From positions 27,156,001 through 27,220,000 of the forward strand of contig NW_027266269.1 of assembly GCF_022045235.1 (NCBI RefSeq): DNA of 64,000 bases, in the 5' to 3' direction. Both the position numbers and the translations under genes were made by a program. The notes under the pieces are model-generated. The model did no database searches, had not been told where the DNA came from, and was given only the letters and a program-made list of their open reading frames with translations. Within the stretch, counting starts at the first letter, position 1. The number at the start of each line of letters is the position of its first letter. This DNA is from Haliotis cracherodii. Lineage: Eukaryota. This document shows, in pieces, positions 1-64,000 of the stretch.

Positions 1-92
1 ACAGGCCTGGGAACCCATGATAGCATGTCATTTGACTGTGTCTAAAACTAAGTGTGCCTTATTCATTTCCATCAGTATATAATTGATGAAGA

Positions 93-188
93 GTGAGTGA
101 GTGAATATGGTTTTACGCCGCTTTTAGCAATATCCCAGCAATATCACGGCGGGGGACACCAGAAATGAGCTTCACACATTGTACCCAT
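93..188 (-). mobile_element. SINE family 1, 5'-truncated copy
   Basis: (GAGT)n tail and the family-1 3' body; the target-site duplication ATAATTGATGAAGAG flanks both sides (~79-93 and ~188-202). Confidence 0.9.
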
Positions 189-499
189 AATTGATGAAGA
201 GGTGGGATACGCTAGATAAGTATATATAAAGAAATGCACACAGTAATGACACAAAACGAATTGTTGGGTGTTTGTGGGTTACAATTTCCCCCTGAAGATA
301 CCACTGAAACATGTCGATAACAACGTACATACCAAACACACAGACGGCAAAGCGTTCCTGTTTTACTTTTTCAATAGTTTCCACAAAAGAATGTTTTGTT
401 TAAATCTACCAGAAAGTGTCAGAAAGTAGGGATATGTTTTAAGTTATTTAACACACTCGTTGCTATCAGCTCGTGAATAGGAATCGGCCTCCGTGATAT

Positions 500-1240
500 A
501 TACTCTCCCCAGTAGCTGATGTTCGAAACTAACAGATGATTATAAACATACAAATAGGTGTCCAGTGATGAACAAGGGCTAGGTGTAACATGGCGATCAA
601 AAACCTATGTTGGTTGCATATTGTAACGGTGCAAGCAACTAAGAAAGACAACAGCAGTGTGTAGTCAAAATATGAACGTTTGAGATGATTTGATCAGTAA
701 TGGTCATACCTAATATAACAATTGGTCAACCATTCAGTTACTTGTATACGGCGTGGCATGGTCTAAATCAAACCCCCAGTAGCAATTTGAGGCAGTCTTG
801 TCCACTCCATCGCAACGCCAGGCCAAGGTCAGCTAATGAAGTATGTGGACCTTGACGTCGGCGCACAAGTCTCCCGATCATGTCCATTTTGGTGATGTTT
901 TGCTCCAGGCACGTCCACAACTATTCAACTTTTCGTTTGGGAGCGAATGTTTTAACCACTGGGCCACCGGACAGCCTCTTGACTCATGAGAACATTACAC
1001 GAGACCATCGGCAACTCCACATTTTTTTACAATCAAAGCACCATTGCCGTCTGGCTAAAATGTATTGATTTGTTAATGGTGGTACAACACGTGGTCGCCG
1101 AGTATGCATATTATCTGCAGGAGTACGACTCAATTCTTGTGGCTTAGCGCCAGCTACTCGTTTTGATGACATCTGTAATGTTTTGGTCAAATCTAACTTC
1201 AAATACATTCTTTCTTTAACCCAGATGTTTACATGTCGAG
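500..1240 (-). mobile_element. Degenerate Tc1/mariner transposon remnant
   Basis: ORF 984..1208(-) reads RRPRVVPPLTNQYILARRQWC...RWSRVMFS, matching the Tc1 'RP...LT..H...R..W....W..V.FSDE' region; the mirror copy is at 39520-40563. Confidence 0.75.
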
Positions 1241-3519
1241 TTGTAAATCTATTTGGTCACCTCTTACGACTGGCATAGGTTTCTGTGGACCAGTTCTGAC
1301 TCGGAATCCCTACAGCGTCGAGTGATCTGACAAAGTATATATTTTCGTGAGAAGCACAACGTATACCATGAGTAAACCTATCAACATGATAATGTCACGG
1401 AGTAAGACAAACACGTGTATCAGGAAGACTGGTATTGATGTGACAGCATAGAAATGTTTGCCAGAATGACTAAACCAAAAGCAATCTCTGCTTCAATTAA
1501 TTTATGAAACTTCTGTTCATCATAATCTTAAAACGTTGTCCGTGATACCTGTAATATTGCTACATACATGCATATGTACATTCGTCTGAAAATATTACAA
1601 GCTCCTCTTTTTGCAATTGGAAGACTATAAAACTGTTATGTTCACTTATAGAACCCTTGGCACGAGACTGAAAGCAGACCGGACTGAATGGATTACACTG
1701 TCACGAAAACGAAAAGCAACTTAAGTAAATACTTAGTGATTTATCACACAAAGGAGAAAAATACTATTTGCCATTTGTTGTTTTGTTTTTCAGTGGAGAA
1801 ATTAAACGAATTCATGACAGGATAAATCAAACCAAAGGCACACACGTGATTTCCACAATAGAACTAAATGTTTTCCAAGACGTTGCCAAGTTGAAGTGCA
1901 AGCTACCCGAGTAATGCGTTTCCGGGGGTCAGTAAGTCTTGATATACGAGCAAAGACGACCTCAGGTTATCAGCCAGCTCTATCTCCTGGAGCCTTGCTG
2001 CTCGTACACCAGGACATGGACAGGGATCACGTCTAGCCATCGATACATGCCATGGAGCCATATACACAGTTCGTCGACTGTTGCATCGTAAAGGACTGGA
2101 AAAGTAGAAAACTTCTGATTGGGAATAATAACTTTGCGAATGAAATCTACACAGTTTTGTCTACCGTATGAATGGAAAATTTGCGATTCATACGATTTTT
2201 TACTCGGCGACTGGTTGCAATATTCTTGACAATTATTAAATATTGTGACCTTTATTGAACGAGGGACAAGTGTTTATGTGTGCCTGAGACCGAGCATACT
2301 GTACGACATTGCCCAAAACTGATTTAATAATAAGTCTTCTATTTGTGATGCTGTCCTTGATATTCACCATTGACAGGGGACATTTTGTGGTAACAACGCA
2401 AGAACAAGAACGGTCTACATGTCGATACAGACAGTCCACAGAAACACACTCTATCTATTACAGTCAAAGAGTAACAGGAATCATCACATTGGTGACCCTG
2501 GAAGCATCTGTCCTGGAACTTCAATAACATATCATCCATCCATGACCTACATCCACACCATCAATCCATCAATTGACTTGAAACGTGACCCATATCTATA
2601 ATCGGTCAATTATCTACAGGCAAATTAGAGCCAAATTTGCCACCTTTCAGTTGACGTTAAGTGTTGAGATTCTCGTACAGGGGAACCGCTACCGCCTGAT
2701 TCCTATGACAAAGTGATGGATGGCCGGGGTCAAGAGTGTGTATGTCGCATTTCTAGTGCTGTACAACTAGAGCTACGGAAAGCAGCGAGACGCCTCATTA
2801 TATCAGTGGCCGGACACAAGGTGAGCAGGCCCATGTTGGTTGGATATACCATGGAGGCGGTGAAATTACAGACTATCTAACACTTGACAGTGCTGCCATG
2901 ATGGGAAACAGAAACCTTATGTCGTGTCACAAGATGTGACAGCCAACGTATCTGAGGTACCTATCGACTAGCAAGCAAATACATATAGTACTTTGTTTGA
3001 AGTCTCGCGGGAGTCGTTGTCTAGATGTTTGTCTGCCGTACCTGAGATATTAATGCCAAACGTAATATATACAAGACCAAATGAATAACTTTGTATTAAG
3101 ACTACCTCATGCTGATATATGGACACTGGATGCTTCTTAGACGTTGTTCAAACAGTTGTCTCATGGAGATAGCATTACCTAGAGGGACTGATGTAAATGA
3201 ACGCCAAATGACCGGTTGTCAGCTCAGGTTGTAAATCCTCAAGGACGAGAAAAGAGAATTATATTTGATTCGTGATCACCACTTAAAGCACTATTTCTGT
3301 ACTGCCCTGTCTGTTAGTTTCATAAGGTGTGATGGTACAGAGGGTTGTCGGTACTGAAGGACAAACAGAAATCGTCGGGTTAAATCTTGGATTTGACTTC
3401 AAAGCCTTAGAGTTTGTTTATTTGCTTGTTGTTTAACGTTGCACTCAGCTATATGACGGCGGTCAAGACCGTTAATCGTGTGAACAGGACGGAGTAACAC
3501 ATTTCCTCATAACATTTCC

Positions 3520-4235
3520 TATGTTTTCTTATGTGATGTCAGCCACATATGTGTCAATGGTTCCGATCAATTAGGATCATTACGCAGTGTTCATCAAATC
3601 AAGATGTATGTAAGCCTTCCAGCACTGTTTGCCGACTGAGATGTCAGCGTCTACCAAATCCTTTGCAATCAGCCCCAAGTGCCCAATTATTGCCGTTAAT
3701 GGTGATTTGAATGTGAGATCTGCGACAGTGTGCTAAGTGCCCACCCTTGAGCTATAGTGTAGAGGATTACATATGTCATCACACCCTGAGAGCCTGGTTA
3801 CTTGCAGATATGTTGCTGTAGTGGGTTGATCGTTCCTTACCGCCATTTGCATACCAATGTCGTGTCGCAGGAACAGACACACCGAATACTTCTAGCTTTT
3901 CTTATCTGATGTTAGCCACATATATGTCAATTGTTCCGATCAATTAGGGTCAGTATCCAGTGTTCCTTAAATCAAGATGTATGTAAGCCTTCTGGCACTG
4001 TTTGCAAGACTAAGATGTCTACGTCTACCAAATTTTGGGCAATCAGCCCCAAGTGCCCAATTATAGCTGTTAATGGTGATTTGAATGTGAAATCTGCGAC
4101 AGTGTGCCAAGTGCCCACCCTTGAGCTATAGTGTAGATGATTACATATGTCATCACAGCCTGAAGGCCTGGTTACTTGTAGATATGTTGCTGTAGTGGGC
4201 TCATCATGTCTTATGGCCACTTGCAGACACACCGA
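3520..4235 (+). repeat. Tandem duplication of a ~370-bp block (two copies)
   Basis: 3520-3885 and 3895-4235 align (e.g. caatcagccccaagtgcccaattat, gtgcccacccttgagctatagtgtag); unit E has a single inverted copy at ~36500-36880. Confidence 0.92.
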
Positions 4236-4534
4236 TGGCTATGGTACTTGGCTGACATTAAGCTAATCTGTAGATGTAAAGTTTTAATAACTTGGTAGCA
4301 TTTACTACACATATTGAACAGGCAAAGGAGAACCACTTCTATTTAAAGCATTTATATTGTATGTATATGCAAAGGTTTGTAAAATCTTACAGGCCGATTA
4401 CCCAGCTGACAGTCCAACACTGTGACAGTCAAAAACAACTTGTTACTTTGTTGTGGGGGTGGGGTTCACTACAAAATTGTGATGGGAAAACAGATTATTT
4501 CATGCATGCTTATCTCATGTATATGAATATGCAC

Positions 4535-4700
4535 AAATGTAATAGCATGCACGTATGTACGTGTGTACGAGTGTGGCTGCTTGTACTTGTCCGGTCTTAT
4601 GCCAATTTTATAGTGCTGGAACACCATGCCGCAGTTCAACAAATATACCCAACTGAGACACAATATATTGACTCCATGCTAATCAGCCCAAACTTGTCTT
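4535..4700 (-). mobile_element. Old SINE family 3 fragment carried in the duplicated unit
   Basis: Diverged match to the family-3 3' half (gtgtggctgcttgtact, catgccgcagtt, gagacacaatatattgactcc); mirrored at ~36200-36350 and ~24395-24480. Confidence 0.65.
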
Positions 4701-5470
4701 ACCCCAAAGTGACCAACGATTTTATATGCTTTGTGTTGGTATGTCTCCATAAATTTTTACCATGACCCTCAAAGTGCTTACATTTTTATCTCTGTCAAAA
4801 GATCAGTGTGCTCTCGATTTTCATTCTCAGCTTCTAGGGGAGTATACCACGCATTTCCCAGCATGTCTGATGCATATTATGTGCAGACGACGTTCCATTT
4901 AGTTTGACACATACCACTTACTTGCTGATATTTAGTGCCAGAAAACTTAATTTACTGTTAATAGCGTCTCACTCTAATATGATTAGTGTGGCGAGCTCAG
5001 GCACCTACTGCTACAAGACTGACCTTGGGTAGCTTGCCAATATTTCACCTGCCACTGCAGACAGTACGTACTTAACTTTCATCATGGAGTAGAAGGAGTG
5101 AAGGCGTTCACTCGTCAAGAGGTTAATTCAACCTATGGCCCATATACGTGAATGTCAACATATCAAACGAGGACAATACACTCTACCCTTTGTTTTTTCC
5201 ATCCTATTTCCATACATATTATGAAATACCTTTGAACCCTTTTAAAAGTGATGTGTCATATAAGTCTCATATTTCATACAGAGGAATGGAAAGGAAGGGA
5301 TGCTGTGCTTTAACGTTAACTTTTGCCGAAATACAGAATTAATTACAGATTAGAAGACCAGTCAGTACTGAATGTCAACAGAAATATCCTCCAGTGTACT
5401 TCTCCAGAAAACAATGCACAAATCTTGTCCTGAAACTAAAACCAAGGTTTTGTTCAACACGTCCTATCCC

Positions 5471-6030
5471 ATCTTCCCGAGGCAAGGGCCTAAGCTGAAT
5501 ATATTAGTCCAGTTTCCACCCTTGCCGAACATGGCTGGAATTACTAGGCTCGAACGTAGCCCCACCAATGGCTATTTCAAGTGATGTTCCTTCTTTGTCC
5601 CTCCTATTGACCAAACATGATCAGATTCCTTCCCTCATATCACTTGAATTTGCTTAAAACTAAATAGAGGTGCATAGTCTAGACGATCTGATCGATAAAC
5701 AATATCGATTTTGTTATAAAACGGGTCTTACCCTGCGAATTGCATCAGATCACTTGAGCACCTTGATTAAAAACATGAAAAGATTTGCGAAATATCTGTC
5801 GATGCCCAGTTGACGGTACACATGCATTGTAAATCCATCAGTCGACCGAAATATGCTCGTGGACATCCATGTTGTTTTCGAACCGGATGTCTGGTTCGTT
5901 ACGCGATTTTGATGGGACTATGCACAGACTCGTCAGTCCACCCAAACTGTAACTCCGGAATTCCAGCAAAGTTTGGCAAAGGTGGAAACTGGACTTTTAT
6001 AGTTAGTTAAAGCCCTTGCCTCGGGAAGAT
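5471..6030. mobile_element. Non-autonomous DNA transposon (MITE-like) with terminal inverted repeats
   Basis: Perfect 19-bp TIR ATCTTCCCGAGGCAAGGGC / GCCCTTGCCTCGGGAAGAT plus a subterminal inverted repeat (~5508-5543 vs ~5958-5996); absent from the paralogous sites at ~13300-13325 and ~35232-35270. Confidence 0.85.
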
Positions 6031-6336
6031 TATCTTAGATGGACATTTTGTTCAATGCGTCTTACCCGTTTCCCTGTTGTTCCTGCTAATAAATTTCATT
6101 TGTGTGAATACTGACTGCCCGAAACAAACTTCATAACATACACTTAGTCCATTGAAGAAACATTCCGAGGGATATAGTTTGGTGTTTGTGTGAATTGAAT
6201 CCATTCTGAAATGCCAGGATTATCACTGTAAGGCGAAAATATTTCTCGATTTTGCTCAACTAATTCTATACTTGAAGATCCCGAGGCGCGTGAAGAAAGC
6301 ACCAGAAGAACAATGGATATCGGCAGAAGGCAAATA

Positions 6337-6416
6337 CCATGTGTGGAAGTCGAGAGCTTTTAACGTAACAATTGTTTCCTGCATCCCTCAGGCGTTGTGA
6401 ATGGAGGAAACCTCAG
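6337..6416 (+). other. Invariant 80-bp non-coding core, copy 1 of 4 (function unknown)
   Basis: CCATGTGTGGAAGTCGAGAGC...GAATGGAGGAAACCTCAG is identical at 6337-6416(+), 13573-13652(+), 23935-24014(-) and 33333-33412(-). Confidence 0.9.
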
Positions 6417-6926
6417 AGTAATTAACCAGTGAAGCATTTGACTTTTTCTCTGACGTCTAGTGTCTTTTTATGCTGAGATTTAATGCCACAGTGCACAGTG
6501 ACAGCGTGTGGAGGGGTTAGGTTGCTTCGCGTGATTATTATTGCATCTGTTAAATGGATATTGAAATCCTTTCGCGAACACTTGGTGTCATCACTGCTGC
6601 CACCTACACAAACACCTTATTATTAGTATCAAGATGGCTTGGACTACTTTTGTTTGTCATGATTCAGATCACAAACCCGACTTGTATATGTGGTTAATAT
6701 TTAATAACATTTCAAAACATGTGTGCGAAGTTCAAGCTTTGGTCTCTTGACACCAATTCACACCAAAAACCTCGTCTGCAACACAAGACTCCATTCCTCC
6801 ACCATTCAACTGAAACGCTTGGTATAACTAAGATACAGACCACGGGAGCTCGACGCAAAACCAACTCACTGACACAACAAATATTTGGAACCTGGTTTTC
6901 GATATCAACATGACAATATCATTCAA

Positions 6927-7200
6927 GGGGGCACGGGTGGTCCAGCCGTCTTAGGCTCCGCGATTCGCTTTGCCTCGTTGCGTCCCTTTGGCGCGCTGCA
7001 AACCTATGGTTGTGGGTTCGAATCCCGGTTCGCCCCGACTATGTTTCTAGGTTTGTCAGCACCATACCCGTGCTCGTTGGTTTCACCGAAGTGGTAAACT
7101 CTGAGACCTGCATGACTTCGGGCTTCCTCCCACATTAAGCTGACACGCAATGATATAACTAGAAGGCTGTTAAAAGCGGCGTTAAATCAAACTCACTCAC
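6927..7200 (+). mobile_element. SINE family 2 (tRNA-derived head, V-SINE-like body), full length
   Basis: A-box-like GGTGGTCCAGCCGTCTTAGGC, B box GGGTTCGAATCCC, body ...ggcttcctcccacattaagctgac..., tail gcggcgttaaa plus (ACTC)n; near-identical copies elsewhere in the window. Confidence 0.9.
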
Positions 7201-7239
7201 ACATGTAATGCAATTGTTATTTTTGCAATTGACTTCACG

Positions 7240-8200
7240 TCACTGCATTGTGTGATTGAGTATGACAGTTTCATGACGAGATAACAGCTGTTTCATATCT
7301 GCATTGTGTGAATGTAGCAAGGTAGTGCATAATCCAGGGACAAGGTGTACCCTTTACTATCCAATTCACTCGCTAGTTACAATCCTACGTCCGTTCTGTT
7401 TCTTGGTATTCCTGGTATTGTTTTACCAAAATAAACAAATGTGAAAGGCGCTACTGAGAATGCTTACATAGAATGGTTATGTTATGTGAGGCCTCATCAG
7501 TGAGAACAACGACGAACCCTACGGGTAGAGCAGACATACTTTGGGTTACAGCTGGTTGGGAACGAATGGATTTATTCCAGTTCTGTTTCCTCTCTTTCAG
7601 CTTGTGATTTCTACTATCGACAGCATCATGCATTTAATTCAACCCACTCTGAAACACATACAACACGTAAAATGTTCTCTGATCTGCTTCGACAGCATCC
7701 ATAATTATTTTAACGTTGTGATCACAATTGGGATGATGCTCCTCACGATAGTTTGGTCCATATTTAAAAAAACTGACGAAGTTTACTACCAGTTCATAAA
7801 TTAGTATCAATTCCCTTGTTTACAATTTTCAGATTGAGCTGATCTAATGAAGTCTGTTTCTCTTTTGGACAAACGTTTCAAAGCAACATCAAGAACTGTA
7901 CTCTCTTTTCGACACTGTGGGTTGTAACTGTTTATAGACCTATCCATTAGCGAATGTTACTTGTATCGTTTGATTTCTTTTGACCACCAAGAGTATAGTC
8001 TTGTTCCTTTTTGTGTAGTCCCAGTGCTTTCTCCCGGAGAAGGGGCCACGGGTGACCAAATCGTCTCCACAGCGAATCGCGTCATCCGTTGGGCACGCCA
8101 GAAACCTATCCTTATGGGTTCGAATCCCGGTTTCTCTCAGTTAATAAATTAGTATCAACCCCCTTGTTTACATTTTTTAGATTCAGGAACATTCCCTCTG
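7240..8200 (-). mobile_element. Degenerate Penelope-like retroelement ORF fragment (region N-terminal to the RT core)
   Basis: Minus-strand translations give LKIVNKGID and MHDAVDSRNHKLKE...PAVTQSMSALPVGFVVVLTDEASHNITILCK, resembling the PLE 'NKGID...KGPKYREP...YVLVPADKASNNIVFVCK' segment. Confidence 0.75.
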
Positions 8201-8964
8201 TTTCTGATTTAATGAAGGGTACATTACTTTACATTTCATGTGGCAGCCTACGCAAACCTAACTTTTATAGATGTCTAAATATAAACAAATATCCAATGAT
8301 TGTGGATTTGAATCTCAGCTGACATTTCACATGGTTTATGATGCGCTTATGGCTTTCAGCATGGCATTTGTAAATGAACTGCCCCACTTTATCAGTTCGT
8401 CTGACACACTGTGATACATAGAATACTAAACGAGCTTCCGTGTAATACAAATTTTATGAAACGAGTGAATAGTTTGTTATCTGACGAGCAAAGGCGTGTC
8501 AGATATCAGAACTATGCAAGAGGCAGTCATGATTTAAGCTAAATTGATAGCTCAATTTCAGTTATGCATAAACCTTCAGTGACAATATCTGTTGTGTTGA
8601 TTTTTCCTTTGGTATTTCTTTTTAACCTTCGTATGACCTTTCCGATCAGATGACTTTCAGAGCCTTGTGGCTCTATTATTTCCAATTTTGTTCTGCAGTG
8701 AGCCGCCTAATTTCAATAATAATGTCACAGTAACACTGTCCTCTTCAATACTATGCAGTAGTTCATTAGTCAGGACAAAGTCTTTCATTAGTCTTTCAGA
8801 GATATTTTCCTCGTAAAACACATGTTTTTTAACAAAAGCAGACACCATTACAGCATTGCTTTAAAATTCAGTATGAGAGCTATTTATATATTAATTGATT
8901 ATTTTCTCTTGTTAAAGTTTTGATTATAGTAATGTGGGTTTCATACATTGGAAAACGATGTACA

Positions 8965-10230
8965 ACATGCGTCTCACTGGGGAGTCCCCCAGTGTTAACC
9001 TGACACGGCATGATATTACTCAAATGCGGAATACACACGCATTACAAATCAGAGTATTGCGAATATTATTGTCCTCAGCCTTTTCTGACTTGGTAAAAAC
9101 ATGGCCCTTAGTTATGTAATGCTCCTTCACAATGTTTGTTTGTTCCAAACTGAAGCTGACACGCCCTGATAATCCAAATAATCGACTTATTGAGCTGGTG
9201 ATATTTTATTCAACATCTTCCTATGGATGACGTATAGTGTATATATACAACCGACCAACAAAAAGGAAACTGATAAAATGATAGTGAAAGGTGTGATGTC
9301 GATAGATATCTGATAAAGGTTTGGGCTCATATATCAATATCTGGGGTGTCCACCATGTTGGTCGATACTTGCACGACATCTTGATGGCATACTGTTGAAT
9401 AGCATGACTGTGTTTGGTTGTCCTTGGTATTGCACGCCATTCCACCCGAAGAGCTGCCCCAAACTGGACCAAACTGTCGTGTGTTGGGTCAAATTGCAAT
9501 CCCTTTGTAAATATCAGTCAGTTATTTCCACATCAACATGTATCACTATGACATCATGACGAATAAGGTTATATGATGTTTAGCATAATTATTAGATTAA
9601 TATATAATCCTTTTATTCTATATTAACATGTTCGCAATCGATCCTGAAACTCTGATTTACATGAAACCCAGCAATGCTGCCATATATATTCGGCATTTTG
9701 GGACCATAACTGAATGTGTTGTGTTTTAGTGCTTCTATATTTCATCATGAACATGCCGTGAAGATATCAGATTTGTGGATATCTCCTTTGGTGTTCCTTC
9801 TGTCTCGTCATATGATCTTTCCGATGCCTCACAAAGCCTCATGGCTCTTTTATGTTCAAATTTGTTCTGCAATGAACCACTTAATTAAAATTTTAATTAC
9901 ACTGTAACACTGCCTTCAGATCAACGACTTGCGTCACTTTGTGGAGTCCTCCAGTCTTAACCCTGACACGGAATGATACTCAAATACTGAATTCTCACTC
10001 ACTCACTGATGACATATCAGAGTAATGCGATCATTATTGTCCTTAATGTTTTCTGACTTCCTGACTATACGGTCTTCATTTGTCAAATGCTGCTTCACAA
10101 AGTGTTGTTGCTCCCACATGAAGCTGACACGTCCTGGAATGACTGAAGTCCAAATCATTTGATGGCTAGAACTTATTGTGCTAAAGATATTCTTAGTCAA
10201 TATCATCCTTAGGATGACGCATTCTATATA
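8965..10230 (+). repeat. Direct repeat of ~280 bp (8965-9240 and 9925-10230) bracketing a Tc1 remnant
   Basis: Shared strings such as gcgtc(t)cact..ggagtcc, tattactcaaat, attattgtcct, tgaagctgacacg and ggatgacg. Confidence 0.8.
9325..9500 (-). mobile_element. Tc1 transposase C-terminal remnant
   Basis: Minus strand reads AALRVEWRAIP, then after a frameshift NSMPSRCRASIDQHGGHPRY-stop, the typical Tc1 end 'L.EEW..IP...SM.RRC..VI...GGHT.Y'. Confidence 0.75.
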
Positions 10231-10834
10231 ACGAGTACCAATCAGTTCATCTTACACAGAATCAGTTTTTCACCATAATTCAGCCAAATGTGAGGAAAAG
10301 TCACCAGGAAGTATCAACACAAATGTGAAATGATTATGTTACCCGCTGCTTTCGTTTGGAGTACTCTACACACGAGATCCATAAAAAGTAATTCCTCGTT
10401 GGTAGCTCGCTCTATTGTGAGAGATGGACTGTGAACGTGATGTGGTCTGGTTGCTGCTTATCCAGTTCAGACTTGAGGGAACAGGACAGACATTTGATTA
10501 AACGTAACAAGACACACAATAGGATATCCTGTCGCTTGATTACATGTTTAAAGTACATTGCCTATATATGATTTATCATACTTTACATGCTCCAGACAGA
10601 CATGACATATTATTACGTACAACATGACCACTTGTCGCTAGAGGTTGCTATAAATACTTAAAAGTATGCCGTCAGAACGTTTCTTTATCGACTAAAGGGA
10701 CATGATCAGTTCCATTGTGAGACCAGGTTAATTCCGTGTTGCCGTACGCTGATTGTAGCTCAGTGTAAATTGTTCTTTTAGCGATGAATTGCGGGTATAA
10801 CTGGCAAATTCATTCACCCATTCACTACGCTGAG

Positions 10835-11108
10835 GACCCGTGAAGAAACGGGGTAGAATAGGTCTTCAGCAACCAATGCTTGCTGTTAAAGGCGACTATG
10901 TTTGTCGTAAAGGGCGACTAACGAGATCGGGTGGTCAGGCTCGCTGACTTGGTTGAAGAATGTCATCGATCCCAATTGCGTGGATCGATGCTCATGATAT
11001 CAATCCCTGGATTCTCTGGTACAGACTCGATTATTTTCAGACCGCCGCCATATAGCTGGAATATTGCTGAGTTCGGCGTAAAAACAAACAAACAAACAAA
11101 CAAACAAA
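10835..11108 (+). mobile_element. SINE-like family 4 (no recognisable tRNA head), full length
   Basis: Starts GACCCGTGAAGA and ends in (CAAA)n; 12-bp TSD CACTACGCTGAG at 10823-10834 and 11109-11120; empty site in the mirror copy at ~22875-22895. Confidence 0.92.
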
Positions 11109-13572
11109 CACTACGCTGAGTCTTGAGTTCACTTGACCTGTGTAGTGACAATGGATACTTTGATCCATGTACATATATCCTTCTGTTGAACTTCACTTAT
11201 ACAATGTATGCCATATGAACAGGAACACGTTGTGTCTACCTCAATGATCACCAGATTAATGAGCTGGATTACCTGCGATACAATTATTCAATAAGGGTTG
11301 AGAATGTATATTCCACCTCGGGTTGATCAAGTTCCTCATTTACTAGCTAAGCATATAACACCAGACTAGTGGATGATTTACATGGAAACGGGTTTCCAAA
11401 GAATCTCGATCCTAAGTATTTAACACCTTGGAACACGAGAGGCCCAGTCATCAGAGTTGCGTCCCTTGAGAAAGGAAACCTATAATTGGGGGTTTGAATT
11501 TCTTTTCGCCCCAATTATGTTTCATGGTTGTTCACCACCATACCATGATCATGGGTTTCACTAAAGTGGTAAACGTCTGAAACCTGCACCACCTTGGGCT
11601 TTCCTGCATTAAACTGCCACACTGTGACATAACTGGGATGCTGTTTAAAGCGGTATTCACTCAAGATCACTTACTTAAAATCCATATCATGCTCATGGTT
11701 TACTCCGAAGCATTGACTGCAACGAGACATCTTTCCTCCAGCATCCAAGTCAAACGGAGACATATACGTGAAACACAGAGCAAAGTGGTTGTCAACGTCA
11801 TCATTGCCTGAACATGATGGTTCTCTGGCAAGGTCAGCGACTTGTGTTATGTTTGCCCTAAAAGACCAACCATTTGTTTGAAATGAATGTCTTAGGCTCA
11901 GCCGTTAAGGAAAACCTATGTATGGATAGTTTGTAGGTGCTAAAACCATCTTCACATACTGGGAACCTACATTTCGTCAAAAGGGCTTTTTACAGAACAC
12001 ACGAACGTCGTTCCAACTCGATCTAAGGATTACCAGGCAGGTATACTCACGACAGTTCTTTATTAATGACAGTGAGGGACTCTTTGCCTCGAGACGACGT
12101 GGTAAGATGTACCATTCTCCATGAATTGCACCGACCTGACAATATAAGCTAAAAATACACTGTCTATACTGAGAGGCTAAACGTTCAAGCGTTTAAGTCT
12201 ATTCTTATGCGGTTGATAATTGTAATGTAGTTCTCAAAAACTTTCCTGAATTTTGTGAGACTAGAGTCAATAATGGAATAATAAAAAGTGGAATAATTTG
12301 CTTGTAAATGCTAGCGATCACATTGAGTTCGTTGAGTATGATATTTCTGCGGTAGATGTTTCATTGCAGTACTGCTTGTGGGGACCCAGGTGGCGCTGCA
12401 GCTGCTGAGTAGAAATGCGTCCTACATCTGAAGTCACATTCTTTCGACAATTATGTGCCCGGGGAGTTAAGCAACGATTCCATCTTCGTTTCTACATGTT
12501 CTTTTTATTTGGATTTTATTTTGTGTTATCAATTTACTCTTAGAGTTCTACTACGTGACTATCTGTCACTTCCATTAAGATATAAACTCAGATGCAAAAG
12601 AAAGTACATCAATTTTATTATTTTTAAATTGAAGGAAATGTTGTCACATTTAATTATGTCTGTTTAGCCATCTTTCATTCCAACAACGAATCTCTCAAAC
12701 AAGAAGACGATCCACATTGATGACACCTCTTTGATGTAAAAGGTTCGGTCACAATCACACTTACTAAATCTGGAAGCAGCTGTCATGGAGCTTCATGAAC
12801 CTTTTACCTTTTAATAGCATTTCTCGACAGATACGAAATATTATCCTCTCTGTTTATTATGTATTAATGTACAAGACACATTTGTTGACAGTATTCTTTC
12901 TTTAATGCTGATGATGCATACTATATTTGAAGTCACTTTTGATTTTGTATATACATATATATTCACAAGTAAAGAGAAAACTACTTTTGATCAACGAAAT
13001 TCGAAACCAATGTCAGCAGATGCAAGAAAGACAATTCTCACAGCACGTGATCCGTGAGGGCTAGCAATATAATCCTTGAAGACAGGTGCCGAAGACAATG
13101 CATGATTGTCAAAATGGGAAAAGACAGGTCATGATGATATCGAGGACCCTTCAGATTACCCTACACAGTGATCAAGGGACGTTTACAATTGAATGAAACA
13201 CATATTCATACCATTACCGAACTGCACGTGCACTATTAGTTTGCTCTTCAAATAGCAGGCATGTACGATGTACAATACTAGTCCCGAAGACTAGAACCAA
13301 GGTTTTTACAATACATCTTACCCATTTACTGTTCTTGTCTGAATACCTCCTCATAACCTCTTTGATTCCCAAACATATTGTGCCATACTTTTATTCCATT
13401 TGACAGCAAAGATAGTTTTGTGTTTTTTTGGTGAAGATGAATTTATTCTGAAATGTCAGGATTATCACTGAAGCTATTACTCGACTTTGCAAATATTAAG
13501 TCTATATTCGAAGCTCCCGAGGCACGTGAAGAATGCACCAGAAGAACAATGGATATCAGCAGAAGGCAAATA

Positions 13573-13652
13573 CCATGTGTGGAAGTCGAGAGCTTTTAAC
13601 GTAACAATTGTTTCCTGCATCCCTCAGGCGTTGTGAATGGAGGAAACCTCAG
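13573..13652 (+). other. Invariant 80-bp core, copy 2
   Basis: Identical to 6337-6416. Confidence 0.9.
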
Positions 13653-14396
13653 AGTAATTAACCAGTGAAGCATTTGTCTTTTTATGCTGAGATTGAATGC
13701 CACAGTGCACAAAGACAGCTTGTGGAGCGGATTAGGTTGCTCCTCGTGAAGGGCAATTTGCGAATTGCCATCGCATTTGTTGAATGGATATTGAATCGCG
13801 GCGGCTGCTACCGGTAAGGCAGGTAATGCTTATATTTTTCGCGAACACCTGGTGTCATCGCTGATTTCAACATTTCATTTTCGCCTCTCTCTTGCTTTTT
13901 ACGCCAATTGGAATGATTGTTTCGTCAGGTAGTCGAGATTGATGATTCACTGGCGTTGACATTTCATATTTATATCATGGACTGTTCTGGGTGAACAATA
14001 CCTTCCAGATGGCGTGCTGGTTTTCTTGGGGGAATTAGTCAGCGAAGAGCCGGAGCCACATGCGACTAATCACAATTTTATTTACAAGAACAATTAACAA
14101 TATCTTAGAGAATAGCTGAGGGTGCCACAGAGAGTCGGTACAACCCTCTGGGTTGTGGGAGAGAGGTCTGCTTGGTAAGAGAGTCAAACCCCTTCTCTGC
14201 CCTATCATGTTGCTACAGTATGTATTTAATAAAAATTTGAACAATAAAAAGGAATGTGATTGGTTGATACACGATTGGTTGTGCCCTATGCTAATTGAAT
14301 GGCTAGACAGAGGGGAATACTTAATCCTGTTAATCCTGTTGGACTGGCACTAATCTTGTTGACATATTTACTGGATGCTTTGAAAGAGATTATGGT

Positions 14397-14512
14397 GACA
14401 CTATAGACGAGCTTGTGTTGGGGCTAATCCTTAATGCACTATAGACGAGCTTGTATGGGGGCTAATCCTTAATGCCCTATAAACGAGCTTGGATGTAGGC
14501 TAATCCTTAATG
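14397..14512 (+). repeat. Tandem repeat, ~38-39 bp x3
   Basis: cactatagacgagcttgt..gggctaatccttaatg recurs at ~14399, ~14438 and ~14476. Confidence 0.9.
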
Positions 14513-14717
14513 AGTCTGCTGAATGTTATTCTAATATAGGTGATGACAGATTTACTTAAATAAAATAGTTCAAGGTAATCTATAAGACTATGTAGACATA
14601 TCTTTTGTCTGGGAGATGGGATCTTGATACCTTAGGCTAGCATTTATCTAAAAGCTTCAAATCAATTAAACTATGTAGACGTAACTCTTGTTTTATTGAA
14701 TAGTATGTCTAGGAGAT

Positions 14718-15461
14718 TGATTTTATTTATTTTTTTACACTTTTAATTTCTCAAAATCAGAAATTAAAGTGTAAACAAACAAAAAATCACAAAAAAATGG
14801 CATAACCTATATCTAAACTCAAATAGCCAAATCAAAAGAGTGCTCAGCAAACCACTAACCAAACCAAAAATTCTCCATCCATCAAAAAAAAAATCGACAG
14901 AGTAATCACTAAACTACAAACAGGACACACCAACCTAAATAACCACCTAAACAAAATTAAAAAAACACACTACAGGTAACTGCCCACACTGCAAACAACT
15001 AGAAACCACAGAACACGCACTCATCCACTGCACACACTACCTCACACATCGAACCGCATTACAAACCACCCTCAATCTAAACAAGGCTCTCACTCTAGAA
15101 GCAATACTAAACCCACAAAATAAACTAGAAAACTTCAAGGCCTTAGGCGTATTCTTAATCAAAACGGAACTAATAAAACGCATCTAAAAACATAATAACC
15201 TACCAAATCAAAATCACATAAACAAACAAACAAACATCCACCATACCCAGCTCCCTTAGTTCTCCTCCCCAACCCCATCGGCATCTATTCCAAATCTCAT
15301 AATTCCCAAATTCTATATAAGCAACCCCTAAAGCCCCCTCTTGGGTTGCACAGACCACCTTCGCCCCTTTCGGAAACACATTAAATGGCCTGGCCGGGCC
15401 CGTGTGCGAAATACGCATCAGTCGGAAAGCGCACGTTAAATCTCCAAAGTAAGTAAGTAAG
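14718..15461 (+). mobile_element. 5'-truncated LINE (I/Nimb-like) 3' end with CCHC zinc finger
   Basis: Frameshifted translation ITKLQTGHTNLNNHLNKI..GNCPHCKQLETTEHALIHCTHY..R...FLIKTELIKRI-stop; the 3' UTR ends gcacgttaaatc plus (GTAA)n; TSD TAGGAGAT at 14710-14717 and 15462-15469. Confidence 0.85.
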
Positions 15462-16119
15462 TAGGAGATGCGCTCCCATTACCTTAGGCTAGCATCTGTC
15501 TAAAAAGCTATAACTGAAACTGCTGATATTTTATATGTGCATTTTACCTGATGACAAGTATTACTTGCTAAACTATTATATGAAATGATGTATAAATATT
15601 ACACCATGATATTTACATCAAATTATCGATTCTAAATTATCTGAAATGTAAAATGATAATTTAAAACCATATAGCCGGAGTCCCCTCTTTCCTCCGATTT
15701 CTGATAAACATCTTCCCATAAAACTTAAACGAATAACTGAGTTACATGCTGGTGGATTTACTTCATTGTGAGAAGTTCAAAGGATGAAACTAGTTGATAT
15801 GTGAAGTTTCTTATGATTGCTGCTCGCCAGAGATACTGTGGTTCTACACGACCGAGATACGTAATACTTCCTGGCCCGTTGCTGGTTATTCTGGAAGTGA
15901 TGCAGTGTGAAAGTCAGAAGTTGTTTGTTTATTATCTGCTACTGAATGATTAGAGTTACGGACGCTCAATTTCATTTCAGTAACAAGACACACAAGAATG
16001 TGACTGCATGTTTGAATGGCACAGGCAAGGTAATTGCATATATTGCAGACTGCACCAGACAGTCAGATGACATATGTATATGGAATTTGCAAACACCTTA
16101 TAATATTGAGATGGCTTAG

Positions 16120-17300
16120 ACTATCATTGCATTGTGTGAGTGAGCATAATAGTTTAATGACGAGATAAAAACTGTTTCATATCTGCATTGTCGTGAATGT
16201 AGCAAAGTGGTGTAAAATGCGGACAAAATGTTCCGGTCCTACGTCCGTCCTGTTTCTTGGTATTTCTGGTAATGTTTTACCAAAATAATACAAATCTGTA
16301 AGGCGCTACCTGGTGATACTCATGGTTATGGTTTTTGAGACGTTGTCAGTGGGAACAACTACAAACCCTTCGGGCAGGACAGACATGCTTTGGATAACAG
16401 CTGGTTTGGACCGAATGGATTTATTCTAGTTCTGTTTCCTCCTTTTCAGCTTGTGCTTTCTACTATCGACAGCATCATGCTTTTCATGCAACGCACCCTG
16501 ATACACATGCAACAGGTCCATTTCCTTTGGAAAACTTTGATATATGCTTCCACAGAATCCATGATAATGTTAACGATGTGACCTCAGTTGGTACGAGGCT
16601 GCTCATGATAGTTTGTCTCATATTTGAGTAACTGACGATGTTTCGATGTCAACAATAGAGAAATCACCTGTGATTACACAACGAAAAGATTGTTAGCAGA
16701 GTGATGATTCAAACACAAGTAGTAGCACTTACACCATGAGATGCCAAGTCCACATTCTACATAACGTTCCTGTAATTGAACAACTTTGGTGTTCGTAAAG
16801 GACATTAAGACTGTAGCTGTGACTGTAAAGCATAAATTTCCTTGAAAGCAATTTTCAGATTCACCAACATGCTGTCTTCTAGAGATTTCTTGAAGGCAGT
16901 TTCTCGTTTTGGGCAAAGGTTTCAAAGCAATGTCAAGAACTATACTCTCTGGTCGATACTGTGGGTTCTTACTGTTTATGGACTTATCCATCATCAAATG
17001 TTACTTGTATCGTTTGATTTCTTTTAACAACCCAGAGTAATGTCTTGTTCTTTCTTTGTGCAGTCTCAGTCGTTTCTCAGGGAGAAGATAATATATTCGG
17101 AATCAGTAGTATCATTTGGCCTTCGTCCTTTCTTGTGATCGTGGCTGCGCTGATGTCTCTTTTTTAAACCAACCCTAAACGACATCAGGTATTGTAATTG
17201 ATCGATATTTCATGTAAATTAGCTCTATTCGAAAGTTTTCACATTTTTTAGCTGGTCTGTATTTACATATGCTGCTCACGGGTTCACAGGAAGATCCTCT
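16120..17300 (-). mobile_element. Degenerate Penelope-like ORF fragment (unit B copy)
   Basis: Paralog of 7240-8200; the minus strand also gives CVITGDFSIVD, matching the PLE 'GHVITGDL.I' motif. Confidence 0.7.
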
Positions 17301-20300
17301 GGTTCGACATGTATGTAATTCCACACTTCAACTAAACCAAGTGTGCAAACAAAACACTGATACATGTGTGTGAAATATTCAACCCTTCTTAAATCGGTGC
17401 CCGACATGCACGATGAGAAAGATTATAACAAAAAGTCGATTCCACCTGTTCTAATCGTTTCTTGACACTTGAACATCACACTTACAACTTCTAACTCTAA
17501 GCCTGGCTTATTACCAACACCTAAACTTATGGGGTGTAAGAGAACGATGTTCCCAAGTCATAAAGTGTACATAACTAGAGATTTCATTTTGCAGGCTACG
17601 CAAATAGCTGTAATAACTGTCTAAATAGATGCAAATATCCACTGATTGTGGATTTGAATCTCAGCTGAAATTTCGCATGGTTAATGCAGCGCTCGTGGCC
17701 TTCAGCATGGAATTCGAAAATGAACTACGCCGCTTTATCAGTTCGTCTGACACATTGTGATATTTACAATAGTAAACGAGCCCCCGTGTTATACCGATTT
17801 TATGAAACGAGTGAATAGTTTGGTAACTGACGTCCAAAAGCCCACGCCCCTTCTACCGTCACAACACTAGTCTCGGTGTCATTTTAAGCGTGTGCTTAGC
17901 TCAATCGCATGTGTGTGATTATGCGTTCCCATGTTGTTGAAACACTTTGGCTTCTGTGTTTGGCAAGTGAATCACGTGCTGTGTATGCATAATGTAAAAT
18001 TTGCGTTGAGATGCAACGTCATAATATTGTCAATGTACACCTTAACCACATTCAACGCATTAGTTCCTGTATTTTTATCGTGAGAACCATTGCTTTCATC
18101 TTGAAGAACATCAGATCCCCACCACTGTTCAGCCAAATGTTAGGAATAGTTTAGCAACTGGCAATTGTCAACTCAAATATTAAATAACTATGTCAAACGT
18201 TCCTTTCGTTTCAAGTATGCTTCACCCGAGATGCGGCAATTGTAATTCCTCATGCGCCGCTCGCTCTTCTGTGAGAGATGGACTGTGAAGGTGAGGATGT
18301 CTGGTTGTTGCTTATCTGGTACAGACCTGAGGGAACATAACAGACATTTAATTTAACGTAACAAGACACACACTAGAGTATCCTGTCGCTTGATTGCATG
18401 TTTGAAGTACATTGCGTATATATGATTTATCATACCTCAAAGATCACCAGATTAATGAGCTGGATTACCTGCGATACAATTATCAAATGTGTCGAAATTG
18501 TATTTTCCATCTCGGGTTGACCAAGTTCCTCATTTACTAGCTGAGCATGTAACACCAGACTAGTGGATGTTTTACATGGATGCACGTTTCCAAAGAAACT
18601 CGATACTAAGTATTTTAAAAAACACCAGAGAACATGAGAGACCGAGTCATCAGAGTTGCGTCTCTTGAGAATGCAGGAAACCTGATATTGGTTGTTCGCC
18701 ACCATGCCCACGTTTATGGGTTTCACCAAAGTGGTAAACGTCCGAAACATGCATTAACTTGGGTTTTCCTACATTAATTGACACGCCGTGCCATAACCGG
18801 AATACTGTTAAAAGGGGTGTTGTCACATGATCATTTACTTTAAAAAACGTATCATGATGATGGTTTACTCTGAAGCATTGATTCCGATGAGACATCTTTC
18901 CTCCAGCATTCACCCTAAACACAGATATAAAAGTGAAAGGAAGAGCAAAGAAGTTATAAACGTCATCATGACCTTAACATGGTATAGGGATGGCGTTCCG
19001 ATTCGTATGGAAAACCTAAGTATGCATTGTTTGTATGTGCTAAAACCATTCTCACATACTGGGAACCTTCATTGTACTTTTCGTTAAAGGCTATTTATAG
19101 GACACACGAATTTTGTTCAAACTCGATCTATTGATTACCAGAGAGGTATACTTACCGCGGTTCTTTGGCAAATGACCGGGAAGAAGATCTCTGTCTCCAG
19201 AGTATGTGCTCAGATCTACCATTCTCTACGTGTCCATGAATTGCATGTATAAATATGAGCTAAAAATACAGTATCTATACAGAGAGGCTAAATTTTCAAG
19301 CGTCTATTCTCTGGCGGTTGATGATTGTAATGTAAAGCTCAAAAGCTTTTTTGCATTCTTTGAGACGGGAGTCAACAAAAAGACCAGATCAATTTAAAAT
19401 TGTAGATCTATTCTGATTTCAACGCATTGTAAAGTTCTACTATTTTCGAGACTTTTTATCTATGATTACTGTGTTTCATGTATAGCTGGTTGAGCATATG
19501 GAAAGGGCATAACCAATTTACTTCAGAACATGAAAGATTGTGATTACGTCCTCATGTTACATGCTGATATTTTTGGAAGCAGATATTCTCTTTTTCTTGC
19601 GTGTTATTCAGCTGAGGGTGGACTCCTATGGGAATAATCTACAATTGCTTGTAAATGCTTGTGATCACATTGAGGAAGTTAAGTATGATACTCCTGCTGC
19701 AGCTGTATCATTGTAGTACCTTAGTGGGGTACTGGTGGCACTGAAGCTGCTGTCCAGGGATGCGACCTTTATCTGAAGTCCCATAATTACTTGCGAAATC
19801 TGTTGGTATCTGCTGAAATGCATTTACTTTATATAAATACACCTAGAAAGTAATTAAACAAAACCCAAATCTCGATGAAAGAGTGAATTTACTTGCGGCT
19901 TTAAGCTCATGCGTTCGAGACGATGAGTTCACCAATGTGCAGATTCAAGGGTGTCAGTCTTGCAATGTGTCAGATGCCCTGTAATCTCACAGTTCGCATG
20001 TTTTATATGGCTGAGAGCATGCTGGTACCTGTGTGGGAAGCTGGGACAGATAGAACAGAGTCACTCTTCTCTCTGTGATTCTACTAATACAGTACTGGAG
20101 GTCCTCCATCCAGCACTCTGTCATTGGAATCGGTCACTACCACTTCTGAAAGGTGGTAGTTTTTTTCTGAATTTCCACTGGATTGTCAACTGAACGGATA
20201 GTTAGGATAGGGTCATGTTACGATTCAAGGGTAACATTGCCTCATGTCATTGATGATATATGTGAATATAGGGTAATGGTATCACGAAGCTCATTTGGAG

Positions 20301-22252
20301 AAGTTTCCTGATAACATCATGACATACATCTGTTCTAATTCCCTTCACTAACATTAGCGTGGGTAACGTTGTGATGCGGACGCGCTTGTTGACAATAACA
20401 GTATTAGTAGGTTGTAACATTTGCTATCGCACACAGGCACGAAAACGAGAACATCGCGTCCTTATTGAAACATATATGTTGTGAAAAAATATCTAAATGT
20501 CACATCGAAATAAGTTGACATCACGAACTGACCATTAACAAAGGCAATATCAAGAGATAGCCCTCGTCAAGGATCTAATGTCTTAGATAGCAAAGTCAAA
20601 GTTGGTCTGAAGAATCAAAGGTGACTTCAAATATATTATGCATTATCTCTTTTAAGGATAAATGCAGCCAACAAATGTGTCTTGTACATTAAAACATAAT
20701 AAACGTGAGGTGTATATTTCGTATCTGTTGAGAAATGCTATTGGTAAAAGGTTCATGAAGCTCCATGACAGCTGCTTCCAGATTTAGTAAGTGTGGTTGT
20801 GACAGAACCTTTTACAGCAAAGAGGTGTCATAAATGTGGATCTTCTTCTTGTTTGAGAGATTTGTTGTTGGAATGAAAGATGGCTATATAGACATAATCA
20901 AATGTGACAACATTTCTTATAATTTAAAATTGCATCTGAGTTTATATCTTAATGGAAGTGACAGATAGTCACATAGTAAAACTCTTTAGTAAATGGATAA
21001 CACAAAATAATAAAAAAGATAAAAAGAACATGTAGAAACGAAGATGGAATTGTTGCTTAACTCCCCGGCCTCATAATTGTGGAAAGAACGAGACTTCAGA
21101 CATAGGACGCTATTCTACTCAGCAGCTGCAGCGCCATCTGGGTCCCCACAAGCGGGACTACAATGAAACATCTACCACAGTAATATCATACTCAACGAAC
21201 TCAATGTGATCATTATCATTTACAAACACTTTATTCCAACAGGGCTCCATCATGGCAGAATAACACGCAAGAAAATGAGAAAATCTGCATCCAAAAATAT
21301 CAGCATGTAACATGAGGACGTAATTACAGTCTTTCTTCAGAAAATGGGTTGTGCCCTTCTCCTATTTGGAACTAAACATACACAAAACACAGTGATCAGA
21401 GGGAGACAGTCTCGCAAATAGTACAACTTTACAATGTGTAGACACCAGAATAGATCTACAATTTAAAATGCATCTGGTCTTTTTGTTGACTCCAGTCTCA
21501 CAAAATTCGAGAATGCTTTTGAGAACTACATTACAATTATCAACCGCATAAGAATAGACTTAAACGCTTGCACGTTTAGCCTCTCAGTAGAGACAGTGTA
21601 TATTTAGCAATTCATGGAGAATGGTACATCTTACCACGTCGTCTCGAGGCAAAGAGTCCCTCACTGTCATTAATAAAGAACTGTCGTGAGTATACCTGCC
21701 ATGTAATCTTTAGATCGCGTTGGAACGACATTCGTGTGTTCTGTAAAAAGCCCTTTAACGAAAACTAGGTTCCACGTATGTGAAGATGCTTTCAGCACAT
21801 ACAAACTATGCAAACATAGGTTTCCCTTAACGGCTGAGCCTAAGACATTCATTTCAAACAAATGGTTAGTCTTTTAGGGCAAACATAATACAAATCGCTG
21901 ACTTTGCCAGGGAACCATCATATTCAGGCAATGATGACGTTGACAACCACTTTGCCCTGTGTTTCACTCATATGTCTCTGTTTGACTTGAATGCTTTGGG
22001 AAAGATGTCTCATTGCAGTCAGTTCTTTGGAGTAAACCATCATCATGATCAGTTTTTTTAAAGTAAGTGATCATGAGTGAATACCACTTTAAACAGCATC
22101 ACAGTTATGTCACAGTGTGACAGTTTAAGGCAGGAAAACCAAAGGTGGTGCAGATTTCAGACGTTTACCACTTTAGTGAAACCCATGATCATGGGTATGG
22201 TGGTGAACAACCATGAAACATGGTTGCGAACAGAAATTCCAACCCCCAATCC

Positions 22253-22511
22253 TCCCGTGAAAATCCAGGGTAGAAAAGGTCTTCAGCAACCCATGCTTGC
22301 CGTAAAAGGCGACTGTGCTTGTCGTAAGAGGCGACTAACGGGATCGGGTGGTCTGGCCTGCTAACGTGGTTGATGTATGTCATCGATCCCAACTGCGTGG
22401 ATCGATACTCATGATGTCAATCACTGGATTGTCTGGTCCAGGCTCGATTATTTACAGACCACCGTCATATAACTCGAATATTGCTGAGTGCAGCGTTAAA
22501 CAACAAACAAA
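22253..22511 (+). mobile_element. SINE-like family 4 copy
   Basis: cccgtgaa...gtcgtaagaggcgactaacggg...gcgttaaacaacaaac; imperfect TSD aacccccaatc/aacctcaaatc; empty site at ~11480-11500. Confidence 0.9.
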
Positions 22512-23487
22512 CCTCAAATCATAGGTTTCCTGCATTCTTAAGGGACGCAACTCTGATGACTGGGCATCTCGTGTTCCCTGGTGTTTAAATACTTAGGACC
22601 GAGTGTCTTTGAAAAGCCGTATCCATGTAAAACATCCACTAGTCTGGTGTTATATGCTTAGCTAGTAAATCAGGTCAACCCGAGATGGAATATACATTCT
22701 CAACACTTATTGGATAATTGTATTGCAGGTAATCCAGCTCATTAATTTGGTGATAGGTAGGTAGGTAGAACGTGTTTCTGTTTCTATGACATACATTGTA
22801 TAAGTGAAGTTCTAGAGAAGGATATATGTACACGGATCAAATTACCCACTGTCACTACACATGTCAAGTGAACTCAAGACTCAGCGTAGTGAATTGGTTA
22901 ATGAATTTGCCTGTTATACCCGAAATTGATCGCCAAATGAACCATTTACACCGAGCTACAATCAGCGTACGGAAACACGGAACTAACCTGGTCACACAAT
23001 GGAACTGATCACGTCCCTTTAGTCGGTAACGAAATGTACTGACGACAGTCTTTTGGGTATTAATAGCAACCTTTAGCGGCAAGTGGTCATGCTGTAAGTA
23101 GTGATATGTCATGTCAGCCTGTAAAGTATGATAAATCATATATACGCAATGTACTTTAAACATGTAATCAAGCGACAGGATATCCTATTGTGTGTCTTGT
23201 TACGTTGTATCAAATGTCTGTCCTGTTCCCTCAAGTCTGAACTAGATAGCAACAACCAGACCTTATTACCTTCACAGTCCATCTCTCATAGAAGACCGAG
23301 CGGCGCACGATTTACGCGTCTCGGGTGAAGAATACTCGAAACGAAACGAACGGTTGACATAATTATTCAATATTTGAGTTGATAGTTTCCAGTTGCTAAG
23401 CTATTCCTTACGTTTGTCTGAACAGTGGTGGGGATCTTTTGTTCTTCAAGATAAAAACAAACTACCCTGACAAACTCAAATATTCGA

Positions 23488-23658
23488 GTGAGCGAGTGAG
23501 TATGGTTTTACGCCGCCTTATGCAATATTCCAGCAATATCACGGCGGGGTACACCAGAAATGGGCTTCACACATTGTACCCATGTTGCGAATCGAAGCCG
23601 GGTCTTTGGCGTGACGAGCGAACGCTTTAACTACAAGGCTACGTATACCCGACTGCCC
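23488..23658 (-). mobile_element. SINE family 1 (tRNA-Asp-like head), full length
   Basis: TSD CTCAAATATTCGA at 23475-23487 and 23659-23671; head gtcacgcc.aagacccgg.ttcgatt on the minus strand. Confidence 0.92.
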
Positions 23659-23934
23659 CTCAAATATTCGAAGCCATCTCGATACGTATTATATGGTGTT
23701 TGCAATCTCTCACACCAAGTGTTTGTGAAAGGATAAGAATTACCTGCCCTACAGGATGCACCACTACCATTCAACATCCATTCAACAGAAGCGATAATTA
23801 TTCACAAATTGCAAATCACGCGAAGCAACCTAACCCGCTCCACACACTGTCATTGTGCACTGTGGCATTCAATCTCAGCATAAAAAGACACTAGATGTCA
23901 GAGAAAAAGTCAAATGCTTCACTGGTTAATTACG

Positions 23935-24014
23935 CTGAGGTTTCCTCCATTCACAACGCCTGAGGGATGCAGGAAACAATTGTTACGTTAAAAGCTCTCG
24001 ACTTCCACACATGG
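23935..24014 (-). other. Invariant 80-bp core, copy 3
   Basis: Reverse complement is identical to 6337-6416. Confidence 0.9.
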
Positions 24015-24482
24015 TATTTGCTTTCTGTCGATATCTATTGTTCTTCTGGTGCTTTCTTCACGCGCCTCGGGAGCTTCGAGTATAGAATTAATATTTGCAA
24101 AGTCTCTATCTTATAGTTATATTCCTGAACTTTCAGAATGGATTCAATTTCACAAAAACACAAACTATATCCCTCGGAATGTTTCTTATATGTCTCAAAT
24201 AGACTAAGTGTAAGGTACATTATGTTATCAAGCAAAATCATCCCCAAAAAGGCCAAGCATTAGGGAAGGGTCAGCATTGTCTTTAGAGACTTTAGAGCAT
24301 CAAAAACCTCTGACAGAACACCAACATCCTTACACACCTACACACACACTAACACACATAATATCAAATCGTTGGTCACTTTGGGATTTAAAGTGATTGG
24401 CTTGGAGTCAAGACACTGTGTCTCCTTGGGGTATTCTTGATAAACTGTTGCATGGTGTCTCAATGCACCAGCACTTTAAAAC

Positions 24483-24930
24483 AAGGATATCAAGATAGTA
24501 CCAGAGAAGTATATAAGCATGGAAGATGATATATCGCTTGTTTGGGCAATATGTAAATTCAGAGTGTCATTACACAATTTCAGTGTAAATATTAGATGTA
24601 GAGGTGAGGATAGGGAAGTTGAAATGGGTATCTGTAAAAGCTGCCGATTAGGAGAGATTGAGGATGAATTTCATGTTTTATTAGTTTGTGATAAGTATGA
24701 ACAACACAGAGGAAAATTATGTTCCGATGTTTTACAAAAGGCATAAAAACAAGGTGTTAATGATCAGTCTTATAAAATCCAACAACTCTGCTGTTATGCG
24801 TTCATTAGCAATATTGTTGAAACATGTAACTCGCTCAGATAGTCTTTATGTATCATGTACATCATGTGACGAAACAAATGAAACTGAAAATGTCAACAGT
24901 GGCCTTAAATACCGATTAAATATCTATATA
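24483..24930 (+). mobile_element. LINE 3' fragment (L2/Crack/RTE-X-type C-terminal CCHC finger)
   Basis: ORF 24519..24746 reads KFRVSLHNF...CKSCRLGEIEDEFHVLLVCDKYEQHR, the 'KFR.S.H.L...C..C....EDE.HFL..C..Y...R' motif; inserted into the old SINE fragment and absent from units A and E. Confidence 0.8.
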
Positions 24931-27658
24931 CTATAAACCTGGCATAGTATAAGGAGCCGCACATGCACATACGTGCATACAATTACGTTTGTGCATATTT
25001 GGTTCACACAAGATCAATATGAATGAATAAATAGTTTCCCCATCATAATCCTCTTGATTTGAGGAACTCTGATCCTAACTGAACTACTGACATACATGTG
25101 GCTAACATCAGATAAGAAAACATATGAAGTGGGTTTTTTTCATGAGGAAACATGTCACGCCGTCCTATTCCCACGATCTACGGTCTTAAGATCAAAAACC
25201 CAGATTCAACCCGACGATTTCTGTTTTTCCTTCAGTACCAACAACCCTCTGTCATTAAAACCTGTTTTGATGTACCATCACGCTTAATAAAACTAACAGA
25301 CAGGGCAGTACAGAAATAGTGCTTAAAGTGGTGATCACGAATCAAATACAGTTCTCTTTTCTCGTCCTTGAGAAAATACAACCTGAGCTGACAATTGCAA
25401 CCGGTCATTTGGCATTCATTTACATCAGCACCTCTAGGTAATGATATCTCCAGAAGACAACATGCACTGCTTGAACCAGTGTCCATATATCAGCATGAGG
25501 TAGTCTTGATACAAAGTCATGTATTTATTATCATTTACCATTCTCAGGTACGGAAGACAAACGACTCCCGCGAGACTTCCAACACAGTACTAAAGGTACT
25601 GAGAGACATAGGCTGTCACATCCTGTGACACGACACGAGGTTCCTGTTTCACACCATGACAGCACTTTCAAGTGTCAGATAGTCTGTAATTTCACCGCCT
25701 CCATGGCATATACAAACATGCTGGTCCGGCTGACCTGGTGTCGGGCCACCGGTATAATGAGGCGTCTCGTTGCTTTCCGTAGCTCTAGATGTACAGCACT
25801 AGAAATGTGACATACACACTCTTGACCCCAGCCATCTATCACTCTGTCATAGGAATCAGGCGGCAGCAGTTCCCCTGTACAAGGATCTCAACACTTAACG
25901 TCAACTGAAAGGTGACAAATTTGGTTCTAATTTGCCATTAGGTTATCGACAGAGCATAGATATTGGTCTCGTTTTGTGTCAATAGAGTGATGCCATAGAT
26001 GTAGCTGATGGATATGATGATATGTTATTATAGTTCCACGACAGGTGTTTTATTGCTCAGACTCACAAAAGGGACGATTCCTGTTTCTTGTTTACTCTAT
26101 TATGTGTAACATTGTGATAGCGTCTGTTACTGCAGACAAACCGTATCGATGTGTAGACTGTTCTTGTTCTAGCGATGATACCTGTCAATAAAGTATATAC
26201 TTCACCAATAATGTCATGAAAGTACAATATGTCGACATGATACTGTGTTCTAAATAAAACATTATATGTGATAAGTTGAAGACTAACTAAATCAATTTCT
26301 TGGTCATGCTGCAAAATATGTCAAGTTTGAAAAACACATCAATAACAGTCCTCAGTAGATGAAGGTTATGTTCAAGAATAGTATAACCACATGCACTGAG
26401 TTAAGTCTCTAAGTCGATAATTCCAAATTTTCTCATTTAAAAGGCAGACAAAGCTGTGTAGATTTTCGTTTGCAAAGTTATAATCCCTAATCAGAAGTTT
26501 TCTTCTTTCCAGTTCATGCATGATACAACGGATGACAAACTGTATATATGCCTCCTGTTTCGATGGCTAGACGTTATCCCTGTTCATGCTCTGATGTAAG
26601 AGCAGCAAGGCCCCAGGAGATAGAGCTGGCTGATAACATGAGGTCGTCTTTGCTCGTATATCTAGACTAACTGAAGCCCGGAAACGCATCGCTCAGGTAA
26701 CTTGCACTGCAACTTGGCAACGTCTTAGAAAACATTCAGTTCCGTTATGGAAATCAAACTGCACACACTGATAACTTGTAACAAATGACTAGCTTAAAGT
26801 TGTGTCTGGGTCCTAGCTGTATCTATATGTCTGGCATATATAGAGACAATTGCAACACAATTAACTCGAGATCTAGTGTCCATCTTGTAGGTGCTCGTGA
26901 GGCGGTTGGATGGGTGCAGGGAATGCTTGATGATGGATGTGGTCGGATCTATGTGGGAAATAAGAGAGTACTTGATTGTTCCTTTGTAGGAACGAAATCT
27001 TAAAGGGGTAGTATAATTAGTGTTCACAAAAATATTTCATCAGGAAAGGCTTAGCAACGGAGAGGATGTGTTGTTACATGACGTTCCTTCGTTCAACATG
27101 CCTTGACTTTATGGTTGCCACCTCAGGATCCTCAAGATAATTCTCTTCCAGGTTTTGTGAACCATACACATAGCTGGAATGAAGTACAGGAAAGGACAGA
27201 TCAAGACGTCTGGCATACCCGATAACTCAACCTAATTAACAAACGCGTTAATTGTCACCTGACATGGATTAAGCCAAAATATAAACAACAATAATAAAAC
27301 AGGCAGACAGTCAATGCAAAATACAATGGGGATTCGCATCTTAAAGTAATGGCAAATAATTGATTCTAGACATATGCATGTCATGGCTACAGGGTGGTAA
27401 TTAGCCTATGTTTCTTTTAGACAAACTTGTCCCAAATCAGCCTCTATGATACTTGGCGAAGATCAATAGAGCATTTCTGTTTGTAGTGAGCCCCATCTCA
27501 ATAGAAAATATTACACGTTTATCTTGTGGACTTTAGTCAGTCTGAGTTGTGCTAGTTGGTAAATGTGTTTTATTGTTTTGCAAATGTAATTTAAACTTTG
27601 CAAACGTTAGCAACGTGATTGAGAACATGACATATGGACACTAGGATAAAAACCTGAA

Positions 27659-27947
27659 GACCCGTGAAGATTCCAGAGTAGAATAGGTCTTCAGCAACCC
27701 ATGCCGCACCCAGCAATATTTCAGCTATATGACGGCGGTCTGTAAATTCTCGAGTCTGGACCAGACAATCCAGTGATGAACATCATGAGCATCGATCCAC
27801 TCAATTGGGATACGATGGCAAACATCAACCAAGTCAGCGAGCCTGACCACCCGATCCCGTTAGTCGCCTCTTACGACAAGCATAGTCGGCTTTTACGGCA
27901 AGCATTGGTTGCTGAAGACCTATTCTACCCCGGATCTTCACGGGTCG
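27659..27947. mobile_element. Family 4 fold-back: forward 5' head fused to an inverted near-full copy
   Basis: GACCCGTGAAGA...CAACCCATG (+, ~27659-27703) followed by the reverse complement of the element ending TCTTCACGGGTC (~27704-27947). Confidence 0.88.
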
Positions 27948-30075
27948 AGTGTTTGAAGCTGGGACAAATATTGAAGGGTCGCTCTCCGTGGCTCTAGTAA
28001 TAGCGATCAGCTATCCATCACTCCGTCATTGGAATCAGTCGCTGACACGCCACCAGTGCATGGAAATCAATACTCAATTTCTTCTGAAATGTGGCAGGTT
28101 TTGTTCTAATTTTCCTTTGGTATATCGATCTATATTATATTTATGAGGGGGACATGTTACGAAGCGTATGGAAATATAGGGTGATAGTTCTATATTACAG
28201 ATGCTTCCTGACCAAGACTTAGGCATGACATAAAGGCTGGTTTTATTGTTGTCACTTACTTTACATTAGCGTGTGAAACATTGTGATGCAGGCACGCTTG
28301 TCGTCGATAACACTAGCAGTAGGTTTTAACATTTGTTTTCGCAGGCAGGCACGAAAACTAACAGATTGTGTTCTCATTTGGGGATATCTATTTTATCACA
28401 AAATATCGAAATGGCACATTAAAATCAGTTGTCAGTTTTAATAGCAAAGTCGATATTAAGAATCAAAGGTAATATTAAGGATTTCATGCATTGTCCGTAT
28501 TAAAGAACTAATACTGTAAACAACTGACAAAAATGAACGTGCTGTGTATATTTCGCACATGTCGCAATTGGTAAGAGGTTCGCAGAGCTCAGCCACAGCT
28601 TCTTCCAAGTTTTTGATTCACCAAAGATTTAGTTAGTGTAGGATTGTGATAGATTCTTTGACAGCAGGAAAGTGTCATCAATGATTTTCTTTTGTTTCAA
28701 AGAATCGTAATGGTATAATACTAACACTACTTTCCTTTCATATTTCCGTGTCACATGTTCTCTTTTGGGGTAGATACAACCTTCCAGGGAAGGTACATGC
28801 AACCATGTTGAGCTCAATCTGATTCCAACATCTTGTGTATTTTAGCGACCAGTCTTGACAAACTGGTTTGGAAGCAAAATCGTTGTACAAAGATTCAATT
28901 CAAAATCAAAATCAAAATGAAAATTGTGAAAGAATCCACATGTCAGGAACACTGATCTTTAAACAATGCTAAGGGCAAAATAAACTTTACTATCGGGTGA
29001 TTTTATCCTATGTGATTTTCAATTGAAAATATGTTATGATAGCGATGTTATATCCACAAATATTAATTGTACTGGCGTTTAGTCAGCACTCAAAGAATAT
29101 ATCTTCATTGGTTTATTTTAAAAATATAATTTGACTTAAAACTTTAAAAATTTTGTTAAATACACAACTGCAGATAGGTATCTCTGATATTTTGTTTTTG
29201 AAAGTCAAAACTTTTTACTCTTTTCATCATCAGTTTACAACATTTCAAACATAGTAGGAGCCATGTGTTAGGATTCATTGAACCGATATTTTTTTACACA
29301 AAATTACCCAACCAAAGACTACATTTGCAGGAATGAGTGAAGGCTAAAAGAACAAATTTAACAACTGTTTTACATACCATTTAAAATAGGCGGTTCACTG
29401 CAGAACAGAATTGGAAATGACAGAGCCACAAGACTCAGAAAGGCATCTGCTCGAAAAGTTCTTACGAAGGTTAAGAAGTAAGATCAAAGGATATATGTCC
29501 ATGCATTACTGCATTATCAAATGTTGAAGTCTTGTCAAATTATGCAATACAAAGCCAAAAATAATATGAAATGTCATGATACAAAGAAAAATGTTAAAAT
29601 GTAAACATTTTTAATATGACACCCTTGTTGGCTTTCTCGAGACCAGTGGTATCAGGGTTAATGGCGAAAATGCTGTACTATTAGAAAAACAACTTGTGAA
29701 GGTCATTGTAATAGCTGAACCTAAAATCTTAATATGCAAAACATCGCATGATGTATTATTCCGTATAGTATTACTCCGCATAATGTCATTGTGATGCATG
29801 CATACATGATTATTAAAATTACAGCATGAAATAACTAATGTTTACAATGGGATCGCAAAATGTGGTTAGAAGGGTTAAAGGTGTGATCATCAATGCAAAG
29901 AAATGGTTCATATGCTTGATATAAAAAATGTAAACTTGGTAGAAACACCACAGAGGACAGACAAACCAGAGATGAAGCGCAATTCACCTTGATTTCATTG
30001 AGCATAATTCTTGTTGCTAACCGTAAGGATTAAGCACAAGTTTACAACTTACTTAGGAATTTTATTGTTCACTAA

Positions 30076-30237
30076 GGGACGGTCGGGTAGCCTAGTGGTT
30101 AAAGCGTTCGCACGTCACGCCGAAGACCCGGGTTCGATTGTGTAAAGCCCATTTCTGGTGTCCCCCGCCGTGATATTGCTGGAATATTGCTAAAAGCGGC
30201 GTAAAACCGTACTCACTCACTCACTCACTCACTCACT
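30076..30237 (+). mobile_element. SINE family 1 copy with internal deletion
   Basis: gggtagcctagtggttaaagcgttcg...gggttcgatt head and (ACTC)n tail. Confidence 0.9.
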
Positions 30238-31340
30238 TATTCATTATTTTAACAGGCTAAAAAAAAAGAAACATGAAACTCAAGAAAGGGATCAGGCTAT
30301 ATTTTTTTTCTCATTTTTCAATTGAAAAGCATATACTAAGAAATTTTACCTTGACACGTTGATGACATCCACATACTCAATATCACTGTCTAGTTCTGTA
30401 TCTAGAGCCCAGTGATGTACGTATACGTAGCTGTTAATCAGACTGGGTCACGTTGCTGATGACGTCCTTTGCAATTTTCTTGACATTGACGGAGGTCGAA
30501 ACTTCTATGACCAATTTAGATTTCACTGCGACCTTGCCATCTTCAGAAGCACATAAAACTGGCTGTGACGTTTATCCAACCCCTGGTGACAGCGTTGTTC
30601 CTCATGGCAACAAGTCGACTGTTTGAGACACGTGAATGTAGAAGTCAGTCCCTGAGGGATATCCATATGTATACTGTTTCATCATGAAAAAGAACAGTGT
30701 GAAACAGTGTGAAACAGGAAACTTTGAAGACAAGCCTGATTGGAAATGTGCAATCACGTGTCCGCACAAAGGTTTCCTGCCTCATCAATGCGAAATTACA
30801 CCTGAGATTCAAACCCACGTGCAGTGGATATTTTTATCTATTTAGACATATATTGTAGTTAGTTTGCGTAGGCTGCCACATGAAAACTAAAGTACTAACA
30901 TTTAACCACCATCGTTGACTTACACAATATTAGTTAAAGGTTAACGAGCACGTCAGAATTAAAGTTAGAAGTTGATGTGATGTTCAAATTTCCAGAAACG
31001 ATTAGAACAGCTGGCATCCTCTTACTTCTACATGTAAGAAGTCTGGAACATGTCAGTGTTTTGTTTGCACATTTGTTTAGTTAGATTGTGGAATTATATA
31101 CACGTCAAACTAGAGGGCCCTCTTGTAAACATGTGCGAAGCATATGTAAATACAGTACTGCTAGCAAAATTGTGGAGACATTCGAAAAGAGCCATTTTGC
31201 ATGAAATACCGATCAATTACAATTCTTTTCCTGATGTGGTCTAGGGTTGGTTTAAAGAAGACATCGGCTTTGCTAGGGTCACAAGAAAGGACGAAGGCAA
31301 AATGATACTATTGATTTGGAATATATTAGCTTCTCCGGGA

Positions 31341-31630
31341 GAGTGAGTGAGTGAGTTTGGTTTAACCTCGCTTTTAACACTATTCCAGTTATATTGCGGC
31401 ATGTCAGCTTAATGGGGGGGGGGGGGGGGGGGAAGCCCGAAGTTATGCAGGTTGCAGACGTTATCCACTTCGGTAAAACCCAAGGGCACGGATATGGTGC
31501 TTACAAACCCAGAAACATAATCGAAGCGAACTGGGATTCGAACCCACAAGTATAGGTTTCCGGCGTGCCCAAGGGACGCAATTCTGCACAGCTAATCGCG
31601 GCGCCTCAGACGACTGGGCCACCCGTGCAC
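31341..31630 (-). mobile_element. SINE family 2 copy with expanded poly-G tract
   Basis: Reverse complement of family 2, with a ~20-nt G run at ~31413-31432. Confidence 0.9.
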
Positions 31631-31899
31631 CAGACTTATTAAATCTGAAAAGTGTAAACAAGGGAATTGATGCTAATTGATGAACTGATAGAAACATTTC
31701 TCAGCTATTCAAATATGAACCAAACTATCGTGAAGAGCCTCATCCCAATTTAGATCACAACGTCAAAATAATTATGGATGCTGTCAAAGCATATCCAATA
31801 ACTGTGCTAAAAGAGAAAATGGACCAGTTGCATGTGTTTCAGAGTGGGTTTCATAAAATGCATGATGCTATCGATAGTAGAAACCACAAGCTGAAAGAG

Positions 31900-32060
31900 T
31901 GTGTGTGTGTGGTTTTACGCCACCTTTAGCAATATTCCAGCAATATCACGGCGGGGGACACCAGAAATTGGCTTCACAAATTGTACCCATGTGGGGAATC
32001 GAACCAGGGCCTTCGGCGTGACGAGCGAACGCTTTAACCACTAGGCTACCCCACCATCCA
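31900..32060 (-). mobile_element. SINE family 1 copy
   Basis: TSD ACAAGCTGAA(A/C)GAG on both flanks; empty sites in units A and B. Confidence 0.9.
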
Positions 32061-32187
32061 ACAAGCTGAACGAGAGGAAACAGAATAAGTCCATTCGGTC
32101 CCAACCAGCTGTTATCCAAAGCATGTCTGCCCTACCCGAAGGGTTTGTAGTTGTTCCCTCTAACATGGCCGCAAATAACATAATCAT

Positions 32188-32471
32188 AGTGAGTGAGTGA
32201 GTGAGTTGGGTTTAACGCCGCTTTTAACAGTATTCCAGTTATATCACGGCGTGTCAGCTTAATGTGGGAGGAAAGCCCGAAGTGATACAGGTCTAAGACG
32301 TTTACCACTTCGGTGAAACCCACGAGCACGGGTATGGTGCTGACAAACCTAGAAACATAATTGGGGCGAACCGGGATTCGAACCTACAATCATAGAATTC
32401 TGTAGTGCCCAAGGGACGCAACTCTGCACAGCGAATCGCGGCGCCTTAGACGACTGGGACACCCGTGCCCC
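32188..32471 (-). mobile_element. SINE family 2 copy, full length
   Basis: Reverse complement of 51138-51413; imperfect TSD cataatcatagt/catagccataagt. Confidence 0.92.
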
Positions 32472-33332
32472 AAACATAGCCATAAGTATTACTCAGTAGC
32501 GCCTGTTAGATTTTATTTAATTTTGGTAAAACAAAACCAGGAATACCAAGAACAGGGCGGACGTAGCATTTTGTGCCTGCATTTTACACTGCCTTGCTAC
32601 ATTCACGACAATGCAGATATGAAAAAGTTGTTATCTCGTCATTAAACTACTATGCGCAATCACACGATGCAATGCTAGTCTAAGCCATCTCGATATTATA
32701 TGGTGTTTGCACATTTCCTATATACATGTCATCTGACTGTCTGGTGTGGTCTATAATACATGAAATTACCTTGCCCGTATCATTCAAACATGCAGTTACG
32801 TTCTTGTGTGTCTTGTTACTGTAACTAAATGTCTGTCAAGCGTCCGCAGCTCTAATCATACGGTAACAGATTATAAGCAGCCAACTCCTGACCTTCACAA
32901 TGCACCACTTGCACAATGACGAGCGACCAAGCAGGAATTACGCATCATGTGTCCCGGTCGTGTGGAAGCACAGAACATTTGGCGAGCAGCAATAATCAGA
33001 AATTCCATACATAAAGTACATGTAGGTTCATCCATAGCTCCTCCTCACAATGAAGTATATACACCAGCATGTAAATCAATGATTCGTTTAAGCTGGATGA
33101 GAAGATGTTTATAAGACATCAGTGGAAATGTAAGCATTACCTGCCCTACCGGAAGCATCCGCCACGATTTAATATCCATTCATAAGATGCGATGGCAATT
33201 TGCAAATTGCCTATCATGAGGGGCAACCCAACCCGCTCCACACGCTGTCATTGTGCACTGTGGCATTCAATCTCGGCATAAAAAGATGCTAGATGTCAGA
33301 GAAAAAGTCAAATGCTTCACTGGTTAGTTACT

Positions 33333-33412
33333 CTGAGGTTTCCTCCATTCACAACGCCTGAGGGATGCAGGAAACAATTGTTACGTTAAAAGCTCTCGAC
33401 TTCCACACATGG
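33333..33412 (-). other. Invariant 80-bp core, copy 4
   Basis: Reverse complement is identical to 6337-6416. Confidence 0.9.
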
Positions 33413-33488
33413 CATTTGCCTTCTGCCAATATCCATTTTTCTGGTGCTTTCTTCACGCGCCTCGGGAGCTTTGAGTATAGAATTAAAA

Positions 33489-35009
33489 AACTGACGTCCA
33501 AAAGAAACTTTACTAACTGAAAATATAAATTTCAGACAAAGTATAAATGTTTTTTCGATGAAGTCTATCTAAAACACATAACCTTAACACAACAATAGTG
33601 TATGCAGAATATGTTAATCGTCTGTTACATGTTTGCGAGATAACACGCGAAAAAGTGAAAAACACGTGCACCACGGACAACTGCAAATGCACGTGGGGGT
33701 AAGGGTATAAAACTATTGCAACGGCAAGTCAGACATCAACAGTGATATATAAACAAAAAGGAAATGCCACGACTCAGTCGAACAACGTGAACGAGCCTTT
33801 GGTATGGAACAGATGGGAGCCACCCACGCCCATATTGCACGAACCTTCGGTTGCTTCCGTTTTGCCGTTACCAACTTGATGCAACGTTACAGACAGACAG
33901 GGCGGACCGCTGACAGGCCAAGAACAGGCAGACCGAGGGTGACCACGCCCCATGATGACCAGTACTTGCGTACCTTGCACCTCCTAAATCGCTTCCTGAC
34001 AGTGACGTCATCGGCGACAAATGCCTTAGGCCACAGGGTTAGTCGACAAACAGTGGCCAGGAGACTCAGGGCTAAAGGAATCCGGGCTTTTAGACCATAC
34101 AGAGGACAGCTATTGACAGCGCAACATCGTCGTCTGCGATTGAGATGGGCCCGGAATGTACGACGTTGGCAACGACGTGACTGGCAGAGGGTTTTCTTCA
34201 CTGACGAAAGTCGATTCTGTATGTTTAGGGCTGATGGAAGACAACGTGTTTACTGCCGAAGGGTTGGAACGAACGGCGGCGTGTTGCGTGTAGGAGGTCG
34301 TACCATATGGTGGAGGGAGTCATGGTGTGGGGAGGGATCTGTGGGCAGGAGAGGACACCGCTGGTCATCGTTGACGGAAATTTGACTGCTCAGCGTTACA
34401 TGGATAACATTCTTCGTCCAGTTGTCCTACCATTTCTCCAACAGCAGCCACGTGGTGTCATTTATCAGCATGACAACGCTAGAGCCCATACAGCCAGAAT
34501 TGTCACTAACATAACCAACAACGTCAAAGCCCTGCCGTGGCCTGCACGCTCACCCAACATGTCCCCCATAGAACACCTCTGGGACTTCATGAATCGTCGT
34601 GTTCGACAACGACCACACTCTCCAGCCAACCGGCAAGAACTGAACTTGTCCCCCTAAAAAGAATGGTGTCCTCATCAGACGACTGACTTTTTCTGTGCGT
34701 CGAAGAGTTTTTTGCGTGTATTGAGGCATTTGGTGGTCACACACGCTACTAATGACTTGTTTTTGAACGTGAGCGATTGTTTATGTACTCTGCCTAATGT
34801 CAATGATTCTGAAAGCTCGTGTTTTGTGCCACACCCAACTTTGGGGTGCTCTGACGTCATTCTCGGTCGCGGTATGATTGTCATTTTCAGTGTTGATTAT
34901 GTTGATATATCGATCTTCCCAATACACTTTACTTCATGCATGTATGTTTTTTTTGTCTTTGAGCAAGAGTGATTTCAAAATCTGGTAAAGTTTCTTTTGG
35001 ACGTCAGTT
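33489..35009 (+). mobile_element. Full-length Tc1-family DNA transposon (~1.5 kb)
   Basis: TIR AACTGACGTCCAAAAGAAACTTTA / TAAAGTTTCTTTTGGACGTCAGTT; TA on the right flank (left reads AA); empty site gaattaaTAtttg at ~24085-24097. Confidence 0.95.
33764..34752 (+). pseudogene. Tc1 DDE transposase, frameshifted
   Basis: MPRLS start, HTH and RPRTGRPRVTT, catalytic motifs FTDESRF, HDNARAH and WPARSPNMSPIEHLW, and a C-terminal GGHTRY-stop; split across ORFs 33804..34385 and 34307..34657 by several frameshifts. Confidence 0.93.
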
Positions 35010-38000
35010 TATTTGAAAATTTGGGTAATAGCTTCTACCTAAACAGTGATAATCCTGGCATTTCAGAATAGATTCAATTTCACACCAACACAAAACTATA
35101 TCGCTCGGAATGTTTTTTCAATGTCTCAATTGGACATAGTACAGTATATGACACAATATGTTATGAAGCAAAGTTTGATTGGGGCATTATTCACACAAAT
35201 GAAATTTATCAACAGGAACAACAGGGAAACGGGTAAGATGTATTGAGCAAAACCTTGGTTTTAGTTTTCAGGACTAGGTTTGGGCAACATTTTCTGGAGG
35301 AGTACACTGGAGGAATTTTCTGTTTACTTTCAGTACCGACTGATCTGTATCTGTATTCTCGTCGCAACATGGCTGAAATAATCTGATGCGAGGTTAAACT
35401 TTAACTCACTCACTCACTGTATCAGGCAAACGAGAAGATAATAGCACAGCATCTCATCATTTCCAGTAAGAGACTTAAATTGACACGTCGTTTTTAAAAG
35501 GGACCAAATGTATTTCATAAATATATGGAAATAGGATGAAAAGAAATGGTAGAGTGTATTGTCCTCGTTTGATATTTTGACATTTACGTATATGGGCTAG
35601 TGGGTGAATTAAACATTTGCCTTGACAAGCGAACGCTTTCACTGCTTCTCCTCTATGATCAAAGTTAAGTACGTACTGTCTGCAGAGGCAGATGAAATGT
35701 TACTCCAGGTCAGTCTTGTAGCAGTAGGTGCCTGAGCCTGTCACAGTAATCATATCAGAGTGAGACGCTATAAACAGTCAATTCAGTTTTCTGGCACTAA
35801 ATATCAGCAAGTAAGTGTTATATGTCAAACTAAATGGAACGTCGTCTGAACACAATGTGCATCAGATACTTTGGCAAATGATTGATATACTCCCCAAGAA
35901 GCTGAGAATGAAAATCGAGAGCAAACTGATCTACTGACACAATAATAATGCGCTTGGAGGGTCATGGTAAAAATCTATGGGGACGTTGGGAGTGTCATAC
36001 AAAATATGCCAAGCATCAAGGGAGGGCAAGGTTTTTCTGTAGATTGGAGCATCAAAAACCTCTGATAGAACCCCCAAACCCCACACCCAACCCCAACCCC
36101 ACTCCCAACCCCAACCCCTTACACATACGCTACCACACACTAACAAACTAACACTCACAGCATGTCATATCGCAGTTCACTTTGGAATAAAACAAGGTAA
36201 GGATGATTGGCATGGAGTCAATATACTGTGTCTCAGTGGGGTATTTTATGAAGCTGCGACACGGTGTCTCAATGTGCCAGCACTATGAAACTGGCAACGG
36301 ACCAGACAAGCACAAGCAGCCACACTCGCACACTCACACGTGCATGCTATTACGTTTGTGCATATTTCGTTCACATAAGATAAATATGCATGAATAAGCT
36401 GTTGCCCCTTTTACAACCTTGTAGTGAAACCCATCTCCACAACAGAGTTACAAGTTCTTTGGAACCCTTTACATGTACAGATTAGTTATGTCGGCGGAAT
36501 ACCATAGCCGTCGGTGTGTCTGTTCCTGTGACACGACATTGGTATGCAAGTGGCCATAAGGAACGATCAACCCACTACAGCAACATATCTACAAGTAACT
36601 AGGCCTTCAGGGTGTGATGACATATGTAATCATCTACACTATAGCTCAAGGGTGGGCACTTAGCACACTGTCGCAGATCTCACATTCAAATCACCATTAA
36701 CGGCTATAATTGGGCACTTGGGGCTGATTGCCCAAGATTTTGTAGACGTAGACATCTTAGTCTTGCAAACAGTGCTTGAAGGCTTACATACATCTTGATT
36801 TAAGGAACACTGGATACTGACCCTAATCGATCGGAACAATTGACATATATGTGGCTAACATCATATAAGAAAAGCTAGAAGTATTTTTTTGGGATATATA
36901 GTACGCCGTCCTATTCCAACTATCTAAAGTCAAATCCAAGTTTTAACCCGACGATTTTTGTGTGTCCTTCAGTACCAACAACCCTCTGTCATTAAAACCT
37001 GTTTTGATGTACCATCACGCTTAATAAAACTAACAGACAGGGCAGTACAGCAATAGTGCTTAAAGTGGGGATCACGAATCAAATACAATTCAGTTTTCTC
37101 GTCCTTGAGGATTTATAGCCTGATCTGACAACCTGTCATTTGGCGTTCATTTACATCAGCACCTCTAGGTAATGCTATCTCCAGAAGACAACATGCACTG
37201 TTTGAACAAGGTCACTTGTCTATGAAGCATCCAGTGCCCATATATCAGCATGAGGCAATCTTGATACAAAGCTATTCATATGGTCATGGATTTATTACCA
37301 TTGGCATTAACATCTCAGGTACGGAAGACAAACATGTTGACAACGAGACTTCCAACACAGTACAATGTATTTGCTCGCTGGTCGATAGGTACCTCAGGTA
37401 CATAGGCTGTCCAATCCTGTGACACGACACGAGGTTCCTGGCAGCACTGTCAAGTGTCAAATAGTCTGTAATTTCAACGCCTGCATGATATATACAACCT
37501 ACATGGGCCTGCTCACCTTGTGTTCGGTCACTAATATAATGAGGCGTCTCGCTGCTTTCCGTAGCTCTAGTTGTACAGCACTAGAAATGCGACATACACA
37601 CTCTTGACCCCAGCCATCTATCACTCTGTCATAGGAATCAGGCGGTAGCAGTTCCCCTGTACGAGGATCTCAACACTTAACGTCAACTGAAAGGTGGCAA
37701 ATTTGGTTCTAATTTGCCTGGAGATTATTGACCGATTATAGGTTTGGGGCATGTTTCAAGTCAATTGATTGATGGTGTGGATGTAGGTGATGCATGGGAT
37801 GATAAGTTCCAGGACCGGTGCTTCCAGGGTCACCAATGGGATGCTTCCCGTTACTCTTTTACCGTAGAATGTGTAACTTTGAGATAGAGTATGTTTAAGC
37901 AGACAAGCTGTATCGACATATTGATTTTCCGCTAAAAGTATGAGCTAATATATTCATTATGACAAGAGTGTTGCATTTGGTATCGGTTTGCACGTCTATC

Positions 38001-39519
38001 AATTCTCTGAGTTATTGAAGTTCTATGACAGATGTGTCCAGGCTAAGATTCACCAATGTGACGATATCTCATGCTATTTAACTTATACATGTGTAACACT
38101 GTGATAGTGAGCGAGTGAATGCCATTTTACTTCACATTTGCAATAATTCAACCGTATCTCATTGTGGTCGAGTCTGCTACTGCAGACAAGTTGTACCCAT
38201 GTGTAGACTGTTCTTGTTCTTGCTATGTTACCACAAAATGTCCCCTGTCAATGGTGAACATCACGGACAACATCACAAATTGCCTGTCTCCAACAATATC
38301 ATGAAATGATCCCCATCAAGGACATTATCTCGAAATGGCCGTACCCAAAGATGTAATTATCATAAATGCAAACATTCAAAATATTAAGTGTGATTAGTAG
38401 AAGACTAATCATTAAATCAGTTTCTTGGCAATGTCGTAAAATACGCTCGGTCTGAGGCACACATAAACAGTTGTCCTCGTTCAATGAAGGTCATAAAATA
38501 AAATATTATTTGTCAAGAATATTACAACCGTATATCCCAAATGAAGTCGCTGAGTACAATATTATTTTAATCCCAAATTTTCCATTCATGAGACACACTA
38601 AACTGTGTAGATTTTTGTTCGCAGAGTTATTATTCCAAATCAGAAGTTTTCTACTTTTCCAGTCCTTTACGATGCAACAGTCGACGAACTGTGTATATGG
38701 CTCCATGGCATGTATCGATGGCTAGACGTGATCCCTGTCCATGCCCTGATGTACGAGCAGCAAGGCTCCAGGAGATAGAGCTGGCTGATAACCTGAGGTC
38801 GTCTTTGCTCGTGTATCAAGACTAACTGAACCCCGGAAACGCATTACTCGGGTAGCTTCCACTTCAACTTGGCAACGTCTTGGAAAACATTCGGATCCAT
38901 TATGAAAATCACGTGTATATCTTTGGTTTGATTTATCCTGTCCTAATGATTATTTCAGTTCTCCACTGAAAATCAAAACACCAAATAGCAAATAGTTGTT
39001 TTTTCTCCTTTGTGTGATAAATGATACAATATTTACCTAAACAAGTTGCATGTGGCTTCGTTGACAGTATAATCCCTTCAGTCCAGTCTGCTTTCAGTCT
39101 TGTTTCAATGGTTCTACAAGTGAACATAACCATTTTATAATATTCCAATTGCGAAAAGAGCAGCTTGTAATATTTACTGACAAATGTACATATATGAAAC
39201 CATATTACAGGTATCACGGGCAACGTGTCAAGAATAAGATGAACAGAAGGTATTTAAAGCAGAGGCTGTTTTAGTCATTCAGGACACCAACCTGATACTG
39301 TCACATATATAACAGTCTTCTTGATACACGTGTTTGTCTTATTTCGTGACATTATCATGTTGGTAGGTTCACTCATGGTATACGTAGCGCTATTCACTAA
39401 AAGATCAACTTTGTCAGATCACTCGACGCTGTGGGGATTCCGTGTCAGAACTGGTCCACAGAAACCTATGCCGGTCGTAAGAGGTGACCAAATAGATTTA
39501 CAAGCCGACATATAAACAT

Positions 39520-40563
39520 GTGGCTTAAATAAAGAAAAAACTTGAAAGTTAGATTTGACCAAAATATTAGAAACGTTATCAAACCTAGTAGCTGTAGTAG
39601 CTGGGGCCCGGCCACCGGAATTCAGGTTACTGACCAGACAAGTAGAAATCGTACGCCTGCAGATAATATACATGATCGGCGACCACGTGTTGTACCACTG
39701 TTAATAAATCAATACATTCTAGCCAGACGGCAATGGTGTTCAGATCATAAAACAATGTGGAAATCACTGATGGTCTCGTGTAATGTTTTCACATGAGTCC
39801 AGATGCCCTCTGTGTTTTCTGAATAGTTGCGAACGTAACTGGAGGCGTCCAAACGAACGTCATATGGACGTCAACATACAAGGCAACATGATATATTTGG
39901 GGGTGGGTTGTTTGATATGGCGTGGGATTTCTATGACTGCCAGAACGGTACTGCAAATTGTCCATGGAAAGGTCACAAAAGTCCTACCTAGACAACACTC
40001 TTGCGCCAGAGTTGTACCGTTTGCGCACCACGCTGGTCCATATGTTGTCATTCAAGGCGATAAGTCTCGTGCCAAGCGAACACATATCATACCTGACTAC
40101 CTCCAGCAGCAACACCATCACCAGAATGCAAAGGCTTATCCTGAGTTCTGACCTTTCCCCCACAGGGCATGTTTTGGACATGATCGGGAAACGTGTACAC
40201 CCACTTCATTATCCGACCTTGACCTGGCGTTGCAATGGAGCGTACAAGACTCTTTCAAATTGTTACTGGGAGTTGATTCAGACCATGCCACGCCGTATAC
40301 TAGTAAACGAATATTTGACCAATTGTTAGGAATGACCATTACTGATCAAATCATCTCAAACGTTCATATTTTGACTACATACCATTGTTGTCCTTCTTAG
40401 TTGCTTGCACCCACACAATATGCCACCAACATATTTTATTGATTGCCATGTTACACCTAGCCCTTGCATGTTATTATGCATCCATTACCATCACTCGATA
40501 CCTCTTTGTGTGTTTATAATCATCTGGGGTTTTTTAACATCGCCTACTTTTTTGGGAGAGTAT
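39520..40563 (+). mobile_element. Older degenerate Tc1 element (mirror of 500-1240, more complete)
   Basis: Fragments RRPRVVPLL..ARRQW, MFSHESR, WRGISMTART, QGDKSRAKRT, SSDLSPTGHVLD and ELIQTMPRR in successive frames. Confidence 0.8.
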
Positions 40564-41124
40564 ATATCTTGGATGCCCATTCCTATTCACGAGCTGATAG
40601 CAACGAGTGTGTTAAATGATTTAAAACACATCCCTACTTCCTGATACTTAAAACACATCCCTACTTGTAGATTTAGACAAAACATTCGTTTGTGGAAAGT
40701 ATTGGAAAAGTAAAACAGAAACTCTTTACCCTCTGTTTGTTTGGTATGTACGCTGTTGTCGACATGTTTCAGTTGTATCTTCAGGGACAAAAGGTAACAC
40801 ACAAACACCCAACAATTCGTTTTGTGTTATTAGTGTGTGGATTTCTTTATATCTACTTACACTAGCGTATCCCATCTCTTAATCAATATTAGCCTGTTTT
40901 TATGTTGTGTTGTAAAATGTTAATATCTTTTTACATGCTCTATGACTAGTTTTATGTACATCTGTGATATTCTAGTTATTATACTGCCCTTCGTCGGCAG
41001 AATTGTATGCAGTTTAAAATATATTGTTCATGTCAACTTTTGTTTCGTCACGATATGGCTGAAATATTGCCAATGTGAAGTTAAACTTTCACTCACTCAC
41101 TCACTCTTAATCAATATATACTGT

Positions 41125-41430
41125 TGGAAATGAATAAGGGAAAACTTAGATTTAGACACAGTAAATTGATATGTTGTCATGGGTTCCCAGGCTTATTTAC
41201 CAAATACGCGTTGGAAGCAATGCACAGTCTTATGGAAGTGAATGAGGGCACACCTAGTTTTAGACACAGTAAATTGATATGTTGTCACGGGTTCCCAGGT
41301 TTATCTACCAAATGCGCGTTGGAAGCAATGCACAGTCTTATGGAAGTGAATGAGGGCACACCTAGGTTTGGCCAAGTAAATTGATATGTTGTCACGGGTT
41401 CCCAGGCTTATCTACCAAATACGCGTTGGA
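41125..41430 (+). repeat. Tandem repeat, ~108 bp x ~2.7, at the outer edge of unit E
   Basis: gtaaattgatatgttgtca.gggttcccagg at 41161, 41269 and 41376; inverted copy at window positions 1-70. Confidence 0.92.
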
Positions 41431-42989
41431 GACAATTCATACAAACACATCCCAACATTTGATGCTGGCATGTGCTGAATTTGTATGGACTATTTCAAAT
41501 GTACTGACAATACAGATTATTTTCCCAATGTTTGTCATTGTTTCCTTATTCGTTTCCATCAGTATATATGTGTATTTGTTTATATCTTTCGTTGTTTCTT
41601 TCATCAAAGACTTCTCTCATTACTTTATCATTGGCATCGTTACAGGTGACATTTTGGAACACAGCATACGATAAAATATTCGCCAAGTTTTGAAATCATT
41701 CACTTGAGAGTCAAAACATCAATTCCATGGGCAGGAATAGCATACTAGTGTAACGTCACATATGTGCTTTAAAACTACAGAGTTACATTGAATGGTTTTA
41801 TCATATTTACTCAAAGGTTGTACATGTTAACAGATTTATGGTAATTGGCAATATATATCTAACTCCATGGTGTAAAGAGCTGGAAGAAGGTTTCCTATGT
41901 TGGAGAGCTTGTACCAGATATATTAACTTCTCAAACAGTATGTGTTTGTTTCTAGCCTGATATTTCTTCAAGCTTTCCACACCTTACCGCTTATCAAAAT
42001 AATGACAAGTGACATAATAATGGTAAACTTATAAAGGTCAAGGATTAGGGTAACACTTTGCATTTGCTGACGCGTCGGGCACCTGTCTGTGATTCCAACA
42101 TATTTGGTCATCCACTCAATAATCTGTTGTTAGTCAAACCACAAAATGACAAGATGAAACTTAAAAGTATGAGCTAAAAATACATTATGACGAGTGTGTT
42201 TGCACGTCTATCAATTCATACTGGAACAAACGGGATCTGTGTTCTTTTGAGCTGCAAATGAAACTTATCAGCAGGATTGTATAATATTCATATCATGTTT
42301 CATACTCTAAGCGTGTGAAATCAAAAAATAAACATGAACATGTGAAAATTGTATATAAGACTCTAAATGTATATTAAAAAACGTTAATTTGATTCATAAG
42401 AATGCATGACCCGGTCTTGTAGACCAAGCAATTGGTACTAAATCTTAATGGATGTTTCCTTGCATGAATATTGACATGTACTTGAAGGATGCCAAGTCCG
42501 CGCTTCAGGCAGTATCAGATGTGATTGCGTTTCATTATTGTTCAACAGTGTTACGCGGAGTTGCATCACCGTCGGTGAAAAGTAAGTATCTTTCTCGGGA
42601 TTTTATACCTGGGAAAATTGGATGCTTGAACCGGACAAATACCGGATTTATGGTGTAGGCTCACTGAGATACCACGCTGCAGTTTATGATGAAAACTGGT
42701 ACCCCACACAGACACAGTATACTGACTCCGAGCCCTTCTTGTCTTAATCCTCTCAATGTTGAACGAAAGGCCGGGGATCGTGCAGGTTACAAATAGCTAG
42801 TCCCCAGTATTCTGACTCCGACCATGATTACCCGCCCCCAGTCTCCCCCCACCCCCCTTCCTCTCCCCAGGGCCTCACCCAGTCCCCCCCCCCCCCCCCC
42901 CCCCCCCCTTCCTCTCCCCAGGGCCTCACCATCGCGACCGTTGTTGCGGGTACACATAACACTGACGCTCCAACACGTTATACTGCTTA

Positions 42990-43150
42990 ACCGTCTCAAT
43001 TTTCCTTTTATGTCGAGCAATGTTCCTCCAGCCCTAGCCCTTAGTGTCTTAATTTCAAGCTGTAAAGCTTTCAAAACGTTTTATGGTAGACATATCCAAA
43101 TTTGACGTACCAGTGACAAAAATGATGTCCGATGCAATTTCCTATTTTGA
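42990..43150 (+). mobile_element. Penelope-like RT C-terminal remnant
   Basis: LNFPFMSSNVPPALALSVLIS...AFKTFYGRH; same motifs as 55140-55380. Confidence 0.7.
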
Positions 43151-43821
43151 CTTGTGCCATGTGTTTCCGTGCTCTTTCAGTATTTTCTGTTCTTTGCTAC
43201 AGCCCATTACACATCATATCGTTTGCGTTTGTCAACATATGTGGTTCGAGACCTGAAACAATACTTATATATACTATTCATGACAACTGGCCACTTCATA
43301 GCTAGACTGCAGGTGTTTCATTCAGTGTCATGGAGCATCCCACATCAAGTGTCATGTTGTCTCCACATCCTGTACAGAGGACTGATAATCCGTCTGCAGG
43401 TATCATGTACTGCAGTCTGTGATGGAGATGAAGACATTGATGACAGCTCCAGACACCGTCCCTGTCTCTGCGGTGACACTAATGAACTAGTTGTCTGTCA
43501 CACAAATCTGGGCCAGGCCTTCGAGTTTCCAACTAACTATGCATCCCACCTCCTTACTCTTAATGGTGCCACTGGGATGCCGTGACAGCACAGAGCTGGA
43601 TATATTGTACTTGAAAGAGGCGACGCAAAGTGAAATGGGATGCCACAATTACATATGAGAAATAGCTCTGACTCCCCACACCTTAACTGTTATTTTTGTC
43701 TGTCACCTGTGGACAAACGCCGACCAAACTGTAGCTGTTGTTCCGGCGAGCGTTCTACTTACCGTTCACGTTTGGACAAGATACGCTCACTTTTCACCTG
43801 GTACCCTGGATATTTAATAAA

Positions 43822-44176
43822 CCGCCTCCGTGGTCTAGTGGTAGAGCGTCCGCTCGGAGAGCTGAAGGTCCGGAGTTCGATCCCCGGCCGTGTCATACCA
43901 AAATACACTGAAAGATGGTACTTGTTGTTACCCTGCCTGGCGCTCGGCATTAAGGGGCTAAAACAAGGACTGGTCGGCTCGGAGTCAGTATACTGTGTCT
44001 GAGTGGGGTATTCATGTTAAACTGCGGCATGGTATCTCAGTGTGCTAGCACTATAAATCGGCATCAGTCCGGACTAGTACAAGCAGCCACGCAAACACGT
44101 GCATGCACGTCGCTATATAAGTGCAATAATCTTGGACGCAACGTTAAACCAAATTTCACCTCACCTCACGTCACGT
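43822..44176 (+). mobile_element. SINE family 3 (tRNA head; body resembles the Meta/MESC domain)
   Basis: A box GTGGTCTAGTGG, B box GAGTTCGATCC, central gtcataccaaa...atggtac...gcctggcgctcggcattaag, (TCACC)n tail; TSD TATTTAATAAA. The domain name is from recall. Confidence 0.9.
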
Positions 44177-44807
44177 TATTTAATAAATTCATAAACGCAC
44201 CGTACAAGGGATTCAATGCAGTGGGTTTCTTGTGGTAGGAGAAATAATATTTAAAGCTGTTCTTTAAAGTATTCATTGGACTCCTTTTCAAACTTTTCCC
44301 TGTTTTGACTTTTACTCTGCTTTTAGTATACATTTGTAATTATTATGGAACTGCTTTTTTTGTTTTTAATGGTCAAGGAGACAACAGCCGATTGACTAAC
44401 AAAATAACCGTAATGTAGCATGCAGACACTAAAGCCTGGAGCTGCTGGAATATTGTTTCGCTCGTCTCTGTCTGATTCAAGTCAGTGGAAGGGAAATGGA
44501 TATTTGACCATGTTTGAACTGTATCACACCATCGACATACCTGAAGCTTGCGTTACACTTCTTGACCAAATGCCCTTGCTTTGAGTTTCCCAAATCCAAT
44601 TCATGTGCATTAGAGAAGTTAACGCAGGGAGAGGGAGCACAATTTGTGCTCACGAGGAAGCCTACATCTTGCCTTCATGAGCTATCCCATCATTTCTGAT
44701 AGTTGTAGTTAATGAGAAGGTCCAGAATGTCACATATTGTTATCTCAGTTAACGTCATGCACATGGTGTCGTTATATACATTTCTGACAAATTGTCCTGA
44801 CCTGTGA

Positions 44808-45090
44808 TTTTGGTTCAGTTTGGTTTATTGTTTAACGCCGCACTCAGCAATATTACAGCTATATATATATATATGACGGCGGTCTGTGAATAATCGACTC
44901 TGGACCAGACAAGCCAGTGATTAATATCATGTACATCGATCCACGCAATTGGGATACAATGACATGCATCAACCAAGTCAGCGAGCCTGACCACCCGATA
45001 CCGTTAGTCGCCTCTTACGACAAGCATAGTCGCCTTTTACGGCAAGCATGGGTTGCTGAAGACCTATTTTATCCCTGATCTTCACGGGTC
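44808..45090 (-). mobile_element. SINE-like family 4 copy
   Basis: Ends TCTTCACGGGTC; TSD ctga(a)cctgtga. Confidence 0.9.
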
Positions 45091-45094
45091 CTGA

Positions 45095-45900
45095 ACCTGT
45101 GAAGATAGGGGTGTGACCATGCCTATGATCACCACGTTTACTTACAAACGCCCCATGGATGAAGGATTGCAGTTTTCTAAGTTTGTAACATGGGATGCTG
45201 ATGTACAGAGTAACTGATGACAAATCAAATGTTTTGACAATATGTAGCTTCAAAAAAACAAGCAAAGCCTTCAAGTTCAGAAGCCAACAGTTGTTAATTC
45301 CATTTGTCTCCCATACATGTGAATGTAAAGTCCTTAAGATCAGCAAGTCAAACACACGAGACGCAGAATGAAGGAGATGACGAAAGGAAAGCTTGATAGG
45401 AGTGACGGTCGATTTATGACAAGAAAGAGCCACATATAAAGGAAATGAAACGACAGAGAATTCAGAACGATACAGCCTGCACTACCCTGTACAATAGCAG
45501 TCGATAGCAATGGATGGTCAACACGTACTATGACAGGGGTGTCAGTCACGGCACAAATACGAATCGACAACGTCAGTACAAGTCATGGATGTCGTTTCTC
45601 TGAGGCTGTTTATTAGCAACGGAATCCATGAGATTCTGATTTGTGTCATCGGAAATAACATTGATGTAAATTTTTTTCGAATCCATAGCAGACACATTCA
45701 ATGTCTCGCACATCTTGGAGTACATCTTCAAAGGACTTAGATATTAGAATTTGTTTAAAATTTCATTTAACAAAAGAATACCAAGTATCACCGCAAGATA
45801 TGCCAATTAAATTCTTGTATATTGGGTATATAAAAAGACTGATAGGAATACATTTATACGCACGTAGGATAATTATATAACCAAACACATTGTTTATTTT
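45095..45900 (-). mobile_element. Degenerate Penelope-like RT fragment
   Basis: ORF 44978..45433(-) contains HKS..PIK.SF, NGINNCW and VKTFDLSSVTLYISIP, resembling PLE 'PKLHK.P.K.RF', 'GINQMW' and 'KTFDFSTLYT.IP'. Confidence 0.72.
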
Positions 45901-47935
45901 CAAAATGAGAACACGTGTTAAAGTTATATACTGTCTCTGACAAGATGAAACATAATGTAAATAAACAGTTGATCAAAAATACTTTGACAAAATCAAGTCC
46001 TAGATCAAACAGACAGGGCCATGAGCTAGAAATAGAAGCGACCAGTGACATCGCCTTATCTGGTTCATATTTAGATGTATGCAAAGTGATTCACAGTGCC
46101 AAATACTTCAGAGCAAAAATAAAGATTTTATATAGAGAGATAGATGGTATATATAAATTTTCCGGACATATATCAGTTTCACATAAATACCCCACTCAGA
46201 CACAGCATACTGACTCCGAGCCAGTTTTAGTCCCTTAATGCCGAGTGTTAGCATTGAAGCCCCAGTTATTTTTTTTTTATTTAAGGTTTTTGCTTTGGAC
46301 GTGATCAGGGATCGTACCACCAACCTTCTGTTCTCGAGGCAGCTTTACCAACCAGACCACAGAGGAGACCTGGTCCACACTAACACTATTTCATTATATG
46401 TGACTTGTTTACATTCCCCCCTGCTTGGTGAGATAAACCTCCGGGATGAACCAGCATGTGGCCATTGATCACACCATTGCTCATAGTCTAGAGTTTAAGT
46501 AATGCAATGCTCTCAAGAACAGTTCCGGAGTTAGTTACTTAATGAACGGTTGCTGAACTTTGGAGTGACATGGACTTCATGCTTCTGTCACATTCATTCA
46601 GCTCTGCGCTCCATTACCAGGAAGCCAAGTGTATTTTTGTCAACTGTGTTGGTCTTGATTTGAAAGAAAACTGTCCTGACCTTTAGGTTTGCGCTAACAG
46701 GATATTTCTTGATTGGTAAATGTTAATCGGAGACGTGACGAATTCCGTTTCTCAATGCAAGGAAACTGGAAAATGCAGATACATTTTTTTCTGCGAAAAA
46801 AGTAGGTTGTTTAACGTCACAATCAGAAGTATCCTAATGCTTTTTTTTATCAAGATGATATGTAAATAATGGTGTCTGGACAAAGCAAACCGATGACTGA
46901 AAGCAAGACTTTCCGTGCTCGCCATCAGGACAAGATCGCATGTAGCAAGCCAAGTCACAGAGCTATGCCAGTCGATGCCACTTAGTCGGTTGTGATGACC
47001 AACATAAGAACAGAGAGTGGCTGGCAATCCGTTCCCCCATCTGACTGAAACCGACAAAACCCTACCCATGATACATAGTGTAGTACAATGTATCATTCCG
47101 GCATGTGCCTAAGAATGACTATGCAAAGGTGATGACACCAGGTGCTCGCTAAAAGGAGATCGTAAACGGCCCACATGGGGCACCCGTCACAAACACATGT
47201 AAAAGCATGTCCATTATTCACCTGAAAAATCACGAAGGGACCAGTCGTCTAAGGAGCAGTATTTTTTTTAGAGTAGCTTCCCTAAGGCGTACCAGAATCC
47301 TATTCCTAGGTGAAGATCCAAGTTTCGATTCCAACACCGACTATGTGTCAAGGTTTGTGGGCGGTAGAGTGAATGGCCCATATACAAGTTCAGATAAATA
47401 CAGTGGGTGAGAATTTACAGATTGGGAGATACAACAAAAATTATAAAAATATAACATTCATTTAACAATCGGTGATAATCATGATGACTTTCTAGGGTAA
47501 GGTAAATAAAATTCTGAATTTCCACTCAACATCCCATCCCATGTTTTACAAATAAAGACAGTTTAAACATTACATCGGCAAAATAGAAACAAACGCTATT
47601 CTACTCGTCTTAGATAAGAAACATACTGGTATATATTTAGTACGTAATTCTGCATAATAAGGACATTCAAAGGTAAAATGTATTTCGACTTCCATAGAGT
47701 GAAGGTTCCCTACTGAGTATGTCCGGATTGTACATTGGCATCCCTACACACAAGCTCGTTAAAGAAGGAAGTGTAGAGGAATATATGTGATACATGTGTC
47801 TGAATTGTTGCATGGCGGTTGTATTAAAACTTTCAAAACCAAATTCCAAGTTCTAAAATGTGACTTAGCCTGAAGACGAATAGATATCTGTTTGAGAATG
47901 GAAGCAATTTGAGTTTCCCTTATGATGTTTTTCAA

Positions 47936-48092
47936 GATTTGTCAGCACCTTACCCGTGCTCGTGGGTTTCACCAAAGTTGTAAACGTCTGAGACCTGCAT
48001 CACGTCGGGCTTTCCGCCCACATTAAGCCGACACGCCGTGATATAACTGGAATACTGTTAGATATGGCGGTATGCCCAGCTCACTCACTCAC
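47936..48092 (+). mobile_element. SINE family 2, 3' half
   Basis: gtcagcacc...cccgtgctcgtgggtttcacc...(ACTC)n. Confidence 0.88.
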
Positions 48093-51000
48093 TAGCACTA
48101 ATGGTATACACGTGTAATAACAGGTTATTTTGTACAGATGTGCAAAGCATCAGGATTTGGGAATATGTACATCATTCACATTCTCACACATTCTCACACA
48201 TTCTCAATATTATATGCATTAACAACTTGAAGACTCACTCACTCACATACTCACTCACTCACTCACTCACTGGTGGCGTTCGAAGTACCTCTTTCTGTCA
48301 TTTGAGGTGACCTCAGTTCACTCTCGCGACCATACCTTTAAGAGACCTTGTTAAAACATTTGTTGAGTTTGCATTATATGTCTATGCGCACATTTTTTTT
48401 AAAAAGAATAACAAATGAACATAAAATATTGCAAATATGTCTCAACTTTGTATACCTCCGTATTGCTCTTTCAAGCTACTGAAACTTTGAAATTGATGGG
48501 TAATCTACCAGTAAGACACACCTTTTCCGTTAGAATCAAATACTGTCTCGGAAAAACCTAAAAGATTAGAATCTGTATATTGTATTGGCATCCATGAAAC
48601 CTCCAGACTCTTGAATCATTGCTAATCCGACGCGTAAGGAAACTTAATACCCTTGCTGCTTAAAGAGAGATTGGAAATTACGTTAGGGGCTATTCTGTTT
48701 GTGGGAATCCAGTGCCACTATATATAGGGCACCGAATAATGATATGTACTGGTTGTGTCAATGTTATTGCTTCATCGGTGATCAAGGGAAACTAGATGAG
48801 GTATGGGGTAGGCCTGTTGCTGTTGATTGTCGTCGTATCGACCGACGACTTGTCTTGGTAAATATGTTTCTCTCAAGACAGTGAGTGCGGCTGATTTATC
48901 CCCGCTTTGATCAGTCTGTCAATTATGTTACATCATGTTAGCTTGATGAGTGAGTAAGTTAGATTCAACGCTGCTTTTAACAGTATTCCAGTTATATCTC
49001 AGCGTGTCAGCTTAATCCCTAGATCGTATGTTTCTGGCAAGCTTATCAAACCCACACCAAAAGTGCAACGACCAAGGCGGCTTTGACATCTGGATCCCAC
49101 AATAGGTTATATGAAATACTATGTTGACCAATGTCAGTTGTACACTGTATTTTTGATCAGTTTTTTTCAAGTAAGTGTTAAAAATAGACAATACTATTTA
49201 ATGAAAAAAGTTAAATGTCCAAATCACAAGTCGACGACGAAAACAAAAACGTGTAACCGGTCCATACACACATATAGGATTAAAGAATTATTTCCCTTTA
49301 ACTTCCCTTCATTACATTCCAGAAACGTCAGTGAAGTGTTGGAGTGATGATGTTGTAAGTCGTCATGCATGACGTCACGCCCGGCCTTAAACATGATATA
49401 CACGTCCCCATGATATTGCATTTTGTTCCCATACTCGAACAGGTTTATTATCAACATGGAATATGTATCTTAAGATGGTATATTATTTTCGGGACTATTG
49501 AAGAAAAATACTAAACCATGTCAGGTGATTCCAAATTTATTCTAGAAATTCAACTGAGTACTTTTTGCACAGTTTTTTTGTACACACATTATATCGGTAG
49601 GGGTCGTAAAAAATAAATAAAAAACAGTTTTGTATTTGTAAATAAGTCGCGTTTGTAGTTACTATTTCAAACTAAACTATACGTCATATACGTGACGCAT
49701 ATAATCGAGACGCCTGGGTAAAAAAGATGCTCTGTCAAAATGTTTCCTAACGCACAGAGAACTGATAACAATAAGCGCTGTACATATGCGCTATACACAC
49801 AAAATACCAAAATGTTAGGGAAAGCGGATGATTATAGTTTGGAACTCAGTCGCCACTCTGTTGGAGTTCCATGTTGTGGGGCTGTAGTTGACATTCAAGA
49901 GCCTTGTGTATGAAGTGTGAAAGTGTAGATGAAGGAGAGTATCAACAGTATGCGCTGATTGTAAAATCGTTCTCATGTTCGCTGTCTACCCTTTTATTTG
50001 GAATTAAAAGCGTAAAATTTTAGATGGATTTTTTTCCAACCTTCATCCAGTGTGTTAGACGATGACATGTCAGGCTGGGCAATCTTAACATTGGACAGAA
50101 AGGTTATTCAGTGTTTGGCAATCCAAGACTATCTATATCTATGTCCCACGGTTAGACTCGAGGCGGCTATAGAGAATCTAGATATTCAAGGCGGAGAATT
50201 GCTGACCTATTGCTTCCAGGTCTTGGTAAGCAAATATTGATATACAGTCTAAACAACACACTTAGGCTTCATTCAAATTACACATAAGTGCATCTTTCGT
50301 TATCTTGTTGATCTCTGAATTTCGCAACAAGACCAACCATTTCAATAGTCTCCACAACAATACTATATCGGATGTACACAAAATTGAAACAACCACTTTT
50401 CAGAAGGGGATGAGTGGAAAGGATGTTAAAATGAATGTTGTCCATCCTCTTATCTGTTCAAAGGTTCAGTGGTACACGTTTGCTGTGAAGAAAACAGTAG
50501 CTGGGATGCTATACTTGAAGTATTTCTGTATAGAACGCCGCCAGGCACGAAATCTGACGCAGTAACCTCACATGCGCATCAATCAGTCCTACATCAGCTG
50601 CCCATATAACGGCAAATTGACACAGTTACCATAGCCTTCATCAAGCTTAAGTGCCTTGATGTAAGTAGATGGTATCAATCATATTCAACTTGTATGTATT
50701 GGTAAACCCTTCAGTGTGTACATGTATGCTTCCTCTTAACCCGACGATGTATCATACAAAGTTGATCCCGGGTGTGACATCCACTGATCGATGTCTCCGT
50801 GACAGGTTTGACTGATCGATGTCTCCGTGACAGGTTTGACGGATCGGTGTCCGAACGTGTACACACACAATTTTATGAGGACATGAAAGCTTTGTTACGA
50901 CGATGCAGAACCACTTGTTGCACCCATTCATCAGGTGGTGATCTATACGCTGAGAAGTTAACACAAGCTGGGATAAATGTACGGGGGTAACAATAAAACC

Positions 51001-51113
51001 AGGAAACCGATGGTTTTATAAAAGTATCTTTCTTCATGTTCCTCCAACTTCTAAATGTCAAGTCTTTGAAAGGCATTTAGAAGTGATACACACTAGGAAA
51101 AGACATCATGGTC

Positions 51114-51519
51114 GTCAACTTCTTTATTATGAGGAACGGGGGCACGGGTGGCCCAGTCGTCTAAGGCGCCGCGATTCCCTGTGCAGAGTTGCGTCCCTTG
51201 GGCACGCCAGAAACCTATGATTGTGGGTTCGAGTCCCGGTTCGCCCCGATTATGTTTCAAGGTTTGTCAGCACCAATCCCGTGCTCGTGGGTTTCACCGA
51301 AGTTGTAAACGTCTGAAACCTGCATCACTTCGGGCTTTCCTCCCACATTAAGCTGACACGCCGCGATATAACTGGAATGCTGTTAAAAGCGGCGTTAAAC
51401 CCAACTCACTCACTATCATGAGAAACACACCGTTTCCGAGTATATGCTAACTCCTCCATCAGGCGAAGGAGTAAGAAAATACTCCGAAACGCTACGATCC
51501 TCATAATAAAGAAGTTGAC
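51114..51519. mobile_element. Inverted pair of Penelope-like pseudo-LTRs with decayed hammerhead core, interrupted by a SINE
   Basis: 22-bp perfect inverted repeat GTCAACTTCTTTATTATGAGGA (51114-51135 / 51498-51519) containing AATAAA; inner arms read CTGATGGAGGAGT...ACTCGGAAACG (-) and GAAGGAGT...ACTCCGAAACG (+). Confidence 0.7.
51138..51413 (+). mobile_element. SINE family 2 copy, full length
   Basis: Complete head to (ACTC)n tail; imperfect TSD tatgaggaac/catgagaaac. Confidence 0.92.
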
Positions 51520-52263
51520 ATCCAAACAAAAATGTCTTTCAAAAGAGTTGACAACCATTTTTCTGATATTGAGTCTTACAACCATTCATCAGAACCTTCC
51601 AGCTTTCAGGTGCACGATGCCATTCACTTACAGTTGATATGTTGGTAACGTATATTTATAGTAGTAGCCAAGAGGTGTGCCTCAAGCTGCAGTGAGGACC
51701 TAGATATTCTTGGAGCCTGGGAGTGGACTGTATTTGACTGATTGCTTGGAGGTCTTGTCACAAGAATAGTCTTCGTATGCAGCAGAACCGACCAGTTTAG
51801 ATTAATGTGATGTATTTATGTATGGAAACCTGTCAGGGTAAATTTGACCAAGCAACATTGCATCAATCAGTCGGATATCAACTGTCCAAATTACGGCATA
51901 GCGGAAAGCGAACAATCGACACAATTGTCAGTGCCTTCACCAAGCTTAAGAGTCTTGGTATAAGCAGGTGATATCAATTTTATTCAACTTGTATGCATTC
52001 CGTTTATACTTCAGTCAGTATGCCTATCATCCATGAGGCCCTACTTCCGGCTGATTGACATCTTTTAACATTGATGAACTTTTAAAAGCACCAGTTTACT
52101 GATATTGAACCATACAATCATTCATTAGAATCTTTCTAGCTTACAGGTGCGCCATGCTGATAATTATACATTCACATATGCTATTTCCAGGCCATATATG
52201 GGCATCACTCAGTCAGTTTTAGCCATTCTTTGAATCAACCCTTCCCCGAGTCCTGGTAAATGA

Positions 52264-52433
52264 GGGGCGGTCGGGTAGCCTAGTGGTTAAAGCGTTCGTT
52301 CGTCACGCCGAAGACCCGGGTTCGATTCCCGACATGGAAACAATGTGTGAAGCCCATTTCTGGTGTCCCCCGCCGTGATATTGCTGGAATATTGCTAAAA
52401 GCGGCGTGAAACCATACTCACTCACTCACTCAC
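52264..52433 (+). mobile_element. SINE family 1 copy, full length
   Basis: tRNA-Asp-like head GTCACGCCGAAGACCCGGGTTCGATTCCC; TSD TCCTG(G/C)TAAATGA. Confidence 0.93.
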
Positions 52434-53168
52434 TCCTGCTAAATGATGGAGTTTCTGGCCACAATACGCGAATAACGTTAATACGCGTACGTAAATAACG
52501 CCCACACTGCACTATACACTAGAACATGAATACACAATTCCCTCGAGGATACTACATTACGTGCTAACATTGAACGACACGGTACTAGTATATCCCTCTG
52601 AAACCAGATTCGCCATTCAGGCTATTGATGCACAGACATCATGTGAAGATAAGGTGAGCCATCATCAGTAAGGTATGAGATCATTGCTGTCTCGAAACTT
52701 TGATTAAATTTCAGATGGTTTTATAAACAGAAGAGAGTTTTACACAGAAAAGAGACGCTAATACGACATGTGAAATATCTTTGCGGAGGAAATCAAGAAG
52801 GCGATTCAAACACACTGCTTGTAGATATTGTGACAACAGGAAGTGAGAGGGGATGTAGCGTTTAGGTTTAACTCTCCAGCTATATCACACCAGGGAACAC
52901 AGCGAATGGGATTTGCACATCGTGACATGTATGGTTAATTTTTACATTAAATTCCCATAGATAGCATCTTGTACATTGTCACGACGTTTTAGGGCTATAT
53001 CATGAAGGGGTGAGACGTAGACCTGTAACGTCGCCACAAACCATGAAGAAGTTGTCATCCAGGAAGGTTTCATGTCACCAAATGATGCCAACTTCTAAAC
53101 GCCTTTCAGAGATTTGACGTTTGGAGTAGATGCTGTCTACACAGCATCCAGGCTTTCACACATCCAGA

Positions 53169-53556
53169 GACCGCCTCCGTGGTCTAATGGTAGAGCGTCC
53201 GCTCGGAGCGCGGAAGGTCCGGGGTTCGATCCCCGGCCGGGTCATACCAGAGGACGTTAAAAGATGGTACGGCCGCGTCATACCAAAATACACTGAAAGA
53301 TGGTACTTGTTGTTACCCTGCCTGGCGCTCGGCATTAAGGAGCTAAAACAAGGACTGGTCGGCTCGGAGTCAGTATAATGTGTCTGAGTGGGGTATTTAT
53401 ATTCAACCGCGGCATGGTATCTCAGTGGGCTAGCACTGTAAATCGGCATCAGTCCGGTCTAGTACAAGCAGCCACACAAACACACACAGGTACATGCACG
53501 TCGCTATATAAGTGCAATAATCTTGGACGCGACGTTAAACCCCATTTCACCTCACC
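53169..53556 (+). mobile_element. SINE family 3 copy with ~35-bp internal tandem duplication
   Basis: ggccg.gtcatacca...aaagatggtac occurs twice in 53235-53306. Confidence 0.92.
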
Positions 53557-54869
53557 GCTATGAGAACGCGGATTTGTCAAGAATCAACCACTAGTTATTG
53601 GTAATATGTATATTAATTTTTCACGATAATGAAATCTCAGGATGGAGTGTGAAACTGAATTGGATTTCAACATAACTTCTTGGCTTCGGAACAAAGAGCA
53701 CGACTATTTCTATTCCTCCACTATTCGCAAGGATATTGATCGCAAAATATGATGAATAGCACTGATCTTGACGTAAACAACGTTTATTTTTTCACAGGAC
53801 AATACGCCAGATGCGTCTATAAGACTGGAGAGCATCCAAGCAGCGCAAGTACCTAGCCCAAGTAGTTCTGGAATGGTATGATTAAGGCACCCTTCTCTGC
53901 TGAAGGTACTTGTAGCGTGTCACACATGCAAAGTGAGCATCTCGAATAAAGTAGGGCTGTGTTAGCATGACAAAGAGTGAGTGAGTGAATATGGTTTTAC
54001 GCCGCTTTTAGCAATATTCCAGCAATATAATCATTCCTCGGTTTCTTGCAAGATATTGAAACAGTCTTGATTATATGTGACATTTGCTTAACAAAATATT
54101 TGAACATTGTCATGTCCCGAGAAAACATAATGACTAAACACTTCTCCTCCTTCTAACGTGTAAACATTCGCTTATAAAAACAATTTACAAAAATAACTTT
54201 TCGCTTAATTGGTGTGTCGATACAATTAAATTGGGTTTAGTTTTTAAAGCAACCAGTGCCCTAATTGAAACACAAATCCCTTGCAACTGTCACATTAATC
54301 CGGGAGATTACACGTGTCTTGCCTTCTCTCCTTACACAAGCTGGAGTGATATATAAAGGACATTTTATGTACTTTGTAATTTCAATTAGCAGCAGTAGAT
54401 TTGTGGGTTGATTTGAGTACCTGATTAAGGACGATGACAATGTACTTTAGGGTCGCATCGTTGGATTAAATGTGTTCTACTTCTAATGTGGATTACTGAG
54501 TATACTTTATTCATGTAAATTGACGGCGATCAAAGAACATGCCGCCATTTTTACAACAGTATTGTTGCTGCAAGATATTGAACAGGGAGTAAGTGACAAC
54601 ATCAGGTTATGCAAATAAATTGAATGTGTCGTGAACTTCCAAGTCACAATAACAATGACACGGTATGTTTTGTGTCATAGCAAGAACCTACATTTATGTC
54701 CATGAATACACAGATTCATTGTAATGTTGCTGATAAAAGCCCAACAGATCACAGATATGAATCAATACTCACTTGATTAAAGAATCAAGATATAAATTTA
54801 CATGATGTATGCCACTAGAACAGCTATCTCGTTTTTAGGTTTGATCTCATCAATCAACAACTGAGTGTC

Positions 54870-55410
54870 TGGGTAATCGTCTATCCAGATAGGAATCGGC
54901 ATGTGATTCAGAATTTCTGCTCAGATTGGCAAAGTCAATACAAGGTAATTTGGCCAAGACGTTTAACATAAGCTTCAAGTATATCGATGATCTGATATCG
55001 TTCAATAAGCACCAAATTTCAGTAACTGTTCCTTTCCACTGATTTACCCATCTGAACTAGAAATCAGTCCGGTGAGATTTATTTACCTGTTTGACATTTA
55101 GATCTATACATAAAGATTCTGAGTGACAAAACTCTTCACCAGACAGTATGACAAAAGGGATGACTTCAACTTTCCAATAGTCAACTTTCCTTTTATGTCA
55201 AGCAATATTTCAGCACTTCCAGCCTTTTGATGTCTACATTTCACATCTTTTGAGGTACAATCGAGCATACTCGTTCTACCAAGATTTCATACAACTCTTG
55301 CTCGGAAGTTGTTTGATCAAGGTTACAATATTCAAGGCCTCAGTAAAGCTTTCAAAACATTTTATGGTAGACATGATTGTCAAGAACGTGTTTTTCAGTC
55401 GACGCTTTGC
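54870..55410 (+). mobile_element. Degenerate Penelope-like RT core and thumb fragment
   Basis: FKYIDDLISFN (RT catalytic YIDD), YPSELEI, YDKRDDFNFPIVNFPFMSSNI and QGY...SKAFKTFYGRH. Confidence 0.85.
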
Positions 55411-56347
55411 TTGCCTTTGCGTGTGTTTTGTGACGGGTCTTATCGGTGGGGCAGGATACGATCACCTTTTTTGCGAACACCTGTATCATCACTATTTGAT
55501 AGTGGTTCCTAAACACATGCTCATGATCATGATATTGTCGGAATCGTACAATCGGCAGAAATTTCTTATCAATAGGGAAAGGGTTTTGTCTCTGTTATTT
55601 ACAGTATCAGGGTGTCGGGATCTTGCTATCTGATGATTTGGAACCACATGGTTCCATGGTAACGGTAGACGACAATCTGCCTACACTCAGCTTCCCTCAA
55701 CTGAAACAATCTTGTCTTACTCCTGACTGTGATTTGAAACATACAAAACGTATGAATAGGGAATCAGATCAGATTGCTTCCTGTAACTGTAGAGAAGCAA
55801 CTCGTGTATCATAACCGTGGCTCCACCTGTTAGGCCCAGACGGCGGACACGCTAAACTTATTGTCCTTTAGCATCTATCACTTATAAACCATTATCTTCC
55901 AGACGGAACCTGCTGCAACATTGACGCATTGCTTTCATCGTTGGTTTCGTTGATGTGTTTGGACAGACACTGTTATCACTCGTCTGTAGCCTCTTTACTC
56001 CAATCAGTGCCGATTCTCCGTTGATGTCCCAGACAATGGAAACTACTACACGCTCATCCAAATAACTGGTCGAGCGTCTGTGCATGAACATAAACGGGTA
56101 ATGCAACAATATATACACATGTCTGACAATAACACACACGAACATCAACAATGAACATACCATTCCAGACATTGAGTTACATTTGGAAAACCGATAACTA
56201 AATATAACAAGTTTAAGAGATCATATATTTCCGAAATAGTCTGACCAAATCTAGATATTGTATTAAATGATGTAGAGGTTTCTCCTTTTACAGTATGGAC
56301 GTGTTTTCTCGTGGAGTTTATACGCAGAAATCAAGTATTATATATCC

Positions 56348-56850
56348 GTGTGGTAATATGAAGGTGCCATCCCTGTGGCTAGTTTTGTCGTAATGTAGTA
56401 ACGTTGTCGCAGTGTTTAGTGCAGGCATTGATATCAACAGTCTGAGCACTATCAGTTAAACATGATCGATGTCTACCGGACACAACGTTTGACAGCAGAA
56501 TCGGTGTGTTTATGTCCACGAGGCGCAATCTGTGATAACAGAACCAGTCAATGTGTGTTCACGTCCAACTATATAATGTCAGTGTGGTAATATAAAGCAG
56601 CCTTCCCTGTGACTAGATTTGTCGTAATGTAGTAACGTACTCGCAGTGCTCAGTGCAGGCATTGATATTTACAGTCTGAGCACCATCAGTTAAGCATGAT
56701 CGATGTCTACCGTACACTACGTTTGACAGCAGAATCAGTGTGTTTATGTCCACAAGGCGCAATCTGTGACAACAGATTCGGTCAATGTGGACATGTCCAA
56801 CTATATAATGTCAGTGTGGTAATGTAATGGTGCCCCCACTGTGGCTAAAG
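56348..56850 (+). repeat. Tandem repeat, ~233 bp x ~2.2
   Basis: gtgtggtaat...c.ctgtg.cta at 56348, 56582 and 56814. Confidence 0.92.
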
Positions 56851-57174
56851 TCTGATAGTCTTGTGGTCATATTCCAGAGATTGTGTAACATTTGGAAAAC
56901 CCAATAGAAGAGAAATAAATGTTACACGTTTTACAGGTCTGGATTTACCAATGGTATTGGGGTTTTTCTTGTGCCCGTTTTCATATGGTGTCTTTATTTC
57001 TTGTAGCATTATAAGCAGACTCCAGGTATTTTATATCAATGTGATAATGTGGCGGTCACATACTCCAGCTGCTTAGTGCTGACAGGATTTGTGAGCAGCC
57101 TTGTTATGATTTGAAGTATGCTTCCCTCTCCCTGGAGCAGCCACGGAGTCCTGGGGCTGATTCATGTGCCAATA

Positions 57175-58157
57175 TAACTAGTGTGTTCATATCTACCAGA
57201 CACTACCTGAGACAAAATAGCTGGTGTGTTCATATCTATCAGACACTACCTGAGACAACATAGCTAGTGTGTTCATATCTATCAGACACTGCCTGACACA
57301 CCATAGCTAGTGTGTCCATATCTACCAGACACTACCTGAGACAAGATAGCTGGTGTGTTCATATCTACCAGACACTACCTGAGACAAGATAGCTGGTGTG
57401 TTCATATCTACCAGACACTGTCTGAGACAACATAGCTGGTGTGTTCATATCTACCTGACACTACCTGAGACAACATAGCTTGTATGTTCATATCTACCAG
57501 ACACTGTCTGAGACAACATAGCTTGTGTGCCCATATCTACTAGACACTACTTGTGACAACATAGCTTGTGTATTCTTATCTACAAGACACTGCCTGAGAC
57601 AACATAGCTAGTGTGTCCATATCTACCAGACACTACCTGAGACAATATAGCTAGTGTGTTCATATCTATCAGACACTACCTGAGACAACATAGCTGGTGT
57701 GTTCATATCTACCAGACACTACCTGAGGCAACATAGCTTGTGTGTTCATATCTATCAGACACTACCTGAGACAACATAGCTAGTGTGCCCATATCTACCA
57801 GACACTACGTGTGACAACATAGCTGGTGTGTTCATATCTACCACACTCTGCCCGAGACACCATAGCTAGTGTGTTCATATCTACCAGACACTGCCTGACA
57901 CAACATAGCTTGTGTGTCCATATCTACCAGACACTACCTGACACAACATAGCTAGTGTGTCCATATCTACCAGACACTGACCAGACACCAGACACCAGAC
58001 ACCAGACCAGACACTATTTGTGACAACATAGCTGGTGTGTTTATATCTACCAGACACTGCCTGAGACAACATAGCTGGTGTGTTCATATCTACCTGACAC
58101 TACCTGAGACAACATAGCTGGTGTGTTCATATCTACCAGACACTGCCTGTGACAACA
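57175..58157 (+). repeat. 43-bp minisatellite, ~22 copies
   Basis: Unit GTGTGTTCATATCTACCAGACACTACCTGAGACAACATAGCT(A/G/T); a local (CCAGACA)n stutter sits at ~57980-58015. Confidence 0.97.
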
Positions 58158-58659
58158 GTTTGAGTATGCGATAATCCAAATAAACCTCTAGATGTTACTA
58201 AACTCGAAGACTTGCGTTAACGATACATTGCATTTGATTGTAAACACGATTCTAATAAAGCGCTCTCACTGTACCCTTGATGACACCTTTATGTGTTGAC
58301 ATGTCTTTGATCTATTCGGCCTGTAAAGGGTTAAGACAAGTAAGACAAGTACGAGATAATCGATTACACTATCATGAAGAGGAAATTTGAGCATTTTTTT
58401 ACAAGGCCTCTAGGAGGCGCCTTCAGGAAGTGCTCAGTAATGCTATGGAGCATGGTTATGTTTCATCTCACACCGATGGTGATAAGTAAGCTTGACGTAC
58501 ATATCCTTAGTTCCCATTGTATAGGGCCATAGCTGTGAGACGGCATTATATTCTTCTGAAATTTGCTTTTGAGTTGAATCAAATTGTAGACTGAAACTGT
58601 CATCGACGCGATATATAACAGTAACCTCCACTGGGATAACGGTAAAGGATGATGACAAA

Positions 58660-59016
58660 GGTGAGGTGAGGTGAAATGGGGTTTAACGTCACGTCCAAGA
58701 TTATTGCACTTATATAGCGACGTGCATGTACCTGTGTGTGTTTGTGTGGCTGCTTGTACAAGTCCGGACTGATGCCAATTAATAGTGCCAGCTCACTGAG
58801 ATACAATGCCGCAGTTTAACATGAATACTACACTCAGACACAGTATATTGACTCCGAGCCGACCAGTCCTTGTTTTAGCCCCTTAATGCCGAGCGTCAGA
58901 CAGGGTAACAACAAGTACCATCTTTTAACGTCTTTTGGTATGACGCGGTCGGGGATCGAACCCCGGACCTTCCGCTCTCCTGGCGGACGCTCTACCACTA
59001 GACCACGGAGGCGGTC
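58660..59016 (-). mobile_element. SINE family 3 copy, full length
   Basis: Reverse complement of 43822-44176. Confidence 0.92.
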
Positions 59017-59356
59017 AAAGACCAGTGTAGCCTACTGGTACATACAGCTATAACTCTGGCAAACCAAAACGCCACACTTCGATAAAACCGTGGTCCTGAA
59101 GAACATCGTCGACATCCTAGCAACCAGGACTTATGGTTCGACTTTTTCAATTTGTTTGAATAAGATAATCATATTAGTAGAACATACATGTATGTCATTT
59201 GGCATTTATCACCACCAACGTAAACTTAGGTCAACATTTGACACCAAAATGAGTGGGGGAAAATTGAGGTTGTGAGATCTGTGCTGTCTGTCCACTGTTA
59301 CCATTTGAGTGATCTGAGGGAAAGTGGCCGACTGATATCTTGATATCAGCTAATTA

Positions 59357-59530
59357 CAGTAAACTACGGTTATAACGAACACGAAGGGACCAATAAATGT
59401 AGTTCGTTATAACCGTAGTTCGTAATAAGCATATGTATAGCATTTATACAACAAATGGTTTGGACTAAAAATGAGTTCGTTATATCGGTCAGTTCGTTAT
59501 AAGCGTGTTCGTTATACACGTAGTTTACTG
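59357..59530. mobile_element. Tc1/mariner-superfamily (pogo/Tigger-like) MITE
   Basis: TIR CAGTAAACTACG.TTATAACGAAC, TA on both flanks, internal TATAACGAAC repeats. Confidence 0.92.
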
Positions 59531-59621
59531 TAAAACACAGAGACGGTTATCTGGTGAGGCAGTTGAAGGATGTACAGGTTGTCGATGAACATGTCACATG
59601 GCATTCACTCTTAAGCAACAC

Positions 59622-59843
59622 AGACAGCCTCCGTGGTTCGATCCCCGGTCGCGTCATACCAAAAGACGTTAAAAGATGGTACTTGTTGTTACCCTGTCTG
59701 GCGCTCGGCATTAAGGGGCTAAAACAAGGACTGGTCGGCTCGGAGTCAGTATTCTGTGTCTGAGTGGGGTATTCATGTTAAACTGCGGCATGGTATCTCA
59801 GTGAGCTAGACACTATAAATCGGCATCAGTCCGGACTAGTACA

Positions 59844-59900
<57 letters not shown>

Positions 59901-59962
59901 ATGCACGTCGCTATATAAGTGCAATACTCTTGGACGCGACGTTAAACCCAATTTCACCTCAC
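59622..59962 (+). mobile_element. SINE family 3 copy with head deletion and internal (CA)n microsatellite
   Basis: TSD CTTAAGCAACAC at 59610-59621 and 59963-59974; (CA)n at ~59846-59896. Confidence 0.92.
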
Positions 59963-61042
59963 CTTAAGCAACACTATATTGTTGATTTGTGTGTGGGGGT
60001 ATAGCGGTGGGTATACACCATCAGAGAATTGCGACAATCAGTTTTATTCTGAAGAAAAAGTAATCACAATCGGAACACAATTCTCCGCTAGGACACGCAA
60101 GGCTATGTTGCGGAGATCACTTCCTCAACTTGAAATGGCATGGGTGCTGTGGTACAGTCTGGGACTATTCACACTCCCACATCGTGCTTCAGGCCTCCGC
60201 TTTCTATCATTTGACGGAAGTCAAATCCATTTAGATGCCTGTATTTCTGTACCACCTACAATAACATACATTTGACTTGAAAGCAGACAGACATACTGGC
60301 AGACAGAAGCTAATGGGAACAAATATAATGTGAATTATTTTCTGACTGAACCTACCTCGCCAACAGCTATTCCTTTCAATTGTTAGATTTACAGGATGAA
60401 TGTGTGACCACAGGCCCATCAATCTCATTAAAGTCTAATCGTAGTGTTCGCTACCGCTTCACAAACATGAGGACATCACCAGGGTCATATTACCATCTGT
60501 AAAATCTTCGTGGACAGAGCATACTCAATGGTACTCCACAGCATGTCACTTGAAAACACCCAAGACGTGAGCTGCTGGAATATTGCTCGACATACAGGGA
60601 CTATTGGAGGTTGAAGTCATCCCTCGTATCATACATTATTGTGGATATGTGTTTGTCCAACTGAATCTTTGTGTATAGCTCTAAGTATGAAACAGCTAAG
60701 GCGTCCTATGACTAGCTTAGTCAGCTCCTTTTCCGAGTACCGGAAGCTAAACACACCACCCCCAGTAACTCCTGTTTCTGATTCACGTGGGTAACTGAAT
60801 GGAAGGGAGTTGGTTGTTTTACCATCATTGAATGTTCAGCATGGAAGGTCAATTCCCTCAAAATCAGCTTCCAAAATAATAACTACTGAAGTGTAACTCT
60901 CAACTGTGAGGTATGTGTTCGTCCATTGTCGTTCTTCATAATACAACCATGTCTTTATATCTGATTGGGGGATGTCAAACCAAATTGCGATTCCTCAATG
61001 AATCCGTGATTCTTAAGAACAACATCGACTTTCTAATAACCA

Positions 61043-61318
61043 GGGGCACGGGTGGCCCAGTCGTCTAAGGCGCCGCGATTTGCTGTGCAGAGTTGCGTCC
61101 CTTGGGCACGCCAGAAACCTATGATTGTGGGTTCGAATCCCAGATCGCCCCGATGATGTTTCTAGGTTCGTCAGCACCATACCCGTGCTCGTGGGTTTCA
61201 CGGAAGTGGTAAACGTCTGAGAGTTGCATCTCTTCGGGCTTCCTCCAACATTAAGCTGACACGCCGCGATATAGCTAATACTGTTAAAAGCGGCGTTAAA
61301 CCCAACTCACTCACTCAC
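61043..61318 (+). mobile_element. SINE family 2 copy, full length
   Basis: Matches 51138-51413 end to end. Confidence 0.92.
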
Positions 61319-62183
61319 TTGCACTAATGGTATACACGTGTAATAAAAGGTTATTTTGTACTGATGTGCATAGCATCAGGATTTGGGAATATGTACATCA
61401 TTCACATTCACACACATTCTCAAAATCATTTGATCTGGCGAATCCGTTTGGTGATAAGAGAATGGATTAACAACTTGAAGACATTCTATTTGAATTAATA
61501 TTAACCCTGACAAGAAGAGGTTCATTTCGTCTTAAAGATATGCCTATCCAATCCTAAAAGTACAAATATTATAACTTCATTTTGTGATAAATTAATATAG
61601 CAGGTGATTATAAATCAGGTTTCATAACGTGGCCTAAACGTAGATGCAACCTCACACTTGACTTGGATCGTATATTGGTCGTACATAGTCTACTGTTGAC
61701 AATTCATGTGTCCGTAGTGGTCAATGAAGCCGATTTGTGAAGATGATTTATGGCCAATATCGTCTGTGTAGGTCGATATGACAAGGCTACATCTCCACTT
61801 ATCAAGCAGCCAGACACGTAACGTAGACACCCAGCACATACCACTGTCACATTGATCTGAGGATTAGAGTGTAACACGAAAACACTTTCTCTCCTTCTGT
61901 CCTTGTTCAAACAAGAGTGATATATGACTAAAATGTAGTTAGTTTACTGTGTGTCCTAAGTAGACTACAGCAGACCTGTGGGTTATCACAGCACCTGATT
62001 AAGGGCGAGGAGTACGAGTAAGTACTTGGGGAGATGAATAGGGATGACAGAGTATAGGTTCTTTTCAATCATTTGTCAAAGCTGTCGTGACACAATAATT
62101 ATCAATTCAGCATCACAAACGTACTCATGTACAGGATAATGATCTGGTAGCAAGTCATTACATCGACTTTGTTGTATGAATGT

Positions 62184-62450
62184 TGGTTGGTTGGTTTGAT
62201 GTTTAACGCCGCACTCAGCAATATTCAAGCTATATGACGGCGGTCTGTAAATAATCGAGTCTGGAACAGACAATCTAGTGATTGATATCATGAGCATCGA
62301 TCCACGCAATTGGGATCGATGACATGCATCAACCAAGTCAGCGAGCCTGACCACCCGATCCCGTCTGTCGCCTTTTACGACAAGCATAGTCGCCTTTTAC
62401 GGCAAGCATGGATTGCTGAAGACCTATTCTACCCCGGATCTTCAAGGGTC
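62184..62450 (-). mobile_element. SINE-like family 4 copy
   Basis: TSD TTGTATGAATGT at 62172-62183 and 62451-62462. Confidence 0.92.
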
Positions 62451-62809
62451 TTGTATGAATGTCATTTAAATATGTCATCGACCCCTAACAAGTTGATATT
62501 ATTCATCAGTGAGTTGACACAGATGATGTTGACACAGTATCGGTAATGCATATTTACAAGAGCAAACGATCAATAAACATTTAAGTGAAGCGTCTTCAAC
62601 ATTATCGAAGAGGTAAAACAATCCACCTGTTGCCTGCAAGACTTAACGTAAGTGCTCATCCTACAGAACTAAACTTATTTCGGCATCTTTTTTTTTGAGT
62701 GAGTGTATTGGTTTGGTTAACGCTGCTTTGTGCAGTATTTCACGTAATGTGAGATTAATGCGGGGAAAAGCCTGATGTGGCCTTGGCAGGTTTTCGCCAT
62801 TTACAACTA

Positions 62810-62984
62810 CAGTAAACTACGGTTATAACGAACACGCTTATAACGAACTGACGGATATAACGAACTACTTTTTTGGTCCCGACTATTTGCTGTAGTTATG
62901 CTGTATATATGCTTATAACGAACTACGGTTAAAACGAACTAAAATTAGTAGTCCCTTTGAGTTCGTTATAACCGTACTTTACTG
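62810..62984. mobile_element. MITE, same family as 59357-59530
   Basis: TA-CAGTAAACTACGG...TTTACTG-TA; inserted into a decayed family-2 SINE (~62695-63070). Confidence 0.92.
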
Positions 62985-63120
62985 TATCCAGATTGTGACG
63001 AGCACAACTTGACGAAACCGTAAAGCTTAACTGGGTCGAATGGAACCAATGATCAAACGTTTCTGGTACGCCAGTAGAGACATAACATCTCACCTGAAGT
63101 TACATGTCAAGATATAATTA

Positions 63121-63299
63121 CAGTAAACTACGTTTATAACGAACACGCTTATAACGAACTGACGGATATAACGAACTTACTTTTTGGTCCCGACTATTTG
63201 CTATGGTTATGCTGTATATATACTTATAACGAACTACGGTTATAACGAACTAAAATATATACGTGGTCCCTTTGAGTTCGTTATAACCGTAGTTTACTG
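63121..63299. mobile_element. MITE, same family as 59357-59530
   Basis: TA-CAGTAAACTACG...CGTAGTTTACTG-TA. Confidence 0.92.
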
Positions 63300-64000
63300 T
63301 ACTGTTCCTGACAGGTAAATTATTTGACATGTTAAAAGCTGACGGAAGGTAAGAGTTTTCCGATGATTTAAGAATATAATATATAGCAGATGCTATGTCA
63401 TCGGGTGATAAATCACAGAGATACTTTGGAAACCGTCGTTTGACTATTTTACAGAGGAGACAGAATTAAATTGCAGTCTCTAGTGTTGATTGAAATATCA
63501 TATTTCGATTCCTTGTATTATCATTGCTGCTTTTAAATTTTAGTTTATCTTTTAAGTTTAACCGTGCATTCACCTGACAGGCATACATTTAGAATGGTAT
63601 GATAATGCCATTGTGACCGAAGGAGGGCGATGTACGTCATCGTGCATGCCGTCACACAGTACCTAATGCATTGTACAATACTGACGATTGAATCATTGTT
63701 ATTGATAACCTTTTTTTATCAAACAGGATTTCTATATTCTGTACTAGAATTGGTTAACATGAGGATCGACTAAAAAGCGATAAGCGAAGTTTATATATCA
63801 GAGGAGATAGCAGAGAACTATGCTTCAGTATGTATAAATCGTACTTGTTATCTGAAGCTTCAGTTACACAGTGAGAAAGATGCTCTAGTTTCCTAACACA
63901 TATAGAACTGTCCAAAACAAAAATGGGGTACAATATGAGCGATCGGAGGCGGCTAACACTACGTTAACATAATATTGTGTAGGAAGGTCAACCCGTGTTC

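What the first reader, a model, noticed from the sequence alone, without database searches (positions are those of the whole stretch)
1..41430. A ~41-kb convergent four-unit array (A> B> <C <E) of non-coding, TE-fragment-rich DNA
Seen: two direct units followed by two inverted units of one ancestral block more than 10 kb long, with symmetry near 19.8-20 kb and colinear block order kept despite many indels. No intact host ORF is visible. Inference: large diverged palindromic arrays are usually kept around something functional. Read-through transcription here would give kilobase-scale imperfect dsRNA, as at hairpin-RNA/endo-siRNA loci.
Basis: partly seen in the sequence, partly recalled or inferred. 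Interest (0 to 1): 0.8.

Follow-up and report, generated by a model that had tools for sequence, protein, structure and literature searches.

The report
Old four-copy inverted duplication, conserved core
This is a real but old and decaying four-copy duplication of about 15 kb of non-coding DNA in an abalone-like genome; nothing shows that it makes hairpin RNA, and the only odd feature is a short core kept almost identical in all four copies.

Summary
Self-alignment shows one block present as A(+) -2276..12944, B(+) 13273..19784, C(-) 26756..20108 and E(-) 42774..28013, colinear, centred near 20 kb. It runs past both ends of the stated range. B and C are partial copies. The blocks occur only at this locus; roughly a third of the 5.7 kb that was laid is dispersed repeat. 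Pfam finds only Tc1/mariner remnants.

The copies differ by 12-17% in substitutions, with 32-102 gap openings per pair. They arose in at least three steps. Two related species (B, C) show several distinct contigs per place, so the copies probably predate their split.

Divergence is not uniform. A core (6279-6438) is invariant in 146 of 157 four-way columns, 80 of them consecutive. It is not coding, matches no Rfam family and is not unusually structured.

The hairpin-RNA reading fails the tests I could run: poor arm complementarity, no target elsewhere, none of the stretch's words in three probable RNA runs of this species, and a survey reporting no endo-siRNA pathway in mollusks. Small RNAs and the central junction were not tested.

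First readers noted other 30-37-kb palindromes elsewhere in this genome (unchecked).

Verdict: ordinary fossil segmental duplication; the core is a modest open lead.

The parts
1..12944 (+). Unit A, the long copy; it begins left of the window at -2276. Sub-blocks: a 190-5469, b 6046-8717, X 10233-12944.
   Evidence: Chains; dot plots.
13273..19784 (+). Unit B, a partial copy: core plus b 13273-17841 and X 18082-19784. It has no 'a' block. It carries a B-only insertion at about 13.9-15.7 kb with a LINE 3' tail.
   Evidence: ORF 14951-15184 resembles, by eye, the C-terminus of the RNase_H-bearing ORF L014:5095-6120.
19785..20107 (.). Short spacer at the centre of symmetry, between the end of B and the tail of C.
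   Evidence: B-C chain ends at 19780/21092; C-E chain reaches 20108.
20108..26756 (-). Unit C, a partial copy: a 26756-24246, core 24090-23847, X plus tail 23460-20108. It lacks the equivalent of A 6650-10233.
28013..42774 (-). Unit E, the long copy: a 40887-35231, b 35252-29379, remnants of X and tail 28708-28013.
6261..6504 (.). Conserved core, copy in A. The most conserved part is 6279-6438; 6337-6416 is invariant in all four units.
   Evidence: 146 of 157 gap-free columns invariant, 80 of them in a row.
13515..13674 (.). Conserved core, copy in B. It has a 22-bp deletion just after the core.
23847..24090 (.). Conserved core, copy in C.
33223..33485 (.). Conserved core, copy in E. It has a 3-bp deletion.
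1864..2140 (.). High-identity island: A-E 96.0% over 278 columns (partner 38617-38894). C shares only 1929-2008.
2596..2836 (.). High-identity island shared by A, C (25753-25937) and E (37501-37741), at 92-97%.
3900..4150 (.). A-E island at 93-97%. It lies in a 330-bp segment that is tandemly duplicated in A (3524-3854 / 3897-4228).
33753..34654 (+). Degraded Tc1/mariner transposase remnant, inserted in E only. It splits the sequence just upstream of the E core.
   Evidence: HTH_Tnp_Tc3_2 at 1.2e-10, DDE_3 at 3.6e-12; the pre-core piece lies at 35043-35118.
39533..40326 (+). Older Tc1-like remnant in E, shared with A (987-1256, - strand), so older than the A/E duplication.
   Evidence: HTH_Tnp_Tc3_2 at 3.4e-6 and 0.0067, both below the curated cut-off. 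Chains.
5471..6030 (.). A-only insertion of 560 bp with about 72-bp terminal inverted repeats (MITE-like) and very high copy number.
   Evidence: 5471-5542 vs 6030-5959 at 84.7%; gap in the A-E chain; depth.
41125..41430 (.). 108-bp tandem repeat (2.8 copies) inside the outer part of E. The A arm has its counterpart at 5-145.

Best explanation
This is a fossil, locus-specific segmental duplication.

What it is: a block of about 15 kb of mostly unique, non-coding DNA, sprinkled with SINE, MITE and Tc1 fragments. It was copied locally in at least three steps. The result is two long copies in inverted orientation (A, E) bracketing two partial copies (B direct, C inverted).

Age: the copies are old, with Jukes-Cantor distances of 0.12-0.26. 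Related species appear to carry several paralogous versions, so the copies probably predate the split from them.

What has happened since: the copies have mostly decayed as neutral DNA does. Sister copies show equal private changes, independent transposon insertions and many indels.

The mosaic of identity: I attribute the patches specific to the A/E and A/C pairs, and the younger X block shared by A and C, to exchange between copies (gene conversion or a later partial duplication). This is inferred. I attribute the 160-240-bp core kept in all four units to constraint on a short non-coding element of unknown role, most likely a cis-regulatory or DNA-level element. This too is inferred.

The array as a whole is not maintained for a function and is not a hairpin-RNA gene.
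For: - Structure and locus specificity; probes.
- Multi-step history. In block a, A-E is JC 0.165 against A-C 0.258 and C-E 0.257. In block X, A-C is 0.117 against A-B 0.213 and B-C 0.209. In block b, all three pairs are 0.20-0.23. Unit C is therefore a mosaic of old and young parts.
- Clock-like symmetry of private changes in sister copies: 59 vs 58, and 62 vs 58.
- Independent insertions. The Tc1 remnant is in E only. The MITE-like element is in A only. The LINE tail is in B only. The dispersed repeat at 10835-11093 lies between different blocks in A and in C.
- No coding signal. The only transposon or recognisable gene domains among 137 ORFs are Tc1 ones, plus two weak single hits (DUF2430, Strumpellin) not followed up. 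The seven island ORFs have no Pfam family. Island substitutions show no 3-periodicity (chi-square p 0.37-0.66).
- Copies probably shared with relatives. Contigs of two related species cover all 30 bins, with 1-6 distinct contigs per low-copy place. Both better and worse versions are present, e.g. 14 vs 38 differences over about 300-390 bp.
- Not a misassembly of one sequence. The arms differ by more than 12% and carry different insertions. Nine DNA runs from three studies of the species hold 32-84% of the words of unit A.
- Core.
- Three first-reader notes report other 30-37-kb palindromes in this genome (unchecked). This fits a recurrent mutational process.
Against: - Divergence is not uniform. 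Several islands are shared by three copies, which also fits selection on more than the core.
- Two small contig sets guessed to be RNA, from a related species in two studies, hold pieces of the unit. One is a 1,578-nt colinear contig over 1800-3235 at depth 14.8. The region may therefore be transcribed.
- Island GC (41.7%) barely exceeds inter-island GC (39.6%), so there is no clear mark of GC-biased conversion.
- Constraint versus conversion for the core could not be separated, because orthologous sequences could not be retrieved.
- The inversion junction was not checked with long reads. Small RNAs were not examined.
Confidence: 0.6

Rival explanations
1. Non-coding gene or regulatory-module family. 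The core and the other islands are functional non-coding elements (modules of a long unspliced RNA, or enhancers) under purifying selection. The four units persist because each carries them.
For: - The core is present in all four units, including the two truncated ones. 146 of 157 columns are invariant, and all variable sites are private to one unit.
- Three-way islands at 2596-2836 and 3195-3335.
- Where unit A differs from the relatives' contigs, 33 of 38 best-supported differences carry unit E's letter. These are late changes private to A, so the islands were even more alike earlier.
- A possible unspliced transcript in a relative.
Against: - No Rfam match at E up to 5 in 1700-6700.
- The core does not fold better than shuffles (z +0.75 and +0.69), and no pair covaries.
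- No contig words in the species' own three probable-RNA runs.
- Many islands are specific to one pair (A-E), as gene conversion would give.
- The whole X block shows a younger A-C relation, so exchange between copies does occur here.
Confidence: 0.22
2. A long read-through transcript folds into imperfect dsRNA, and the locus works as a hairpin-RNA/endo-siRNA source, or as a piRNA source.
For: - Inverted arms exist. Near-identical patches of up to 278 bp (96%) would pair if they lay on one RNA.
- Possible transcription in a relative.
- Mollusks have abundant piRNAs (PMC12479628 abstract).
Against: - Arms are 87.7% identical in substitutions with 102 gap openings. Only 59 exact runs of 21 nt or more (1,929 b) occur in 8,025 A-E columns. 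The inner B-C arms have 9 such runs.
- The outer arms need a transcript of more than 35 kb.
- No homologous target elsewhere for any of the 5 probes.
- 0.00 of the words in three probable-RNA runs of the species.
- No excess of A>G or T>C among differences in the probable-RNA contigs relative to the DNA contigs, hence no hyper-editing mark. This is a weak test, because species differences are mixed in.
Confidence: 0.08
3. Artefact: a misassembly, or a chance cluster of dispersed transposon copies.
For: The central junction was not tested with long reads. About a third of the 5.7 kb laid is dispersed repeat.
Against: - Colinear chains of up to 16 HSPs and 8 kb.
- The blocks are absent elsewhere in the 1.18-Gb assembly.
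- Arms differ by more than 12% and carry different insertions, unlike collapsed or mirrored assemblies.
- Independent DNA runs hold the sequence.
- Control regions reach at most 1.5-4.1 kb of chain, against 10.0 kb here.
Confidence: 0.03

Closest known systems
Large palindromes of mammalian sex chromosomes (PMC8327919, PMC8981503: search listing and start of abstracts only)
   Same: Multi-kb inverted arms around a spacer, locus-specific, conserved between related species. Exchange between arms is the likely source of some high-identity patches.
   Different: Those arms stay more than 99% identical through continuing gene conversion, and they carry testis-expressed protein-coding gene families. 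Here the arms are 83-88% identical, no gene was found, and two nested partial copies sit between the long arms.
Drosophila hairpin-RNA (hpRNA) loci (PMC10317233, PMC10292708: search listing and start of abstracts only). Details of arm quality and target homology are recalled, not read.
   Same: Inverted duplication that could in principle fold back on one transcript.
   Different: As I recall it, hpRNA arms are highly complementary, derive from and target a gene elsewhere, and yield 21-nt siRNAs. Here complementarity is poor, no target exists in the genome (5 of 5 probes), and the host phylum is reported to lack a dedicated endo-siRNA pathway (PMC12479628).
piRNA clusters (general concept recalled; mollusk piRNAs in PMC12479628, abstract)
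   Same: Non-coding, tens of kb, contains transposon fragments, possibly transcribed without splicing.
   Different: Two thirds of the stretch laid is unique DNA rather than transposon fragments. No small-RNA data. Clusters are not defined by internal duplication or by a conserved core.
Ordinary old segmental duplications with patchy gene conversion between paralogues (general knowledge, recalled)
   Same: Locus-specific copies, mosaic identity, independent insertions and deletions, no function needed.
   Different: A short block kept at 93% invariant columns in all four copies, with the same limits in all six pairs, is more than patchy pairwise conversion readily explains.

Membership tests
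hpRNA / endo-siRNA locus | Inverted-repeat arms in cis | tested here: met
   A vs E and B vs C are inverted and colinear.
hpRNA / endo-siRNA locus | Long, highly complementary stem | tested here: not met
   A-E: 87.7% substitution identity, 102 gap openings, 1,929 of 8,025 columns in exact runs of 21 nt or more. B-C: 83.4%, 309 of 2,286 columns.
hpRNA / endo-siRNA locus | Both arms on one transcript | tested here: inconclusive
   One search shows only a 1.6-kb unspliced contig in a relative's probable-RNA run, with no strand information; 0.00 of the words in three probable-RNA runs of the species.
hpRNA / endo-siRNA locus | Dicer-type 21-22-nt small RNAs from the arms | not testable with these tools
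   No small-RNA run was offered. The literature is against the pathway in mollusks.
hpRNA / endo-siRNA locus | Sequence homology to a target gene elsewhere | tested here: not met
   5 of 5 probes match only this locus, plus short dispersed repeats.
piRNA cluster | Dense, uniquely mapping 26-31-nt small RNAs | not testable with these tools
   No small-RNA data.
piRNA cluster | Made largely of transposon fragments | tested here: inconclusive
   About 1.9 of the 5.7 kb laid is high-copy. Tc1, MITE-like, SINE-like and LINE pieces are present. Most of the sequence is unique.
Gene-conversion-maintained palindrome (sex-chromosome type) | Arm-to-arm identity above 99% | tested here: not met
   80.9% with gaps, 87.7% without.
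Gene-conversion-maintained palindrome (sex-chromosome type) | Protein-coding genes in the arms | tested here: not met
   the only transposon or recognisable gene domains are Tc1 remnants, plus two weak unfollowed hits. Exons shorter than 72 aa would be missed.
Segmental duplication (local, inverted plus direct) | Colinear multi-kb copies confined to one locus | tested here: met
   Controls.
Dispersed or composite transposon | Copies at many loci | tested here: not met
Structured non-coding RNA (for the core) | Rfam match, stable fold or covarying pairs | tested here: not met
   0 matches at E up to 5; z +0.75 and +0.69; 0 of 58 pairs covary. With only four near-identical sequences, the covariation test has little power.

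The most novel reading that the evidence does not exclude
The 160-240-bp core, and perhaps the three-way islands, is a lineage-specific functional non-coding element, either a regulatory DNA element or a module of a long unspliced RNA. It has been held almost unchanged in four paralogous copies for far longer than the age of the abalone species compared. The convergent array would then be a small family of non-coding genes, whose near-identical patches could also pair between convergent transcripts.
Probability: 0.2. Interest if true: 0.55.

Novelty: new member of a known kind. Interest (0 to 1): 0.3.

Why it matters
As it stands, this is one more old local duplication in a repeat-rich mollusk genome. 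It adds a checked example to the large fossil palindromes that first readers keep noting in this assembly. That recurrence points to a mutational process that makes 30-40-kb inverted duplications, not to selection on each one. The only part that could matter more is the core. If cross-species comparison shows it is constrained rather than homogenised, it would be a handle on an unknown non-coding element in abalone. The locus is also a concrete place to test whether a mollusk processes long inverted-repeat transcripts at all.

Tried and rejected
- Coding exons. I suspected the islands were exons of a duplicated gene. The evidence is against it. The core has stops in all six frames. The one island ORF shared by A and C differs at 16 of 70 residues by my count of the printed translations. 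Island substitutions show no codon periodicity. The seven island ORFs have no Pfam family. The relative's 1.6-kb contig is colinear, not spliced.
- miRNA or structured RNA. A scan of 100-nt windows over unit A on both strands put SINE-like and tRNA-like pieces on top. Two of the listed best folders touch islands: 1940-2039(-) at -34.7 kcal/mol and 2720-2819(+). Neither is a clean miRNA-type hairpin. Rfam had one hit in the whole window at gathering score, a tRNA-like SINE at 53173-53244, and none at E up to 5 in 1700-6700.
- GC-biased conversion. The GC difference is too small to use.
- Relatives' differences as a test of constraint. Only 40 of 927 differences were printed, chosen by support, so densities along the stretch cannot be compared. 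I use them only for the polarity of changes.
- Base rate of such arrays. I wanted nine arbitrary control regions and got three (see below), so one search is a thin control.
- Not done: the junction check with long reads and any small-RNA test. Reads were laid on unit A.
- Supplements of PMC12479628 were not opened. They may hold per-species small-RNA tables that bear on the siRNA claim.
Full report
**Setting.** The window is G000:C6:27156001-27220000 of a 1.18-Gb assembly in 80 contigs. It has no N and about 40% G+C. An earlier follow-up note calls the genome an abalone (note s1-826206). In agreement, exons of the Egg_lysin family (PF01303) lie on contig 7 at E 3.9e-11 and 4.2e-10, with 0 of 14 control genomes matching. 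That the family is restricted to abalone and close relatives is recalled, not tested.

**Observation.** One ancestral block, which I divide into a, b (starting with a conserved core) and X plus tail, is present four times:

- A(+) -2276..12944
- B(+) 13273..19784
- C(-) 26756..20108
- E(-) 42774..28013

A and E are long (15.2 and 14.8 kb). B lacks a. C lacks most of b.

Chains hold 2,286-8,025 aligned columns at 76-81% identity with gaps, or 83.4-87.7% without. Gap openings number 32-102 per pair. The centre of symmetry lies at about 19.7-20.8 kb.

As a control I ran the same chaining on other DNA of this genome. The best chain, direct or inverted, was 0-1,509 columns in three arbitrary 60-kb regions. 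It was 657-4,092 columns in the two flanks. The array's inverted chain is 10,012 columns. Only five controls were possible.

**Nature of the DNA.** Five probes were searched against the whole assembly: 974-2341, 2400-4300, 6155-6565, 7240-8720 and 11500-12944. All five have long matches only at this locus. Elsewhere they match only short dispersed pieces of about 50-330 bp. The tool warns that counts are lower bounds. Contig depth in related species marks 3328-3518, 4474-4855, 5429-6192 and 6766-7338 as high-copy. So roughly a third of the 5.7 kb laid is dispersed repeat and two thirds is unique. 'TE-fragment-rich' is only partly apt.

Of 137 stop-to-stop ORFs of 72 aa or more in the window, Pfam names Tc1/mariner domains (HTH_Tnp_Tc3_2 in 3, DDE_3 in 1, HTH_32 in 1). 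It also gives two weak single hits, DUF2430 at 0.00019 and Strumpellin at 0.003, which I did not follow up.

Insertions differ between units:

- A Tc1 remnant at 33753-34654 is in E only.
- A MITE-like element at 5471-6030 is in A only.
- A LINE 3' tail is in B only.
- The dispersed repeat at 10835-11093 lies between different blocks in A and in C.
- An older Tc1-like remnant is shared by A (987-1256) and E (39533-40326), so it predates their split.

**History.** Distances were taken on three-way gap-free columns.

- Block a, islands excluded, 842 columns: A-E JC 0.165; A-C 0.258; C-E 0.257.
- Block b, 630 columns: A-B 0.224; A-E 0.201; B-E 0.230.
- Block X, 1,230 columns: A-C 0.117; A-B 0.213; B-C 0.209.

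Unit C is thus old relative to A in block a but young in block X. The array needed at least three events, or a large exchange between A and C. It is not one en-bloc mirror copy. Private changes in sister copies are equal (59 vs 58; 62 vs 58), as under a neutral clock.

**Relatives.** Nine DNA runs from three studies of the window's species hold 32-84% of the sampled words of 1800-7500. Runs labelled as three other organisms (B, C, D) hold 17-18%. I laid one run each of organisms B and C at a minimum of 80% likeness. Their contigs cover all 30 bins, with 1-6 distinct contigs at low-copy places. Both better and worse versions occur: for example 14 differences in 390 bp against 38 in 308 bp. Those two species therefore seem to carry several of the paralogous units. 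Their best versions differ from unit A by roughly 3-6%, far less than the paralogues differ from each other. The duplications probably predate those species. This is inferred, since I could not see their loci.

Of the 38 best-supported differences I checked, 33 carry the letter of unit E. They are late changes private to unit A. They include a cluster of 16 listed differences (15 carrying unit E's letter) within 2164-2332.

**Non-uniform divergence.** Identity per 100 aligned bases has 2-6 times the binomial variance in every pair. Islands of 92-98% stand in a background of 75-87%:

- 1864-2140 (A-E 96.0% over 278 columns)
- 2596-2836 (all three of A, C, E)
- 3195-3335
- 3900-4150 (A-E)
- the core

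The core is the only block kept in all four units. In 6279-6438, 146 of 157 gap-free columns are invariant. 6337-6416 is an unbroken run of 80 invariant columns. Under a crude star model with 70% invariant columns, such a run has probability about 5e-13. Reading the alignment, all variable core sites are private to one unit. The core occurs nowhere else in the genome.

**What the islands are not.**

- Not evidently coding. The core has stops in every frame. Substitutions show no 3-periodicity. The one shared island ORF differs at 16 of 70 residues by my count. Seven island ORFs have no Pfam family.
- Not a known or evidently structured RNA. Rfam gives 0 matches at E up to 5. Fold z-scores are +0.75 and +0.69. 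None of 58 pairs covaries. A hairpin scan found no clean miRNA-type hairpin, although two of its listed best folders touch islands.
- GC content does not set them apart.

**Transcription.** No listed holder is on record as RNA. Three small runs of the species guessed to be RNA hold 0.00 of the words. Two small runs of another organism (E, two studies), also only guessed to be RNA, hold 5-6%. One gives a 1,578-nt contig colinear with 1800-3235, with 91 differences, 42 gaps and depth 14.8. The other gives short contigs at 1800-2098, 2497-2923, 3946-4182 and 6155-6338. A single-copy contig at that depth in a 73-Mb contig set suggests RNA, but this is inference. It gives neither strand nor extent, and it shows no splicing.

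**Hairpin reading.** The DNA-level condition, inverted arms, is met. The rest is not, or could not be tested.

- Only 59 exact runs of 21 nt or more (1,929 b) lie in 8,025 A-E columns. The inner B-C arms have 9 such runs (309 b).
- The outer arms would need a transcript of more than 35 kb.
- There is no homologous target elsewhere (5 of 5 probes).
- PMC12479628 surveyed small RNAs across mollusks and lists a Haliotis rufescens genome among its references. [quoted passage not shown] The authors concede limits of sensitivity.

A piRNA role cannot be judged without small-RNA data.

**Conclusion.**

- Best reading (0.6): a fossil, stepwise segmental duplication decaying neutrally. Pair-specific patches come from exchange between copies. 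One short core is probably under constraint.
- Rival (about 0.2): the core and islands are functional non-coding elements, and the units are a small non-coding gene family.
- Artefact: about 0.03.

First-reader notes report other 30-37-kb palindromes on other DNA of this genome (s1-844827, s1-841691, s1-836070; unchecked). If true, they make this array one of a kind that the genome produces repeatedly.

Noticed in passing
window 57170-58157: 43-bp satellite, 23.1 copies, 85% matches. Next to it is a 234-bp tandem repeat at 56348-56827, 2.1 copies.
   Followed up: no
window 53173-53244, also 43.6-44.0, 58.8-59.1 and 59.5-59.8 kb: tRNA-like head of a SINE (Rfam tRNA, 32.5 bits). Its relatives give recurring pseudo-ORFs with similar translations. 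This family reaches by far the highest contig depths at 6957-7147.
   Followed up: partly
window 2164-2332: Cluster of 16 best-supported differences between unit A and the relatives' contigs within about 170 bp. 15 of them carry unit E's letter, so they are private to unit A. This looks like a complex mutation or a small conversion from an unseen donor.
   Followed up: partly
window 3524-3854 / 3897-4228: 330-bp segment tandemly duplicated in unit A only (88% between the two copies). Unit E has one copy.
   Followed up: no
L014:5095-6120 (window about -4.9 to -3.9 kb, - strand): 342-aa open frame with an RNase_H domain (3.9e-18), the 3' part of a LINE. Its C-terminal tail recurs in unit B (14951-15184).
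   Followed up: partly
window 42763-43102: Low-complexity stretch that reads as proline- or glycine-rich ORFs on opposite strands, just outside the outer end of unit E.
   Followed up: no
G000:C7:25190671-25249396: Four Egg_lysin (PF01303) exon matches within 59 kb, probably two neighbouring genes. Used only to check the kind of organism.
   Followed up: no
window 43-84 kb (right flank): A direct chain of 4,092 columns in 14 HSPs across about 30 kb, probably repeated SINE or other TE copies rather than a duplication. Not resolved.
   Followed up: no

What the first reader, a model, noticed from the sequence alone, without database searches (positions are those of the whole stretch)
6337..6416. 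An 80-bp block identical in all four diverged units: candidate functional core of the array
Seen: zero differences over 80 bp among 6337-6416, 13573-13652, 23935-24014(rc) and 33333-33412(rc), while sequence 100-200 bp away carries frequent substitutions and indels. It is the only region I found retained in all four units. It contains a palindrome AACAATTGTT (two overlapping SOX-type AACAAT half-sites), GGAAGT (ETS-type) and a ~38-nt hairpin GTTTCCT...AGGAAAC. No reading frame is preserved across copies (stop in C, indel in E, 22-bp deletion in B nearby). Inference: purifying selection on a promoter/enhancer, a structured RNA or a small-RNA trigger site.
Basis: partly seen in the sequence, partly recalled or inferred. 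Interest (0 to 1): 0.85.

Follow-up and report, generated by a model that had tools for sequence, protein, structure and literature searches.

The report
Invariant 80-bp noncoding core, abalone repeats
Four old, roughly 15-20% diverged copies of a non-coding DNA unit in the black abalone genome share one 80-base stretch without a single difference, most likely because it is a selected control element next to a TATA-type promoter, but what it does could not be tested here.

Summary
The 80 bp at 6337-6416 recur exactly at 13573-13652 and, reverse-complemented, at 23935-24014 and 33333-33412. The next-longest four-way invariant run is 18 bp, and the longest three-way run in about 3,800 other aligned columns is 30 bp. 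From the substitution rate of its own flanks (23 changes in 151 columns) about 12 changes were expected (P about 5e-6).

It is not a dispersed repeat. The genome (black abalone, 1.18 Gb) holds only these four copies plus one older partial copy 7 kb to the left. It is not a coding exon, since all six frames have stops. It matches no Rfam family and folds no better than shuffled sequence.

All 23 flanking differences are private to one copy, so nothing points to gene conversion, though I cannot exclude it.

On the strand opposite to the one given for A and B, the block lies 47 bp downstream of an invariant CATAAAAAG motif and an initiator-like site. My best reading (about 0.37) is a selected promoter-proximal leader element of a short, probably non-coding transcript.

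Interest is modest.

The parts
6337..6416 (-). Invariant 80-bp block, copy A (read on - strand in the proposed orientation; about +24..+103 from the putative start site at 6439)
   Evidence: Identical to the other three copies. It is the longest invariant run in the four-way alignment.
13573..13652 (-). Invariant 80-bp block, copy B
23935..24014 (+). Invariant 80-bp block, copy C
33333..33412 (+). Invariant 80-bp block, copy E
6259..6514 (-). Conserved core of copy A (257 alignment columns, 81% invariant across four copies): upstream conserved stretch, TATA-like motif, block, and the 3' flank that ends at a GTATAG donor-like site
13495..13729 (-). Conserved core of copy B. It lacks 22 bp between the TATA-like motif and the initiator-like site (junction 13677/13676, matching A 6462-6441). 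The deletion lies between two near-repeats, TG(A/T)CTTTTT on the + strand. The donor-like GT is changed to AT.
23836..24092 (+). Conserved core of copy C
33234..33486 (+). Conserved core of copy E, cut off at its 3' edge by a Tc1/mariner insertion
6464..6472 (-). TATA-like motif CATAAAAAG, invariant in all four copies. It lies about 32 bp upstream of the initiator-like TCAAAT around 6439.
   Evidence: Read directly from the sequence and alignment. No transcript data.
6360..6437 (-). 25-codon ORF (MLHWLITLRF...), intact in A, B and C, with I>V in E. Its first 17 codons are recognisable in the older copy F. Its ATG lies only about 3 nt from the putative start site.
6270..6271 (-). Donor-like GT (GTATAG) where four-way conservation drops. 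An acceptor-like TTTCAG follows about 66 bp downstream (around 6207-6212), within a 9-bp invariant run.
   Evidence: Inference only.
33487..35012 (.). Tc1/mariner-type insertion in copy E, with 29-bp terminal inverted repeats at 33485-33513 and 34985-35013. It explains why E seems to lose homology right after the core; homology resumes at about 35010-35043.

Best explanation
The block is a non-coding element under strong purifying selection. It belongs to a roughly 250-bp promoter-plus-leader module carried once by each of four diverged units (A, B, C, E) of a local inverted segmental duplication about 45 kb long.

The module reads on the - strand in A and B and on the + strand in C and E. In that orientation it contains, in order:
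- about 45-110 bp of conserved upstream sequence;
- an invariant TATA-like CATAAAAAG;
- a 22-bp spacer of free sequence;
- an initiator-like TCAAAT;
- the block, at about +24 to +103;
- a less conserved stretch of about 65 bp that ends at a GTATAG donor-like site.

I propose that RNA polymerase II starts at this promoter. The invariant 80 nt would act either as the 5' leader of a short, probably non-coding or micro-ORF transcript, or as a dense promoter-proximal protein-binding platform.

Shown: the identity, its improbability, the low copy number, the absence of coding capacity, the absence of a stable fold, and the motif geometry. Inferred: transcription, its direction, and selection rather than conversion.
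For: - The four copies are identical over 80 bp. The next invariant run is 18 bp, and 0 of 20,000 shuffles reach 80. Three-way runs elsewhere are at most 30 bp.
- All 23 substitutions in the 151 flanking core columns are private to single copies (A 5, B 7, C 5, E 6). Some lie 1 bp outside each edge of the block. The four lineages therefore diverged independently on both sides while the block stayed fixed. Expected changes are about 12, P about 5e-6.
- The genome has only these four copies plus one older partial copy. The unit DNA is otherwise unique to this locus.
- The TATA-like motif is invariant, and the spacing to the initiator-like site is 32 bp in A, C and E.
- Conservation falls at the donor-like GTATAG, and a transposon sits just beyond it in E without harming the core.
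- The older copy F keeps exactly the region from about -125 to +75. Its best-kept part is the first 50 nt after the putative start: 21 of 22 and 12 of 12 identical in two stretches.
- In B, the 22-bp deletion would move a TATA-set start to about the 5' edge of the block, so the block would still be transcribed.
Against: - No transcript, CAGE or chromatin data could be obtained, so the promoter and the strand rest on motifs only.
- CATAAAAAG plus an initiator-like site can arise by chance in AT-rich DNA.
- Copy B has lost the spacer, the donor-like GT and the whole downstream body, yet keeps the block. This fits a self-contained module but weakens the idea of a longer spliced transcript.
- The flanks of the block evolve at nearly the background rate (about 4% per lineage against 3-10%). 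The 'promoter' itself is therefore not strongly constrained apart from a few motifs.
- Pairwise-only identical runs of 86-106 bp elsewhere in the array show that some homogenisation happens at this locus.
- CpG observed/expected in the core (0.57-0.79) does not differ from the window (0.73).
Confidence: 0.37

Rival explanations
1. The block is an orientation-independent DNA element: an enhancer, silencer or insulator-like cluster of overlapping protein-binding sites. Selection acts on the double-stranded sequence, and no transcript of its own is needed.
For: Eighty contiguous invariant bases with no stable RNA fold and no usable reading frame fit tightly packed binding sites. Candidate sites include the palindrome AACAATTGTT, a near-palindromic TTACGTTAA, TAATTA just upstream, and GGAAGT. 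The element is kept in copy B, which lacks the downstream body and the TATA-to-start spacing. It works equally well in both orientations of the palindromic array.
Against: No gene with a recognisable domain was found in the window, in 30 kb of the left flank or in 10 kb of the right flank, so no target gene is evident. The motif assignments were not tested. The block's fixed position just after a conserved TATA-like motif would then be coincidence.
Confidence: 0.2
2. There is no function. The identity is a product of concerted evolution, meaning repeated short gene-conversion events among the four copies or a local conversion hot spot.
For: Pairwise-only exact runs exist elsewhere in the array: 106 bp between A and E at 2120-2015, 92 bp between the upstream regions of A and C at about 12127, and 86 bp between C and E at 25228. 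In parts of the body A and E are near-identical while C differs by 15-20%. Some exchange between copies therefore occurs. Copy B looks damaged yet keeps the block.
Against: At least three separate events would all have to cover the same 80 bp while extending no more than 5-36 bp beyond it. The pairwise runs are 80, 85, 85, 87, 87 and 116 bp. Not one of the 23 flanking variable sites is shared by two copies, whereas conversion tracts normally leave shared variants. No other multi-copy run exceeds 30 bp. Two of the copies are inverted relative to the other two and lie 10-27 kb apart.
Confidence: 0.2
3. The block is the body of a small non-coding RNA read on the + strand in A and B. This could be a short polymerase III-type or snRNA-like transcript ending at the T5 runs just downstream (6443-6447, 6465-6469), or a precursor of small RNAs.
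For: Two T5 runs follow the block on the + strand. B's 22-bp deletion lies between two near-repeats TG(A/T)CTTTTT and leaves exactly one T5 run at the same distance from the block, so such an RNA would be almost unchanged in B. An AT-rich stretch lies about 150 bp upstream on that strand.
Against: A T4 run (GCTTTTAAC) lies inside the invariant block and would tend to stop polymerase III. No Rfam family matched at E up to 10. Fold energy equals that of shuffles. There is no miRNA-like hairpin and there are no C/D or H/ACA boxes. No other genomic site shares sequence with the block that could be a small-RNA target.
Confidence: 0.1
4. The block is part of a protein-coding first exon. Either it is the 5' UTR plus start codon of a secreted protein whose signal peptide follows (MVFAFCRYPLFFWCFLHA...), or it encodes the 25-residue micropeptide MLHWLITLRFPPFTTPEGCRKQLLR.
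For: The block's last four bases on this strand are ATGG, opening a hydrophobic 23-24-codon ORF that ends at a donor-like GT. E's 3-bp deletion keeps the frame and C has two synonymous changes. In the 25-codon ORF the few changes seen in five copies are three synonymous and two conservative.
Against: The hydrophobic ORF has a stop at codon 7 in B and at its last codon in E. Its changes are 2 synonymous against 7 replacement changes plus 2 stops. No downstream coding exon was found, because every longer frame in the body is broken in the paralogues. Pfam gave no hit. No predicted protein in 5.8 billion clusters matched either of the two island ORFs queried, one on each strand. The micropeptide ATG would lie about 3 nt from the putative cap. 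Coding cannot explain zero synonymous change or the 23 invariant bases after its stop.
Confidence: 0.08

Closest known systems
Duplicated conserved non-coding elements and ultraconserved elements (known mainly from vertebrate paralogous gene regions; from my own knowledge)
   Same: A short non-coding stretch stays identical between paralogous copies whose surrounding DNA has diverged. It has no reading frame and no stable RNA fold.
   Different: Here the copies are four units of one local, lineage-specific inverted duplication in a mollusc. No developmental gene is nearby and nothing is yet known about conservation between species. Vertebrate elements are defined by cross-species conservation, which I could not test.
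Conserved sequence element in the promoters of clustered protocadherin variable exons (from my own knowledge)
   Same: Each repeated unit of a cluster carries its own promoter with one short, near-invariant element, while the rest of the unit diverges.
   Different: That element is about 20 bp, lies upstream of the start site and serves coding exons spliced to shared constant exons on one strand. Here the block is 80 bp, probably downstream of the start, the units lie in both orientations, and no coding exon was found.
Conserved 5' UTR and signal-peptide exons of fast-evolving mollusc secreted protein families (conotoxins, abalone lysin and the 18-kDa sperm protein; from my own knowledge)
   Same: The 5' end of the gene is far more conserved than what follows. 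The block ends in an ATG that opens a hydrophobic ORF and then a donor-like site.
   Different: The ORF is broken in two of the four copies, no downstream coding exon exists, and no protein in the databases searched resembles it. Membership is not supported.
Hairpin-RNA (endo-siRNA) loci built from inverted duplications, as in Drosophila (from my own knowledge)
   Same: The duplication is inverted. The 80-bp blocks of opposite arms would form a perfect duplex if both lay on one transcript.
   Different: The arms are only about 80% identical overall. The putative promoters of the inner copies B and C point away from each other, so one transcript would not carry both arms. No other place in the genome matches the block as a possible target.

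Membership tests
Curated structured RNA families (Rfam 15: snRNA, snoRNA, miRNA, SL RNA, 7SK, U7 and others) | Covariance-model match at or near the family's gathering score | tested here: not met
   There was no match at the island at gathering thresholds. At E up to 10 the only match was one chance hit (manA-II, 14.9 bits against 100) outside the block.
Structured RNA in general | Fold more stable than shuffled sequence, or compensatory changes | tested here: not met
   z-scores are +0.08 and -0.23 for the block, and +0.6 to +0.7 for 118-220 nt on both strands. Covariation cannot be tested because the block never varies.
Protein-coding exon | Open frame through the element in all copies, with a coding pattern of substitution | tested here: not met
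   All six frames of the 80 bp contain a stop (sequence; ORF lists). Flanking ORFs show 2 synonymous against 7 replacement changes plus 2 stops, or 4 against 8. There was no Pfam hit and no database protein.
Dispersed repeat or transposable element | Many copies at unrelated loci, with terminal repeats or target-site duplications at the ends of homology | tested here: not met
   BLAST found 4 copies. A sequence profile over the whole 1.18-Gb genome found 4 plus 1 partial copy, all within 41 kb on one scaffold. A weak 12-18-nt inverted repeat flanks the island in A and C, but homology between the units runs on past it.
TATA/initiator RNA polymerase II core promoter with transcribed leader | TATA-type motif about 25-32 bp upstream of an initiator-like start site, conserved in the copies | tested here: met
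   CATAAAAAG is invariant in all four copies. TCAAAT lies 32 bp downstream in A, C and E, and the spacer varies in sequence but not in length. B lacks the 22-bp spacer. This is sequence evidence only.
TATA/initiator RNA polymerase II core promoter with transcribed leader | Transcripts that start there | not testable with these tools
Gene-conversion tract (concerted evolution) | Variants shared between copies and mosaic relationships at the tract borders; identity within a species but differences between species | tested here: inconclusive
   None of the 23 variable sites in the core is shared by two copies, which argues against conversion. Pairwise-only identical runs do exist elsewhere in the array. 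The cross-species test could not be run.
Hairpin-RNA / small-RNA source with a target elsewhere | Near-perfect inverted arms on one transcript, and a matching target locus | tested here: not met
   The arms are 76-84% identical. No further genomic match to the core was found (the best other hit had E 0.28). Small-RNA reads were not available.
Spliced-leader RNA gene | High-copy tandem gene with an invariant short leader exon directly followed by a donor site and an Sm site | tested here: not met
   There are only 4-5 copies. The stretch upstream of the only donor-like GAG|GT (the block's 5' edge) varies in C and E, while the would-be intron is the invariant part. There was no Rfam SL match.

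The most novel reading that the evidence does not exclude
The four modules are an abalone-specific family of very small, self-contained transcription units. Their about 80-nt unstructured RNA segment, or the 25-residue peptide that overlaps it, is held under near-absolute nucleotide constraint. That would make a new lineage-restricted regulatory RNA or micropeptide gene, amplified locally and in both orientations. Copy B, reduced to little more than the module, would show how small the functional unit is.
Probability: 0.2. Interest if true: 0.55.

Novelty: new member of a known kind. Interest (0 to 1): 0.35.

Why it matters
If the block is selected, it marks a functional non-coding element in a gene-poor stretch of a critically endangered mollusc's genome. 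Almost no regulatory DNA or non-coding RNA has been characterised in such animals. Its four natural 'replicates', each with a different flank, plus a truncated copy and an older decayed copy, already delimit the functional unit to roughly 100-250 bp. That makes it an easy target for reporter, transcript-mapping or population-genetic tests. If it instead turns out to be a conversion hot spot, it would be a tidy example of very short-tract concerted evolution among inverted and direct repeats. Either way it is a local curiosity and does not bear on a long-standing question.

Tried and rejected

**Searches for relatives elsewhere**
- An exact 31-mer from the block had no match in metagenome or viral contigs.
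- The + frame ORF 6194-6397 and the - frame ORF 13480-13620 had no relative among 5.8 billion protein clusters.
- No eukaryotic genome other than the window's own was reachable.

**Coding capacity of the units**
- Pfam scans covered all 260 stop-to-stop frames of 60 aa or more in the window and 83 frames of 75 aa or more in 40 kb of flanks (30 kb of the left flank, 10 kb of the right). They found only transposon domains (Tc3-type HTH, DDE_3, RT, RNase H) and a few weak hits to unrelated families that I take as chance (Strumpellin, DUF2430, MgtE_N; E 0.0002-0.003).
- The best-looking body ORF (3975-4238, minus strand, with third-position-biased differences) hit only weak, repeat-like, probably spurious proteins in 1.84 billion representatives. 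It is broken in its paralogues. ORF 1906-2160 is also broken in its paralogues.

**Readings rejected on sequence**
- Iron-responsive-element-like CAGTGA loop: the flanking bases do not pair.
- Telomerase-template-like CCTAACCC upstream of the TATA-like motif: it is not conserved in B or E and lies outside the putative transcript.
- U7-like Sm site near the T runs: no Rfam U7 match.
- MITE reading from the weak flanking inverted repeat: homology runs through it.
- CpG observed/expected as a promoter mark: no difference from background.
- Exon boundaries for the other conserved patches in the body: no consistent AG/GT signals on either strand.

Full report
**1. The observation**

The 80 bases at 6337-6416 recur without any difference at 13573-13652 and, reverse-complemented, at 23935-24014 and 33333-33412. 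The palindrome AACAATTGTT occurs only at these four places in the window, against 0.21 expected.

I aligned the four copies with about 500 bp of flank, after removing a transposon from copy E.
- The 80-column invariant run is followed in rank by runs of 18, 16 and 11 columns.
- No column shuffle out of 20,000 reached 80, either inside the 463-column shared island (maximum 35) or inside the best-conserved 257 columns (maximum 53).
- In about 3,840 ungapped three-way columns from the other shared parts of the units, the longest invariant run is 30 bp.
- Within the 257-column core but outside the block, 23 substitutions fall in 151 ungapped columns. At that local rate about 12 substitutions were expected in the block, giving Poisson P(0) of about 5e-6. 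At the rate seen just downstream of the core (3-10% per lineage), about 19 were expected.

**2. Genome and locus**

The window is scaffold C6:27,156,001-27,220,000 of a 1,182,234,246-bp assembly. The published black abalone (Haliotis cracherodii) primary assembly is 1,182,252,637 bp and its mitochondrial genome is 18,391 bp (PMC9709981). The difference between the two assembly sizes is exactly 18,391 bp, so this is that assembly without the mitochondrion. Earlier notes of this scan also call the genome black abalone. It is a HiFi assembly, and the copies differ by 15-25%, so they are not haplotype or collapse artefacts.

Self-comparison shows four units. I orient each so that the island reads the same way, which is the minus strand for A and B and the plus strand for C and E.
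- A consists of upstream part X, upstream part Y, the island, and a body running from 6046 to 1 and on to about 2 kb left of the window.
- B consists of X, Y and the island, and has lost its body.
- C consists of X, the island and a body (24115-26756).
- E consists of Y, the island and a body (35043 to about 42619).

A and E form the outer arms and B and C the inner arms of an imperfect palindrome of about 45 kb. Pairwise identity over aligned columns is 76-84% including gaps.

The shared segment is about 450-520 bp, with a 257-bp core: A 6514-6259, B 13729-13495, C 23836-24092, E 33234-33486.

The unit DNA is unique to this locus. Whole-genome searches with 6 kb pieces found only the sister units plus inserted high-copy repeats. 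The 305-bp island has exactly four matches.

A sequence profile of the core found one more relative, F, at C6:27,148,949-27,149,073, about 7 kb left of the window on the plus strand, with E 7e-11. F aligns from about 125 bp upstream of the putative start site to about 30 bases into the block and then stops. Weak remnants of part X lie 1.3-2.2 kb upstream of F, so F is an older, decayed unit.

**3. What the block is not**

- *Not a dispersed repeat*.
- *Not a coding exon.* All six frames of the 80 bp contain stops.
  - The longer frames in the unit bodies are broken in one or more paralogues, and their mismatches are spread evenly over codon positions.
  - Pfam finds only transposon domains and a few weak, probably chance, hits in the window and in 40 kb of flanks.
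  - Two ORFs crossing the island have no relatives among predicted proteins.
  - One body ORF with a third-position bias hit only weak, repeat-like sequences.
- *Not a known or thermodynamically evident structured RNA.*
  - Rfam gave nothing at the island, either at gathering scores or at E up to 10.
  - Minimum free energies of 80-220-nt pieces on both strands equal those of dinucleotide shuffles, with z from -0.23 to +0.69.
  - The GTTTCCT...AGGAAAC hairpin therefore exists on paper but is unremarkable.

**4. Selection or conversion?**

Evidence against conversion:
- Every one of the 23 variable sites in the core flanks is private to a single copy (A 5, B 7, C 5, E 6).
- Such private changes lie one base outside the 5' edge (in C) and one base outside the 3' edge (in E) of the block.
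- The six pairwise exact runs that overlap the block are 80, 85, 85, 87, 87 and 116 bp.
- To produce this by conversion, at least three events would have to cover the same 80 bp, none spreading more than 5-36 bp further, and none leaving a shared variant.
- Constraint explains the common borders directly.

Evidence that keeps conversion open:
- A and E share a 106-bp exact run at 2120-2015 where C differs by about 20%.
- Similar pairwise-only runs of 86-92 bp exist elsewhere.
- Copy B looks damaged yet keeps the block.

I put conversion without function at about 0.2. The test that would settle it, comparison with other Haliotis species, was out of reach.

**5. Anatomy and proposed mechanism**

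The core reads as follows on the minus strand of copy A:
- conserved upstream sequence, including an imperfect palindrome GGCAATT(C/T)GCAAATTGCC that is partly deleted in A;
- CATAAAAAG at 6472-6464, invariant in all four copies; from my own knowledge this resembles the beta-globin form of the TATA box;
- a 22-bp spacer that varies in sequence in A, C and E and is deleted in B;
- GTCAAATGC, with an initiator-like A at about 6439, which is 32 bp from the TATA-like motif;
- an 18-bp invariant run;
- the block, at about +24 to +103; its last bases on this strand are ATGG;
- about 65 bp carrying 17 of the 23 private changes and a 3-bp deletion in E;
- GTATAG at 6271, after which four-way conservation drops from 14-18 to 6-7 invariant columns per 20.

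About 66 bp further on, an invariant TTTCAG follows (around 6207-6212). About 80 bp beyond that, each copy has a GTA(T/A)-type donor-like site.

In E a 1.5-kb Tc1/mariner element with 29-bp terminal repeats sits a few bases after the GTATAG. In A a MITE lies at 5470-6030.

This layout fits a TATA-driven polymerase II promoter, a first exon of about 170 nt whose middle is the block, and a short first intron. None of it is shown by transcript data.

Two points favour a small, self-contained module over a long gene.
- B has lost the body, the spacer and the donor-like GT (now AT), yet its core has diverged no faster than the others.
- The old copy F retains only about -125 to +75. Its best-kept stretches lie just after the putative start: 21 of 22 and 12 of 12 identical.

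In B, a start set 30-32 bp after the TATA-like motif would fall at the block's 5' edge, so the block would still be transcribed.

What the 80 nt do remains inferred. An unstructured leader that binds protein or another RNA, or a packed promoter-proximal DNA platform, both fit.

Short ORFs do not explain the block.
- A 25-codon ORF (6437-6363) is intact in all four copies. Over five copies it shows three synonymous and two conservative changes.
- However, its ATG would lie about 3 nt from the cap.
- It cannot explain the lack of synonymous change or the 23 invariant bases after its stop codon.
- The hydrophobic ORF that starts at the block's end is broken in B and E.

**6. The plus-strand alternative**

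On the plus strand two T5 runs follow the block. B's deletion lies between the near-repeats TGACTTTTT and TGTCTTTTT and leaves exactly one of them, so a plus-strand RNA ending at a T run would survive in B. Against this reading, a T4 run sits inside the invariant block, no Rfam family matches, and the sequence shows no special fold. I give it about 0.1.

**7. Comparison with known systems and verdict**

The nearest known kind is a conserved non-coding element retained in paralogous copies. The nearest known layout is a repeated promoter with a short invariant element, as in clustered protocadherin promoters. Conserved 5' exons of fast-evolving mollusc secreted proteins, hairpin-RNA loci and spliced-leader genes were each considered, and each fails at least one defining feature (see Membership tests).

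I class the finding as a new member of a known kind: a lineage-specific conserved non-coding element tied to a putative promoter.

The statistical case that something holds these 80 bases fixed is strong. The functional case rests on motif geometry alone. Interest is 0.35.

Noticed in passing
L007:2949-3073 (G000:C6:27148949-27149073, about 7 kb left of the window): A fifth, older and partial copy of the island (F) on the plus strand. It aligns from about 125 bp upstream of the putative start to 30 bases into the block (E 7e-11 to 4e-16) and then loses homology. Weak remnants of the units' upstream part X lie 1.3-2.2 kb before it.
   Followed up: partly
window 1-42619 plus about 2 kb left of the window (L007 about 7950-10000): The four units form an imperfect palindrome of about 45 kb. 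Arms A and E stay homologous past the window's left edge: left-flank coordinates -2046..-1334 match 42619-41916, and -409..0 match 41842-41412.
   Followed up: partly
window 2015-2120 vs 38638-38743; about 12036-12127 vs 21609-21700; 25228-25313 vs 36965-37050: Exact runs of 86-106 bp are shared by only two units, while the third unit differs by 15-20% there. This is patchy pairwise homogenisation, probably gene conversion between repeat copies.
   Followed up: partly
window 2617-2812 / 25771-25936 / 37525-37720: A patch of about 190 bp is conserved at about 92% in all three units that have a body. It has no open frame and no consistent splice signals on either strand. Its meaning is unknown.
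   Followed up: partly
window 33487-35012: A Tc1/mariner-type transposon with 29-bp terminal inverted repeats, inserted just after the core of copy E. ORF fragments in the window's first half, most likely from this element, hit the Tc3-type HTH and DDE_3 Pfam domains.
   Followed up: partly
window 5470-6030: A 560-bp element with terminal inverted repeats of about 72 bp (MITE-like), inserted only in unit A. More than 40 copies at 80-83% identity lie across many scaffolds.
   Followed up: partly
window 10835-11100, 22254-22512, 27703-27946, 44807-45093, 62180-62453; also 6927-7203, 31342-31641, 32187-32478, 51139-51414, 61043-61326: Two families of short dispersed repeats of about 270 bp (SINE-like), each present many times in the window and flanks. 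The first family also has many copies genome-wide at about 90% identity.
   Followed up: no
window 53165-53556, 43821-44169, 58661-59016, 59630-59964: A repeat family of about 350 bp. The copy at 53173-53244 scores as tRNA in Rfam (32.5 bits) but ARAGORN does not call it, so it is probably a tRNA-derived SINE head.
   Followed up: no
window 57170-58157; 56348-56827; 41125-41430: Three tandem arrays: a 43-bp unit with 23 copies, a 234-bp unit with 2.1 copies, and a 108-bp unit with 2.8 copies.
   Followed up: no
window 3524-3854 and 3897-4228: An internal tandem duplication of about 330 bp within the body of unit A. One copy carries an 88-codon open frame whose differences from unit E are biased to third positions (4, 2, 10). 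The frame is broken in the sister copies and has no credible protein relatives.
   Followed up: yes
whole genome G000: The assembly size equals the published black abalone primary assembly minus exactly the 18,391-bp mitochondrial genome. This identifies the source species.
   Followed up: yes
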